Part shown: positions 1-64,000 of the stretch, one piece after another
Layout: each line of letters opens with the position of its first letter
Position numbering within the stretch: the stretch's first letter is position 1
Source of the DNA: Botryllus schlosseri
Taxonomy: Eukaryota
NCBI GenBank assembly: GCA_051294905.1
Contig: CM119377.1
Location: 4,402,001 to 4,466,000, forward strand
DNA length: 64,000 nt
Reading direction: 5' to 3'
Position numbers and translations under genes: made by a program
Notes under the pieces: model-generated
Database searches by the model: none
Told to the model about the DNA's origin: nothing
The model's input: only the letters and a program-made list of their open reading frames with translations

Positions 1-219
1 GTTGTCACCGGGAATAGCGTGATTTTTCAAACAAGAGCAAGTTGAAATTCAAGTCATTTTGATTTTAAATGCTAAAGTTCTGATATTTCGCTAGCGTTCA
101 AGGTTGTGTTCACCTACAAAGGTTCGTTTTGGAACCCTATCCAGGTTGGCACACCGGAAGCAAACCTGAACGTAACGTTCGCGCGATCTTTACTAGCGTG
201 AGAGAGAAAAAGAGAAGAT

Positions 220-572
220 GAATAGGACGCTGTTATTTTGTCTTTTGACGTTTTGCGGCATATGCAACGATTAACAACGCCATGGTACATAGACACGATA
301 TATATGTGCAATTGTGCAATGTGCATGCATTTGCAATGCATGCATACCTTGCGTGCATGACGTGCATATGACACTTGGCAAGCAGGGTACAGAAATAGCC
401 TTGTAAGTCTTCAAAGTCTCGCACCACCCCTCCATGCCATCCCGGGAATGCTAAGCGCCTAAGCGATGAAGCCATGAATAACAGTATTATACTGTTCGGA
501 TTTTTTGTCATGTCTGGCCGGGGATTGAATCCACGACTTACCGATCAAGAAGCCGGGTCGCTAGGCTATTCC
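220..572 (-). mobile_element. tRNA-derived SINE, copy 1 (diverged)
   Basis: Reverse complement matches the SINE at 6445, 17505 and 45273: tRNA-like head (..ccggcttcttgatcggtaagtcgtggattcaatccc), central gcgcttagcattcccgggatggcatgg, CATATG/ATGCAT-rich 3' part, gtcctattc tail. Confidence 0.85.
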
Positions 573-939
573 GCTTGAGCAGTGGTTCCCAAATTGGGCG
601 CTGGCTACGAATTGGGTGGTAGGGAGGCGCTGAGAGCAAATGGGGGCGGTGTAGGTTTAGAGGCAATTGCTGCGTAGTGTTGAAACGATTGATGAATAAA
701 ACATGAATATATGCAGTAAAACTGGGAAATCGGTTACGTCACGGCAATTTACGGTCGATCCAAGAGTCGGTCTGTTCAAGTGTTCAAGCGGCAGTACCGG
801 AAAATTCGATTGTTCTTAACAATATATATCCTGCCCACCAATGGACTGATTCAGCAGTCAGCAGAATGACCAGAAAGCGTGGTATATTGTGTGGTGAGAA
901 CTATGATGTATTTGAACACTTGTATTGATGCACAGTTAG

Positions 940-1560
940 GTGCGATGGCTTTAAGGAAAAGCGCCTTCCGCGATTTTACTCTCTGTTTCCAACGGTCGTG
1001 GAATTTTCACACTGATGCGACCCCGTCCCACAATAGTTCTGGTTGCGAGAAAAGATATCGCTAATAATTGACGGACAAAGGCTATTCATCATGTTTTATG
1101 AGTCGAACTTATCCTCTTTTGGTAATGATGGAAGCTCATCAACGTGAAAATGGCGCTGTCTGTATTCAGTAATAAGCTCGTGATAGATCAGAGAGATTTA
1201 TTAAGACGTGAACTTTTCCAATTCTCCAGCTTGCCTGGGCTTGATAACGGTCCTGCTCGCATAGGCCTATCTAATTTTGACGTATCAGCATACAGCAATC
1301 ATATCGAAAAACTGCATAAGGATTTATGGTAATTTCATTTCAGAATATATTCCAGTCAGAAGTTATCTTTACAGGATAATCAGTACATTCCGTGAAATTT
1401 CCGAGAATGGAATGATTTAGGAGCCTTCTACGTTGCAGAACAATTTTGCGCTCACACCAAAGTTCAACATCTCTTACTATCAATCGTTCTGGATACACAA
1501 TTGAATCGAATAGAAATACTCTCCTTGGAGTCGGGTTAAATTTGTCCTCATTAGCCCTCC
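940..1560 (+). pseudogene. Degenerate Charlie/Buster-type hAT transposase (central to C-terminal part)
   Basis: Frame-shifted translations give VRWL*G, RLPRFYSLFPTVVEF, LINVKMALSVFSNKL..RRELFQFSSL, YSNHIEKLHKDL and LQDN, colinear with Buster-type transposase motifs. A Charlie-type terminus CAGTGGTTCCCAAA lies upstream at 580. Confidence 0.7.
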
Positions 1561-1744
1561 CGGCTTATATTTATTAGAACGTGCTTTCAGTGCCGTGACA
1601 AATCTTCTAACTCACAGCAGAAACCTACTTCACATAGCCGGACGTGGAGATTTCAGATTGTTCTTATAAAATATTGAACCCAATATAATGATAAGGATGA
1701 TGACACATACAACAGCTTCATATGTCTTATTGTTAATTTCCGCG

Positions 1745-1950
1745 GCAGATGGCGTCACTGTCAGAGTTCAGGGTTATGCAGATGACACATGTCTGTGTGC
1801 TTCGTCTCGCGACTAGCTTCAAGCGCATTTAGATCTGTGCGATGAATTTTCTCGGTGGTCTGGTATGAAATTTAAACCCGCCAAGTGTCGTGTTCTTGCC
1901 TTGGGGTTCAAGGGAAGTCGATCGTTCGTGGACTCATTTATTCTCATCTC
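1745..1950 (+). pseudogene. Non-LTR retrotransposon reverse transcriptase fragment (R2/NeSL-like)
   Basis: Translation ..VRVQGYADDTCLCASSRD*LQAHLDLCDEFSRWSGMKFKPAKCRVLAL contains the YADD catalytic motif and the following GxKFxPxKC motif, with one in-frame stop. Clade assignment is tentative. Confidence 0.75.
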
Positions 1951-3326
1951 CAGGTGGTGGTGTTGAGACGACTCCATACATAATTGAATTCGCCATTTTC
2001 TTTACCCGCGGGTGAATCTCACGGATTCGATCTAAGCTAGATTTCGAATCACGAAAAGTAATGTATGCCCTCTTGATTAATGTGACATTAGGATCTTTTG
2101 GAAAATGATTCTGTTTTCTTTCAGTGGTGTGTCTCAATTTAGAATTTTATTGGATTGCCATTGTGTCAGGGAGAAGACTTTTGTTGATACGGACTACATT
2201 CATTCGGTCCTGTATTTATCAGATGAACGTTTTAGAAGATCACAATGCTGCAATACAATTCAGCGACGGAAAAGTGTATAAATGTCCTGCTTGAGTCCGT
2301 CCACTAAACACCTGACCTGCCATCACCTGTTAGTAGTAATGTAACAATGAGATTTGGTCCCAGAAACAATAATAAATACTTTCAGACCAAATGCTGTCAT
2401 AAACATTGCAACATTGTTACGAATCCACCGCAATATTTTGAATACTCAAGGGCTATTTGCAAATGGCCGTCGTTTCTATTACCGGCGCAGTTTCATATGG
2501 TTTGGTTTTCCCGAGTTGTAGCCTATGACATGTACAATATATGCCCTGTACTAACTGATCCTCAATCTTACTAACATGGATTACTGCTTTAACAAATACT
2601 TATGTTCTCATGTCATCATCGTGTCGGACATCTCCGTCTATAAAGAATATGTTTTATTCACGGACAGACGATAACTATCGACTCAAATATAACTATAGTA
2701 ACAATAGGAGATGTCTGTTGCGTCACAGCCACTGTGACCGGAATTTCATTTATGTTCACACTTCGTCTCTTTGAACCAACCGAATTATGGCGTAGATTCC
2801 GAAAACCCTTTCGCAACCTTGACATGAACTGCATATTGCATCTTATCTTAAATCGACGATAGGAACAACTGCAGAATATTCCAGAGTATGATGACTAATA
2901 GCACAATAAACAATCGTGAGACGCTTACTTTATTTCAGTTTTCGAAACCTTGTTCTCAAGATCCTGTTTAGATATGAAACGCTTCGTAGAATCTATCGAA
3001 TGAGAATGGTCACAACGTTAAATGCTAATCATGTATTATCATACTGATACGCTTATCAACATGGGATTTGGTAGGATTTAGCCTATTACGGTACTAAAGA
3101 AATACACGCGACTCAAAATTTATTGCGTCGCTCTAATGACTGTTACAGCGAATGCAAAGCTTACTATGCTAGCCGTCGTGGAAGAATCCCGTCGATTCTC
3201 TCTTCATTTCTTGGTACGATACCACGCTATCACCCGGACTGATCAGTTAAAGTCACTTCTGAAGTGACGGAATGCTGCAATCAACAAGATGGATAGCCTA
3301 TATTGAATATAACGTAGAATGTAGAT

Positions 3327-4169
3327 CAGGGGTGTCAAACTCAAATTGCGTCGCGGGTCGGATTCAAGTCTTCAAATAGCTCGCGGGACGGACGAGTCAA
3401 CTGGTTCCAAAATGTTACCTCGTGCTCTTGCTTTTGAATACCTCGACAGCATATATAGATAATACACGGATCATAGGGTTTTTAAAGTAAGAAGTCGCAA
3501 CATCATTGTTCGCGAACAATGAAATTGACAGAAATGCGATGATTGTCCGCTAAAACAGCGGCGTTAACAACGATGTAACTTGCCATATTCTATGCTCCCT
3601 TTGATTTAGTTGTAATCTGTCGTTAGCCCTGCATATACGTTGTGAAGAATACAAGACATTTAATTGGAAACGCGAACGTTGAAATTTGGTTTATTATTAT
3701 GAAACCGCGAGTCCCGTTTCTCTTATGTCTGGGGATGTAGTGGGTTGATAGTGACACAGCAGTGCTATCATAGATATTCTAATTATATATTTGTGGACTA
3801 ACATATTTTCCATGTAAATTGCCTATAACGGTTCCGCATTGGCGTTTTTGCTTCTGTGAATTACTACTTTTAGGGCTATATTTGTATAAAACTCTGAACT
3901 TAGTGTGCACTTTTTGCCTTCTTGAAATTGAATATTAATTTCACCGACTTGCTTATAGAGATAACTATAGTGGAACCACAGCGTCGTAGTCGAGTGCTTA
4001 TAATGGGGCCTACGAACTTGGTAGTATTTCCTGCAAGAATCTCAACATTTTTTACAAATGTGCTGGAAAATATAGGAATTTTTCACTCTACTCAGAATTG
4101 CTTTGCGGGCCGGATGAAATCGTCTGGGGGGCCGGATGCGGCCCGCGGGCCGTATGTTTGACACCCCTG
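3327..4169. mobile_element. Non-autonomous hAT (Charlie/Buster-type) element, 843 bp
   Basis: Terminal inverted repeats (TIRs) CAGGGGTGTCAAAC / GTTTGACACCCCTG; perfect 8-bp TSD ATGTAGAT (3319-3326, 4170-4177). Confidence 0.95.
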
Positions 4170-4462
4170 ATGTAGATGCACAAATTCAGGCCACGGTCAT
4201 ACGTTGCCCCCAAATAGACTCGATCATATACAATACCAAATGTTGTTTTTATATATTACTCTTCAATATATTTTATTCACTATTGGACTAAAAGACTCGC
4301 TCTCCCCCACTCCCCAACACATACAAGATATTCATAGATTTATCTTGAACTTGAAAGGTGCATGTATCCAAGATACCCCAAATATATTCGTTCCCACTTT
4401 CGGTATACTGAGATTTTTATTAGTTCAAAGCGCTATCAGATCGTCATGTCCAGACCAGTCAG

Positions 4463-5730
4463 CGACAAGATATAGCATAATGGGGACGCGTCCGGCTTCT
4501 TGATCGATAGGGGTAGGTCGTGGGCTCAATCCCACTTCTGGCATCCGTCCCCGATTGGCGCTCCGCATTCTCGGGATAGCATGGATGGTGCAAGACTTAG
4601 AAAGCCTCACAAGGCTATATCTGTACCTTCCTTGTCCTACGGCATATGCGCATCATGTAGGGGAGATGTGGTACCGATGGATCAAAATTTGGAAAATGAT
4701 CTCTGGCCCCAAAATATTCTGCCGAAAACAGCAGATCTTTTGCTGGCTCAGCACTTTGATACAAGCTATACTTATCGCGCACATATACATGAATATCCGT
4801 CTTTTTAAAAAATATTTATGGACGTTCAAAATTTGTTGCTCGAACGTATCATCGGTCCCCACCCGGTGGGTCCAATGGCACACGACCCGGGGACCTATGA
4901 CACATATACCCTAAAAAACTCAGATGTGACAATTTTTCTTGGTCAGTATTATAATCTAAGCTACAGCAAGCCAAAGAAGAATGTTTGGTCGCAACCGTCA
5001 AAAAATAGAATAAATATTAACTCAAATGTTGTCATAAAATCACGTTTCAATTTAGGCTCGAACTTATAAATTTGAGGGTACATACATATTGCCCGAAAAT
5101 CGACAGTGTGACTTCCAAATACCTCGTTATAGCGATAAAACATCATATGCAATTATTACATGAAGATTTTCTGTACGTAGACATGTTTCATTTGTTTCAT
5201 GATTAGTATGCTTGATTATTTCGCTTGATTTTGCTATTGTGTCATCGGTCCCCAAACTACGAATTTGATACATGAATCGAAAAAATTCCACTCAAGGAAG
5301 GTACTGAAAAAAATAATAGGTGCCATTATATAGCCTGATACAAGCCCTACACTTCACAATAAAAATGATTGCTGGTTTGTTCGTGTTGAAGGTAACAAAG
5401 AAAAATGTATATGTCGATCGAAATTTAGTTTACACCCCCCAAAACAAAAAACATCTGTGAAAGACCCCATAGCTCGAGCACGTTGAATTTTTTTGTATGT
5501 GAGGAAAGATTTTGCCAGCATGCAATTGTAGACAAGTTCACGGAATGTAATCACGGAATTATCATAGAGAATTTTCAAAGTATTTTCGGTCCCAGTGATC
5601 CATCGGTACCAAATCTCCCCTACTCATGGTGTGCATTGCATATGCACAGCAAAGATCGAGTGTATGTACATCACGAGTCGGTCTATATGCCGCAAAAACA
5701 CCAAAGACAGAAATATAGTACGTCCTATTC
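4463..5730 (+). mobile_element. tRNA-derived SINE, copy 2, split by a MITE (4463-4659 and 5621-5730)
   Basis: Head and body run up to ..gcatcatgTA; the sequence resumes TActcatgg.. after the MITE and ends tacgtcctattcc, colinear with the intact copies. Confidence 0.9.
4660..5620. mobile_element. MITE with TA target duplication, copy 1 (961 bp)
   Basis: TIRs GGGGAGATGTGGTACCGATGGATC / GATCCATCGGTACCAAATCTCCCC flanked by TA on both sides; second copy at 49236-50175. A TA TSD suggests the Tc1/mariner/pogo superfamily (inference). Confidence 0.9.
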
Positions 5731-6444
5731 CAAGTTAGGAAACGGTATCTATAATTAGGCTGTCTAGCTTGACTGTGTCTATGTATAACTGAAAAGCGTT
5801 ATATGTGTTGCTGTAGGGTACTATACTGCAAACTTTACAATTGATCGCAAAGCTGCTGTCGTGCATACGTGATGTCACAAGCATGTAAGTATAGTTTAGG
5901 TATTTTGTCACGTATTAGCGTGAATATTCCCTTAGTATACACGCTCTAGTTAAATTCTACCTGTAGCTCTAGAAATACAAAGATTCTTCACGCTCAAGAA
6001 TCGACTTATTGTTGTTCATTGCAATGAACCACAGGGCGGCACGCAATATTATTTTGTTATGTTACAATAAATGAAGCCAATCATGATGAGATATTATTAA
6101 ACATGGTAATGGCCGTAGTGGATAACTAGTTCCGGATAAGAGATTCTATTTGCATCGGTACCCGTATTAAGAAACAATGTCTTCGTGCCTGTATTCAACG
6201 GGTATTTTCAAGGGGCACATCCACGGCAGACTGAGATGTATAATATATTAACAATTTACTTGACTTCCCCCCATGTGTGTCAATAAATACAAGGCTGTAT
6301 ATTAAGCCGACTCAGTTGCAACTGCTCGGAGTTGGACTACAATATTCCCACTTGGGTCGCCCGGGTTGCGTAAGGTACCCTTACCCTCCACCCCCAAAAA
6401 GTCGGCGACTGGACGATTGTGCGGTCATATTATGTGCTCATGCT

Positions 6445-6759
6445 CACGATAAGATAGCGTAATTGTGAAGCGTCCGGCTTCTTGATCAGTAGGTCATGGG
6501 TTTGATACCCGACCCGGCCGGGTTAGACCAAAGACGTGATTAGCAACACTGGTATCAATGACTTCCCCGCTTGGCGCTCATGCATTACTGGGATAGCATG
6601 AAGGGGGTACAAGACTTAGAAATCCGTACAAGGCTATATGCGGCATATGCACATCATGCACTCATGGTATGCATATGCACATGTCGTGTGTATGTGTATC
6701 AAGAGTCGGAGTATATACCGCAAAAACATCAAGGAAAAAAATTAATAGTCCTTTCCTTT
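6445..6759 (+). mobile_element. tRNA-derived SINE, copy 3
   Basis: A-box-like TAGCGTAATTG, B-box-like GGTTTGATACC, central ACCAAAGAC..TGGTATCAATGACTTCCCCGCTTGGCGCTCATGCATT, gtcctttcct tail. Confidence 0.9.
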
Positions 6760-7499
6760 ACATGTCAATAAGATTCCGTGAAGCTGGCTCTTGTTAAACA
6801 ACGTTGTCCTCACTGATCTGGCCCGCCAAATACTTGATTTATCTACATCATGCCGGATAAGTTTTGCCGACCCTTGAGTTAATTGATATAGCCTATGATC
6901 TGCGTGATGCAGCTGTCGTCGATATCTGCGGGCGTCGAAGGTTTTATGTCGTACACGTCATCTATTTCTAGTGCAAGTAACCCGCACGCTCACCCTATAC
7001 CCGGTTTTTCGAAATATTTATGTAGATCAGGGGCTCTTAACCGGTGATCCCCGGAGCCCCAGGGGTTCACTGAGTCAGCCTCAGGGGTTCACTGGAGGTC
7101 ACACAGTCCACCCCTACTTATGATTTGTGATGACACGCCCGTCTTGGCCATCATTGGTTGCTGGCAATCAGTAATGGAATTATGGCTGCATGTGATGGTC
7201 CGTCGTGTGCAGTATAGCGTACGCATGGGAGGTTGGGCTCAAAATCGAAAACCTGTCCTTCTGAAATGCAGTTCATAACACTACGGTAATAGTCCTGCAT
7301 TGATGTTCCAAATCTCGATCCACATGTTGTATCCTGGTTGCATTTGTTTACGCTTAATACTTGTATCTTGATCTATTTGTTTTGGTTGTAATGTGCCATT
7401 GATTGTAGTGTGTGTACTGCTACAGGCGGCGACTGTGTACCTCCCGGCCCCTTGTCGTCACCCTGGCCCGTATACCGGATTTTCACAGATGTGAACTTT

Positions 7500-7700
7500 A
7501 CATAATAATAACAGAACCACGCCAGACTACGATTGAAATATCAATTTGCAGTGATGCTGCAAGTCTCATTATGTATAGGCGACTATGCATATCAGTTTAA
7601 TTCACTTTATTACTTTGGAGTTTAGATATTTGTGATGGAAATTTGTGTGTCACGTGCCGACAAAATCACATTTAGCTATGCAATAGATACTTCTGGAAAA
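7500..7700 (+). repeat. Dispersed repeat, homologous to 11353-11510
   Basis: Shared blocks tacataataa..cagaaccacg, gcaagtctcattatgtataggcgac, gatggaaatttg..gccgacaaaatcacatt..gcaatagatac. Origin unknown. Confidence 0.75.
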
Positions 7701-7756
7701 TAGAGATTTATTGTTTTGTTGTTGTTGTTTATTAAACGAAAAGATTTTCCTGACAA

Positions 7757-8906
7757 CAGAGATGGTCAGTAACGAAGTACTTCTACTTTTTGGAAGTACT
7801 CAAGTAGTTTTCCTCTAATTCTGGTACTTACTCAAGTAGAACTGATTTTCTCTACTTCTACTTCTACTTCGTAATATCTTGTGATATACTTACTTACTTT
7901 TCGCTATTTTCAGTTTGTCAAGTAGAAGTAGTTTAATCTCCCAATACGAAAGATAGCCTGAGGAATTTCGGGGCTATTTTCACGGAGTACCAACATTTAT
8001 TATTCATAAAAGTCAAAAGAAAAGCCCAGAAATTTTGGTGCGCTTAGCGCACAGTACTTTTGGCTTCACAAATATGTTTTCACGAAGGTAGTAGTGAATA
8101 GAATTGCTTGGTTCTGCTCACACCGCATTGTTGCCTATATCAAATATTTCATCACAGTAAATATGCCCCACTATAATGTTTGAGACTACCGTTTCGCAAT
8201 CTAGCAATTACCTATCATATCGTAATCTAGCAGCTCATGACATGTCCTGATAATCTGGAAAATCCGTCTTCTTATAACGTTACACGTGTTTTAACAGATC
8301 AGCTTTGAAGCTGTATGGTATTTGTATTTCACTTTCAATTCAGAGTATCATACGTTTAGTTCTAATTACTTTCAGTGCACTAAATATAAATTTTACGATC
8401 CACAATATTTGTTATTAACGTATAATAATTGCGCAAAGTGTTGAAACCGTATCCGATACAACTTCTCCGTATTGCTCTTCGCCTAAACTTGAGGCCTTAG
8501 ATTATGGGGTAGGGCGACATGCCATGATGTTCAATAAAACGGGGTCTTCTAGTAAACAAAGGGTTAGTATCGCATTTTCATATCAATACTATAATTTGCA
8601 TCCCATGATGCGAAAGAAGGCTTCTTACGTCGATAATTGATACCTCGTAGGATGTATTAATACGAATCAAGCTCTCTGTGCCTTCCGCATAGTTCAATTT
8701 GCAGCTTTTGACAGTTAATGCAAACGAATTGAGACTGTTTTCAAAACTACTTACTTACTTGACTAGATTTCAAATCAGTCAATTCTACTTCAAGTAGTTT
8801 TAGGTGGCTGATGGAAGAAGTACTTCTACTCGCACTTGAGTAGATTTTTTCGTCGCTACTTCTACTTCTACTTGAGTAGTTTTTTTGACTACTTTGACCA
8901 CCTCTG
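7757..8906. mobile_element. Non-autonomous hAT element with TACTT(C/G) subterminal repeats
   Basis: TIRs CAGAGATGGTCA / TGACCACCTCTG; flanks share CTGACAA (7 bp, offset by one from an 8-bp TSD). Same family as 33342-33606 and the fragments at 9440-9587, 45177 and 59161. Confidence 0.8.
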
Positions 8907-9439
8907 CTGACAACCTTTTGCACCACGGTCACTGGCATTTTACAAATCGGTGGAAAATACCGGTAACTGCTGTTAGCTTTAAATGTCAAGAAAAAAGAAC
9001 TCACATCAATTAGAAGAACTCGAAGTAATGATACCGCGTATGAAAAGCAATACGCTTTTAACTAAAAACGCAACGCTCAAAGAGCCAAGGAGAACTTTTC
9101 TAGTTAGTATAGGACACGCCGTGACCTGCTGGATTGCGATAAGATAATTCCAAATGTTTGCTGAGCCATATTTACTGTTATGATACTTGTCACACGGACC
9201 ACAATATGATGAGAAAGGAACTAACATGCTATCTTAATTATATTGACTGATACTTTCGTGAAAACATGTCACTCTATATCTATTTCGCGCGAAGCTCAAC
9301 GAAAATTCCAGATTATTTTGTGCAAATTAAAATATTGATGGTACTCCGTAAAAACAGCCCCGTATATTTCTGTGTCTCAGATCTCCCCCTATCTCGTTGG
9401 AAGAACATAATACTTCTATTTCACACACTGTAAATAGCT

Positions 9440-9587
9440 ATCAGTAAGTAAGTAAATCACAACATATTACGAAGTATAGAAGTACAAATGGCGGAAAGTT
9501 AGATTTAATTGAGTAATTGCTGCAAGTAAAGGAAAAATACTTGAGTACTTCTTAAAAGTAAAAGTACTTCGTTACTGACCATCTCTA
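9440..9587. mobile_element. Solo terminus of the TACTT-repeat hAT family
   Basis: Ends GTACTTCGTTACTGACCATCTCTA, the reverse complement of the 7757 terminus; no partner end or TSD found. Confidence 0.65.
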
Positions 9588-12409
9588 ATGAGATATGCAG
9601 CAGGAATAGTATTGTGGCAGATTTGAGTATGACTTAAAGTGTTTTTATAAACAATGTTTAAAACAGGTTTTAAACAGACGTGTTTTAAGCTCGTCTGTTT
9701 CAAATACAACCTTAGCTATCGTACAGTATGAGTTTACACAAAATTCCACAAATATTTTCCGCCGTACCAGTAAAACGAGTATTCTTCCATATTCGCACTT
9801 CATGATTATTTTGAGCGCTGTCATATCCGCATCTTCGTTACCGTTTCATTGGTCGCAAATTATGACACAGTGATATAACCAGATGAACAACTGCAAGCTG
9901 AGAAAACATATTTGGTTTCAGGATCGTTTTTCTTGTAAAATCTTCGTAATTGTAGCAAACCATGTCCATGCCCCTATCTCGAAATAGAAAAGAAGGATAA
10001 TCCGAGGTGATTGTTACCGATATTTCAAAGGTCATTTACAATATAACGTCTAGGAAACAATCACAATCGTAAAGCCAGGGAATCAGCCGCAAACACCGAA
10101 TTTGAAGCACTTATACACTTTCAAGGTCGTAATCCATCATCGCGACTAGAATGGTCTCTTTAAATACTTTGCCATTAATCTGCGGGTGACCGCACAGCGC
10201 CGCACATATGTCATTGTCTTGCGGATGATTAACATCACCATCCCGAGGACAATGAACATTTATTGTGCGATAGCTTGAGATACTGAATTGATGTCTGACG
10301 TACATGAGCTTTAAGATAATGATAGCATACCATAAGAACCGTGATGCGACTATTATTAAATTGAAACCGCGATGACCTTACAATCACAGGGACGATAAAT
10401 TCATATTAAAGGATTTATTCCGGTTCCAATATTATTATGAATCCATTATCCTAATTTCGGTTTTCAAATCTGAATCAGGTCTGCACTCTGCGCGCCAGAA
10501 ATTTCGCATAGGGTTGAGAGGTCATGACGCCTGAACTCGATACTACAAAGGCAGGTAGATAGCGGAATGGCACCTTCCGTGATAATCTTTTAGCAGAGGT
10601 TCGTATGCAGAGGCTTCCCGAGGAAAATTTCGGAGCCAAAATGTTTTTCACAATCTCAACTTAAATTTGAGTCGCAACATATTTAGAGCGCAGTGCAATG
10701 TTCGATCATAATGCCTTCAATTTATACTCCATATCAAGTCCGCGCGGGTTGACAGCAAGAAAGAGATATATGACGACAAAACTTGGATAACATATCATAG
10801 TCGATTATTTTATTGATTCTCGACAATTTTGCATGAAATCCTGCGTCATATATTGGCTTGCTTCCGTCATCGCTACTTGTTTGACCAGGAATGGGCTAGC
10901 ATACTAGACCGAGATCTTATATTCCCGCGCAGTGGCAGTGCTGATGAATTCACGACTGATATTTGGGTCTCGCGGTTCCCAATTGCTCGTATAGGCTTGG
11001 AAGATTTAGAGCGACCCGATAATACTAGGTGGGAGTAAGGAGTCTTTGCGGGACGAAAACGAATCCCGGGTCTATTAAAATTTAACAAACAAGCTGTTAT
11101 AACATCACGGCAGAACATTCCGCTTCGGTCATGTAGTCGGACGACATCATTCGCTTGAAACCAAGAGTATTATGAATCTACGCCTGTGCTATTTATACAG
11201 GGAGACTAAACGCGATTTAGCATGGAGACGTTAAATGTCGTCATATGTTCGACGAAATCGAACTTTTTGTAAAGGTTCGTGTGCACCCGAACCAGAACCT
11301 TTTAGATTATCTCACCCGTCACTTTAATCTTTACTTTATAATCCTTAGCGGTTACATAATAATCACAGAACCACGTCTGCCGCAAGTCTCATTATGTATA
11401 GGCGACAATGCATATCAAATGAATCTACTTCATAACTTTAAATATTTGTGATGGAAATTTGTTTGCCACATGCCGACAAAATCACATTTAGCTAAGCAAT
11501 AGATACGTACCGTGGTAGGAAGACTCCAATGTAAATCACGGTGCACGAAACTCCATTGTATACGGATATTATATTATTTTGATGGTTTTCCGCTTGGGGA
11601 CAATACGTTCATTCTGAAACGCACGGAATTCCGAAACTAAAGCCGCTCGATAACAATTTTAGCGCAATTCCAACGTCATTGCGGTATTAGTGATGGTATA
11701 TCGGCACCATCTTCAAAGCTTATCTAAGTTTGAGGGTAGGATATTCTCCGGCAATTATCCTGTCTCGCGTTATCACTGATAAAATGAGTTCATGCAGCTG
11801 CAAGTGTAAAAATAGAACGGATTCCGTGGTCAATATCAAGATCATCAGTATCTTATAGCAAGAATTCGAAACGGGATATCTTTTTAATAGGATTTCGAAT
11901 GTTTTGCTACATTGAGGAATCAGCATATGCGCTGCAAAATTTACGTTGTTCATAAGAATGACAGAAATAGCCTGATATCTAAGGTAAGAAAAAACATGTC
12001 CCAAATGATAATTTGGAAAACATAAATGACAATTAGGACTCCGAAAATTAACCTGTGCCTCATCAAGGGCATACGTTATTACTAGGGCGATTTTGTTTTA
12101 CCTAAAATGCGGAAGATTTTCACCTAAAAAATTTAAATTTTGACTTTTTTTTACCTAAAAAAAATGAATTTTGACCAAATTTTGACCTCGCGTATGCAAA
12201 TTAGGTGTTTTTGCACATAATGTTAAAATTGTACTACTAATATTCATTTATGGTTGGAACTGTCTCTCCTTACGAAGTAGTTTGGCCTGAAAAAACGTTT
12301 TTTTTTGGCTAAAAAACTGACAAATTTTTACATGAAGAACTAATATTTTACCGAAATCTGGCCCTATGAAGAGTTCCAGTAGTTACATCACGCATTATGG
12401 TAGAAATAA

Positions 12410-12647
12410 TTAAATCAAATTGTAGTACAACGAAAGATACTTTCCTACATTTACAGGTAGAAAGTGTCTGTCCTTACTAAGTAGCTTTCCAAGAATGGAG
12501 AAAGACCGTTCAACAGCAGCAGTTGTTGGTTGACAACACTGAAGTTGTGCGTACACTGCTGGTGACCAACCGTGTTGCTTCATTCTGACAACGTTGTCTA
12601 TATAACAATTTTTCATCGTGCGCTTCTTGATATAAGAACCATGCAAT
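12410..12647 (-). pseudogene. hAT transposase C-terminal remnant of the outer element
   Basis: ..CQPTTAAVERSFSILGKLLSKDRHFLPVNVGKYLSLYYNLI*, resembling the hAT C-terminal ERxFS region; interrupted by the element at 12656. Confidence 0.75.
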
Positions 12648-12655
12648 GCCCACGC

Positions 12656-15600
12656 CAGAGATGGAAGTCGGGCCGGGCTTTTCGGGTTCGGGCCGGGTTC
12701 GGGCCGGGTTCGGGCCGGGTTCGGGCCCAAAGTTATAAAAATTATCGGGCTTGAATCGGGCCGAATAGTCACTACGAAAAGCATTGACTTCATATACAAA
12801 TTTGATTTGCAATTTTGATCGAAAGTGGCACAACTACATATAAGATACACCAATACCGTATCACGTAAGTATGGCAATATCTGTGAATAAACTTTATACG
12901 AAGTACGAACCCAGATAAACTTCATTATAAGACGGCCCGAAGACTATGATTGTAATGAAACAATGTCAGCTAAATAGTAAACAAGCGTCCCAAATACGCC
13001 AAACATTGATCATTGTTCAGGCCACATTGTGACGAAAACATGAATTACGGATGGATGGATAACCATGCTGGAGCCTGGATTACTACCAATTTAGTTTTAT
13101 TTTCGATGAGGCATGCTGAACTGAACAGCTAGAAGCAGGTGATGAGACGACGGCTTCCGTTGTGGCACAGCAGGATTGATCGATAGATGTGTTAAGGCGG
13201 TGTTAATATTTATTAAAGAAAGCTTTTAGATGCGCCATAGTCAGGGGCGTAGCCAGCCGAGATAAAAAGGGGGTAGAACTGAATAAAGGGGGCAGAATGA
13301 GCCTCTATGCGCCATACCTTTAGCGATAGCGACTTCTGTATTCCGTACGCTTTTGAAAGCGTAACTAATTGGCGGATCTAATTACTGAAAGCGAGTTAGC
13401 AATCAACAGCTTGCACGGGATCGTGTTAGCAATCAACAACTTGCACGGGGATCATGTTACGATGCGCATGCGCTTATCCCGTGACAGTGCAGGAGATCTT
13501 ATTTGTATTCAAATAAGTAATCGACCTTGGAACAATACCAGAACAACATTTCACGACGAACAATCTATACAGCGCAGAATCTGTTATATCTTCATGAATT
13601 TTGACATGACTCAATTCGCGTGTAAGAGTAACGTCTTCTCGGCGTTTTAATTCCATTCATTTCGAACATGGCGCATATACTAATTGTACCGGCGTGTGAA
13701 TAATGACTTATTCGCAAAGCGAGGGAATCTCAAACAAGTTTCGGCGCGGCTATTGAAGGCTGAATGCGTCCTGGTGGGATACCGATCACGAAAGGCATAA
13801 TCTAGTATGACGTATACATGGTCATTGAGGTCAAGACAAGGCACAACAATGGCGTCAAAAATATAATGCGAATCGAATGTATTGTGTCTTCACGGTGTTT
13901 TGGGGAACAGGCTTGAGTTCGGCAAAGCACGAATCAGATGCGATTGCTTCAAAACATGATTTCATTCAGTTATAAGTTGTTATTTTCATGTTATCAATGT
14001 TCGTTATCGTTTACAATTAACTGTTGATGAGAAAACAACGCGTGAACGACGCGACTAACTTATATTGTATTAGGCTATGTGACAGCGGTAGTATTGTTAT
14101 ATAGTAGGCTACACTAACAGTAAATAATGCAGACGATACATGAATTATCAAAAGAATTGCAAAGACATCCAGAACGGTTTACGTTTTCTCCTGCTCCAGG
14201 TCGATCAGAGTTTTGGAGGACAATGAAAGTCGTAGCACGGCGTTGTCAGCCTACTAATGCTGTAATTGGTGTCACGCCGGAAATTTTGACCGGAATAGTT
14301 TCATGCGGTGTTTGCAAACTAGTATTAAAATACGATTGCCAAAAAACAGGGTCGTCCCATATCAAGCGCCATTCCGAACATTGCAAGCCTGGGCCTCATG
14401 GAAAAAAGAAGCAGCAGCTAATGTTACAGTTTGCAAATAAAACGCTTAGACTAAGCGAATCTGAAAAGCTGGACATAAAAACTGCTGAATTGGAGTTTTG
14501 CGTTCGTGGCTATCATGCCTTTCATTCAGTTGAAAATGACGGCCTGATCAAGCTATTACAGCAATTTGTGAACATGTCCGCGACGCATGGACGTTTTAAT
14601 GTATCAGACGTGATATATGGACGTAAAACTATATCGTTATATTGCAAGGAAAAAGCTGCAGTAATAAGGGAAAGGATAACAGAGGTTTTAGTTGAACCAC
14701 AGTTAGCCGAAGCCGTCGCAGTAACGTTGGACTTGTGGACGGACGAATACAAGCATACGTCATACCTAGACGTACACGTCTTCTGGATTGATAAGTCCTT
14801 TGAAATGAAACATCAAGTTTTGGCGGTACGTCATTTTGGGACTGAACGTCACACTGCTGAAAATATTTCACAGGCTATACAGACTATATTGGCTGAATAT
14901 GCTATTGATGCTTCAAACATTACGGCAACTACCGACCACGGTGCAAATGTGGTCGCTGCCTTTCGAGTAGGAATGTTGGAAACGTCCGCACGCCTTGACT
15001 GTATGGCACATAGGCTACACACTTGCTTCTCAACCATGTGGTCACGGGTATGCACTTCACAGTCAGAATTGCTCGATTACGATAACAATGCATCTTCTCT
15101 GGTAAAGTATTGTAATCAAGCCTCCGGTGTGCAGGAACAACTGCCCGTGTCGTTGAAAAAAGGCTCGTCAACTCGGAGATGGCAAGGCTATATTGATAGA
15201 GCATATTCCATCAACGAAAGTTATGAAGCTTTGGTGCGCATTCTTTCAGAACCACACAGAGACCGCATGCAGCTCATAGCATCTGTTAATCGAAGAATGA
15301 ACGCGGAAATTTTACAATTCATGAAACCATTCGGCGATATATTTGATGTTATGCAATTTAATTCCAAACCAACGATAGGCTACGCCGTGCTAGCGTATTA
15401 TAAGGCGTTTGAACTTGCAAAACCTTGCCAGAATGACCATCCCGTTATCAAGGCCATGAAGACAGAACTTAGACAACTTTTGGACACAGTATATTTTGAA
15501 TCTTCGCTGAAGGCCCATCACTGGCTAGCTACCTTTCTTGATCCAAATTTCAAACGATTTGAATTTCTGCCACTTATCAGTAATGAAGAGGTCTCATTCA

Positions 15601-17018
15601 AGATAAGATTGCTCTCGGACATTGATAAATGGGTAATTGAACACATGGAAAAGGTTGCCGATTATAGCCCAGGCAATCAAGACTATGTTCGATCAGAAGC
15701 AAGAGAAATGCGACCAATCGAACTTGATGATCCATTCTCCCAATTTCGCGACGGTCTTGACAGACATTCCGCTCCAAGCCTCGCTTCGTCTGACAGTATC
15801 AAGCGAAACTTACTCCAGGAACTTCAACGGTACAAGGAATACCAAAATGCATCATCGCACCCCAATCCGCTGGACTTCTGGAGAAAATATGAACGGGACT
15901 TTCCAACGCTCTCCAGGGTGGCTAGAAAGATGTTTGCAGCCCAGTGCTCAAGTGCGCAATCCGAAAGAGATTTTTCATCGTGCGGTCTGACCTTGTCCCA
16001 GCTTATAGATAGAGAGTGCCATTAGAGTGGATGTTGTTTTGTCTGACAATGGTCTCACAATGTCTAACAATGCTTTCTGTTCTATCACCAAAAAGTCTAA
16101 TTTGATTCTTGACTTGAACACGAATCCTGTTGTTATGAACATTTCATATTGTGAGCGTCATGTATGTACATAGTTTTTAGGCAATTCATTCAAATTTTGT
16201 TCATATCTGTTATATGATTTGTGTCCAATGACTGTATCGTTGCAGGCAAGGTAGCTACAAGCCGTCGACATTGCGTAGGCATCGCGTAATCACTATTTCA
16301 AGAAGTGTTCACTCAGCCGTGATTACTCGGCATCGCATCGAGATATCAGGCCTACCGAAATTCTGTAAACCGAGGTCATAATTCCACACACTATTTCGAG
16401 ACGAATAACGGTAAAGAAATCATTGATGTTTTGTTGAGAAGAGAAGATCATTATCTTTTCAAATAGCAACATGTTTAATGCCGCAGAACAGTTTATCAGG
16501 GTTCATCAGCAGTTATAAAAACAGAATTGTTGAGGAAAACTTAATATTTTCGCTTTCAACAGCCAATAGCCCTATGATACACCTTGCGGATAGCTTTTTC
16601 GATGGCATAATACTGTAGAGGGCGATCTCCTTGTTTCTATGATACCAAAGACGCCACGATCGAGCATGCAGATGCGACTAAATCTCAATTATAGTGAACC
16701 GACTAAAATTCAGGGTAAAGTTGCAGACTAAGTTAACAGTGGGGCTGTTTTCAGCGTATTCTCATTCAGATATATTAAGCTCTCTTGCCATATGCAAGAT
16801 TGCTATCGAAAGAAAACAAAGTTAGAGCATTGAAATGCTCGAAATTTGAATCGTATATCAGCTTATTTGCTCGCAACAGTTGAAAATTGCTATTTGAACT
16901 TGGTTTCGGGCCGAAACGGGCTCAAAACTCAACCGTCGGGTTCGGGCCGGGTTCGGGCTGAACTTGTCGGGTTCGGGCCGGGTTCGGGTCCGGCTCACCC
17001 GGCCCGCTTCCATCTCTG
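12656..17018 (+). mobile_element. hAT (Ac-type) element carrying a transposase ORF, 4363 bp
   Basis: TIRs CAGAGATGGAAG / CTTCCATCTCTG; GGGTTCGGGCC subterminal repeats at both ends; perfect TSD GCCCACGC (12648-12655, 17019-17026). Confidence 0.95.
14127..16025 (+). CDS. hAT (Ac/hobo/ZBED1-like) transposase, 632 aa, possibly C-terminally short
   Basis: BED-finger-like W..CxxC..H..C; catalytic motifs TLDLWTD, TTDHGANV, CMAH (CxxH), RRW, FLDP, SSAQSERDFS. Confidence 0.92.
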   Translation: MQTIHELSKELQRHPERFTFSPAPGRSEFWRTMKVVARRCQPTNAVIGVTPEILTGIVSCGVCKLVLKYDCQKTGSSHIKRHSEHCKPGPHGKKKQQLMLQFANKTLRLSESEKLDIKTAELEFCVRGYHAFHSVENDGLIKLLQQFVNMSATHGRFNVSDVIYGRKTISLYCKEKAAVIRERITEVLVEPQLAEAVAVTLDLWTDEYKHTSYLDVHVFWIDKSFEMKHQVLAVRHFGTERHTAENISQAIQTILAEYAIDASNITATTDHGANVVAAFRVGMLETSARLDCMAHRLHTCFSTMWSRVCTSQSELLDYDNNASSLVKYCNQASGVQEQLPVSLKKGSSTRRWQGYIDRAYSINESYEALVRILSEPHRDRMQLIASVNRRMNAEILQFMKPFGDIFDVMQFNSKPTIGYAVLAYYKAFELAKPCQNDHPVIKAMKTELRQLLDTVYFESSLKAHHWLATFLDPNFKRFEFLPLISNEEVSFKIRLLSDIDKWVIEHMEKVADYSPGNQDYVRSEAREMRPIELDDPFSQFRDGLDRHSAPSLASSDSIKRNLLQELQRYKEYQNASSHPNPLDFWRKYERDFPTLSRVARKMFAAQCSSAQSERDFSSCGLTLSQLIDRECH

Positions 17019-17255
17019 GCCCACGCCGTCTTCCTTCAGTTGGGATATTGCGGTACGTTGAGCATAACACCATTTGTTTCATTTGAATGTTTAATATGAT
17101 TCATAATGAGCAGACAAGGGGCCATCTACAACGGTAGGCCTATAAAGTAAACTACAAGCTGTAAAATGCCAAATGATAAGTGCACCGAAAGTGCAAAATC
17201 TACGATACAAGCGAAATGCAGGTTGCAAAAAGTTTTAACTTCGTAAACAATTTAG

Positions 17256-18543
17256 TAGGGATGGTGTGAACGCGAGGTTCACGTTCGCGTTCTGTGTGTG
17301 AACCTCATAAATTTAGAGGTTCACGTTCACAAACGAACCTTGATAGGTTCTGCACTGTGAACCTTTTTCATATATTAAAATTTTCACTTCATTACAACAT
17401 TTTTAGTTGAAATTTATTGCATTTCAACGGCGGGTCACTCTATGCATGGCGCTGGCAGCATAACAAAATCAACACTAAACGATAATGCACCTTGACCATC
17501 TCACAGGACAGGACGTAGTTTATTGTCGTCCTTGATGTTTTTTGCGGCATATACACCGACTCATGATACACATAAACACGTTCTGCGCATACGCATACCA
17601 TGAGTGCATGATGTGCATATGCCGCTGGACAAGAGAGTGCAGATGTAGCCTTTACGGCTTTCTAAGTCATGCACCACCCCTCCATGCTATCCCAGTAATG
17701 CATGAGCGCCAAGCAGGGAAGCCATGGATACCAGTGGTACTAATCAGGTCTTTGGTCTGACCCGACCGGGAATCGAACCCACGACGTACCGATCAGGAAG
17801 CCGGACGCTTACCCATTACGCTATCTTGTCGGTCACGAATTTCACTTGCTTTGTTACGAAAGTTTGCTCGAAATATCCAGCTTTCCGTTTGTGAATATTT
17901 AGTGACTCTCGGCTGTGAGCTTGACCTACAATCACACAACATCAAAAGCGAAATACACTACCTAGGTTGTCATAGTCAGCGAATGATGCTTATTCAACCG
18001 ATCAATTGAATTGATATCGATGTCTGATGTAAAAAATCTAGCAGGCGTTCGGGGTCAATTTTGATTTCATATGTTTATTGTATCATAAAAACCAAATCCG
18101 TGCGTTTCTGGTATTGGCTACTACTGTATAACTTTTTAATGCTATAATATCGCTAGCAAGTATAGAAACCCGTTTTACACTCTGCTCAATATCAACGCAT
18201 AGCAATACTCAGACGCCGAATATATTGTCCGGTCTGGTCTAGACCGTGAAGGCGTAAGCTTATATTCCCTTGCAAGTCCTCGTCGAAATTGTTGGCAAAG
18301 CGATTGATTATATCAATTGATTTCCCCAGTTGATACATCTGTAGACGTTTAAAACGTCAATATGTACTTCAGCATTGTGGCCCGACTCGTCGCTAAGTAT
18401 AACAAGGCTATCACTCCACTGAAATGTAGAGTCGGAATTAGCAATATGACGTCATGAGGTTCACGTTCGCGTTCACACAGAACCTTTCAAAAAGGTTCGC
18501 GTTCACACGAACCTGAACGTTTCAGAGGTTCACACCATCCCTA
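17256..18543. mobile_element. hAT MITE (GTTCAC/GTGAAC subterminal repeats), copy 1, containing a SINE
   Basis: TIRs TAGGGATGGTGTGAAC / GTTCACACCATCCCTA; TSD CAATTTAG on both sides; SINE-free sister copy at 31655-32631. Confidence 0.95.
17505..17832 (-). mobile_element. tRNA-derived SINE, copy 4 (well preserved)
   Basis: Minus strand reads gacaagatagcgtaatgggtaagcgtccggcttcctgatcggtacgtcgtgggttcgattcccgg (A and B boxes), then the shared body and a (tcctg)n tail; absent from the sister MITE. Confidence 0.92.
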
Positions 18544-19220
18544 CAATTTAGACATTTTTTGACCTAACGGTACAATTTTGACCTAATTTTGACTTTTTGG
18601 ACATGTTAAAAAAATCGCCCTAGTTATTACCTTTACATATACCTTCCTATTTTATCCGGAATGAGCAGTTGGGCCATTGCCTCCGGGAATGCCTTGTTTT
18701 CATCGAGTGAGATAGAGGAATGATTTTCACCATTATTTGACCGGAACATTCGCCCAAGTTTAATCACGTCGAGAGAAATTACATTAATTTGAACCAGGGC
18801 GTTTCTCGTCAATACATGTTTTATACTTGCATAATTTTACGATTCCAACGATTTGGCATGATACTATAATAGGGTGTCAACTTCACGAGCATCAGAATCC
18901 TTAAGGCTGATTGATGATATCGGTTACCATAGCGAGTTTGCATATCACGTTGATATCATGTATGGGACATTTATCCCATTTTGTACCTTTGAAATGCATC
19001 TCACTAGAGATGGCCACTCCTTTTCAATGTTCTGCCATACCGTCACTCGTCAAAGCATGAACGACAGGTCGCGCGTCGCCTCGAAAAATACATCTATATG
19101 ATATTGATCTTCCACAATGAGAAAGTTTTGACAAATCTGGCTATCCGAACAACGGAACAGCGCGGGTTTCATATATTTTACTTTGAAGATAACTGTCACA
19201 ACGCTGACTCGGTATATACG

Positions 19221-20235
19221 CAGTATTGGGATCAAGTCACTACCTTCGAGTCACGAGTCATCTCGAGTCATCTCGAGTCATTGCACATTTTGACTCGAGT
19301 CAAGTCAAGTCAATCGATTTTCCAAGGTGACTCGAGTCAAGTCAAGTCACTCGTTTTTCGGATGTGACTCGAGTCCAGTCAAGTCAAGTCAAGTCGAGTC
19401 ACGAGTCAAGTCACAATTCAAGTCAAATTGAATTTTCGAAGTATCAGCGACGATTCAAAGTCATGACATTTTGCTAGCTGTGAGAAAGATTGAATAATTT
19501 GCCATTTATCTTGCATCAAATACCGAATATAAAGTTTAATATGCAAGCAAGAAGGCGTTGTGTCCATCACGCACACGTAGAACTGCAGATAAAATACGCG
19601 ACGAACTGTATAGCTATTCTACAGTCTGTTATTACTTATTATCAGCCAATAGGATCGAATACGAAGCCTCGAGAAGTTGTAACAAATTGATATGGTACAA
19701 TACACTACCCATCTACACATCCGTGAGAAAATAGACGCATCAACTATATTCGCTAGATTTAATTCTTATAAGAGGGTTGGTAAAGGTGATCACTGGGCAA
19801 TGTTAGCACTGAGCCGTCTAAGAATCATGGATACGTTGCTATTATAATCTTCTTCTTCTACTACTACTACTATGACAACGTAACCCGTGATCATTTCGTT
19901 TATGGTCAATGTATCTGTGATACAATAATGGAGGATCATTCAAACGTTTATTCAGTGAATGCCTGGTTACTCTCACAAGTGACGCAGGCGTATCGCGAAC
20001 AATACGAACATACATTAATGAACATAAATTACTGTGATGTATTTATTATTATATTACTTGATGACTCGTAATTGACTCGTAAATTTTGCTTCGAGTCATG
20101 AGTCAATCCGCATTTTAAAGCGCCGAGTCAAGTCAAGTCATTTTTGCAAAGTGACTCGAGTCAAGTCAAGTCAATCGAAAAAGTTGACTCAAGTCTGACT
20201 CGAGTCAAGTCATGACTCGAGTCATCCCAACACTG
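19221..20235. mobile_element. hAT MITE with GACTCGAGTC/AAGTC subterminal repeats, 1015 bp
   Basis: TIRs CAGTATTGGGAT / ATCCCAACACTG; perfect TSD TATATACG (19213-19220, 20236-20243). Confidence 0.93.
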
Positions 20236-22274
20236 TATATACGTGATCCACATTCGTGTTGTTTCATATATCGAACGGTAAAGGAGCTTTGAACTATGGT
20301 TTTTTTTGCATAATCTACGGCACATAGCAGAATCCGAGAGAATCCGAGAATTTCGACAAGCGATTGGAATGATCATTAAAAGATCGCTGAACTAAATAAG
20401 AATCGGTCGTTTCGTTGGTATTTCTATTCTCGATGTCCTTGATGTTGAATGGCCACATTGATTACTGTTGCTTCCCGGTTCGCATTATACGACTTGGATA
20501 ATTGAAGAGCCGTATGCTATGGCGCTACACACGCACCAGATCTAATTGAACGCGTCTATACGCCGAAAGCTAAATAACTAACAACAGCTAAACGAATTTT
20601 AGTGGCAGTTTTGACATGATCAGGACTCATGATCCCATCCCCTGACTATCGTTCAGCCACGTTCGATGGTAGCAACTGAACATAAGCACGCATTGGATAA
20701 ATGTAAATATATTCGTCAAACTTCTCGGTATATTCAATGCCTATTTCACAAGACATGCATCAAATTTGTCGGTTAACCGTTTTAGTTTGCCGTTAGTATT
20801 TGCATTACTATCCGGAACCCACGACAAACATTAAAATAATTATGTAATGTTTCAAGTGTACCCCGATAATAAAATAGTCATGTTCTCCCTATTTCTGGGG
20901 ATGAAATAAAATTAGTGCTCAAGGATTTAAACTAATTTGATAATGTTTAATTTGGTTATTTGCATCGCTTATAGGGAAATTTATATCTCCAGGAAGATCA
21001 CCCGCTATTATTTCTATGGTTCAAAACTACAGTGTAAATACTTTAACGATGCGATTGCCGCTGCCGCAATACCCAGAGACAGTGATCTTTGCTGTTATCC
21101 AAAATCAACTCTCTCCGTATCTTCAATCTTTCGAGATGATGATTGGAGATTGGATAAGTCATCGAATATTTGTCTATCTGACGCCTATCTTCTTGCCCTT
21201 GCGCGTTCTAACATGCGATATTATTCGATAAATCATTCCAATCGGATAAACTATATCTACAAAATGTAAGCATACCTATCATTAATAAAGATATGTTGGT
21301 TTCAAGCAATGTAATCTATATCAATTAGGATTCTTTTTGGAATTTACTTTGTAGAATCGGACGGACAAATTGGCATTACTACGATTTGTTGTTAAATATA
21401 TTCGATCTCCAGTGAGAGGAAATTCCTTACATATGGGTTAAGGGGCATTCCTCACTTACAGCAAGACTTAAGAGTTCTCAATATGATATACTGTCATTTC
21501 GGCATGGACAATACTTGCGAAAATAATTGTACCCACAAAAACGTTGCAGAACTTGTTGAGAATTCTTCATAGAACTCCAATTACTTGCAACGCCACGCCC
21601 AGACCATTTTAATGCGGCAACTGCAACACTATATGTGAATCTGCTGGCTGGAGCGGGTTCTATAAAAAATCATGTAAGCAGATCTGAAGTCTCTTCTATC
21701 AATTTGATAAGCTGTGTTATTGATATATTCTGCAGTGATTGTCCGGCACCTGAGCTGCTAAATTTGGTACGTCGAAATCCTGCATGATGGCAAATTTAAA
21801 AGTATTGTCGCTTATACAAACTTCACACATCTTGCAGAATTCTGGATTCATTTTCAAATTTATATTTCGAACTCATCAGAAGCATAAAACACTTCAAATC
21901 TAGTTGCAAATGTACAAAACAGTCTCACTTCATCGACCCGCGACGGGTGTACGTACATACGATTTGAGGTATAAAAGTAACCAGTGCCTTGCTGGACAAC
22001 ATCCTAGCCGACAAGTGGTGCAGTAAATTCTGCTTGTAGTCGTCATAGCGTCATGGTATCATTAACGTTGTATTCTATCCATCCACAGTCAATAAAGATA
22101 TGCAGTGGGCAATTCGTCATATCGGTGATTGGCAAGGAAGCTCAAATTTCCGGGCCATATCAATTTTCAACATGGTTTCACGCCGACGAGCGATAGACTT
22201 TTGTTACAGAGTACAAAAATATAGTCATTCGATACTGACTGGAGTTCAGAATTCGTGATGCGTACGTATATAGC

Positions 22275-23424
22275 TCAGCAGCCATCGGTTCTGACAACGT
22301 CCGTATTAAACCCAAATCCAGATAGAATACTGGAAAACGAACTGAAAAAATTGAACGAGAAGCTCTCAGTAGTGGTTTTAACCTTTTTACATGCTTTGGT
22401 TGTTGTGAAGGGAATGCACGTCGGACGAATCCATTTGCCATTTATCTTCTTTGGTCGCACCGTCTTACAACTAAAAGTGGATTTTGTTGTTTTGGGTTTA
22501 TCCGTAGTTTTCGGACGGTTCCACTTGGGTTTCTTGGGTTTAAGAGTAGTGGGGACCGGCTTCTTTGATGGTTTGGTCCATTTAGGTTTCACCGTCTGCT
22601 TTTTAGGCTTCCATGTTGGCTTGGCTGGTTTCACCGTCGGTTTTTTGGGCTTCCATGCTGGCTTTGACGCGGTTGGTTTAGCGGGTTTCACCGTCGTTTT
22701 TTTGGGCTTCCATGCTGGCTTTGACGCAGTTGGTTTGGCGGGTTTCACCGTCGGTTTTTTGGGCTTCCATGCTGGCTTTGATGCTGTTGGTTTGGCGGGT
22801 TTCACCTTCGGTTTTTTCGGCTTCCATACTGGTTTTGATGTTGTTGGTTTGGTCCATTTCGGCTTTGCAGTGGGTTTCGACGGCTTTCTCGCTTTCTTCG
22901 TTGTGGTCTTAGGCGTCCATCTCGGTTTTTGTGTGGGTTTTGTAGCGCTTTCAGTGGAAGGAATACAGTCATCTAACAACTGCAGTTTCACGACATTTTT
23001 CTTCTTCGTTGGCGATTTGGCCGCGAATCTCGCAGGTATCGCCTGCGTCGGATATCCAGCTGAAGTATTTCAAGTTTAAGTTTCATGAAACTGAATCGCC
23101 AAAAGCAAGCTACTTACCCCCTCTCATGATGCAAGCGCATTCATGTAGACAGCAATGCGCGTACTTCCGCAATCCACAGTCTTCTGGAGCGACGATTGCC
23201 TTGGTATTGAAATCGTAGCATGGTTGAACTTGATTCTCAAATCCAGTTTCTGAAAAGCGTGCGTGAATTTTGTTAACAAAGGAAGTCGGAATATATAATA
23301 ATATAGGCCACTTACTTGGAATGCATTCCAATTTATTTAACCGTTGCGATAACTGCCACGATGTTTGACAGTTCGTCACTTCAAATAACGCCACAACCAG
23401 AGCCACTACTGTAATCCGCAACAT
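22275..23424 (-). CDS. Secreted Cys-rich / Lys-Trp-Thr-Pro repeat protein, paralog A (341 aa; exons 23424-23316, 23249-23118, 23059-22275)
   Basis: Hydrophobic leader MLRITVVALVVALFEVTNC followed by QTSWQL; GT-AG phase-1 introns of 66 and 58 nt; the spliced frame is open and aligns motif-for-motif with B-E; ends FSSILSGFGFN..DGC*. Confidence 0.9.
22600..22850 (-). repeat. 57-bp coding tandem repeat (19 aa, KPAKPTASKPAWKPKKPTV) in paralog A
   Basis: Three near-identical units plus degenerate flanking units, visible in both DNA and translation. Confidence 0.9.
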
Positions 23425-26400
23425 GTTGACTAGAGATCTGTAAATAACGAATATATTGTAGTATATATATAGATTGAACACTGTATACTTTCACTGGACT
23501 CATTTTCTTACTCCTATTTGAATAAAATGAGATTTCATGTCACTCATACCCGAAATAAAACCTAACTATCACAAGACAAGCAAACGCGGGTGGTTTTATA
23601 CTGCCGGTTATCGTAAATTCCCATCGCGTTTTAGCAAAAAACGAGATCTCATGTCGTGAGAAAAAATGTGATATTACCAACTTATGACGATATCGGCTAC
23701 TTTTGGACCGGCGTATCATACGATTCGTTTGATAGCTTGGAGGCTTTGTGTGAATTATGCGAATGTACGCTAAAAACCAGTGATTTACACTGCTCGACAA
23801 TATATATGTGGATATGCGGGCGACGAATATTTCGTTTTTTTTTTGTCTTGTTGCTGTTTAGGCTAAGTTAAACCTGCAGAGCCGCGGAATTTCTTAAATC
23901 TGGAAAGCTGATTTATGGTTATGAACCGGAATATTGGAATTGAGCACTTGACAGTCGGTAATGGAGATACCACCGAGTCCCCAAATACCATGTCCTACGT
24001 TCCACCGATTCGATTGTAGAATCATGTTGAATACGGTTCTTCAATCCAGCACCATCGTCGTACAAAATATGGTGTTCCGACACGTCAGAGACACGACGGA
24101 TGGCATATATATATCGTGGCTGTAGCCTATTTCCGGGAGGATTGGTCTCCGATAAGCGAGCACGCAACCTCCACAATACTCTGGTGGTTATAGAAAATTT
24201 CCAACGACAAACTTTGATCCGAATTTTCGTTTCACATTCATAAAACTTGGTGATTTTGTATTCCATACGATTAGCAGAGAAAGGCTCACTGTCCGAAAAC
24301 GATCTATTCTATATAACAGGTGCCTACTTGTCTCTTAGCAGGGACTTAAAACTACGGTGTTACAAATAAATCTGACTGTGGTGAAATAACGTTCTCCAGG
24401 ACTCATAAATACGACACCTGCAATAAAAGAAACAAGTTGCTGTAGGCCTACAGGTAACTAAAGAATACATTTCAGTCCAAACCGATCGATACATCTGTTG
24501 AGGGATTATCAGATATAGAATAATGTCCTCTAACTTTAGCTGTTGACATACTGTACGGTGGATTGAGCATAAGACCTTGGTACCTCCATCGTACATATGT
24601 CTAACTCGGCTGATGTTTGTGATATTCGTGTTGTTTTCCGACAACAATGGTCATTTTCAACTGACCGATATAGACTTTATTCTGATTTCGTTGCTGATAA
24701 CTTGTAGCGCATCCCACTTCTAGCCAGACACCGCTTACGCGGATCAGATGGCGAGGAGAAGCCTAGATAAACTCCCAAAACGTTAGAAATGGATTCTCTC
24801 TAACTGCTGCATTGGAATTTATTCAAACGATTACGGCTGAGATATTGCAACCTGGCATACAGTTTCCCAGATACAGCCATAGGATGTATTAAAATGGATT
24901 ATATCATATATATGCCGTATTTCCCCATCATTTAAAAGTAAATTTCTTCATCATTCTCACCGCACACTGTAAGTGTAGGCTACCCTGTTTCTGTAACAAC
25001 TGCAGGGTCTCGAAGTGAAGGCACCAGTCTTCGAAACAACAATTATCACTCTATATGAGTGATACAAAGTATTGAGAATAGCACCCATGATTAATAGTTT
25101 CCACTCGATTTCATTACAATTATAAGTCGGCGAGATGATTCGATTTAAGTAAACGTTTCATGATCGAAATTTCCGAAAGACATGTGCAATTTTAATAGTT
25201 TAACAGGAGGAATACACTATTTTCTTACTTCGGCCGTTTTGTTTATCTCATTCGGAAGAAAGGCTCGGTAGATACTGTAATCAGAAGCACATTTCCACAC
25301 AGCAATTTGAAAGAGAATGATCATTTGTATGCACCGAAACTAACGTGAAATGACCGTACTAAAAGTATACGTGAAGGGTAACAAATATGTTAGTATAGTA
25401 TACATAATTACAGCTGTAACTCACGGCGAAATGGGCATGGCCGAGTATTGACATTTCGGGGTGCCAAAAAAGTTCCTGGTCCGATGTTCTCGAATTTTTC
25501 GAAGAATTGCTTTTATTTGAAAAATCAAAACTAGCGTGTAATTGATAACAATCCAACTAACAAATAGGCCTATACTGAATAATATTCTCTACGATATCAA
25601 TTACCGAAAAGGCAGCAGCAACCGCATCAGCAGCATTGACAAAACCAACAGAATAATAATGGGAATTTCAGATGTGTATTCCGACTTTTCAACAAAGCGT
25701 TTAACAAAGCGAGAAAAGGTATGAGAAATATTATATCACTCGAGGAATTATCGCAGCTATTGTTTACCACTCGCACGACACCGGTGACCATGTGGATATA
25801 TATTTTGCACAGCATGGCACCAAGTCAGAATATTGAAGAATTTCAGGACATTTCCTAATGTACGTGCTTAGTCGCATGACAAAAGTGAAGGAAAAGAATT
25901 ATTACATCCGCATTATGGCATAACCAGAAATGAACATCCAGCATTACGGTTTCTTCCTGAAAGTTCGTAATCGCTATGACTAATATCCTGTAATTATCCG
26001 TTAGCTAAAGATCGTATCACGGTTTTGAGTACCAGTATGTTTTTATTGAAAGCATTTGTGTGGTGAACTTCTTCTCTTACATAATAAACTTGATACCCCA
26101 ACTTAAATCATTTAGATCTCGCGCACACTGACGATTTATTTCGGATTCGATCACGTTATATGTAAGATAGGGTTCGAAATAGTACTACAGGACTATACCC
26201 AGCGTCACAATTCCTTGATATCCCTGTTTTAGAAATCTTGATGGCATTTATAAGTACAAACTACCGTTAACATCAAAATATTTGGGTATATACAAAACGG
26301 AAGCAAGTATAGATGCCAGTTGATTATATTTTACTTACACGACAAATACATACTTGTTGTTGTTATGTTTCCAATGTATTTATGGAGAGAATAACAATAA

Positions 26401-27220
26401 CAAACTTAAAAGGTCTATTTACAACACGCAGGATTAAAAATGCTTTGTCGACGCGGAGATGATAGACTGGTTAACAAAATTCGACGCAGACATACAATAC
26501 TGAATGTAGATACTTTCTCTTCTAATATCTAACGAAGAATGTGTTGTGCAATATTTATCAGCTCGTAAATATTCATTATTCATTGATAATGGAATTGCGA
26601 ACGTGAAACGTTTTTTCGTTTCCTATAAAACGCACTTAGTTTCAGTTCCAGATATCATGATATAATGGGTCAAGCAAACACGCACACACACAAAAAAAAA
26701 ACAGAACACAAATCAGTGAATATGCAAAATTAAGGGGGGTAAAGATACAACCATTTTGACAGCGAATTGATTTTATAGAGAGTTGACGACATGTGATGTT
26801 CCGAGTCCAGGTGACTGTGGTTTGCAGTGCTTCAACCACCCAAAAAAGACACCCTTAATTTCGCAGGTAGCGATTCCGATCCATCGCAATCTCCCCAACA
26901 CTCCATAGCACATGGATCCTTAACTTGGGGTCCGTGGATATATTGGGGGCCCGCTGACTATTTCTAAGGGGTCCATGAAAGGCCTGGGGTGCACTACAGT
27001 TTCCTTGATAATATCTGACATTATTTTTGACTGTTAGCCGCCAAGTACCTTTGTAGGCAACAATTAGACCGGATGGTATTGTAAGGCTATGATTAGGGCT
27101 GGGAGGAAGTGATGACATTTGTTTAGTCACCAGCTTCCCAAATTCCAAGGTTAGGGACCCAAGCAATCACCTAATAAACTTTTAAGGGTCCGCGCTAGAA
27201 AAAGGTAAAGAAACACTACT

Positions 27221-28496
27221 CTAACAGTCATTGTCATTCGTGTTACTGACGAGGTTGAATCCGAAGTGCGAGAAAATGCTCGCGAACGATGAATGGAAAG
27301 CGGAGGAGGAAGCCGTCGTTGTACATCTTTTTTTCTTTGGCTTTTGGGTCGGCGTAAATTTACGTTTCCGTGCCGGTTTAGCGGTAGTTGTTGTTTTGGG
27401 AGCCGATGCCGGTTTCCATTTTCGTTTGTGCTCCTGCTTGTTGTCGTCCCCTGCATCAGTAACTTTCGAAGTTTTCCCAACAAGTTCGCCAGTAGTCGAC
27501 GCCTTCTTTTCCGACGTTATCGGAATACAACCCTCGATTACTTCTATCTCATCAGAATCGGATGATGTCTCCGGTCGTTTGAATCGTTTCGGAATCTCAG
27601 GAACTTCGTGCCCAGCTGTGAACGCAAGACAGTTTCAAAATCGGTCTATAGAGGCGCAGAGCACACTTGTACAAACTACCGGATCTTCAAAATGCGCAAG
27701 CAGAACTAGATTCAGTAGTAATCACTTTTCAAAGCTAGCGACTAAAACTAGAACTACTCACTTTTAAACCTCTCAATTAGAACTAGAACCAATGACCTAC
27801 ATAAAAATTCGCAACGAACCAACCCAGACACGAATAACCAAACAGATTCAATACCGAAGCAACTTATTAATTTTTAACTTATCGGAATCGGATCGGCGTT
27901 CCACATGAACATCAGTACAGGTTTGAAACGGGAGGGGTTTCGACCCCCAAACCCCCCGGCTACTCCACTGTTAGTATAGTGATACCTGCTATGGCTGCAA
28001 GAACATAACGAAACAGAACGCCTGTATCATGATTCAAGCCAAACGACGACGTGTGTTTTCGAGTTATTCGACACCTAATTATTTTTAAGTGTACAACTAG
28101 AATTATAGGACCGGTGGTTAGTTGACCGTCAATTAACTGGATTGATAGTTTGTATACATTTGTACAAGTCTGACGCAGAGCGATAGTGGTCTCACCGCCT
28201 CTCATGATGCACCGGCAATTATATATGCAGCAGTGCTGGTTCTTCATGAGGTCACAGTCTGACGGCGGTACCAGTTTCTTGGTGATAAAATTGTAGCACG
28301 GTTCGATATGCTCCTCATGTCCAATCTCTGAAGAAAAACATATTAGAGAATGGTAAGACTCACATATTATTCATTTATACTGACTTGGAGTGCATTGCAT
28401 ATCTTTAAACTTTTTACTCAATTGCCATGCCGTTTGACCGTGGGAGATCTCAATCAGCAGCCCAGTCGCAATGACTACAAATGTTAATATCTCCAT
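27221..28496 (-). CDS. Paralog B (212 aa; exons 28496-28385, 28327-28196, 27615-27221)
   Basis: MEILTFVVIATGLLIEISHG-QTAWQLSKKFKDMQCTP | KIGHEEHIEPCYNF..DC..HCCIYNCRCIMRG | AGHEVPEIPKRF..EGC..KRC..FASIFSHFGFN..NDC*. Introns of 57 nt (GTCAGT donor) and 580 nt. Not shown as one ORF in the supplied track. Confidence 0.88.
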
Positions 28497-30357
28497 TACG
28501 TTCAACAGACTCGAAATATGACTTTCTGTGCACGGAAACCCAAAAGGAATTTAGATCGTCGTATAAAAGTGCAAGCTTATAGATTATTATCTTCATCATT
28601 TCCGTATTCCGACTACGCAGACCGGAATCAGTAGTTAAGGGCATGCTCAATCTGTTCTTTTTTCTTCGCTACTTCTGGAGTTAACTACATGGAAGAAGTA
28701 AACGGAAATGGAATCCGGTAAATATAAGATTATTGTTAATGAAAATCACGAGTGCAGCTGGCAGGTTCTGAATGCTTTGAGAATTAGTACATTTAATGAC
28801 TTGACAATTGACTCGAAAAGTCGTCTCCGAGTCACGAATGATACCATATTTCTCATATGCCGTGTCGGGCAAGTCATTCATAAAACGTGACTTTAGTCAT
28901 CTTTGTGTGTATAGGTGCTTTTATTTGAAAGTGCAGTATTTCATAAATAATCCTTGCACTGCCGCAGACCTTTGGGGTGACGCTTAAAATTGCGTATAAC
29001 ATTTCCTTTGCTATCTAGATCTATTGAGCATCGATAATAATTCGGGTGGAGTGAAACCGTCTCAAAATGGATGGAGTCGTCCTACGTCATAAGTCAATGC
29101 TCGATGCAAGTCATGGATTGTTTTTCAGGGATAAACACTGTTTTGTCAACAAACATTAAATTTTCGAATCATCAAGCTATACTATACCAAAAGATTTCGT
29201 TAGCGATAATTCAAATCCAAAAAGCGCTTGCTATTTCATATAACATACATAAAAGCCGTTGTCCGAAGTGGGCATCGATACTGATTCCTATTATTAGTTC
29301 AAGCACGTCATGACTGCATTTGACATTTACATTCTATTGACGGGACATTCACGATTCATGGCTAGTTTTTATGAGCGATTTATTTTCTTCTGATAGTTAC
29401 ACAAGGTAGGCCTAAGCGGTACCCTATAGTTTGTTGCAGAAGGCCTATATAATTCTCAAATTCATATGTTTACGATCAAAGGCGAGTCGCATACGATTCT
29501 ATCGCCGTGCTGTGTCGAATTGTCACGCTCATTAAATCATATCTGATGAGCGGAAGCAAACTACATTTCTGATCATAATACGGCATATGAGGTGTTGACT
29601 GTTGCAACTACTTCTACTACCCCCCCCCCACCCCCACCCGCCGGTGCCTGAGGAATGTATGCCTTCCTTTCCTGCCTACACTCGTAAAATAACCTGGCGT
29701 TACCGGCCCATGCACCGCAAAGGCGGCATTTGTATGGGATAATATATTTCAAAGACGCACTGAGACGGAGGCCGTGAGCATGCACGATTCCCGTACCGCA
29801 CTTGTTATTATATTCATTCAAAAACCGGATGCTTCTTTATTGATTCGTAACAACAATATTGAGAGAAGGCAAAATACTAAAAAGTTTTGTGCATTATGAT
29901 AAGGATTCGAGGTCAGAGCTAACGGATATCGTAATATAAATAAAAGCATTCAACTCAATATGGAACCAATGACCCAGTCTGTGTGCTGGGGGTTATTTGC
30001 TGCAGTATAGACCGAAGTAATTTCTGAGGACAACGACCATTTATGAACGACAATCCAATTTCCTGTGCGGTCAAGTAATATCGACAAATTTACTTTGATC
30101 GATCGAGTAACAGCGATTCTTATTCAGCATGCCGCCTGTCGGCAATTGACTGCAGCGGAAAATAATTGAATGAAGAATTCCTGATTTATGAAGCGCACAT
30201 TCATTCAAGTCTTCCCGACTGGATTATTCCAGAAGCATCCAAGCGTATGGTGACCGGTCAATCGTATCTTAGAGACAATGGCTGCTATACAGTATACGTG
30301 ATATATCGATTCGGTATGGCTTTAATCAGAATGTTACGTTGTCAAGCTTGATAACAT

Positions 30358-30814
30358 TAGGCTTACCATACGTCCTCTTTTAAGAGGATTTGTCCTCTTT
30401 TTTGGCTTTTTTGAAAGTGTCCTCGGAGGACGGCCTTTTGTCCTCTTTTTTGAGATTTTGTCCTCTTTTTTGAAAATTTAGGTCAGATTTAGAGCAAATT
30501 GCGAGTGATATGCCGTAAATTAGCACAGAAGTGACGCTCCGGAGGGTATTTCGGAGCGAAAAACGCTATATTGAGCTCCGAGCGGAGAGATGACCTTTTT
30601 TTTTAGTCATCCACCTAGCAATGCGCAGAAAAAAACGGTATTTTGAGCTCTGAGCGCGAAGTGATGACCTTTTTTTTTATTTTTTTATTTTTTAGTCAAC
30701 CGGTCACAAAGTGGGAAAAATTCACCGGTTTTTGAGAATTCTACTCCAGTTTTGCAAGTCTCAAATTTCTGAAAAAGTGTCCTCTTTTTAGATTTCCAAA
30801 ATATGGTAAGCCTA
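30358..30814. mobile_element. hAT MITE (Blackjack-like ends), 457 bp
   Basis: TIRs TAGGCTTACCATA / TATGGTAAGCCTA; TSD GATAACAT; GTCCTCTTTT subterminal repeats; diverged relative at about 44613-44973. Confidence 0.93.
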
Positions 30815-31654
30815 GATAACATGCACCTGATGGGGCACTGGATATGCTTGCTGATACCCCTATCTATACACAATATCACTTCTTAAGAATTACAGCGCCG
30901 CACGAATGACGCCTATATGTTTACATGCAGTCGTTGCAACCACGTTATCGAAGACCACTCTCTTTTGAATTTTAGTCACTGTGATGTCACATCTCGTCAT
31001 AATTGTCGGGGAGAGAAAAAGTAAGAGCATATAGCATGCTTCATTAAAACAATTTCGCCTCGTCGAGATCCTGATCGAATTTCTTGTTGACTGATGCATC
31101 CTGTTGCCATCGATGCCAATTTAATCTTTTCGTATATCTATCTTAAAAATCTTCTCACGATTCGGAAATGAATTAGATACGTGTGTTATCATATCAAATA
31201 ATATAGTTGCCTTTGCCTGCACAGTGCAAACACCATATTATGAGCATTGCCGCGTCCATCACATGCAGGAGGTTAAAAGCCGTCACAGGATCTGTACTCA
31301 AGTAAACTGCAAATATTGATGCCATTAATTTGAGTACAAGCTGAAGTAAAGCGACTTTCAAGAGGGCTAAATGAAAATTCGGGAACCTTCCAAATCTAGA
31401 GACAAGAAAAATTGAAGTCTCAGACTACATGTCGAGAACTTTCAAAACTCCCAGTGCCATTTTTGTTACTAACACACAATCGGCAATGGGATGACGCTGC
31501 GTATCGACAAAGTTAATTTTGCATGTGTTTGATCAGTGTTAGGAATGATGTACCATTATAGCTGCAAATAATGGACAATCCTATATACAATTTTAAGGTG
31601 CATGGGAGTGTAGTGCTCTTTCCATTCTCCTTGTGCATAGTATTGGTTAAATAT

Positions 31655-32631
31655 TAAGGATGGTGTGAACCCCAGAAAGGTTCAGGTTCGTGTGAACGCG
31701 AACCTTTTTGAAAGGTTCTGTGTGAACGCGAACATGAACCGCATGACGTCACGTGACGTCATATTGCTAATTCCAAACTTACATTTCAGTGATGTGATAG
31801 CCTATAACAATGTAAACGTCGACAAACGTCGTCAAGTGTATCAACTGGGGCAATCAAATCATATAATGATCCCATAAAATCAATATCTTCCGTCGCTTTG
31901 CCAACAATTTAGACGAGGACTTGCAAGGGAATATAAGCTTACGACTTAACGGTCTACGCCAGACCAGACAATGCATTCGGCGTCTGAGTATTGCTACGTT
32001 GATATTGCGCAGAGCGTAAAACGGGTTTCTATACTTGCTACCGATATTACCCCATTAACAAGTTATATAGCAGTAGCCAACACCCCAATTGCAAGGATTT
32101 GTTTTTTATGATACAATAAACACATGAAATCAAGATTGACCCCGTACGGCAGCTAGATTTTTTTTACATCAGACAACGATATCAGTTTCATTGATTGGTT
32201 GAATAAGCATCATTCGCTAAGTCATGGATATCCCTGGCTAATTGAGTACCTACATGTAGCGTATTTCCTTCTTGATCTTGTGTGATTGCAGGTCAAGCTC
32301 ACATCAGAGAGTCACTAAATATTCACAAACGGAAAGCTGGATATTTCGAGCAAACATTTGTCACTAAGCAAGTAGAATTTTTGAGATTTTCAATGTGCAT
32401 GGTCGTTCAGTGTTAATTGTTTTTTATGCTGCCAGCGCCACGCATAGAGTGGCTCGCAGTTGACAGGCAATAAATTTCAACCAAAGATGTCATAATGAAG
32501 TGAAAATTGTAATACATGAAAAAGGTTCACAGTGCAGAACCTACCAAGGTTCGTTTGTGAACGCGAACCTCTAAATTTCGGAGGTTCACACACAGAACGC
32601 GAACGTGAACCTCACGTTCACACCATCCCTA
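31655..32631. mobile_element. hAT MITE (GTTCAC repeats), copy 2, inverted relative to 17256
   Basis: TIRs TAAGGATGGTGTGAAC / GTTCACACCATCCCTA; TSD TTAAATAT; internal sequence colinear with 17256-18543 minus the SINE. Confidence 0.95.
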
Positions 32632-33341
32632 TTAAATATATAGGGTGGGGTCAATTTGCAACGTGCAAGGCCGATAGGGTATGAGGAATCGACAAAAGTT
32701 GCTAAATTTTCATCAAATCCTGCGCAATTGCAGATTTAACGCCGTATTTAAGAATTATATATTATAGAATAGGCATTTCCGTTATGACCCGGAACTCAGC
32801 TCTATAGATGCAATCTGAAGCATGAAATGTCACTGGAGATCGATTTCAAATTAATAGAGCAACCATTGTCGCATGTATTAGCGATTTACCCGAGATAAAT
32901 TATATCGCTCATGAACATTTATAGAGTAAAGCACTAGCAAGTGAACACTACGTTATAATTTGAGGCCGCCATCGAAAGTCCATAAATTGCACATTAATCA
33001 TATGTCGCAGTTCCAAGTGGCCTATATATGATAGCTGCTTGAAATGAGTTTTTTTTTATCGTGATGACGCACAAGATTCTCTTATAACTTGTTTATACTT
33101 ACTTGAAAACTGACGTCGTAAAATTTTGTGTTGGATTTTGTCACAACATGCTATTTCGTGATGTCAAACGGTTAGTCACTTCCATGCTCAAATAAAATTT
33201 TCCAAGTATTCCGTTTTCTAACTTCATTTCGATAAAGCTACTCTGTCGTGCTTTGTTGGTGGTACTGAAGGAATCAAGGTATAACATGACGAGATGCTCA
33301 CAACATTTTTGCCATTTTGTGTCTCCACTCTCCATGCATGT

Positions 33342-33606
33342 CAGAGGTGGTCAGTAACGAAGTACCTCTACTTTTCAAGTACTTGAAGTAGATTTTGCCT
33401 ACTCGCACTACTTATTAAGTAGTTATGATTTTAGACTACTTCTACTTCTACTTAACAGTTTTCAGTTTTTTAGGCACAAATAGGGGTAGAATACCTACCT
33501 ACTTACTTACTCGTGAACCATCACTCCTACTTCTACTTGAGTAGACATTTCAGCGTTACTTCTACTTGTACTTGAGTAGCGACGGTGACTACTTTGAACA
33601 CCTCTG
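33342..33606. mobile_element. hAT MITE (TACTT-repeat family), 265 bp
   Basis: TIRs CAGAGGTGGTCA / TGAACACCTCTG; perfect TSD ATGCATGT. Confidence 0.93.
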
Positions 33607-34459
33607 ATGCATGTTAAATTTTTATGTTCAGCCAACGCTTCAGTGATGAGGGTTTTGATTGCTATTGTCAGCGAGTGCTGATATATTTTCGACGGTGTAT
33701 TGATTTCATATCACAGAATTTGTAAGGATATTTCGGATAAGTTATTAAATTTGGCATGGAAATATGCTGACCAAAGTTGAAAATCTTACATCATAAATTC
33801 GCTGATTTTTAAAACGAAGCTAATTGAAATATGTATTTTAATTGCTTAAATTGGTACGACTGATCTACCTATACGTTCTAACAGGAAAAAACTCTACCAA
33901 GCACGCAGAGAATACATCGAAAGTCTTTCGCAGTCAATTAATGCCGAGAAAACGTACTTTATGACATCGTTTCCATCGGTGCCGTATCACATAAGCTATG
34001 GTTAGCAAAACACGCTGAAACATGCAATACATTGACATAAATTTGTTCTAAATGTTTCAGGTAAAGTCACATTGCACTACAATATATGGAATCCCCGCGA
34101 TATGAAAAGAAAGGCTCATCAAATGACTTTTTGGCATGGTTGCTATTGGTCGCGAGAAGGCGCTCTACGGTTTTACTTGAGAATCTATAATTAGGAGACG
34201 CATGGCGGGCTTCCCCAGACAGCTCGTCTCGTAAAACATCGTACAATACTATATAGTCTCAGGACTTAAAATTGAAATGCTAATATGATTTACCTGCCAC
34301 CGACATAGTATATATCAGTATCAGATTAAATAATTTCATCAATTCAAAACACCAGAACACTGCGATGCAATGAAAAGGTATAGGAAGGTCTCGAAACGAC
34401 TCGGAGTAGTCTTTAGAATCAGACACCCACATTGAGCTAGGGTCCTAGGCGATCTATTA

Positions 34460-35140
34460 CACTGATCTACAAATTTCGAAAAAAAATTGCGCCAAAAATT
34501 TTAATGATCGGTTTAGGCTAATTTACGGTTGCTGAATCTGATTCTGTGCTCAGAATTTCTCTATCACGTCAAATTTTGTCAGTATGTATTTTTCCCATTT
34601 TCGTAAATTAATCAAATTTAGGCTTTCGTTAGTGATATCACGGTTAGCATACAACAGCAACAGATCAAATATTGTTATTAAAATCATGCATCATGAAACC
34701 TGGGTTGTTATAGTACAGAATGAGTGAGTTTTCGATGAACTTGAATTCAGTGATTCGCTATCTTCGTTCAATCAGCAGCTCTTTTCGACCCATAAAATTA
34801 TACTGATCTACAAATTTCAAGAAAAATTTGCCTCCAAAATTTTGATGATTGATTTAGGCTAATATTAGGTTGCTAAATCCGATTCTGTGCGGAGAATTTC
34901 TCCATCACGTCAATTTTTACGGTATGTATTTTACTAATTTTAATTAATCAAATTTCGGCTTTCGCTAGTGACATTGCGGTGAACGTACAACTGCAACAAA
35001 TCAAATATTGTTATTAAAATCATCTATAATGATGAAACCTGGGTTGTTATAGAACAAAATAACGGAGTTTTCGGTGATCTTGAATCCAGTGGTTCTCTAT
35101 CTTCTTTCGATCAAGACCTCCTTTCGACAAATAAATTTAT
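34460..35140 (+). repeat. Tandem dimer of a ~341-bp unit, possibly the end of a CMC/Chapaev-like transposon
   Basis: Units start (C/T)ACTGATCTACAAATTT at 34460 and 34801 and share long blocks such as caaatattgttattaaaatc and tgaaacctgggttgttatag. The family guess rests on recalled CACTG termini only. Confidence 0.7.
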
Positions 35141-36830
35141 ACGTGGATGCAACTAATTTTAGCAGTCATCATCTTTGTATACCACTGTTCATTTAAAGAT
35201 TGTCATTAGTAGCTCCGTACCTAATTTAGTTCCCTACGTTATCTATCTTTATGCATCTGTCCTGCAGACTTAATCGGTCAATGCATTTGATGACAGCACA
35301 CTGCTCTTTCGTAAAACGTAAAAGTTTGCAAACAACAAACATTGTATTGCTGGTATATTATGTAGAAGAGAATTGTTCGCTCCGGTACATGACGTAAATA
35401 TGTGCCCCTTTAAGTTTGTTTTGAAACATTAAAAGAAACAGGATATCTGCTTTTCCAAAAAAAGGGCTTATCATGATAACTTGAAAGAATTTATCATTAT
35501 TAATCTACGCCTGTACTTATCATGCTAATTCTTATATTCCAGTTTTCATATTCTGTACCATTTTATTGGAATCGAGGAAAGCTGTCTCCGAACGCTTTAT
35601 TTCTTTTGGTTTATTGCCATGGTATAAAGGGCTTCTTTTGCATTGTGTATAATAGACAACCAGATGAATGGAGACTGCTTACTAACAGCTCAACACGAAA
35701 CCTGAAGTGTGTGTTACTGCAAAATAGAAATAAACAATTAAACATGCATCGGTTCAAGGACAGTCGATCCATCTCGGCAAAGGACATTTTATGACCTACA
35801 CCAAATACCATGTATTCTATGCTGGAAGAGAGCCCAGAGATGAGCATTGATTAACTTCTAGTGATGTTTTATATGGTTTCGAGGCTTTTCCCTAGTGTTT
35901 TGCAGGATTAAATGCCAGTTCTAAATTCAAGCAGCTTACATTTTTGGTGGTTTCTGATTTGCCGTAATATTTTACTATGAATTAGAGTTGGTCGAAGGAA
36001 GCGGCGTTGCCCCTCAAGTAGCACAAGTAACGCCTTTTACTGCTACCTAGTTACAAGTAGAAGTAATAGTTTCTAAGACATCTGAAAACTATTTCAAGCG
36101 GAATAGGAAATGAAGGGTCTGAGGAAGTCAGTGAATATCTAAGTAGGCTGTATTTGGTCGGTGGGCGGATGGTCGCATACATTCAACAGTTAGTCCAGTG
36201 GTTCACAGCCCTAATTAAACGCGAAAATAAATGTTTTATTCAATTTTGTGTGTATATGCGGCGCGAGCGTTACATAATATTTGTAATGTGCCACAAGGTG
36301 ATAAAGTTTAGGAACCACTGCCCTCGACATTCAAGTTTGGTTTAGGGACGAATATCCCAGACTAATATCAATTTGCCTAGGCCTGAACATTAACTGTGAC
36401 CCAACTAAGATGTACTCGTCATAAACGAATGTTTTCTCACTGTAGACGGTGTGGACGTAAATTATTATAGAGCGTGGAAATGGGGCACCGATCTATAGAT
36501 TGTTCTCGGTTCGAGTTAGCCTATACAGCTGGAGCGCAAGATAAACCAAATAAGAAAGCAACAAAAAGACCTCTATCAACGAAGCAACAAGTTCAAATTC
36601 CCGCATTAGTGTTTTACAATTTTTATTTCAATAACAACGCACACATGCAAAACAAATACAGAAAAAGAGTAGCTTCATCCCTCATAAAATAGCGGAATGG
36701 TAATTATAACCGCGGGACGCACGATGCCGTGTTTCATTTCAGTGTACAGCTGGCGAGTCAGTGAAACATTTCGTCAGACACTATGTATATTATATATATA
36801 CTTCAACGCTGACTGTGAAATAAAATGAAG

Positions 36831-37834
36831 TTAACAATCGGTCGCTTCCACTCCGGCGTTGAATCCGAACTGACTGAACATGTCGGAAAACTGCGAGAAA
36901 ATATTAAGTGAAGAACCCGAGTTGTTGCACGGCTTGGTGGTCGTCCTTTTGGTTGTCGGTGCGGGCGTTGGTTTCCAGGCCCTAGTGTTCTGCCTTCGAG
37001 GTTTCACCCACGGTTTCTTGGTCGTCGTTTTCGGAGTCCATTTTCTCGCTGGTCTCGACGGGGTTTTCGGAGTTGTCTTTGGCGCCCATTTTCGCGCCGG
37101 TTTCTTCGTGACTTTCCCGTTTCTGTTTGTCTTCGGCTGCCACTTTCGTCTGCGTTTTGGCGCGGTTTTTTTAGATGGAGTTGGGTTTTCCTCGCCCGGA
37201 GTGCATCCTTCTAACAGCGTCACCGCGACGGTCGCTGATTTCTTGATAGGTGATGGTTTGACAAATCGCTTCGGAATATCAGGCACATCATATCCGGCTA
37301 TAAATGAAATAGCGTTGAGAGACATGCTTATCCTAACATTGGATAACTAGAAAACTGTTATCTTGTCCAAATTCGATTAGAATTAGAATTACTGAATTGG
37401 CAAAAAATTGGAGATGGAATCCAATTTCACAAATTAGATTAGAAATAGATTATCGGCATTCGTTCTCATTAGTTTATCTAATATGAAAACTAGAATTATC
37501 CTTGTCGAAGTCTGGTCTGTACATTACCTCCTCGCATTACGCATGCGCAGTCGTGAATGCAGCAATGCTGATATTTCAGTAACGTACAGTCATCTGGAGA
37601 AACGAGCTTCTTGGTGACAAAATCGTAGCAGGGTCGGACGCTGTGTTCGTGTCCAGTTTCTTAAAGAGTCACAAATCGCGTTACATTTCCCGCCGACGGA
37701 AATAGACAATTTATCAGAAACTTACTTGGAACACATTCCAGTTTTTTAAACTTTTTTCCCAACTGCCACGCTGTCTGACCGTGCGACAACTGCAGTGCGG
37801 AATAAAGGACGATTGCAACCAAAGTAAATTTCAT
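36831..37834 (-). CDS. Paralog C (235 aa; exons 37834-37726, 37659-37528, 37297-36831)
   Basis: MKFTLVAIVLYSALQLSHG-QTAWQLGKKFKKLECVP | KTGHEHSVRPCYDF..CCIHDCACVMRG | AGYDVPDIPKRF..EGC..KWxPK repeats..KPC..FSQFGFN..TDC*. GT-AG introns of 66 and 230 nt. Confidence 0.9.
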
Positions 37835-38047
37835 AGTGCTAGTTATAAATAAATCTGTTTGCAAACCAATCAATGCGTGAAAAACCATGGGATTCAATAG
37901 CGTACTTAGTTTAGGGTTACCATATTTCTGTGGAGCGAATTCCGGACACTCTTTAGTGCCCACTAGCGGATTTCAAAATGAGGTTTAACACATTGTCCGT
38001 CAATATGACGTCACACTAGCAAAGGATTGCTCATCGAGTGTATACAC

Positions 38048-38278
38048 CAGGGGTGTCAAACTCAACTTGCGTTGCGGGCCAGATTGAAACCTTCAGAGCA
38101 CTCGCGCGCGGGTGGGACCAGTCAAATGGTTCCAAAATGTTACCTCAAAATCCATGCCCTTGTTTTTAACATGAATCATAGTCGGTTATACAGCACTGAA
38201 TCGCCATTTGTTAGAAATGTGCTGAAAATGCGTGCGTCACGGGTCGGATGAAACCATCTGGCCGGCGGGATGCAGCTG
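38048..38278. mobile_element. Short Charlie-type MITE, relative of 3327-4169
   Basis: Left TIR CAGGGGTGTCAAACTC, degenerate right end; GTATACAC repeated on both flanks. Confidence 0.7.
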
Positions 38279-39149
38279 GTATACACTATACAGGACTGAA
38301 GTGGAACATAGGTCATGAATTGGGTCATCTGTAATGCGAGCTCTGGTGATTTCTACTTGCTAGGGTATGCAATAAATTCCTCCATGGGCCGGATGAAACC
38401 GTCTGGCGGGCTGTGTCTGACCTGTCAGGATTGTGTCTGACCTGTCAGGATATTGTTTGTTAGGTTGGCGCAGCTGGTTATGTGTATTAATCAGGTCCGA
38501 AACAACATATTTTCTGCCCCCTTCCCCCCAAAAAAGCACTGATCTTGGGCCCACCATAGGGTGGTCGATGTAACTTGTTGGACACTTACTATATGCATTT
38601 AGTTGTTAAATTTTAGATAATATGAATTCCGTCAATAATATTGATTCTTCCATATATTAGGCTCATACAATGCACCAGAGGTCGCACATCCGGTGATTTC
38701 CAACCTTTTATGGTTGCGACCTCATTTCCAACTTGAAAATGTTCCGTGGCAAAGTTAAAAACTTGATAAGCTGATTACTAAAAACCTTCAGCTTGCCTAA
38801 ACTCACTCACGGCCTAGAAAGCTGATTACGTCCAAAGTCATCGCGATCCCCAGATAAAGGCAAACGACCTCAAGATTTGGAACCACTGTCTGTGACTGAA
38901 GAATCCAATCGGCCTTAACCAACTCTAGGAATATACCGTTAGCTTATAATTGCAATTACGATCAGACTTATTTCAGTAAATCGTGGTTATTTATATTTAT
39001 TTTGATCGCATTTTTGACGAGGGTGGTGCCTGGTGCCCATACTAATATCATTATACGTTGCAACGACGCGAGGAAGAATTTTGAATAGCATAAATACGCT
39101 TGAAAATAATATTGTTTATGTGGATTTACGAAAAACTTCTGAGCCTGCT

Positions 39150-39263
39150 TCAAGCCTTCAAAATTCCGGACATTTAGGCATATTTTAGAAATTCCTCCCG
39201 GACGCAGTTTTTTCAGTGAAATTCCGGACATGTCCGGGAAATTCCGGACGTATGGCAACCCTA
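39150..39263. mobile_element. hAT terminus fragment (TCCGGAC repeats, ends TATGGCAACCCTA)
   Basis: Blackjack-like TAGGGTTGCCATA end with subterminal repeats; partner end not found. Confidence 0.55.
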
Positions 39264-41311
39264 ACTTAGTTGTGCGGGGATACTGCAAATTCCTTTTGAA
39301 TTACGACTGATTTGACGATTACTGCGACGATTTACCAACCTCTCATAGGGCGACAGTATATATGCGATGTATATCATACTTAGCTACAATTTCAATAATC
39401 GGAACCTAATCGACATACAGGTTACGGGATATACCTAATACATCTGGTCTGTTCTCGAATGTAGTGCATTCAAGGCGACTTGCACCATTGCACCAGGTAA
39501 GCCCTTATATACAATATTTCGGAATGTTGCATTGACAAATTCGTGCTAGATTGCGATCGTGCAAAATGTCGGTGTGCAGCTTAGGTGTCGTTTCCATATC
39601 TACTTATGATTTAATGGGTTACATAATAGGACTTTTGTCGTCATGAGCGTGAAACCCAATACCGATTGCGTCACGACAGTCTGCAATGAAATGTCACTGC
39701 AGATTTTGTACTAGTCAACAGAGAATCCAATTGTTATAAGTATTTGTGATTAACTGGAGATAGTTTACACGGTGAAGTATATTGGCTGTTTGAAGGGTTT
39801 TTTACGCTTTAATTTGCAGATGGGATTGAAAGTTCGTAAACTCTACAATACGTTAATCATATGCCGCATTGCCGCGTCTGTGAACAGTGCTTGGAGTGTT
39901 TTTTGCACGACATTTATCTCGATGACGCACTAGATTCCATTTATATACATTCCTATAGGCTTACTTGAGTAATGCCGCTGTCAAATTATATAGTTTGTTC
40001 TCTGTCATATCATACGGGTTATCTTGAATTAAGAATTCTTTTTTACGAGGTTCCCGTTAAATTACACCAATAAATAGATGTATTTTGTCAATTGTGCTAC
40101 ACAGGGTCCCGTCGGCTATGATACATTTAGGAGATTGGATGTTCGTCAAATGTACTGTATATCAGAGATGTCAAACTCAATTTGGGCGGATCCAATCCTT
40201 TTGATCACTTGCGGGCTGAACCATTCAGAATATACCAGATTCATCAGATATTCTTAACCTTTACAAACCCGTGGAAAACCGGTTAAAAATCACTGTTCTA
40301 GATAAATCCATACCTTCTCTCAGTGGGATACCTCATCATAAAAACCATTCATAATACGAAATATTTGAAGAGTTTCTTGGAGGTACAGAACTTCACTATA
40401 CAATTGAATAGTATATTCATATTGAAATAAACCCGAATATTTTCGGCTGACACTCGTAAGGGGTAATCGTCAGCAACTAGCAGAGAATTGGAAAGAACAT
40501 TGTATATCAACAATCGTATCACAAAATACCACGTCTCCAGCACGGAATTTCGAATGAGAGAGCGTTCAATGTACTATTTTTAGGTGGTACACGAAGTCCT
40601 TTTGTTGACAGAGTTTGGGTTGGTGTATTTTGATAAAAGTCAAAATATCACTGATCATATTGGGGCTCTATTCTAGGTACTCCATTTATTCTAGTCTCGC
40701 CTATTATGGAATTGGCAAACATAAAATGATTGGCCGCTTGAATACAGTCATTAACCACTAAAAAGTACAGACCAACGTCCTAGCCTACACTGCATGGTCA
40801 CGACAAGCAATTTGCATATCAATGCTCCCTTTGTTTCAGTCGTGATGCGACTAGGGTTGCATTAAAAACAAAAATCAATTTAAAACAGACATGTTTAAAA
40901 CAGGGCCCTTGTCTAAAACATGTTTTTTTACTCCTTTTTTTTTAAAGTCATGACGTCACGAATATTCATTTGTGACGTCGTAGTGGATTGACATTCACCA
41001 TTGAAAATATAGGGTAAACATAGCTCCTTTGACGAAATAGGCTTCCAACCCCTGTCATATACGGACCAAAAATATCTTTAACCATGGACTACCTACATCG
41101 TCATGCAGCATTTTAACGGTCGGTGGTCATCATCATCAGGACATTCATTCCGTACCAATGATCTATAGCAGTGGTTCTCAAGCTTTTTCACTGTGGGAGC
41201 CATTTTATGAACCTCAACTCTGTCGGGAGCCGCATGATGGCACGAATAACGTAATTTATTGAGAATAGAAAAATATCATCAAAAATGGTATCAACGAAAT
41301 GGTGTACGGCT

Positions 41312-41422
41312 AAAATAGCGACGGCCTTAATAGCGACGGCCAAAACACCGACTGGCCACAACAGCGACGGCCATAACAGCGACGGCCAAAACCGCGATTG
41401 GCTCAAACAGCGACGGCCAAAA
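41312..41422. repeat. Minisatellite of ~15-bp AGCGACGGCC units inside the Buster element
   Basis: Five AGCGACGGCC cores plus two variants. Confidence 0.8.
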
Positions 41423-41593
41423 CAAATACGACAATTTCCCCAGACGACACTGTGACAGCGGGCACTCCCCATACGGACAACTTCCGAAACGACGTTACCC
41501 AGCCACGTCCCTTCACCGATGGTATACCGAGGTATACCCTTCACCGTTGAAGCCGATTGCGGATGATTTACAATTTACATTCTTCCAGATAGT

Positions 41594-41737
41594 AAATAGA
41601 TAGTGATCACCACAGATTTAGCGTCACAACATGTTTATTGAGACTTAATCCACAATCTTTCTGAGTTCCGAGAGCATGTGAATTGAGTTTGGATGAACAA
41701 GGCGTGACGCTAAATCTGTGGTGATCACTATCTATTT
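41594..41737. repeat. Fold-back mini-element: perfect 34-bp inverted repeat, 76-bp spacer
   Basis: AAATAGATAGTGATCACCACAGATTTAGCGTCAC (41594-41627) and its exact reverse complement (41704-41737). Confidence 0.9.
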
Positions 41738-41743
41738 TGCAAC

Positions 41744-43549
41744 TTAGTGCGAAACTTGAAATTGAATTTGATTTTTCACAAGTTTGTCATAACGAGGTTT
41801 CATCGTGGAGGAAGCTGTGCACAAGAGCTGTTTCAGATGACGATCAGTCAATCGGTTGCGATATTTGCTTTTGATCCTCACTAATTTGCTGAAAAGGGCT
41901 TCACATACATAGGTTGAACCGAACATGCAGGCATTCTTCGATGCGTTAGCTATCAGGTTGGGGTATTTTTCTTCAGGAACAGCACCCCAAAATTCAAGGA
42001 GTCCATTGCTTTGAAACAACAGTCGCAATTCTATATCGGACTGCAAGTCCAGCAGTTCCATCTGAAAAATATCAGGGGCAGTGGCGGCATCTACTGCCAT
42101 TGGGTTTGAAAATATATTCATCAGGGGTACGGAATGATGCATTCCCTCTATTCGACGTTTAAACCCGTCAATCAAGGTACTAATAACCTGGTCATATGTT
42201 TTGAATGATCCATTCTGTCGGTGGTTTGAAAGCGTTACAAAATGTGTCGTAACACCCTCCTCTAGGTGCTTTCTCCAAAGACACAATTTCTCAATGAAAC
42301 CAGACACTGTCCCGTACCAGGCGTGACAGAGCTTGTTATTTCCTTGTAAGTTCCGATTTAGTGACGACAGGTGTGAGGTAATATCCACCATGAACGCCAA
42401 GTCAGCAACCCAGTGTTCGTTTCCCAACTGAGGGATGTCTTTCTTTCCTTCGACAAATATTTTAATCTCAGGAAGTAGCGCGTAAAATCTTTTGAGGCAT
42501 GCAGCTCGGCTTAGCCATCGTACAGCGGTGAACATGATCAAGTCTCCATGGTCAGCATCAATATCGGTGAGAAAAGCCTTGAATTTTCGATGGTTAAGTG
42601 CGTTTGCTCGAATCCAATTTACGGTCGATATTACTATATCTGTCACATTGGACATCTTTAATGATTTAGCAACAAGACTTTCCTGGTGTATAATGCAGTG
42701 TTGCCAAGTCACAGCGTCAAGATTCTGTTCAGCACGCCATTTGTTGACGAGTCCTTGAAGACCTAGATTTTTGCCGAGCATTGCTGGGCAGCCATCTGTC
42801 GCCAATGAATATAATTTCGATGGGTCTAAATGCGCTTCTTGAAGAGTAGCATGAAATTCACGAAACATGTCGGTTCCCTTCGTTGTGCCATGAATAGATC
42901 GCAAAGTAAGAAACTCCTCGCAAATCTTGAAATCTGGCATGACTCCCCGGATGAATACAGCTAATTGCTCTATGTCGGTAATGTCGTTAGTGCTGTCAAG
43001 AGCAAGCGAGTAGTAAGAAAAATCTTGCGACTTGTGAATAAGTTGCTCATGCAGATCTTGGGATATGCAATCGACACGACGCGTTACTGTATCATTGCTA
43101 AGCTGCAATTTTTTAGCTTTCTGCTGAATGGCAGGAGAACAATTGTCTTCGGTAAACAAAACAATAGCCTGCTTCGTAATTTCGCCATCAGAATATGGCT
43201 TCATATTGCTGGCCAATAGATGACTGATCTTATATGATGTTATTGTTACCTCTTCGGGTTCTTTTTTTTTTAAAAACATTTTTCCTTGTTTGCTACGCTC
43301 TGCTTTCAGACATTCTAACTTCCGTTTCCTTGATTCACCTTGATAGACGTCGTATTTTCCCGCATGTGTTTTATAATGCCTCTTAACGTTGAAAGATTTT
43401 ACACCGTTTATTATTATAGGGCACAGAAGGCATTTCGCTTTGCCGTTTTCCTCAATTTGAAAATACGCCTCTTCCCATTCACTTTGAAAGGCCCGATTTT
43501 CTTGCACAAGGGTGCGAGATTTCTTTGCAGGTTGATCTGAACCTGACAT
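41744..43549 (-). CDS. Buster/Charlie (SPIN, GTF2IRD2-like) hAT transposase, about 601 aa
   Basis: Likely start MSGSDQPAKK (the track ORF extends upstream to 43735); motifs CLLC..RHY..H, SLALDSTND, ATDGCPAM, HCIIHQ, VRWLSR, FGSTYVCEALFS, KSKYRNRL, QVSH*; no stops or frameshifts. Confidence 0.95.
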   Translation of the reverse strand: MSGSDQPAKKSRTLVQENRAFQSEWEEAYFQIEENGKAKCLLCPIIINGVKSFNVKRHYKTHAGKYDVYQGESRKRKLECLKAERSKQGKMFLKKKEPEEVTITSYKISHLLASNMKPYSDGEITKQAIVLFTEDNCSPAIQQKAKKLQLSNDTVTRRVDCISQDLHEQLIHKSQDFSYYSLALDSTNDITDIEQLAVFIRGVMPDFKICEEFLTLRSIHGTTKGTDMFREFHATLQEAHLDPSKLYSLATDGCPAMLGKNLGLQGLVNKWRAEQNLDAVTWQHCIIHQESLVAKSLKMSNVTDIVISTVNWIRANALNHRKFKAFLTDIDADHGDLIMFTAVRWLSRAACLKRFYALLPEIKIFVEGKKDIPQLGNEHWVADLAFMVDITSHLSSLNRNLQGNNKLCHAWYGTVSGFIEKLCLWRKHLEEGVTTHFVTLSNHRQNGSFKTYDQVISTLIDGFKRRIEGMHHSVPLMNIFSNPMAVDAATAPDIFQMELLDLQSDIELRLLFQSNGLLEFWGAVPEEKYPNLIANASKNACMFGSTYVCEALFSKLVRIKSKYRNRLTDRHLKQLLCTASSTMKPRYDKLVKNQIQFQVSH

Positions 43550-44612
43550 TATCATTGAACCAAAGTCTCCGATATTTTCTAACGCTATCAAGATCAAAGC
43601 AAAGAGTAAGAAAATAAAGTACCTGCAGTTACCCCAAACGTTGATTGTCTTATTGACCGAGTCTCTTGTCACCCGTATTCTAATATGAGCCGCCGTCTCG
43701 AGCGAAATAAACTTCGCCCGTCTCATTACAGACACCTGATTAGGCTTAGGTCAGACGGTCAGAGCCTTCAGTAAAGCAGTAAAGGTTCGGATTTAAAGCC
43801 TACCGAAATTACTATCGGTAATGTTACGTCACAACCCGTACAACTTGTATTACGTAGGATTCTATTGTGATCAGGGAATGACCTTCGCGTCAGTAAACGT
43901 GAACATAAACGTACATTTGTTGTGTTGAAGGCGCGATTTATTTATGATCATGAATAATTAGAATTTCCGTAGAAGCATCAATGATTTCACATCGTTAGTG
44001 AGAGCCGCACGGAGAGCAGTCGAGAGCCGCATGCGGCTCGGAGAGCCGCGGTTGAGAATCACTGATCTATAGCTACGCACTGTAGCGGCTGAACCGACTA
44101 TTTCGAGGCTCCAAACATCCCATATCGTATACGTCGGCTATATCGAGTGGTAATCGTATACGTAGGCTCATACAACGTGTGTTTTGGAAAGTATTTACAC
44201 AATTATGGCGTAATTATACATGTTAAAAAACATAATTTTTTTAAAAAGGCTTCTGCTTAAAACACTTTGTCATTTGCTTTAAATGCAACCCTAGATGCGA
44301 CGTTAGCCCGCGTAAGCGTCGCGGGGAATACAAGCGATTCAACTGTAATTGCGGGCTCTTCGAATGAGATTCATTATTATTAAATCACCATTCACGTATT
44401 CACGGCATAGAACATGTTGCTGTACCTTCGTACTGAACCTGCTAACTGCACTAAAGGAAGTGGGAGACGTGAAGAAATGTTTTATACCGCAATTGATATA
44501 GGCCTATTCTTTGAAAGCGAACAATTGATGGACAGAATAGAGACATTGAAAGGGCGGGGCCTTTTGAGTCAGAAGCTGTATAACAGTGTGACCAAATATA
44601 TTGTTGGTATAT

Positions 44613-44973
44613 TTGGATTTACCATATTTTGGAATCTGGAAAGGAGGAAACTTTTTGAATTGCATTGAAATTTTAAAAATTGAAATTCAATTTTTGAAAT
44701 TGAATAGGCCTATACAGCTGCTTTTGAAATATTTACTGGAAATATTGTTGTCTTGACTAAAGAAAAGGTCATCACTATGATTCGACTCCCGAATGACCCG
44801 TTCGAACGTACGCATGATCTATTTTGTTCATTTATACCAATTTTCAGTTGACCCTGTCCGTTAGTCTTGCCGTAAAAGCTGTGAAGGAGGGCAAATTGTC
44901 AAAAAGGGGGACATTTTCAATTTCCGGAAAAAAGAGGACTAATCCTCCTAAAGGAGGACGTATCGTAAACCTA
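44613..44973. mobile_element. Diverged copy of the 30358 MITE family
   Basis: Ends ggatttaccatattttggaatct.. and ..gaggacgtatcgtaaaccta match the 30358-30814 termini; TSD not clean. Confidence 0.6.
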
Positions 44974-45272
44974 ATTATATTCTTTAAGTAACGTACGTAC
45001 TGCGATATAGTATTGGAGTCTCTTTCTAGCTGTATTCCTGAAAACTTTTAACTGCTTGTGTAGGCTACTTTTTACCTCTTCCGAATTTGGTGTCGATGTC
45101 ACAGATTAATTACTAGTACTAATGATGACAAGAGTAAGAGCCGAACATTGGCGCCGGGCGCTTATAATATGGCATACAGAGGTGCTCAAAGTAGTTTATC
45201 TAGTACTCAAGTATAGACGTAGCGTTGTAAATTTCTACTCAAGTACAAGTAGTAGTAGAAGCAGCGATATCC

Positions 45273-45600
45273 TGACCAGATAGCATGATGGTTAAGCGTT
45301 CGGCTTCTTGATCGCTAGGTCGTGGGTTCTATTCCCGGCCGGGTCAGACCAAAGACCTGATTAGTAACACTGGTATCCATGACTTCCCCGCTTGGCGCTC
45401 ATGCATTTCTGGGATACCATGGAGGGGTGGTGCAAGACTTAGAAAGCCTTACAAGACTATATCTGCAGCTTCCTTGTCCAGCGGCATATGCACATCATGC
45501 ACTCATGATATGCATATGCGCAATATGCGCATATCGTGTGTATGTATATCATTAGTAGGTGTTTATGCCGCAAAAAAATAAACTACGTCCTTTCCTTTCC
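45273..45600 (+). mobile_element. tRNA-derived SINE, copy 5
   Basis: Same head, body and tacgtcctttcctttcct tail as the other copies. Confidence 0.92.
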
Positions 45601-46311
45601 TATGTAGGAAACAAAAAAGTAGGCCCATATGATTCTTCCAAAAAAGCCTTCTTGAATACTCCTTATAAGTACTAGTACTATACGTTACGTCTGATGGCGT
45701 AGAAAAGTGTTCGACATTTGCTGTTCTGAGATTATTAACTTAGTAGTACTTTTGAAAGTTCGTTAACTCATACTTGTTCCGCAGGCCGTGTGTTTAACAT
45801 CCCTGATCCTGCATTCACAAATAAGGAGATCCATGCCTCCAGAGATAAAATGAATCACTCAGTTTAAAACTCGATCAATTTCAACTTAAGTTGTGTGGTT
45901 AATAGCAGTAGTTGTAATTTTGCTTCTCCTCTGGTGACATAATTGGAAGCGATCATAATCTAGTTCCAGCATCTTCTTTATTAGATTATATATGAAGGAG
46001 GCTGCTACAGACAAGCATTGACCGTTGGTTCATATGCAAAGTAAGATCACTTGCTTGGTACGAATTTTATTGAATATCTTCGCAAGACAGATGATAATGA
46101 GGTAGTAAGAAAATATACAATAACAATATATACTTTACATCTATATGGTGGAAATGCTGTGATAAATCGAGCTGTGATTATTGATCTATGTATATTGAAA
46201 TAGGAAATTTCAATTAAATATTGTGCTATGTCATAGCGAGTGAACACGATATTGTTCCGATAAACATTTTAGTAAGAGAGCAAAACGAGTTTACACAATG
46301 ATATGATACTA

Positions 46312-47275
46312 TCAACAGTCATTGCTGCTATCGACCCCTGTGTTGAATCCGAATTGACTGAATATGCTTGAAAATGAAGAAAAGAAACCGAAAGAAGAGG
46401 CCGAATTATTACAGGCTTTCTTGGTCGTTGATTGGGTGGTTTTGGGAGAACGGTGCTTCCATGGTTTGACTGTGGTTTTTTGAGTAGTCGTGGTCGTTTT
46501 CCGTGTCCATTTGTTTGTTTTCTGCGCTATTGCTTTGGTTGTTTTCGGAGACCATTTCCACACGCGTTTCGTTGTTTTCTGTGATGTTGCTCGGGTGGTT
46601 TTCGGAGACCATTTCCGCGCGCGTTTCGTCGTTGTACTCGGAGCCTTGGTAGTGCTTTTCTGCACTGCTGTCGATGTTCGCCTCCAAGCTAGCTTCGGCG
46701 ACAATGTCAAGTCAGGCACGGTTGTCGGCAATATGGTTGAGTCCTCGACATCTTCTTTCGAAGGAACACAGCCTTCTAATAATTCGGCCTTAGCGGCAGC
46801 GCTCTTCATCACCGACTTTTTACGCATGAATCGCTTGGGAATCACGGGTGATGGATATCCCGCTGCAAATGAATTATGAAATAAAAAAATATTCAAGTAG
46901 GTAAAATCTGAAGATCTTACCCCCTCTCATTACGCATGCGCACTCGTGGAGGCAACAGTGTTGGTATTTTGGCAGATTACAGTCTTTCGGGGAAACCAAA
47001 TCCTTTGTCATGAAATCGTAGCATGGTTGAACTTTATCTTCAAATCCTATTTCTACGAGGAATAGTAGCCATTGTTGAAAACGATATGGACAGTAACAAC
47101 AAATATTATTATTGACAAACAATATGAAATACTGGATGCATAAAATATTATCAAGACACTTACTGGGAGCACATTGTAGCGCTTTAAACTTTTTTCCTAA
47201 CTGCCATGGTGTCTGACAATTGGTCACCTCCGACAGTGCAGCAACAGCAACAGCAGCAATCATTATATTCATCAT
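46312..47275 (-). CDS. Paralog D (264 aa; exons 47275-47164, 47052-46921, 46862-46312)
   Basis: MMNIMIAAVAVAALSEVTNC-QTPWQLGKKFKALQCAP | KIGFEDKVQPCYDF..CCLHECACVMRG | AGYPSPVIPKRF..EGC..KWSPKTT repeats..KAC..FGFFSSFSSIFSQFGFN..NDC*. Introns of 111 and 58 nt. Confidence 0.92.
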
Positions 47276-49235
47276 ATTTATCGCTAATCTGAAGTATAAC
47301 AATTCAGTGTTTTGGTGAACTTGTAGTCATAAATACCAATCATCACCCTCATTATATACAACGAAAAATAATTGTTTATTCTTTCGAAATTAAAATGTAG
47401 GGCGTTTTTTAATCTTGAGCATTACTCAATCTTAGTTATGAGACTTAATCTTAAATATTATTAAAAGGTATCAATTTGGGCGTCGCCACAGCACGTCGAC
47501 TTTAACTGCTAGTACCGTCATACTACCCAAAAGGCATGCAGGCGTCTCAATGTAATTTCCAAAACAATATGAATGTTATAGGCCTGCCGAACATTGAAAC
47601 ACATCTTCATTTCTGACCAGAAGTGTATTAAACACTGGTAACATCATTTGCAGGAGGGTCCTTATATACAATTTTTTCAATGATTCAATTACTTGATTCT
47701 GTCACTGCTGATTGTTATCGCACCGTATCTGTACGCGTATGTGTTGCGTCATTTAAAAGTGTCACGATGTCAAGGCTGCCAGAATAGCTCATCTACGTCA
47801 AAATTGCGCGGTGACACTGCCCGCAAATGAATTATAGTTAAGACTGCGAATTTCTGTTCAACAAACAACTCAAAGTGATAATACAATGCGGTATTCCAAC
47901 ACGCTGATTGTACCGCGATAATTTTCACCTCTTAACCCGGTGTATTTGCGTCATGCGTATGGGAATCTGGCTGGTAAGTTATAATTAGTATAGCATGCGC
48001 GAAAATGTGAAATAGTAGCAATAATTCCGGTTCTAGCAGGATGGAAGATCGTAACCTCGACATGCTCGCATCGATATGATATGATCTAAGCAACATGGTT
48101 GAAAATCAAAAAATCAAATAGAGGAATGTCAAAATCCGCATGGGCATAATATACCTAGCCACAATGATGGAGCGCAACTATTTATAAAATCCACAGAAAC
48201 TATGAAGAAGGTCTACAGATATTGTACAGTACGTGAATCCTTGAGGTGAACTCTACAATCATTGAAATACAAAGTCATGGGATATCACTTTCATCATATC
48301 TTAGGTAGAAAGCCAAATATACGTGACAGTGAAATACCTATTTACTTATTTACATTTGTATTTTACACATCGCGCAGGTTATAACAAATATATAAGGAAT
48401 AAAGGATGGCTATAAAACACATATGGACTGGACAAAATATGGCAGCGATGCAAGTTGTAGTTAATTACCAATGATTAATCAACACGCATCGCAGCAACGT
48501 ATCACGCGGCAGACCAGAAAACAACAACCTACCAAATGTCACGTTTCACGTAGGTCTGTCTATTTAGTGTCACGAGAGTACGTTACGTCCTTTCGGTGAT
48601 CAAGAAACGAACCTGTTGTGCTAGACAACTCGTCTCGCTACATAATGAGTCTATGAAGGAGAAATTAAAGTGGTAATATGATTCATATCTGTAATATAGT
48701 TCAATGTATTTAAAACGTTTCCGTAAAAACCGCACAACCAGTCCTCTCGCCTTCGAGCCCGTTCTGTCTATCGCGTGACAGGAGCGTCGGGAGCACACAC
48801 ATAATAATTACGTTAATCACAATCACAATATGCTATCCATAACGTCATAACATATACCACCCGATTGCTTACTCCAGTAGTTTTAAACCCTTACCAACTG
48901 GAGGTCGACCGATATTGATTTTTGCAGGCCGATACCGATACTGATTTCGACACACTCACGAGGCCGATAACCGATAACATAGGCCGATAGTAAGATGGAA
49001 GGAGCAGCGAGCCATTTCACAAAAATATTATATATTAGGCAATGTGGCACTTACACATGCCAGAGAAAGCTGAACAACAAACGAGCAAAACGTAATACAG
49101 AATGGCAGATCAGTCCAGTAGAGATAGATTGTAATGCAGGAAGAATAGTTTCTCTGCATAATCACCCAGTTAAAATATACTAGGTTATGGATGTTCAGAT
49201 CTGATTGCTTATTGTTACAAAGTCATGGTGTGATA

Positions 49236-50175
49236 GGGGAGATGTGGCACAGATGGATCAAAAATTGTTAAATGATCTTCAGCCGATAACGACAGATCTT
49301 CTGCTGGCTCAACACTTTGATATAAACTCTACCTACCGCACTTATATACATGATTATCCGCTTTTTCAAAGAATATTTATGAACGTTCAAAATTTGTAGC
49401 TGGAACGTATCATCGGTCCTCGCACGGTGGGTCGGAAGGAACACGACCTGGGGACCTATGAGGCTTACGCTCAAAAACTTAAATGTTCCAAATTTATTGC
49501 TGTGTCTAAGCTACAGCATGCCAAAAACGAATGTTTGGTCGCAACCGCCGAGAAAATAAAATAAATATAATAGCTTAAATGTAGTCATGAAATCCCGTTC
49601 CGATTTAAGCACAAACTTATAAATTTGAGGGTACATACACAAACACATTGCCCGTAAATCGAGATTTTGACTTCCAAGTAGCTCATTATAGCGGTAAAAC
49701 ATATAATTTTTATATACAGCGTCTATGTATGTAGCAGCGTTTCTGTTTCGCATGATTGGTTAGTCCAACTATATTGCTTGATTTGGCTATGGTATCATCG
49801 GCCTCATCTCCATAAATTTTGTAATTGAATTGGAAAAAGTCTACCCAAGGATGGTATTGAATGAAAAAATATGTGCCGTTATATAGCCTGGTACAAGCCC
49901 CACACTGCACAATAGAAATGATTGATGGTTTGTTCGTGTTGAAGGTTACAAAGAGAAATGAATGCGTCGATTGAAATTTATCTGGCACCCCTTAAAACAG
50001 AAGACATCAGCCAGTGACCCCATATCTCGTGCAGGTCGAAGTTTTTTGCGTGTGAGGAAAGACTCTGCCAGCATGCAATTGTAGACCATTTCACGGAGTG
50101 TAATCATGGGATTATCAGAGAGAACTTTTCAAGTATTTTTTCAGTCCCAGTGTCTCATCGGTACCACATCTCCCC
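49236..50175. mobile_element. MITE with TA target duplication, copy 2 (940 bp)
   Basis: TIRs GGGGAGATGTGG / CCACATCTCCCC with TA flanks; colinear with 4660-5620 throughout. Confidence 0.92.
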
Positions 50176-50401
50176 TACTTAAAACAATGAATATATTTTT
50201 CAATGCAAGGTAATTAATTAATTTTGCAAAACACTATACGACATTCAAAATATTAAAAGACGGTCATAAATTATATGCGACGTTGCAATGCAACCGCAAA
50301 ATCGACAGTATGTTGTAACATATTATTGTCAGTCAATAAGTCATTCAAATGGAATGGAACAATCTGACGACGATGTTCTAGTCCCGGACAATCCACTAGC
50401 A

Positions 50402-51669
50402 CAGTGGTTCTCAACCTTTTTGTCGTCGCGGACCCCTTTCGGACCATCACGGAGCTCGCGGACCCCCACGAAAAGTTTGGACAAAATTAGCTCAGCTATC
50501 GTGCAATCGTCATATGTCTGATGCAAGTGATAACTGTAGGCTCAGTGATAAACAGCAAAAACATGAATTTTCCTGAAAATAAAATCATACCATTCATGAC
50601 TTCTATTATTTCAAAGCGAATTCTGCAACTGAATTTCTTGAAATACGTGGTCGTGTCTTGAAAATCCGCGCCTTCGATTGGATATTAACGAGTGCCGAAA
50701 ATCCATTTCCACAAATATAGGTGGGGGCGAATGTAGCGATAACGCGTAACACTTCCGACGATACATTTGGGTATCATCGCAACAACTATGGCTAAGACGC
50801 TCAACGCTAACTATGACGCACTCCTCCGCTATGCACTCGGCATTCACCATCCGGAGCATATATCCACGAACGCATTGCGAGAACTCACAGGAACGGTCCC
50901 ATGCCGTCTGCTGGCAGCTGAACGACGCTTCCGCCTAATCGGCCATCTAGTGCGGCATCAAGACGAGCAACCAGCCGCCGCCATCATTAATCACATTCCC
51001 ACGGAGCCATGGCGCAGAGGTGGCTGGAATCGGAGAACATAGCGCTCGACAATGGAGACTGATCTAGCGCAACGCGGGCTGTCGCTTGAAGACGCCCACG
51101 ACCGCCCACGTTGCAGACGCTTAACACGAGCCCAAAACTGATTATCTCGATGTTCTTTTTGTCTGCTGTTTTCTTTTGCCCTTTTTTATTTTATCTAATT
51201 GAAAAGTCGCTATATATATATGGTCCCAAATTTGACAACCGATTTTTATTTAATGAACATATAACGTCAAGCCTGGTCATTTCCACCTATCAGCTTAATT
51301 TTATACTTCAGGAGAGACGGTATTTTTGTAAACATTTCGCAGTCCCTGTTCTTGACCTTACTTATCCAACTTTTTTTTACATAATCCCCAACAACACTTA
51401 TCTAAACAGCATAATGTTTGTATCAGTAGGCTATATTGTCAATTTAGCAATTAAAATGAGTCTGCACAGTAGAATATTTCTTCTCAGACGGCGGTTCTGT
51501 TGATGTGAAATCTGGAGCTTTACTATAGTAATGAAGCGAAACTGCCTCGTGATTTTCCGAATTTGAAAGAATACAAATTATGCTGACCACTATTTTGAGG
51601 CTTCGCGGACCCCCTGAAAATGCTTCGTGGACCCCCAGGGGTCCGCGGACCCCCGGTTGAGAACCACTG
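50402..51669. mobile_element. Non-autonomous Charlie/Buster element, 1268 bp
   Basis: TIRs CAGTGGTTCTCAACC / GGTTGAGAACCACTG; perfect TSD CACTAGCA; CGCGGACCCC subterminal repeats. Confidence 0.95.
50767..51141 (+). pseudogene. 3' end of an RTE-like LINE ORF inside the Charlie element
   Basis: KTLNANYDALLRYALGIHHPEHISTNALRELTG..RRFRLIGHLVRH..P..RRGGWNRRT*..ETDL..GL..DAHDRPRCRRL matches the post-RT C-terminus typical of RTE-clade LINEs; one in-frame stop. Confidence 0.75.
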
Positions 51670-52707
51670 CACTAGCATAATAGACCAGTGTTGAGGAATG
51701 AGATCTTCGTGCGTTCAACAGTGAATGCCGGCGCAGAGACACCGATTCGGTGAGGATGCCCCTGCAAAGAAAGAGAATTGGGAAGCACAAAAGCAATGAG
51801 TAGAAATGGTCCCATTTTGGTATTGATAAAGTTTTGTCTGCAGCATGGCTTGTTATCGGACTTCCTTTTTGACACCTCGCGCAATATCCTTACTATTCAA
51901 TGTATAGTGAAGCTAGGCTTATGCTTCTGTCGAGATTGCGAGCTACCATCCAGCTACGATCGGAACTATATTGCTGCTATTTGACGGTACCTTCGCGCTT
52001 GCTACTAATTATAACTTTCTTACCAAATTCCCGTGCGTGTGACGTAAACATACCTCGTCAAATGGTGTAAATTATCGCGGTAAAATCAGCGTGTGGGAAC
52101 AGCGCATTATTCGATCGCTTTGAGTTGTTTGTTGACTAGTAATTTTCAGTCTGGAGTAGAATCGACTAGTCTGCAGCATCGCGGCACAATTTTGACGTAG
52201 ATGAGCTATTCCGGCAGCCTTGGAATCGTGACACTTTAAAAGGACGCATCCCATATACGCACAGATACCATGCAATAACAATAAGAAATGAGAGATTCAA
52301 GTTATTAACCTATTGAAAATATTGTATATAAGGCCCCACTTGCAAAAGAACGTACCAGTGTTTCGGGCACTCCTGCTCAAAGCTGAATAGAAATAGGGCA
52401 GACGGAAAACGATCAGAGTGCTTTAGAACGCACATCGTGATATCGATTTTTTTTTAGGTTGTATCACAGTTCGTGCATTTTATGTCGACGTGATGTAGCA
52501 ACTGCTTAAATTGATACCATTCAATAATATTTAATACCAATGCCATAATCAAGATTGAGCCATGCTCAAAATTGGAATATCACCCTCACATTTTCATTTC
52601 GAAATAGCATACAACAATTTATCTTTGTGTATAATAAGGGTCAAGATAACTTGTTTATACGAATTCGTTAAAACATCAAATTGTTATACCTAAGATCAGC
52701 TATAAAC

Positions 52708-53702
52708 ATGACGAAAATAATATGTGTCGTGGTTGTTGCCGTTGCTGCACTGTCAGAGGGGACCAATGGTCAGACCGCATGGCAGTTGGGGAAAAAGTTC
52801 AAAGCGCTGCAATGTGCTCCCAGTAAGTGTCTCGATAATATATGATACATCCAGAAGTTTTTACTGAATTATCACCATTTGTCGCCTTTACCCTATTATC
52901 AAAAATAAATAATATTCGGTATTGTTGGTATTGTTATCATCGATTGCTGCTACTCCTCGTAGAAACGGGATTTGAAGATCAAGTTCAACCTTGCTACGAT
53001 TTCATCTCGAAGGAGTTGGTTTCTGCTAAAGAATGCAAGCTGCCTAAATACCAGCACTGTTGCCTCCACGAGTGCGCGTGCGTGATGAGAGGGGGTAGGT
53101 TCGCCACATTTTCCATACTTGAATATTTTTTATTTCATAGTTCATTTGCAGCGGGATATTTCTCACCCGTGATTCCCAAACGATTCATGCGTACAAAGTC
53201 GGCGAAGAAAAGCGCAGAAAACAAGACAGAATTATTAGAAGGGTGCGTACCTTCCAAAAGAGATGTGGCGGACCCTACAACAGTGCCGACTACTACAACC
53301 GACTCGACATTGTCGCCGAAGCTAGCTTGGAGACGGACAACGAAAGCAGTACAGGAAAGCACTTCCGAGGCTCCGAGTACAACAACGAAACGCGTGTGGA
53401 AATGGTCTCCGAAAACAACCCATGCAACATCACAGAAGACAACAAAACTCGTGCGGAAATGGTCACCAAAAACAACCAAAGCAACAGCACAGAAAACAAC
53501 GAAATGGACACGGAAAACGAAGACGACTACTCGGAAAACCACAGCCAAACCTACGTGGAAACGGCGTTCTCCCGAAACCGCCAAATCAACCACCAAGAAA
53601 CCCTGTAATAATTCGGGATCATCTTTCGGTTTCTTTTCTTCGTTTTCGAGCATATTCAGTCAATTCGGATTCAACACAGGAGTCGATACCAGTGACTGTT
53701 GA
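52708..53702 (+). CDS. Paralog E (265 aa; exons 52708-52822, 52963-53094, 53152-53702)
   Basis: MTKIICVVVVAVAALSEGTNG-QTAWQLGKKFKALQCAP | KTGFEDQVQPCYDF..CCLHECACVMRG | AGYFSPVIPKRF..EGC..KWSPKTT..KPC..FGFFSSFSSIFSQFGFNTGVDTSDC*. Introns of 140 and 57 nt. Confidence 0.92.
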
Positions 53703-55044
53703 TAGTATATATAGCACTGTGTGAACTCGTTTTGTATCATTCTAAAATATTTATCGACACAATATAGTGTTCTCTCGCTATGAAACACCACAATACTATA
53801 AATTACAATTTCCTATTTTACTACTTTCATCAGTAGTCGCATTTCGATGTGTTACAGCATTTCAGCGATATGAAAAAGTATACATATATAGTTTTTTTTA
53901 ATTTTCCATTTTTATCACCGTTCAACTATACCCTTTCATCAATCTTGTTGCAAAATATACTAAACGTCCTACAACAATTTCAAAAATTTTACCGTCCTCT
54001 GCATGTGATACATCGCCCAATGGGTTGTAGTCAGACATGGGGTGATTACTTCATGAATGTAATCGATTGCGATTACGATTACTTCAGAATCACGCGATTA
54101 CGATTACGATTACGATTACGGCAAAATCAGGAAGTAGTCGATTACGATTACATTGGAAAAGTAATCACGATTACTCACGATTACATTTATTTTGCTTATT
54201 CTTAGAACTATAATCTTAGAAGATATATTGGAGGACAATATAAGGCCTAATGATTTAACAACTTTCTTTAGAAATGATGCGTCAGTTGCTTGTTACGTCA
54301 TCATGTAGCCATTTCCCAACAATATAGAATTTATCGCACACAACGATTTGCATTATTGTCAGCTAGGTCCGTAACTGCCGCACCCAAAAATCACCAATAG
54401 GGTGGGGAGCGAGAAGTGGAATAAAAAATACTTCCTAAATCAACATAAATTATAGAGTATTTTCGAGAGATTTAATTAATTTGAAATTTTTTTCGAGCTT
54501 CGCGATTTAAATGTTTCTAGATAGCTTAAGTTTGAGATTCATACCTCTCCCCCTCAGGAAAAAAACATGCATAATTGATGGTAATAGGCATTTGGGTGCA
54601 GGTCATTACCGCGCCACGACACACCAAAAGACATATGCAGTTTCGGCCAATATGCGACTCCACGGAGTGAGTTACTAAAGAAAGACCTTTTTCGAAACTT
54701 GGGGTATTTGTCCATTCTCAATATCCGCGCTGGGTGGGCGTGACTAATAGTGCTGTCCTTTCAATCAGGGCCCACAATGCGAATGCCAACCGAGGGCACC
54801 CAAAAACGAATTAAGGCATGACAATCTGTGTGAACGTCTCACGAAGGTTTTTCTTTTGGTCTGCTACGTTTGGGCGACTGCAATATCTTTTTATTACATA
54901 ACAGACCGGAGGTCACGATTTAACAACATACAATACAGTAATTATAACAACATACCAGATGGTAATGATTATGAATTACTTCCCACGGATCTACAAGTAA
55001 ATCTGACCATCGGGGACCGCAGAGGATCAAAAATGAATAATAAT

Positions 55045-55305
55045 TTGGGCGATTTTTTTTTGACATTTCAAAATTAGGTCAAAATTGTAGCGTTAGGTCA
55101 AAAAATGTCAAAATTGTTTACGAAATTAAACCTTTTTTTCAACCTGCATTTCGTTTGTACCGTACATTTTTCACTTTCGGTGCATTTATCATTTAGCATT
55201 TTACAGTTTATAGCCTACTTTATAGGCCTACCGTTGTAGATTAGCCCATTGTCTGCTCATTGTGAATCATATTAAAAAATTCAAATGAAACAAATGGTGC
55301 AATGC
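55045..55305 (-). mobile_element. Uninterrupted homolog of the right arm of the 12083-18622 element
   Basis: Reverse complement is colinear with 17065-17255 joined to 18552-18620, and has only one copy of the site duplicated as CAATTTAG (empty site). Confidence 0.8.
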
Positions 55306-55965
55306 AACCCTAAATATAATGCAATTACCAATATTATTGACGAAATTAGGTCTGGAACTTGAAAATTGACCACCCTATGGGGCCCAAGACCAACGTTTGG
55401 AGTCGGGGACGAATTGCTGTTTTGGTCTGATTCTAGCTATAACTCACGCGCACATGGTGTATAAGCGGATGGCTATGGCGGCAGGTCCCAATATTGAGTA
55501 AAGAATTGTGAAATATCGATTGACACCCGTTTCAAGTATAGAGTCATATGAGAATAAGATAAAGAAAACATAATATTCTACCTTCAACTCAATATAGATA
55601 CTGCCAGCTGCCGTTACAAGAAACGGCAAAGAACGTCTCGGTTATGATATATATCAGCAACTGTTGATTTTTAATTCTTCGTTGTGGAAACCGTAATGTT
55701 TTATTTGAGTACAAAATTTCAAATCTTTGTCTGGTGTACGTTGTACGTATACGTACACACTACATAGGCCTACTGTTCGCCAAGCAGCAGCGGTCAAACT
55801 ACGTATAACTAAGAATAACCATCAACCAAACATCAATACATAAGTTACTATTTGACACTCTGCAGAGTGGTGATTATTATCCTGCTGCGAGGTAGTGGCG
55901 TCTGAAAAGCATTGATAATCCGATATTCACCGCGGTGAGTGTTACTTATTACAATCACTCTACAA

Positions 55966-58511
55966 CAGGGGTGGGCAACATACGGCCCGCGGGCCGGATA
56001 CGGCCCGCGAAAGGATTTTGTCCGGCCCGCGGATAGTTTTCCGTCTTACATGATAATGTGGCCAGCGGCCCCAGCCTGCCGAGATTCCGCACTACGTGCT
56101 TACTACGTCAAATTTTAGAGACTGTATGTCATTATACACGTGTATGCGCAGCGTTGCGAGAGTGCAGCTTATGCGTAAGTTCGTCGAAGCGAGAAGACTT
56201 GCATTATCGGCATTTACGATGCACTCAACCATAATGCCGTCTGTGGTTATCATGATTTTTGTCGACTACAATGGTCATTTGCACCAGGCTGATATTTCTT
56301 CACAGCGCACTTCTAGGCAAGGCACCGCTTATGCCGGGTGTCGCCAACTCAAAACGGATCGCAGGCCACTTTTCAAACTTCGTAGAGGACGCGGGCCGCA
56401 TGAATGCAATGTCGAGATTAACACTAGAACTACCGGAACTTCGAACTACCTAGAACTACCATGTGGCTTTTTTGACGCATGTTGAATCTTCTTCGATTAA
56501 ATGCATTTATCGGAGCTAAAAATCAGCACAAATCTCAACAAACGGCATCAGAAACCATTGTTTATTGCGCTCACAGCTACTTGCAATATTTTACATACAC
56601 CTTAGGTCAACACTTATAAAACAAATCGCCGTTTTTGGTGTAACATATAAGTGTTGCTCTGGTGTGCATTTGGTATTTGAGCACGTTCTTTAAAAATTTA
56701 GAGTAGGTTCCAGATTCGCTTTAGCCACATCATCATTGTTGGTTATTGCTGACATATCATAAAGCTTATCAGATAAGATTTGCATAATTCAATTTTGCAA
56801 CTAATCCTCGATTTGCATATTTTTAGAGTATCGGCATTTTGGCAAGTAGACGATCATTCACATTCTAAGAAAACATGCACGGACCATCGTCGACTTGTTG
56901 GTACCCTCATAGAATACTGCCTTGCAACCTGACCAATAATATCCCCCTGGTTTTGTTTCGTTATAACATTTAACCGTCACTGGTTTCTTGTTTGTGTTGT
57001 TTCTGAAGGAAACAGTTACCTCAAGTTGCAGTGAACTCAATATATATGTGTACAAATTCGATCTCTACACTGGCATCTCGCCGTTACGCTTATCAACAAG
57101 ATGATAGCTTTGAAAAGTGTGGCTGCCTGTGTTCCTTCTGGTCCTGGGTAGCTTCAAGCAACTTTTGACAATAGTGTCAACCGGGACTTCGTTTGCTTCT
57201 CCAAGCGTATACAGCCACATCCACGTAACATTGTTTCGAGATGGATTACATCAGACTCTTCACATTACTATGCTTGGCAAATGTATAGATTATGGAAGAG
57301 GTGTCCTGTCCTATCCTTGCCTAAATATGAGACGCCCTTGTACAGATACTTGGTAGCAGCAGCGTCCACCATCTGACATTTTACCCCAATTATTTGCTGG
57401 CATTTCGACCATGTAATGAACGAAAACCATATTATCTTTATCGAATCCACACCTTTTTGTACTCCTTATGTCAATGGAAAGATAATGACTTTCATAATTC
57501 TGTTCTTCGAGAGGGCCTGACTAAACATAATGCACCCATGCCCTCAGTCCTCATATGCATTCAATTCACTAGATTCAGCTCACTCTCCCCCCGAAGATCC
57601 ATCTCGTAGACCGGAGCAAAGACCCTTTGCCCTTGTACAATCCTAGTATATTAGTATGGACAATACAGATGTCGGCTTGGTCTAATGGTACATTTCAAAT
57701 TTCATGTCCTGTAACACGCTGAGCTTCAGAAATATAATATTACAGAGCTTTAGTGACTGGGAACGAGGAAGATCCAGGGCCTTCTATTACAAGGGATGTT
57801 GTTGCTAACACAGTTAGACCGAGTCGATATTAACAAAGTTCTGTTGTTACAAACGGCTTTTCTGCGTTTATCAGATACATAACCACTTTCAAGAATATGA
57901 AACTGTGATGCCTGAAGGTAGAAAAAGTGTAATGCGTCAAAAAAGCCACTCGGTAGTTATAGGTAGTTCTGTGTATACCTTTTTTATTTGTACTAGATGA
58001 GTGATGAAAATCATGGGTAAGGTGGCCTACATAAAATAAATAAAAGTCAAGAAGTTTCAGCCGAACAGCGTAAGATTTGACTGAATGCCAGCTCTTCAAA
58101 AATGAAAATGCGTCAAAAAAGCCACTTGATCGTTCTAGTGTTAATAGGCCACACGCAGTTGAACAACGACGCTATCCCGTCGCGTACTCAACCTTGATGA
58201 ATTGATATCTTGGATAATTAATGTAACCGGGCCTACCGAACGCCTTGAAATCTTAATTAGGGATTGCACCGTGTGTTGATTGATCATGATCAGTGAGATG
58301 CAGACATGGCGGTGCCTGTATGACAATGTTATTCTCAAATCCACATTGTCTTCGCCATTATCGTTGTCGTTAAAATACATTCATTAAAGACGATTTATTC
58401 CTTGTATATATGGATAAATGGGCGAATAATGTATCGATTCAGCAATCCGGCCCGCCAAGTACTAAATTTTCCTATATCCGGCCCGCCGATTGAAGAAGTT
58501 GCCCGCCCCTG
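55966..58511. mobile_element. Non-autonomous Charlie/Buster element, 2546 bp
   Basis: TIRs CAGGGGTGGGCAAC / GTTGCCCGCCCCTG; CGGCCCGC subterminal repeats; perfect TSD CTCTACAA; no intact ORF. Confidence 0.92.
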
Positions 58512-60135
58512 CTCTACAATGTACATCGAATACCTATTTACTATGTGTGGATACTTCTTACGCAATGACGAGCAAAGCTAATACTTCTGACGTAATAATG
58601 AGGAGTGGCGTTTGAAAATCAGACGTTTGTGCTATCACTAACCTCGTATAATATCTGTTCCTTGTTCACGAATGTTCAGTTTATGTCGTAGTCCTTGTAC
58701 AGATACAAAGTAATCGTTCTTTCACAAAGAAATCGATTGGATATCGGAAGTAGTCGATTACGATTACGATTACCTCGGATTTTTTTCGAATGTAATCGAT
58801 TGCGATTACGATTACTTCAAAGTGCTGTAATCGTCGTAATCGATTACGATTACTAATCGCGATTACCCCATGTCTGGTTGTAATTGCATTCTTCATATTC
58901 GAAAATTCAAAATTACCTTCAGCGGGCCAACTATCGAGATATTATCGTTTAATGATACACAACGCAGGGGTTACCAGCAGTATACATTTACTCAGAGGAA
59001 GTCATTTACAACAGATCGAGGTCATTATTGTATAGATAAGCATATTATTCATAAATTACCACTAATCATCATTTTATGAGTAATGGACAGCTATTGTGGT
59101 CAGGACCGTAACAGTATTATTTCAGCCTCCCAACCCCTGAGTGGGGGGAGGCTGATATAGGTGGTCAGTAACGAGGATTTCGGGAGTATTTTTTTATCAT
59201 CGAACACCCGCCACCCAAATCGGTATGCAGTACCATTTTTCCTTTCTATAAATGCGAGCGTAACCCCAGATCGAATGGCCTACCTCAAACATTTTTACAG
59301 TAGTAATTTTTGCAACCTGACAGGGAAGGATACGTTCCCAGAACGGCGATCAATACAGCGAGTTTTCGAAATTATGTTTGTCTCGATCGAACTATTAACT
59401 GAATGAGCTCCAGTCCAGCGAAGATCAAGATTGCATTTATTTTAATTCCAATGTAGCTTTATACTTCCGAAAACTATTTAACTATAGTACGCGCCCGGTG
59501 GTTATAATTATGGTGGATATAACATGCTTATCCTGGAGATATGATTAATTACATATTCATTGCTATATTCATTATTGAATAACACCGTGGAATCACTCGA
59601 TCAGTAATCTAGTATCAATGATTGAAAGTCTTGACGCTTATCACATTTGCAAAAATTAGGCGCCTGATGAATTATTTATGATCAATGACATTGGATTATT
59701 GTTTCATGAACATAAATTTTCAACATTGCTACAGATCTAGACGTCATATCGAAAATACGGTGGATATATAGTGACATGTCTGAGACTACTGTACATATGG
59801 TTGCAGTTTACTGATTAATGCATCGCGAACGACGCTGAACATGAATTACGTCACATTCCAAGCGAATCTTCAAAGTCCTGATTGTAATGACGCATCGCAC
59901 ATTTGCGAAGAGTCCAATTCGTCACCTGCACATTGGCAATCTTTGCTGGCGGGATGCCGGTCGGTGGTAATTGGTGAAACATAATTATTTCTCAAGCAAT
60001 GACATCAATATGTTGAAAAACAATTTCCACGGAGTGAATGTAGTGTTACCACATGTCTGTGTTGTGTATCGGTCAACGATGTTACATCGGAAGATGACCC
60101 GCCTCAGTTAATTTTTTGTTTAGTATTCATTAGAT

Positions 60136-60215
60136 CAGTGGTTCTCAACCTTTTCGAGCTTACGGCACACTCTCATCAGGGAAATAGTTCGCGGCTTGGC
60201 GGCACCCCATAGCAC
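60136..60215. mobile_element. Charlie-type terminus, partner not found in window
   Basis: CAGTGGTTCTCAACC followed by CGGCAC subterminal motifs. Confidence 0.55.
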
Positions 60216-60899
60216 TTCGAGTACCTTGAGTGGCGGGTATATCGTGGAGTGTTACATTGTACCACTGCAACACAAATCGGTGACGGGTTCTAGTCCAGAA
60301 TCTCTTGCTAATTAAGTGTTGGGGGTTTATCTGATAATAATAATGATAATCATTGAGTTATATTTTTCATCTGAATAGGTCACACACAATGTACAATGCG
60401 ATAAGACACAATGCGATGTCATGAACAGATAGGAGGATGTCGAACGACTTGCATCAGTAGCGATCCTTTTAATGTAACATCCACCTCGGCCTAGAGTGCC
60501 CGATGTCACAGTTCTTTTCGATGTCGATCTTTTAGAAGCCGCGGTCCTTTCTACTGGTTTCTTCCATTTCTTGTGAGTGCTTTCTTTCGTAGGGTATTTT
60601 TCTGGACTTTTTCTGTCGCCGTAAGTACGGCAACGGCAGGGGAAGAGGAGCCCAGATAAACCGTCGACGGGAATCAAGCCGGATCCGCCAGATTGTAGGT
60701 GCTTATCACGCATAAGCAGTGTCACTAAACAAATCACTAAGCAATATCGATGGTGTAAAACGACTAAACGAGGTCGAAGACATGACAAGATGATAACTAA
60801 AAAAGAAACAGAAAAAGGTCATCAACCAGGAACGTGAGTAGTTAGTATGATCGGTCGTGACCTGCCATTGCTTCTTATGGGTGCGGCGGTGAGGTGCCG

Positions 60900-61190
60900 C
60901 GAAAACTCGTGTTGAACCGGTGACCCTTTTGACCCCCCCTTCCGCTCGACCGGTGCCTGGGTTGGTATAGGCATCTCTCGACCGGTAACCCTTTTTGGTA
61001 TAGGGATCGCTCAACCGGTGCCTCGAAACTCGTGTTGAACCGGTAACCCTTTTCGGTATATGCATCGCTCAACCGGTGCTAGTATAGCCATCTCTCGACC
61101 GGTAACCCTTTTCGGTATATGAATCGCTCAACCTGTGTCGCGGTGGTAATTCATACTTTCGGGTATATGCATCTCTCGACCGGTGTTGAA
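60900..61190. repeat. Irregular tandem array with palindromic ACCGGT cores
   Basis: Eight ACCGGT plus one ACCTGT within about 270 bp, embedded in modules like GGTATA(T/G)GCATC(T/G)CTC(G/A)ACCGGT and ACCGGTAACCCTTTT. Confidence 0.85.
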
Positions 61191-64000
61191 TATGTATCAA
61201 GTAAATAGTCATGTGATTGGTCCTTAGGTAATGTGTATATTCCAAATTACGGCGAGTACGACAATGATATATCGTTATTCTTATGGACGCGGCGATGATT
61301 CGTACTTTCAGGCATCTCTCGCGTGGTGTTGAATAGTCACCAACAATAACCGCACAGACGGAAACGTGGCTTGCAAGAGGATTAAGCAGTGCGTGCGACC
61401 TATAATCCGAATGACCTGCGCGCTGAATTATTTCTCGTCCAGCCGCTACTATCGATTATTACACTAGGTCAGTCAGTGCGAAATAGTTTGCTAAATCTAG
61501 GAATCACTTCCAAGGTAATATTTTGGTAATTAGTTTACTGCAGAGCCGGCGTAGACGGCGATTCGAATATCGACAATAACCGCGTTCGCATACTAACACT
61601 CTAAAAAGGTGTGAAATATTTGTAAAAATCCTACGACCACTCACAAGATAACACATCAGAATAGTCATCTCTCGTGGTTTGGTGTTACAAAGGTAGGAAT
61701 TACGCATAAGTAATATTTTGGACGACAATGATATATCGTTATTCTTATGGACGCGACGACATGATAACGTTACAGGTATAGGCTGTGGTGGTGATTCGCC
61801 ATGTGTTCTTATGGGTGCGCTCGCACGTCGTACTTTCAAGTATAGGTATCTCTCGCATGTCGTATTGGAAACTCGTGTTGGCTCGCTCACGCGGTGAAAT
61901 TTTAGTAATCAGTTTGTCGCAGAACTTGATTTCGCTGGTAAGATTTAATAAGTAACGACTAACAGAACCGCCAGTGTCGGTAACTTGAATAGCAACAAAT
62001 TACCACTTATTTCCGTCCTAACCCTAATCCTTTGTGAGGTTACCGCATACTCAAATAGGTGTGAAATAATTGTAAAATCCCACGATCGCTCACAAGGGTA
62101 AGGAATAACAGAACCACAACGGTAACGACTTGAATACCCACAGATTGTCAATTGTTGGTATAACTCGAATCTTTTTAAGAGTATAATCCTTTTGAAACTG
62201 AATATTACTTGACTTGACCAACTTTCAACTCCGTTTCCCGATCATTCACACATTCCACGCCGATGTTTTAACAATTATAGAATCAATACCAACTATCTCT
62301 AACCCGATAATATTCAATCATTTTGGTAATTTGTCAACTTTAAATCCATTCGTCAGATGTACTACAGGTAAACTGAGATAATCCAGAATGAAATATTTTG
62401 ACTTTGACATAGTGTGAATTGAAATAGGATTGACAAGCATAACTACCAACTTTGATCCAGTCACATTTCGAGATTATACTTTGAAACAACCCTTGAAACT
62501 GACAACTCTATTCGCGATCTTGCTTTCCGTTTGCCAAAGAGACATTTTAACATCTTACCATACTCAAAAGAATTATTCATAACATTAACCGGTGTTAAAA
62601 ATATAGTTTTACTTACTTGATTATATCACTACAACTCGCAAACTTGAATTAATTCATCCTGGTTGTATTCATATGACGATATTACTTCTCAGTGTCGGCG
62701 ACTTGAGATTAACATAATATGTTTGAGTATACGAGATTTGAAAGTCCGACCAACGTAGTTGAGAATTCATTTCTTACAATCGAACGATGGTGTTATATTC
62801 AAAGTTATCATGCTGTGAACATAAGGATTGACACATTGATTTGACATATGAGATTTTGTAATAGTTGATCATTACTTTATTATTAAATTATTTGCGTTAA
62901 TTAGACCCGGCGTTGTGGTAAATGTTATGACAGCAACAAACTTTTCAGTACCAATGTTATTGACATATTAAGCTGTAAAACTATGTGTGTCTGAGATGTT
63001 CTTGATAGGAAAATTACTCCACCTTGGTAAAAATCACTCTGCGTATCGCGGATATCAGAAAATATTTCCAGTAACCAAGACTAAAGTTGAAACAACAATA
63101 TCGGTATTATTACATTCAACACCCGATGCAAAATGCTTTATTGGTCTAATTCACAACGGGTAATTGAAACGACTAAGTGTAGAGTATATCACAATGACAC
63201 GGCGTTACTATTGAATCCAACAATTGATACGATTTATTGTCGAGATTTGTGACAGCACATTGAAACATACACAACTTACAGAGTGTGAAAATATCACTTT
63301 GGGTATCGAGTACCGTTTTAAGCGCGCGATCAATACATAATTCCGTTCGCACTCTCTAAGATGTTGTGAAGTCTACAGATTTACACTTCAAGACTTTGAT
63401 CAACACAGAAGCAATTTGGAATATCTTTACTGGACGCATCCTATTCTACTAGACTTGGGTGATACACAAAACTCATAGCATTAACAAAATCGCAATAGGC
63501 GCTACACTGAAATCTACAAAATGTGTTTGCATCGTTGTTAGTGATCATAAATTATCATTTGAATAAGTAATTGTAATCATAAAACCAAACTTGCGAAAGT
63601 CATTACCATAACAAAAGAATATTGTAGGTTGCTTGCTAAATGTACGCCAGAAATATTTGTGGAACGCTCACGACCAAAGAAATCGGAAATTTCCCTCGTT
63701 GTCATTCGTCAAAGTAAATGTTGTCACAATACTCAACCCATAAAAGATCTTACTTGTATGTGATTGAATCGCAGGTAATTAACCCGCTAAATCAAACCAT
63801 AAGGAAATTTCACTCACTCATCGGATATGAAACAGCGTCACTTAATCGGCGTAGATCGTTTTACTAAATGCAAATCATACCTGACCAACAGAAAACAATT
63901 TTCACTCACCTTGTAATGAAACCAAGCGGTGGGCCTTCGTTCAATATTTTGTCCGTGTCAAATACTTCGTAATAAACACAATGGAGTGGTTGAGCTTTAC

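Follow-up and report, generated by a model that had tools for sequence, protein, structure and literature searches.

Five genes within a 64,000-nt stretch of the Botryllus schlosseri genome (assembly GCA_051294905.1, contig CM119377.1, positions 4,402,001 to 4,466,000, forward strand; hereafter the window) are almost certainly functional paralogues arranged in tandem, and belong to a family that has so far been seen only in stolidobranch sea squirts. Each deduced protein consists, from N to C terminus, of a signal peptide, a Cys-rich head, a low-complexity linker and a Phe/Ser tail, as revealed by alignment of all five. The family is an orphan at present, and its members are tentatively interpreted below as mucin-like proteins of a secreted matrix or gel.

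Gene models and organization of the cluster

A constrained splice-site search yielded one consistent model per gene, and the models place five intact three-exon genes between positions 22275 and 53702. All ten introns are GT-AG and of phase 1, and exon 2 measures 132 nt in every gene. Gene 1 (g1; 22275-23424, minus strand) is composed of exons 23424-23316, 23249-23118 and 23059-22275, with introns of 66 and 58 nt, and encodes 341 aa. Gene 2 (g2; 27221-28496, minus strand) comprises exons 28496-28385, 28327-28196 and 27615-27221, with introns of 57 and 580 nt (212 aa), and gene 3 (g3; 36831-37834, minus strand) exons 37834-37726, 37659-37528 and 37297-36831, with introns of 66 and 230 nt (235 aa). 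Gene 4 (g4; 46312-47275, minus strand) contains exons 47275-47164, 47052-46921 and 46862-46312, separated by introns of 111 and 58 nt (264 aa), while gene 5 (g5; 52708-53702, plus strand) has exons 52708-52822, 52963-53094 and 53152-53702, with introns of 140 and 57 nt (265 aa). The length of the g4 product ranges from 260 to 264 aa according to which of three adjacent ATGs is chosen. Use of an upstream in-frame ATG of g3, at 37888, would add 18 residues; this codon is probably not used, because the signal peptide would then be buried.

Gene g5 stands head-to-head with g4, its closest paralogue, and g2 is the most divergent of the five, with the shortest and least basic linker. Motif scans and tblastn detected no extra family copies in the window, and neither Rfam nor tRNA scanning gave a match in it. 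An intact ORF of 663 aa encoding a hAT-family transposase (41744-43735, minus strand; Pfam Dimer_Tnp_hAT, E = 2.7e-9) lies inside the cluster between g3 and g4 and is not a family member.

Architecture of the deduced proteins

An earlier note on this DNA, made from the sequence alone, had described five intact genes with a shared architecture and a set of common motifs, and both the splice-site models and the alignment agree with that description. The conserved head, about 93 residues long and containing 8 Cys, carries the motifs QTxWQL, C-x12-C-x13-C-x7-CC-x3-C-x-C, RGAG(Y/H)..IP(K/A)RF and (E/D)(G/D)C. Past the head follow a basic linker, one more Cys or, in g1, three, a Phe/Ser segment that ends in FGFN, and a C-terminal Cys. 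In the tail, which is also conserved, a Phe/Ser-rich segment of 30-38 residues with the end GFGFN lies between two Cys, of which the second is the final residue. Cleavage of the hydrophobic signal peptide probably leaves an N-terminal Gln, as predicted from the sequence, and the mature proteins have 190-320 residues and pI values of 9.2-10.4. The number of Cys per protein is even (10 or 12), and seven of them stand N-terminal to the IPKRF site; therefore, at least one disulfide must join regions or molecules. The tail is the only predicted helix outside the head and is neutral to acidic. Its amphipathicity is not significant, the hydrophobic moment being no higher than that of shuffled sequence in four of the five window genes.

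The five window linkers are rich in Lys/Arg (25-33%), Thr/Ser (22-38%) and Pro (8-22%), with recurring K-W-x-P-K-T units. Over the five linkers there are 27 Trp, no Tyr and at most one Phe each, with only one Trp in g2, and the context of the Trp is fixed within the cluster as K-(P/R)-(K/A)-W-(K/T/S)-P-K-T. In the g1 linker a 57-nt (19-aa) K/P/T/W unit is repeated in tandem 4.2 times (22614-22852), and in that of g4 a 57-nt unit 2.1 times.

Calculated by region, identity among the paralogues spans 44-83% (head), 19-76% (linker) and 25-91% (tail). For the pair g4 and g5 (dS 0.42), dN/dS values of 0.16, 0.38 and 0.07 were obtained for head, linker and tail, respectively. Head and tail are thus under purifying selection, which is relaxed on the linker, and no other long region is as constrained as the head. 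The linker is fast-evolving, varying in both length and charge.

Transcription and trans-splicing

Both junctions of g1 were found in about 105 raw reads each of RNA run X22, as well as in contigs of runs X1 and X2. Both junctions of g2 lie within one X2 RNA contig, and that of g5 intron 1 within an X1 contig. Exon 3 of g3 and of g4 was present in RNA-run assemblies (up to 0.79 and 0.78 of sampled words, respectively), and no g4 junction was seen in four RNA runs. These data bear out the splicing of g1, g2 and g5 intron 1 and the transcription of the cluster. Expression is strong and sample-specific. The level of g1 was about 190 reads per million in X22 versus about 3 per million in X24 (approximately 65-fold, between two runs of one study), its contig depth was very high in X1, and g3 and g4 were represented in mostly separate RNA runs within the same studies. 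The proposal of the earlier note that the genes are co-expressed is not supported by these data.

The body of the g1 mRNA starts at 23437, 13 nt 5' of the ATG, next to a trans-splice acceptor (23437-23439, minus strand; AG at 23439-23438). In X22, 131 reads run past 23439 into sequence that is not in the window; reverse-complemented, this sequence is the stolidobranch spliced leader, with the end GGAGTATTTGGTTGTATTA(AG), and is preceded by template-switch-oligo letters. The match was made to the stolidobranch ascidian spliced leader of PMC3795323 and its supplement, and the presence of this leader on g1 mRNA marks the host as a sea squirt.

Homologues in Styela clava and family range

Exhaustive profile searching retrieved at least 16 Styela clava RefSeq loci with the same architecture, including LOC120340917, LOC120340883, LOC120341535, LOC120341102, LOC120340422, LOC120334349, LOC120347699 and others. 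The profile of the five exon-2 peptides (43 residues) matched Styela clava proteins with E values from 1.7e-17 to 3e-6, the loci named above falling at 1e-10 to 1e-17, and two unannotated Logan contigs from other samples at E = 8.6e-21 and 2.2e-15, and this search detected no relatives beyond these. Only Styela clava was returned when the full-length alignment A2 or the head-focused A6, in which 12 columns are invariant, served as query. Exon 3 of g4 gave no match in a word-indexed protein collection, which therefore lacks the window's own proteins.

The Styela clava homologues share the signal peptide, the FQL helix, the Cys pattern, the GAG..IP and EGC motifs, the low-complexity linker and the Cys-bracketed GFGFN-type tail, which ends in G-F/M-G-F/L/M; a Cys stands at the C terminus or close to it, and the Cys-Cys loop measures 30-38 residues. 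They too occur in tandem arrays (at least four genes in 21 kb), and two loci (P0008 and P0013) have three exons, a 132-nt exon 2 and phase-1 introns; the recurrence of this structure indicates that the gene pattern is not due to chance. They differ in that head identity is only about 35-53% and that the linkers are almost devoid of Trp (0-1 each). Most family linkers are basic and Pro/Thr-rich, and that of the relative L001 includes nine consecutive Thr. One Styela clava subfamily has acidic or neutral linkers and two extra Cys, with head and tail kept. Because the Styela clava linkers are poor in Trp and some are acidic or neutral, the conserved and selected parts of the family are the head and the tail, not the Trp/Lys repeat. 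The Trp motif, as far as these sequences can tell, is lineage-specific, confined to this cluster, and not the conserved function of the family. The variable linker composition fits a putative spacer or mucin (PTS) region, not a sequence-specific module.

The Styela clava homologues are named either "uncharacterized protein" or, earlier, with repeat-driven automatic names such as "proteoglycan 4-like" and "repetitive proline-rich cell wall protein 1-like". Literature searches turned up no account of the family, nor are these loci listed in the supplementary data of the paper on the Styela clava endostyle transcriptome. The family is not private to this genome, and none of these homologues has been characterised.

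Domain and structure searches

Pfam searches with exon pieces and full-length Styela clava proteins gave only low-complexity linker matches (HC2 and Extensin_1, each in single Styela clava members), and those with six isolated head domains gave no match up to E = 10. PDB sequences searched with the A1 and A6 profiles returned nothing credible. The expectation that the Cys-rich head falls outside catalogued domains was thus upheld, and the profile searches retrieved no characterised relative.

In the ESM Atlas, the nearest neighbours of one head domain were ShK-like (score 0.79) and those of exon 2 were phage "hypothetical" proteins, in both cases below the lead threshold. The ShK/ShKT domain resembles the head in being small and all-disulfide and in being often joined to mucin-like linkers. 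However, ShK Cys spacing ends in C-x3-C-x2-C, whereas the pattern found here ends in CC-x3-C-x-C, and ShK/ShKT (PF01549) was rejected as its Pfam model did not match any of the six heads at E up to 10. AlphaFold2 gave poor models of two Styela clava homologues (mean pLDDT 52 and 43); in the AlphaFold model of a Styela clava homologue the linker is predicted to be disordered and the tail helical (pLDDT about 74).

Proposed interpretation as a secreted matrix or gel

The leading inference, which we hold tentatively and at slightly less than even confidence, is that the family consists of taxon-restricted, mucin-like proteins of a secreted matrix or gel with two associative ends. The proteins would be secreted, probably O-glycosylated, and deposited in an extracellular gel or matrix such as the tunic, mucus, or the coat of eggs or larvae. 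Association or cross-linking may take place at both ends, through the disulfide-rich head at one and the hydrophobic tail with its two flanking Cys at the other, and the extended cationic linker may serve as a spacer able to bind polyanions, for example the sulfated glycans of the tunic; paralogues with differing linkers might serve differing tissues or stages.

Several known systems offer partial parallels. The Thr+Ser (22-38%) and Pro (8-22%) contents of the linker appear compatible with an O-glycosylated PTS domain of the kind found in gel-forming mucins, and a disulfide-rich end module joined to a Pro/Thr/Ser spacer, in tandemly expanded secreted families, is likewise seen in peritrophin/mucin-type proteins. 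Against the matrix reading, VWD, CTCK and trefoil, the multimerisation domains of known gel-formers, had no Pfam match, and, unlike in gel-forming mucins, neither VWD/C8/TIL assemblies nor a CTCK knot were detected by Pfam. Peritrophin/mucin-type proteins differ also in Cys spacing, and the chitin-binding type-2/peritrophin-A domain (CBM14) was rejected for want of a Pfam match. Vertebrate lubricin (proteoglycan 4) is similarly secreted and carries a small Cys-rich module at its N terminus, ahead of a long mucin-like repeat rich in Lys, Pro and Thr, a layout which accounts for the "proteoglycan 4-like" name given by NCBI to one Styela clava member; its somatomedin-B and hemopexin domains were, however, not detected (Pfam), and the likeness is one of composition, not homology. 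Also against the matrix reading are the lack of significant amphipathicity in the tails of the window genes and the fact that cationic, differentially expressed, fast-diversifying tandem families of secreted proteins are just as characteristic of immune effectors and of reproductive proteins.

Alternative functions

A role in host defence is unlikely, although it is the alternative that best survives. The Lys/Trp linker or the Cys head would bind or agglutinate microbes, or membrane-active fragments would be released, with pathogen-driven tandem diversification; the high pI of the mature proteins, the tandem array with its fast-evolving middles and the sample-specific expression are in line with this. 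Trp flanked by Lys/Arg is common among antimicrobial peptides, and Phe-rich peptides (styelins, clavanins) are made by ascidian blood cells. However, mature proteins of this length with extended Pro/Thr-rich linkers are not compact amphipathic peptides, the tail shows no significant amphipathicity and is neutral to acidic, and the dibasic site is not conserved. In Styela clava the linkers are almost without Trp and one subfamily is acidic or neutral, so that conservation applies to neither charge nor Trp. The precursors of styelins and clavanins show no similarity to these proteins, and the styelin/clavanin type, a short prepropeptide releasing a cationic amphipathic helix of 23-32 residues, was rejected for proteins of 212-341 aa with a neutral or acidic tail helix. 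Rusticalin of Styela rustica, with Cx6Cx6-7Cx8Cx7CC repeats and a peptidase-like C-terminal domain (PMC6339383), is likewise a basic secreted ascidian protein with a Cys-rich N-terminal region, but the difference in repeat spacing and in the C-terminal domain marks it as unrelated.

The earlier note had also proposed that Trp stands in for Tyr/DOPA to give cation-pi cohesion. A wet adhesive or coacervating cement of larval papillae, ampullae or holdfast, in which Trp would pair with Lys through cation-pi contacts, is improbable. The Trp motif itself is real, as the complete absence of Tyr from the linkers and the fixed Trp context attest, and the 19-residue units recall the repeats of mussel foot proteins. 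Mussel foot protein 1 and other adhesives with Lys/aromatic repeats share short tandem Lys/Pro/Thr repeats with one aromatic each, but the aromatic here is Trp, not Tyr/DOPA, the units have 19 residues versus 10, and the ends are conserved and Cys-rich. As a purpose of the family the motif is weakened by its absence from the Styela clava homologues and its weakness in g2.

Equally improbable is a function as reproductive or coat proteins, namely constituents of the egg vitelline coat or of secretions from follicle or test cells, or glycoproteins that interact with sperm. Rapid evolution and tandem expansion are typical of such proteins, and the conserved ends, quickly changing repeat middles, taxon restriction, many paralogues and expression in some samples would be expected of them. 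Nevertheless, Pfam detected no ZP, EGF or other ascidian coat-protein domains, and in the young g4/g5 pair dN/dS remains below 0.4 throughout, with no positive selection evident.

Least probable of all is a processed two-chain product or ligand, hormone-, toxin- or inhibitor-like, in which KR cleavage within IPKRF would free a disulfide-held 7-Cys head: four of the five genes have the motif, the 7 Cys before and 3 after it call for an inter-region disulfide, and the head is strongly constrained, but g1 has IPARF and every Styela clava homologue carries a sequence of the IPEEYKL-, IPENFKL- or IPQNYTL- type without a dibasic pair, so that the KR site is not a family feature.

Significance for ascidian biology

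Tunicates, the closest living relatives of vertebrates, build a cellulose tunic, mucus feeding nets and larval adhesives whose protein components are mostly unknown. The family described here is restricted to a subset of ascidians, is highly expressed, and combines an uncatalogued Cys-rich domain with a conserved tail; exact gene models and a profile that retrieves relatives are now available for it. A more specific version of the matrix or gel reading, which we regard as speculative and rather unlikely, is that the head is a new disulfide-rich fold, polysaccharide-binding or self-associating, and the family a stolidobranch innovation for the leathery tunic or feeding mucus, its members being telechelic sticker-spacer-sticker glycoproteins that would cross-link cellulose and sulfated glycans via cationic spacers, here studded with Trp. 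If this were true, they would represent a class of extracellular material not described before in animals, in which linker charge tunes the individual paralogues. As an immune or reproductive family, they would add to the ascidian repertoire; as a structural or adhesive material, they would be of interest for biomaterials and for the evolution of taxon-restricted genes.

Gene models and genomic context

The window consists of eukaryotic DNA of ~40% GC without gaps, and six-frame motif scans found each conserved element of the family in five copies. Splice-site searching, which called for an ATG, a signal-peptide exon with Q(T/S)xWQL, a 132-nt exon 2 between AG and GT, and an exon 3 extending to FGFN, yielded a single coherent model for each of the five genes. 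Genes g1 (exons 23424-23316, 23249-23118 and 23059-22275; 341 aa), g2 (28496-28385, 28327-28196 and 27615-27221; 212 aa), g3 (37834-37726, 37659-37528 and 37297-36831; 235 aa) and g4 (47275-47164, 47052-46921 and 46862-46312; 264 aa) form a tandem array on the minus strand; g5 (52708-52822, 52963-53094 and 53152-53702, plus strand; 265 aa) is placed head-to-head with g4. The ten introns, 57-580 nt long, are all of phase 1 with GT-AG boundaries. The earlier note had claimed a common set of protein motifs and a common exon architecture for these genes, and every motif was upheld by the protein alignment of g1-g5. The mature proteins, composed of a Cys-rich head, a low-complexity repeat linker and a Phe-rich tail, contain 10 Cys each (12 in g1) and have pI values of 9.2-10.4. 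No additional family copies or pseudogenes were detected in the window by tblastn. The second intron of g5 (53095-53151) has 57 nt and lacks an in-frame stop, and one 286-aa ORF runs from exon 2 through this intron into exon 3; keeping the intron would therefore lengthen the protein by 19 residues and would not cut it short.

The family genes are surrounded and separated by repeats, among them two ORFs for hAT transposases. One intact hAT-family ORF of 663 aa (41744-43735, minus strand; Dimer_Tnp_hAT E = 2.7e-9) is located inside the gene cluster, and another of 632 aa (14127-16025, plus strand; Dimer_Tnp_hAT E = 2.5e-11) is accompanied by a C-terminal hAT fragment of 171 aa (12410-12925, minus strand); these elements may be active or recently active. 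Directly downstream of the 663-aa ORF, a tandem repeat of 15/31/46 nt with ~8 copies of the 15-mer (41306-41424) may form a portion of the subterminal repeats of that element. The g4-g5 spacer (48600-51800) is covered by hundreds of short contigs from RNA sequencing runs, with a summed depth of up to ~28,000 at position 50425 (run X2). These contigs abound in variant letters and have loose ends on either side, a pattern that marks one or more transcribed repeats of high copy number. Similarly, ~45 nt at 24727-24772 stand at high RNA-contig depth (up to ~1,650 in X2) between flanks that are unrelated on both sides, and probably represent either a widely dispersed short repeat or a motif in common with abundant transcripts.

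Transcription, splicing and the spliced leader

Of the predicted junctions, both of g1, both of g2 and that of g5 intron 1 were found spliced in RNA sequencing data. The g1 junctions 23059|23118 and 23249|23316 are crossed by 107 and 102 raw reads of run X22, respectively, and both joins are also present in assembled contigs of runs X1 and X2. The g2 junctions 27615|28196 and 28327|28385 both fall within an X2 contig, and the g5 junction 52822|52963 is present in an X1 contig. For g4 and g3, exon 3 was recovered in assemblies of RNA runs, with as much as 0.78 (g4) and 0.79 (g3) of the sampled words present. Gene g1, which has the most abundant transcript, accounted for 2,484 of the 12.9 million records read from X22 (~190 per million) and for 22 of 7.4 million, ~65-fold lower, in X24, a run of the same study; within the same studies, g3 and g4 occur for the most part in runs of different samples. 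Thus, the paralogues are differentially regulated, and the simple co-expression of the cluster proposed in the earlier note is not supported.

The g1 mRNA is trans-spliced to a spliced leader. A total of 131 X22 reads continue from position 23439 into sequence not found in the window, which on the mRNA strand shows the end of a template-switch oligo and then ...GGAGTATTTGGTTGTATTA, with the junction at an AG that precedes the g1 ATG by 13 nt. This leader differs from the spliced leader of Ciona. It is the 25-nt spliced leader listed for Botryllus, Halocynthia, Boltenia, Herdmania, Polyandrocarpa and Styela plicata (PMC3795323 and its supplement), and the host is therefore a stolidobranch ascidian. 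The host is distinct from Styela clava, whose relatives of the family are only ~35-53% identical in the head and include none marked as a protein of the window itself. One X2 contig reaches 23494 upstream of g1 on the minus strand, and its end is probably outron or untrimmed precursor. Upstream of the ATGs of g2-g5, AG acceptors at 13-29 nt could serve as candidate trans-splice sites.

Relatives of the family

Apart from low-complexity matches, no part of the proteins was recognised by Pfam, and a search of PDB sequences gave no match to the family, in agreement with the initial reading, which could not match the Cys spacing to WAP, insulin, defensin, EGF or chitin-binding type-2 domains. The five exon-2 peptides of 43 residues were built into a profile, with which 1.84 billion representative proteins were searched exhaustively by HMMER; this returned nine true matches and one spurious repeat protein. 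Seven of the nine are Styela clava RefSeq proteins, and the remaining two, intron-read-through ORFs, stem from other sequencing samples, in which they lie on genomic contigs without annotation: P0001, ~80% identical to g1, and P0003, encoded on contig L001, which has the exon 1-2-3 layout of the window genes and a linker starting with a run of nine Thr. No match was obtained in Ciona, Phallusia, Oikopleura or any non-tunicate with this short exon-2 profile, which may miss very distant relatives.

Together with a cluster look-up and two more searches, at least 16 loci were found in Styela clava, ten on the 20.05-Mb chromosome, five on the 22.07-Mb chromosome and one on the 18.7-Mb chromosome. 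At least four family genes are clustered within 21 kb (OZ123525.1, 12815925-12837230); at 5252-5548 (minus strand) of this same region, tblastn also gave an unannotated match resembling the tail, probably from a fragment or a pseudogene. With a head only ~35-53% identical to that of the window proteins, the Styela clava relatives have the complete architecture in common with them, and two spliced genes have the same 132-nt exon 2 and both introns in phase 1. These relatives are already present in RefSeq as unnamed predictions, all being annotated as 'uncharacterized protein' or, through their repeats, earlier auto-named 'proteoglycan 4-like' or 'repetitive proline-rich cell wall protein 1-like'. 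No description of the family was found in the literature library searched. The combination of a Cys-rich module with a mucin-like repeat is a familiar general architecture; the head domain is undescribed.

Protein architecture and proposed function

Among the paralogues of the window, identity ranges over 44-83% in the head, 25-91% in the tail and 19-76% in the linker. In the young pair g4/g5 (dS ~0.4), dN/dS values of 0.16, 0.38 and 0.07 for head, linker and tail, respectively, indicate that purifying selection acts on both genes and is strongest at either end. Linkers are built of 57-nt (19-residue) tandem units, of which g1 has 4.2 copies (91% identity) and g4 and g5 have ~2 each; their composition is 25-33% Lys+Arg, 22-38% Thr+Ser and 8-22% Pro, with no Tyr and one to nine Trp. 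With seven Cys before the IPKRF site and three after, at least one disulfide has to join the head to the remainder of the protein, or join molecules; the Cys pair of the tail is always spaced by 30-38 residues. Structure prediction was performed on Styela clava homologues, with the exon translations from the window included as rows of the family alignments, and gave two models, both poor (mean pLDDT 52 and 43), which have in common only two helices, one N-terminal at the FQL motif and one at the Phe-rich tail (pLDDT ~74 for the latter in the first model), a small PCY..KKLV hairpin and disorder of the linker. In the window genes the tail is hydrophobic, and its amphipathicity was not significant in a hydrophobic-moment test.

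The function that best fits these features, which we advance tentatively, is that of mucin-like matrix or gel proteins. This reading draws on the two constrained, Cys-containing or hydrophobic ends, on a Pro/Thr/Lys-rich spacer of freely variable length and charge, with a composition suited to O-glycosylation and polyanion binding, on the high, sample-specific expression, and on the many paralogues. Host defence, consistent with the charge, the Trp content and the tandem diversification, is an unlikely alternative in view of the size of the proteins, the lack of conservation of Trp and the existence of a Styela clava subfamily whose linkers are acidic/neutral (pI 5.3-9.5) and whose heads have two additional cysteines. 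The Trp/Lys repeat highlighted in the earlier note does occur in the window linkers, in the context K-(P/R)-(K/A)-W-(K/T/S)-P-K-T, but it is not a feature of the family, because Styela clava linkers contain 0-1 Trp; together with the acidic/neutral subfamily, this marks the motif as a lineage-specific elaboration. A Trp-based adhesive, with Trp in place of Tyr/DOPA, is conceivable for the paralogues of this lineage only, and is improbable, as is, to a similar degree, a reproductive or coat role. Least probable is a cleaved ligand or two-chain product processed at IPKRF, given that the KR is missing from g1 (IPARF) and from Styela clava (IPEEYKL-type) and is therefore not family-wide.

The five genes firmly belong to an expressed family, expanded in tandem, which encodes modular secreted proteins with an uncatalogued head and has so far been found only in stolidobranch ascidians. 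As matrix or gel proteins, its members would associate or cross-link through their two ends, and the spacer would determine their physical properties.
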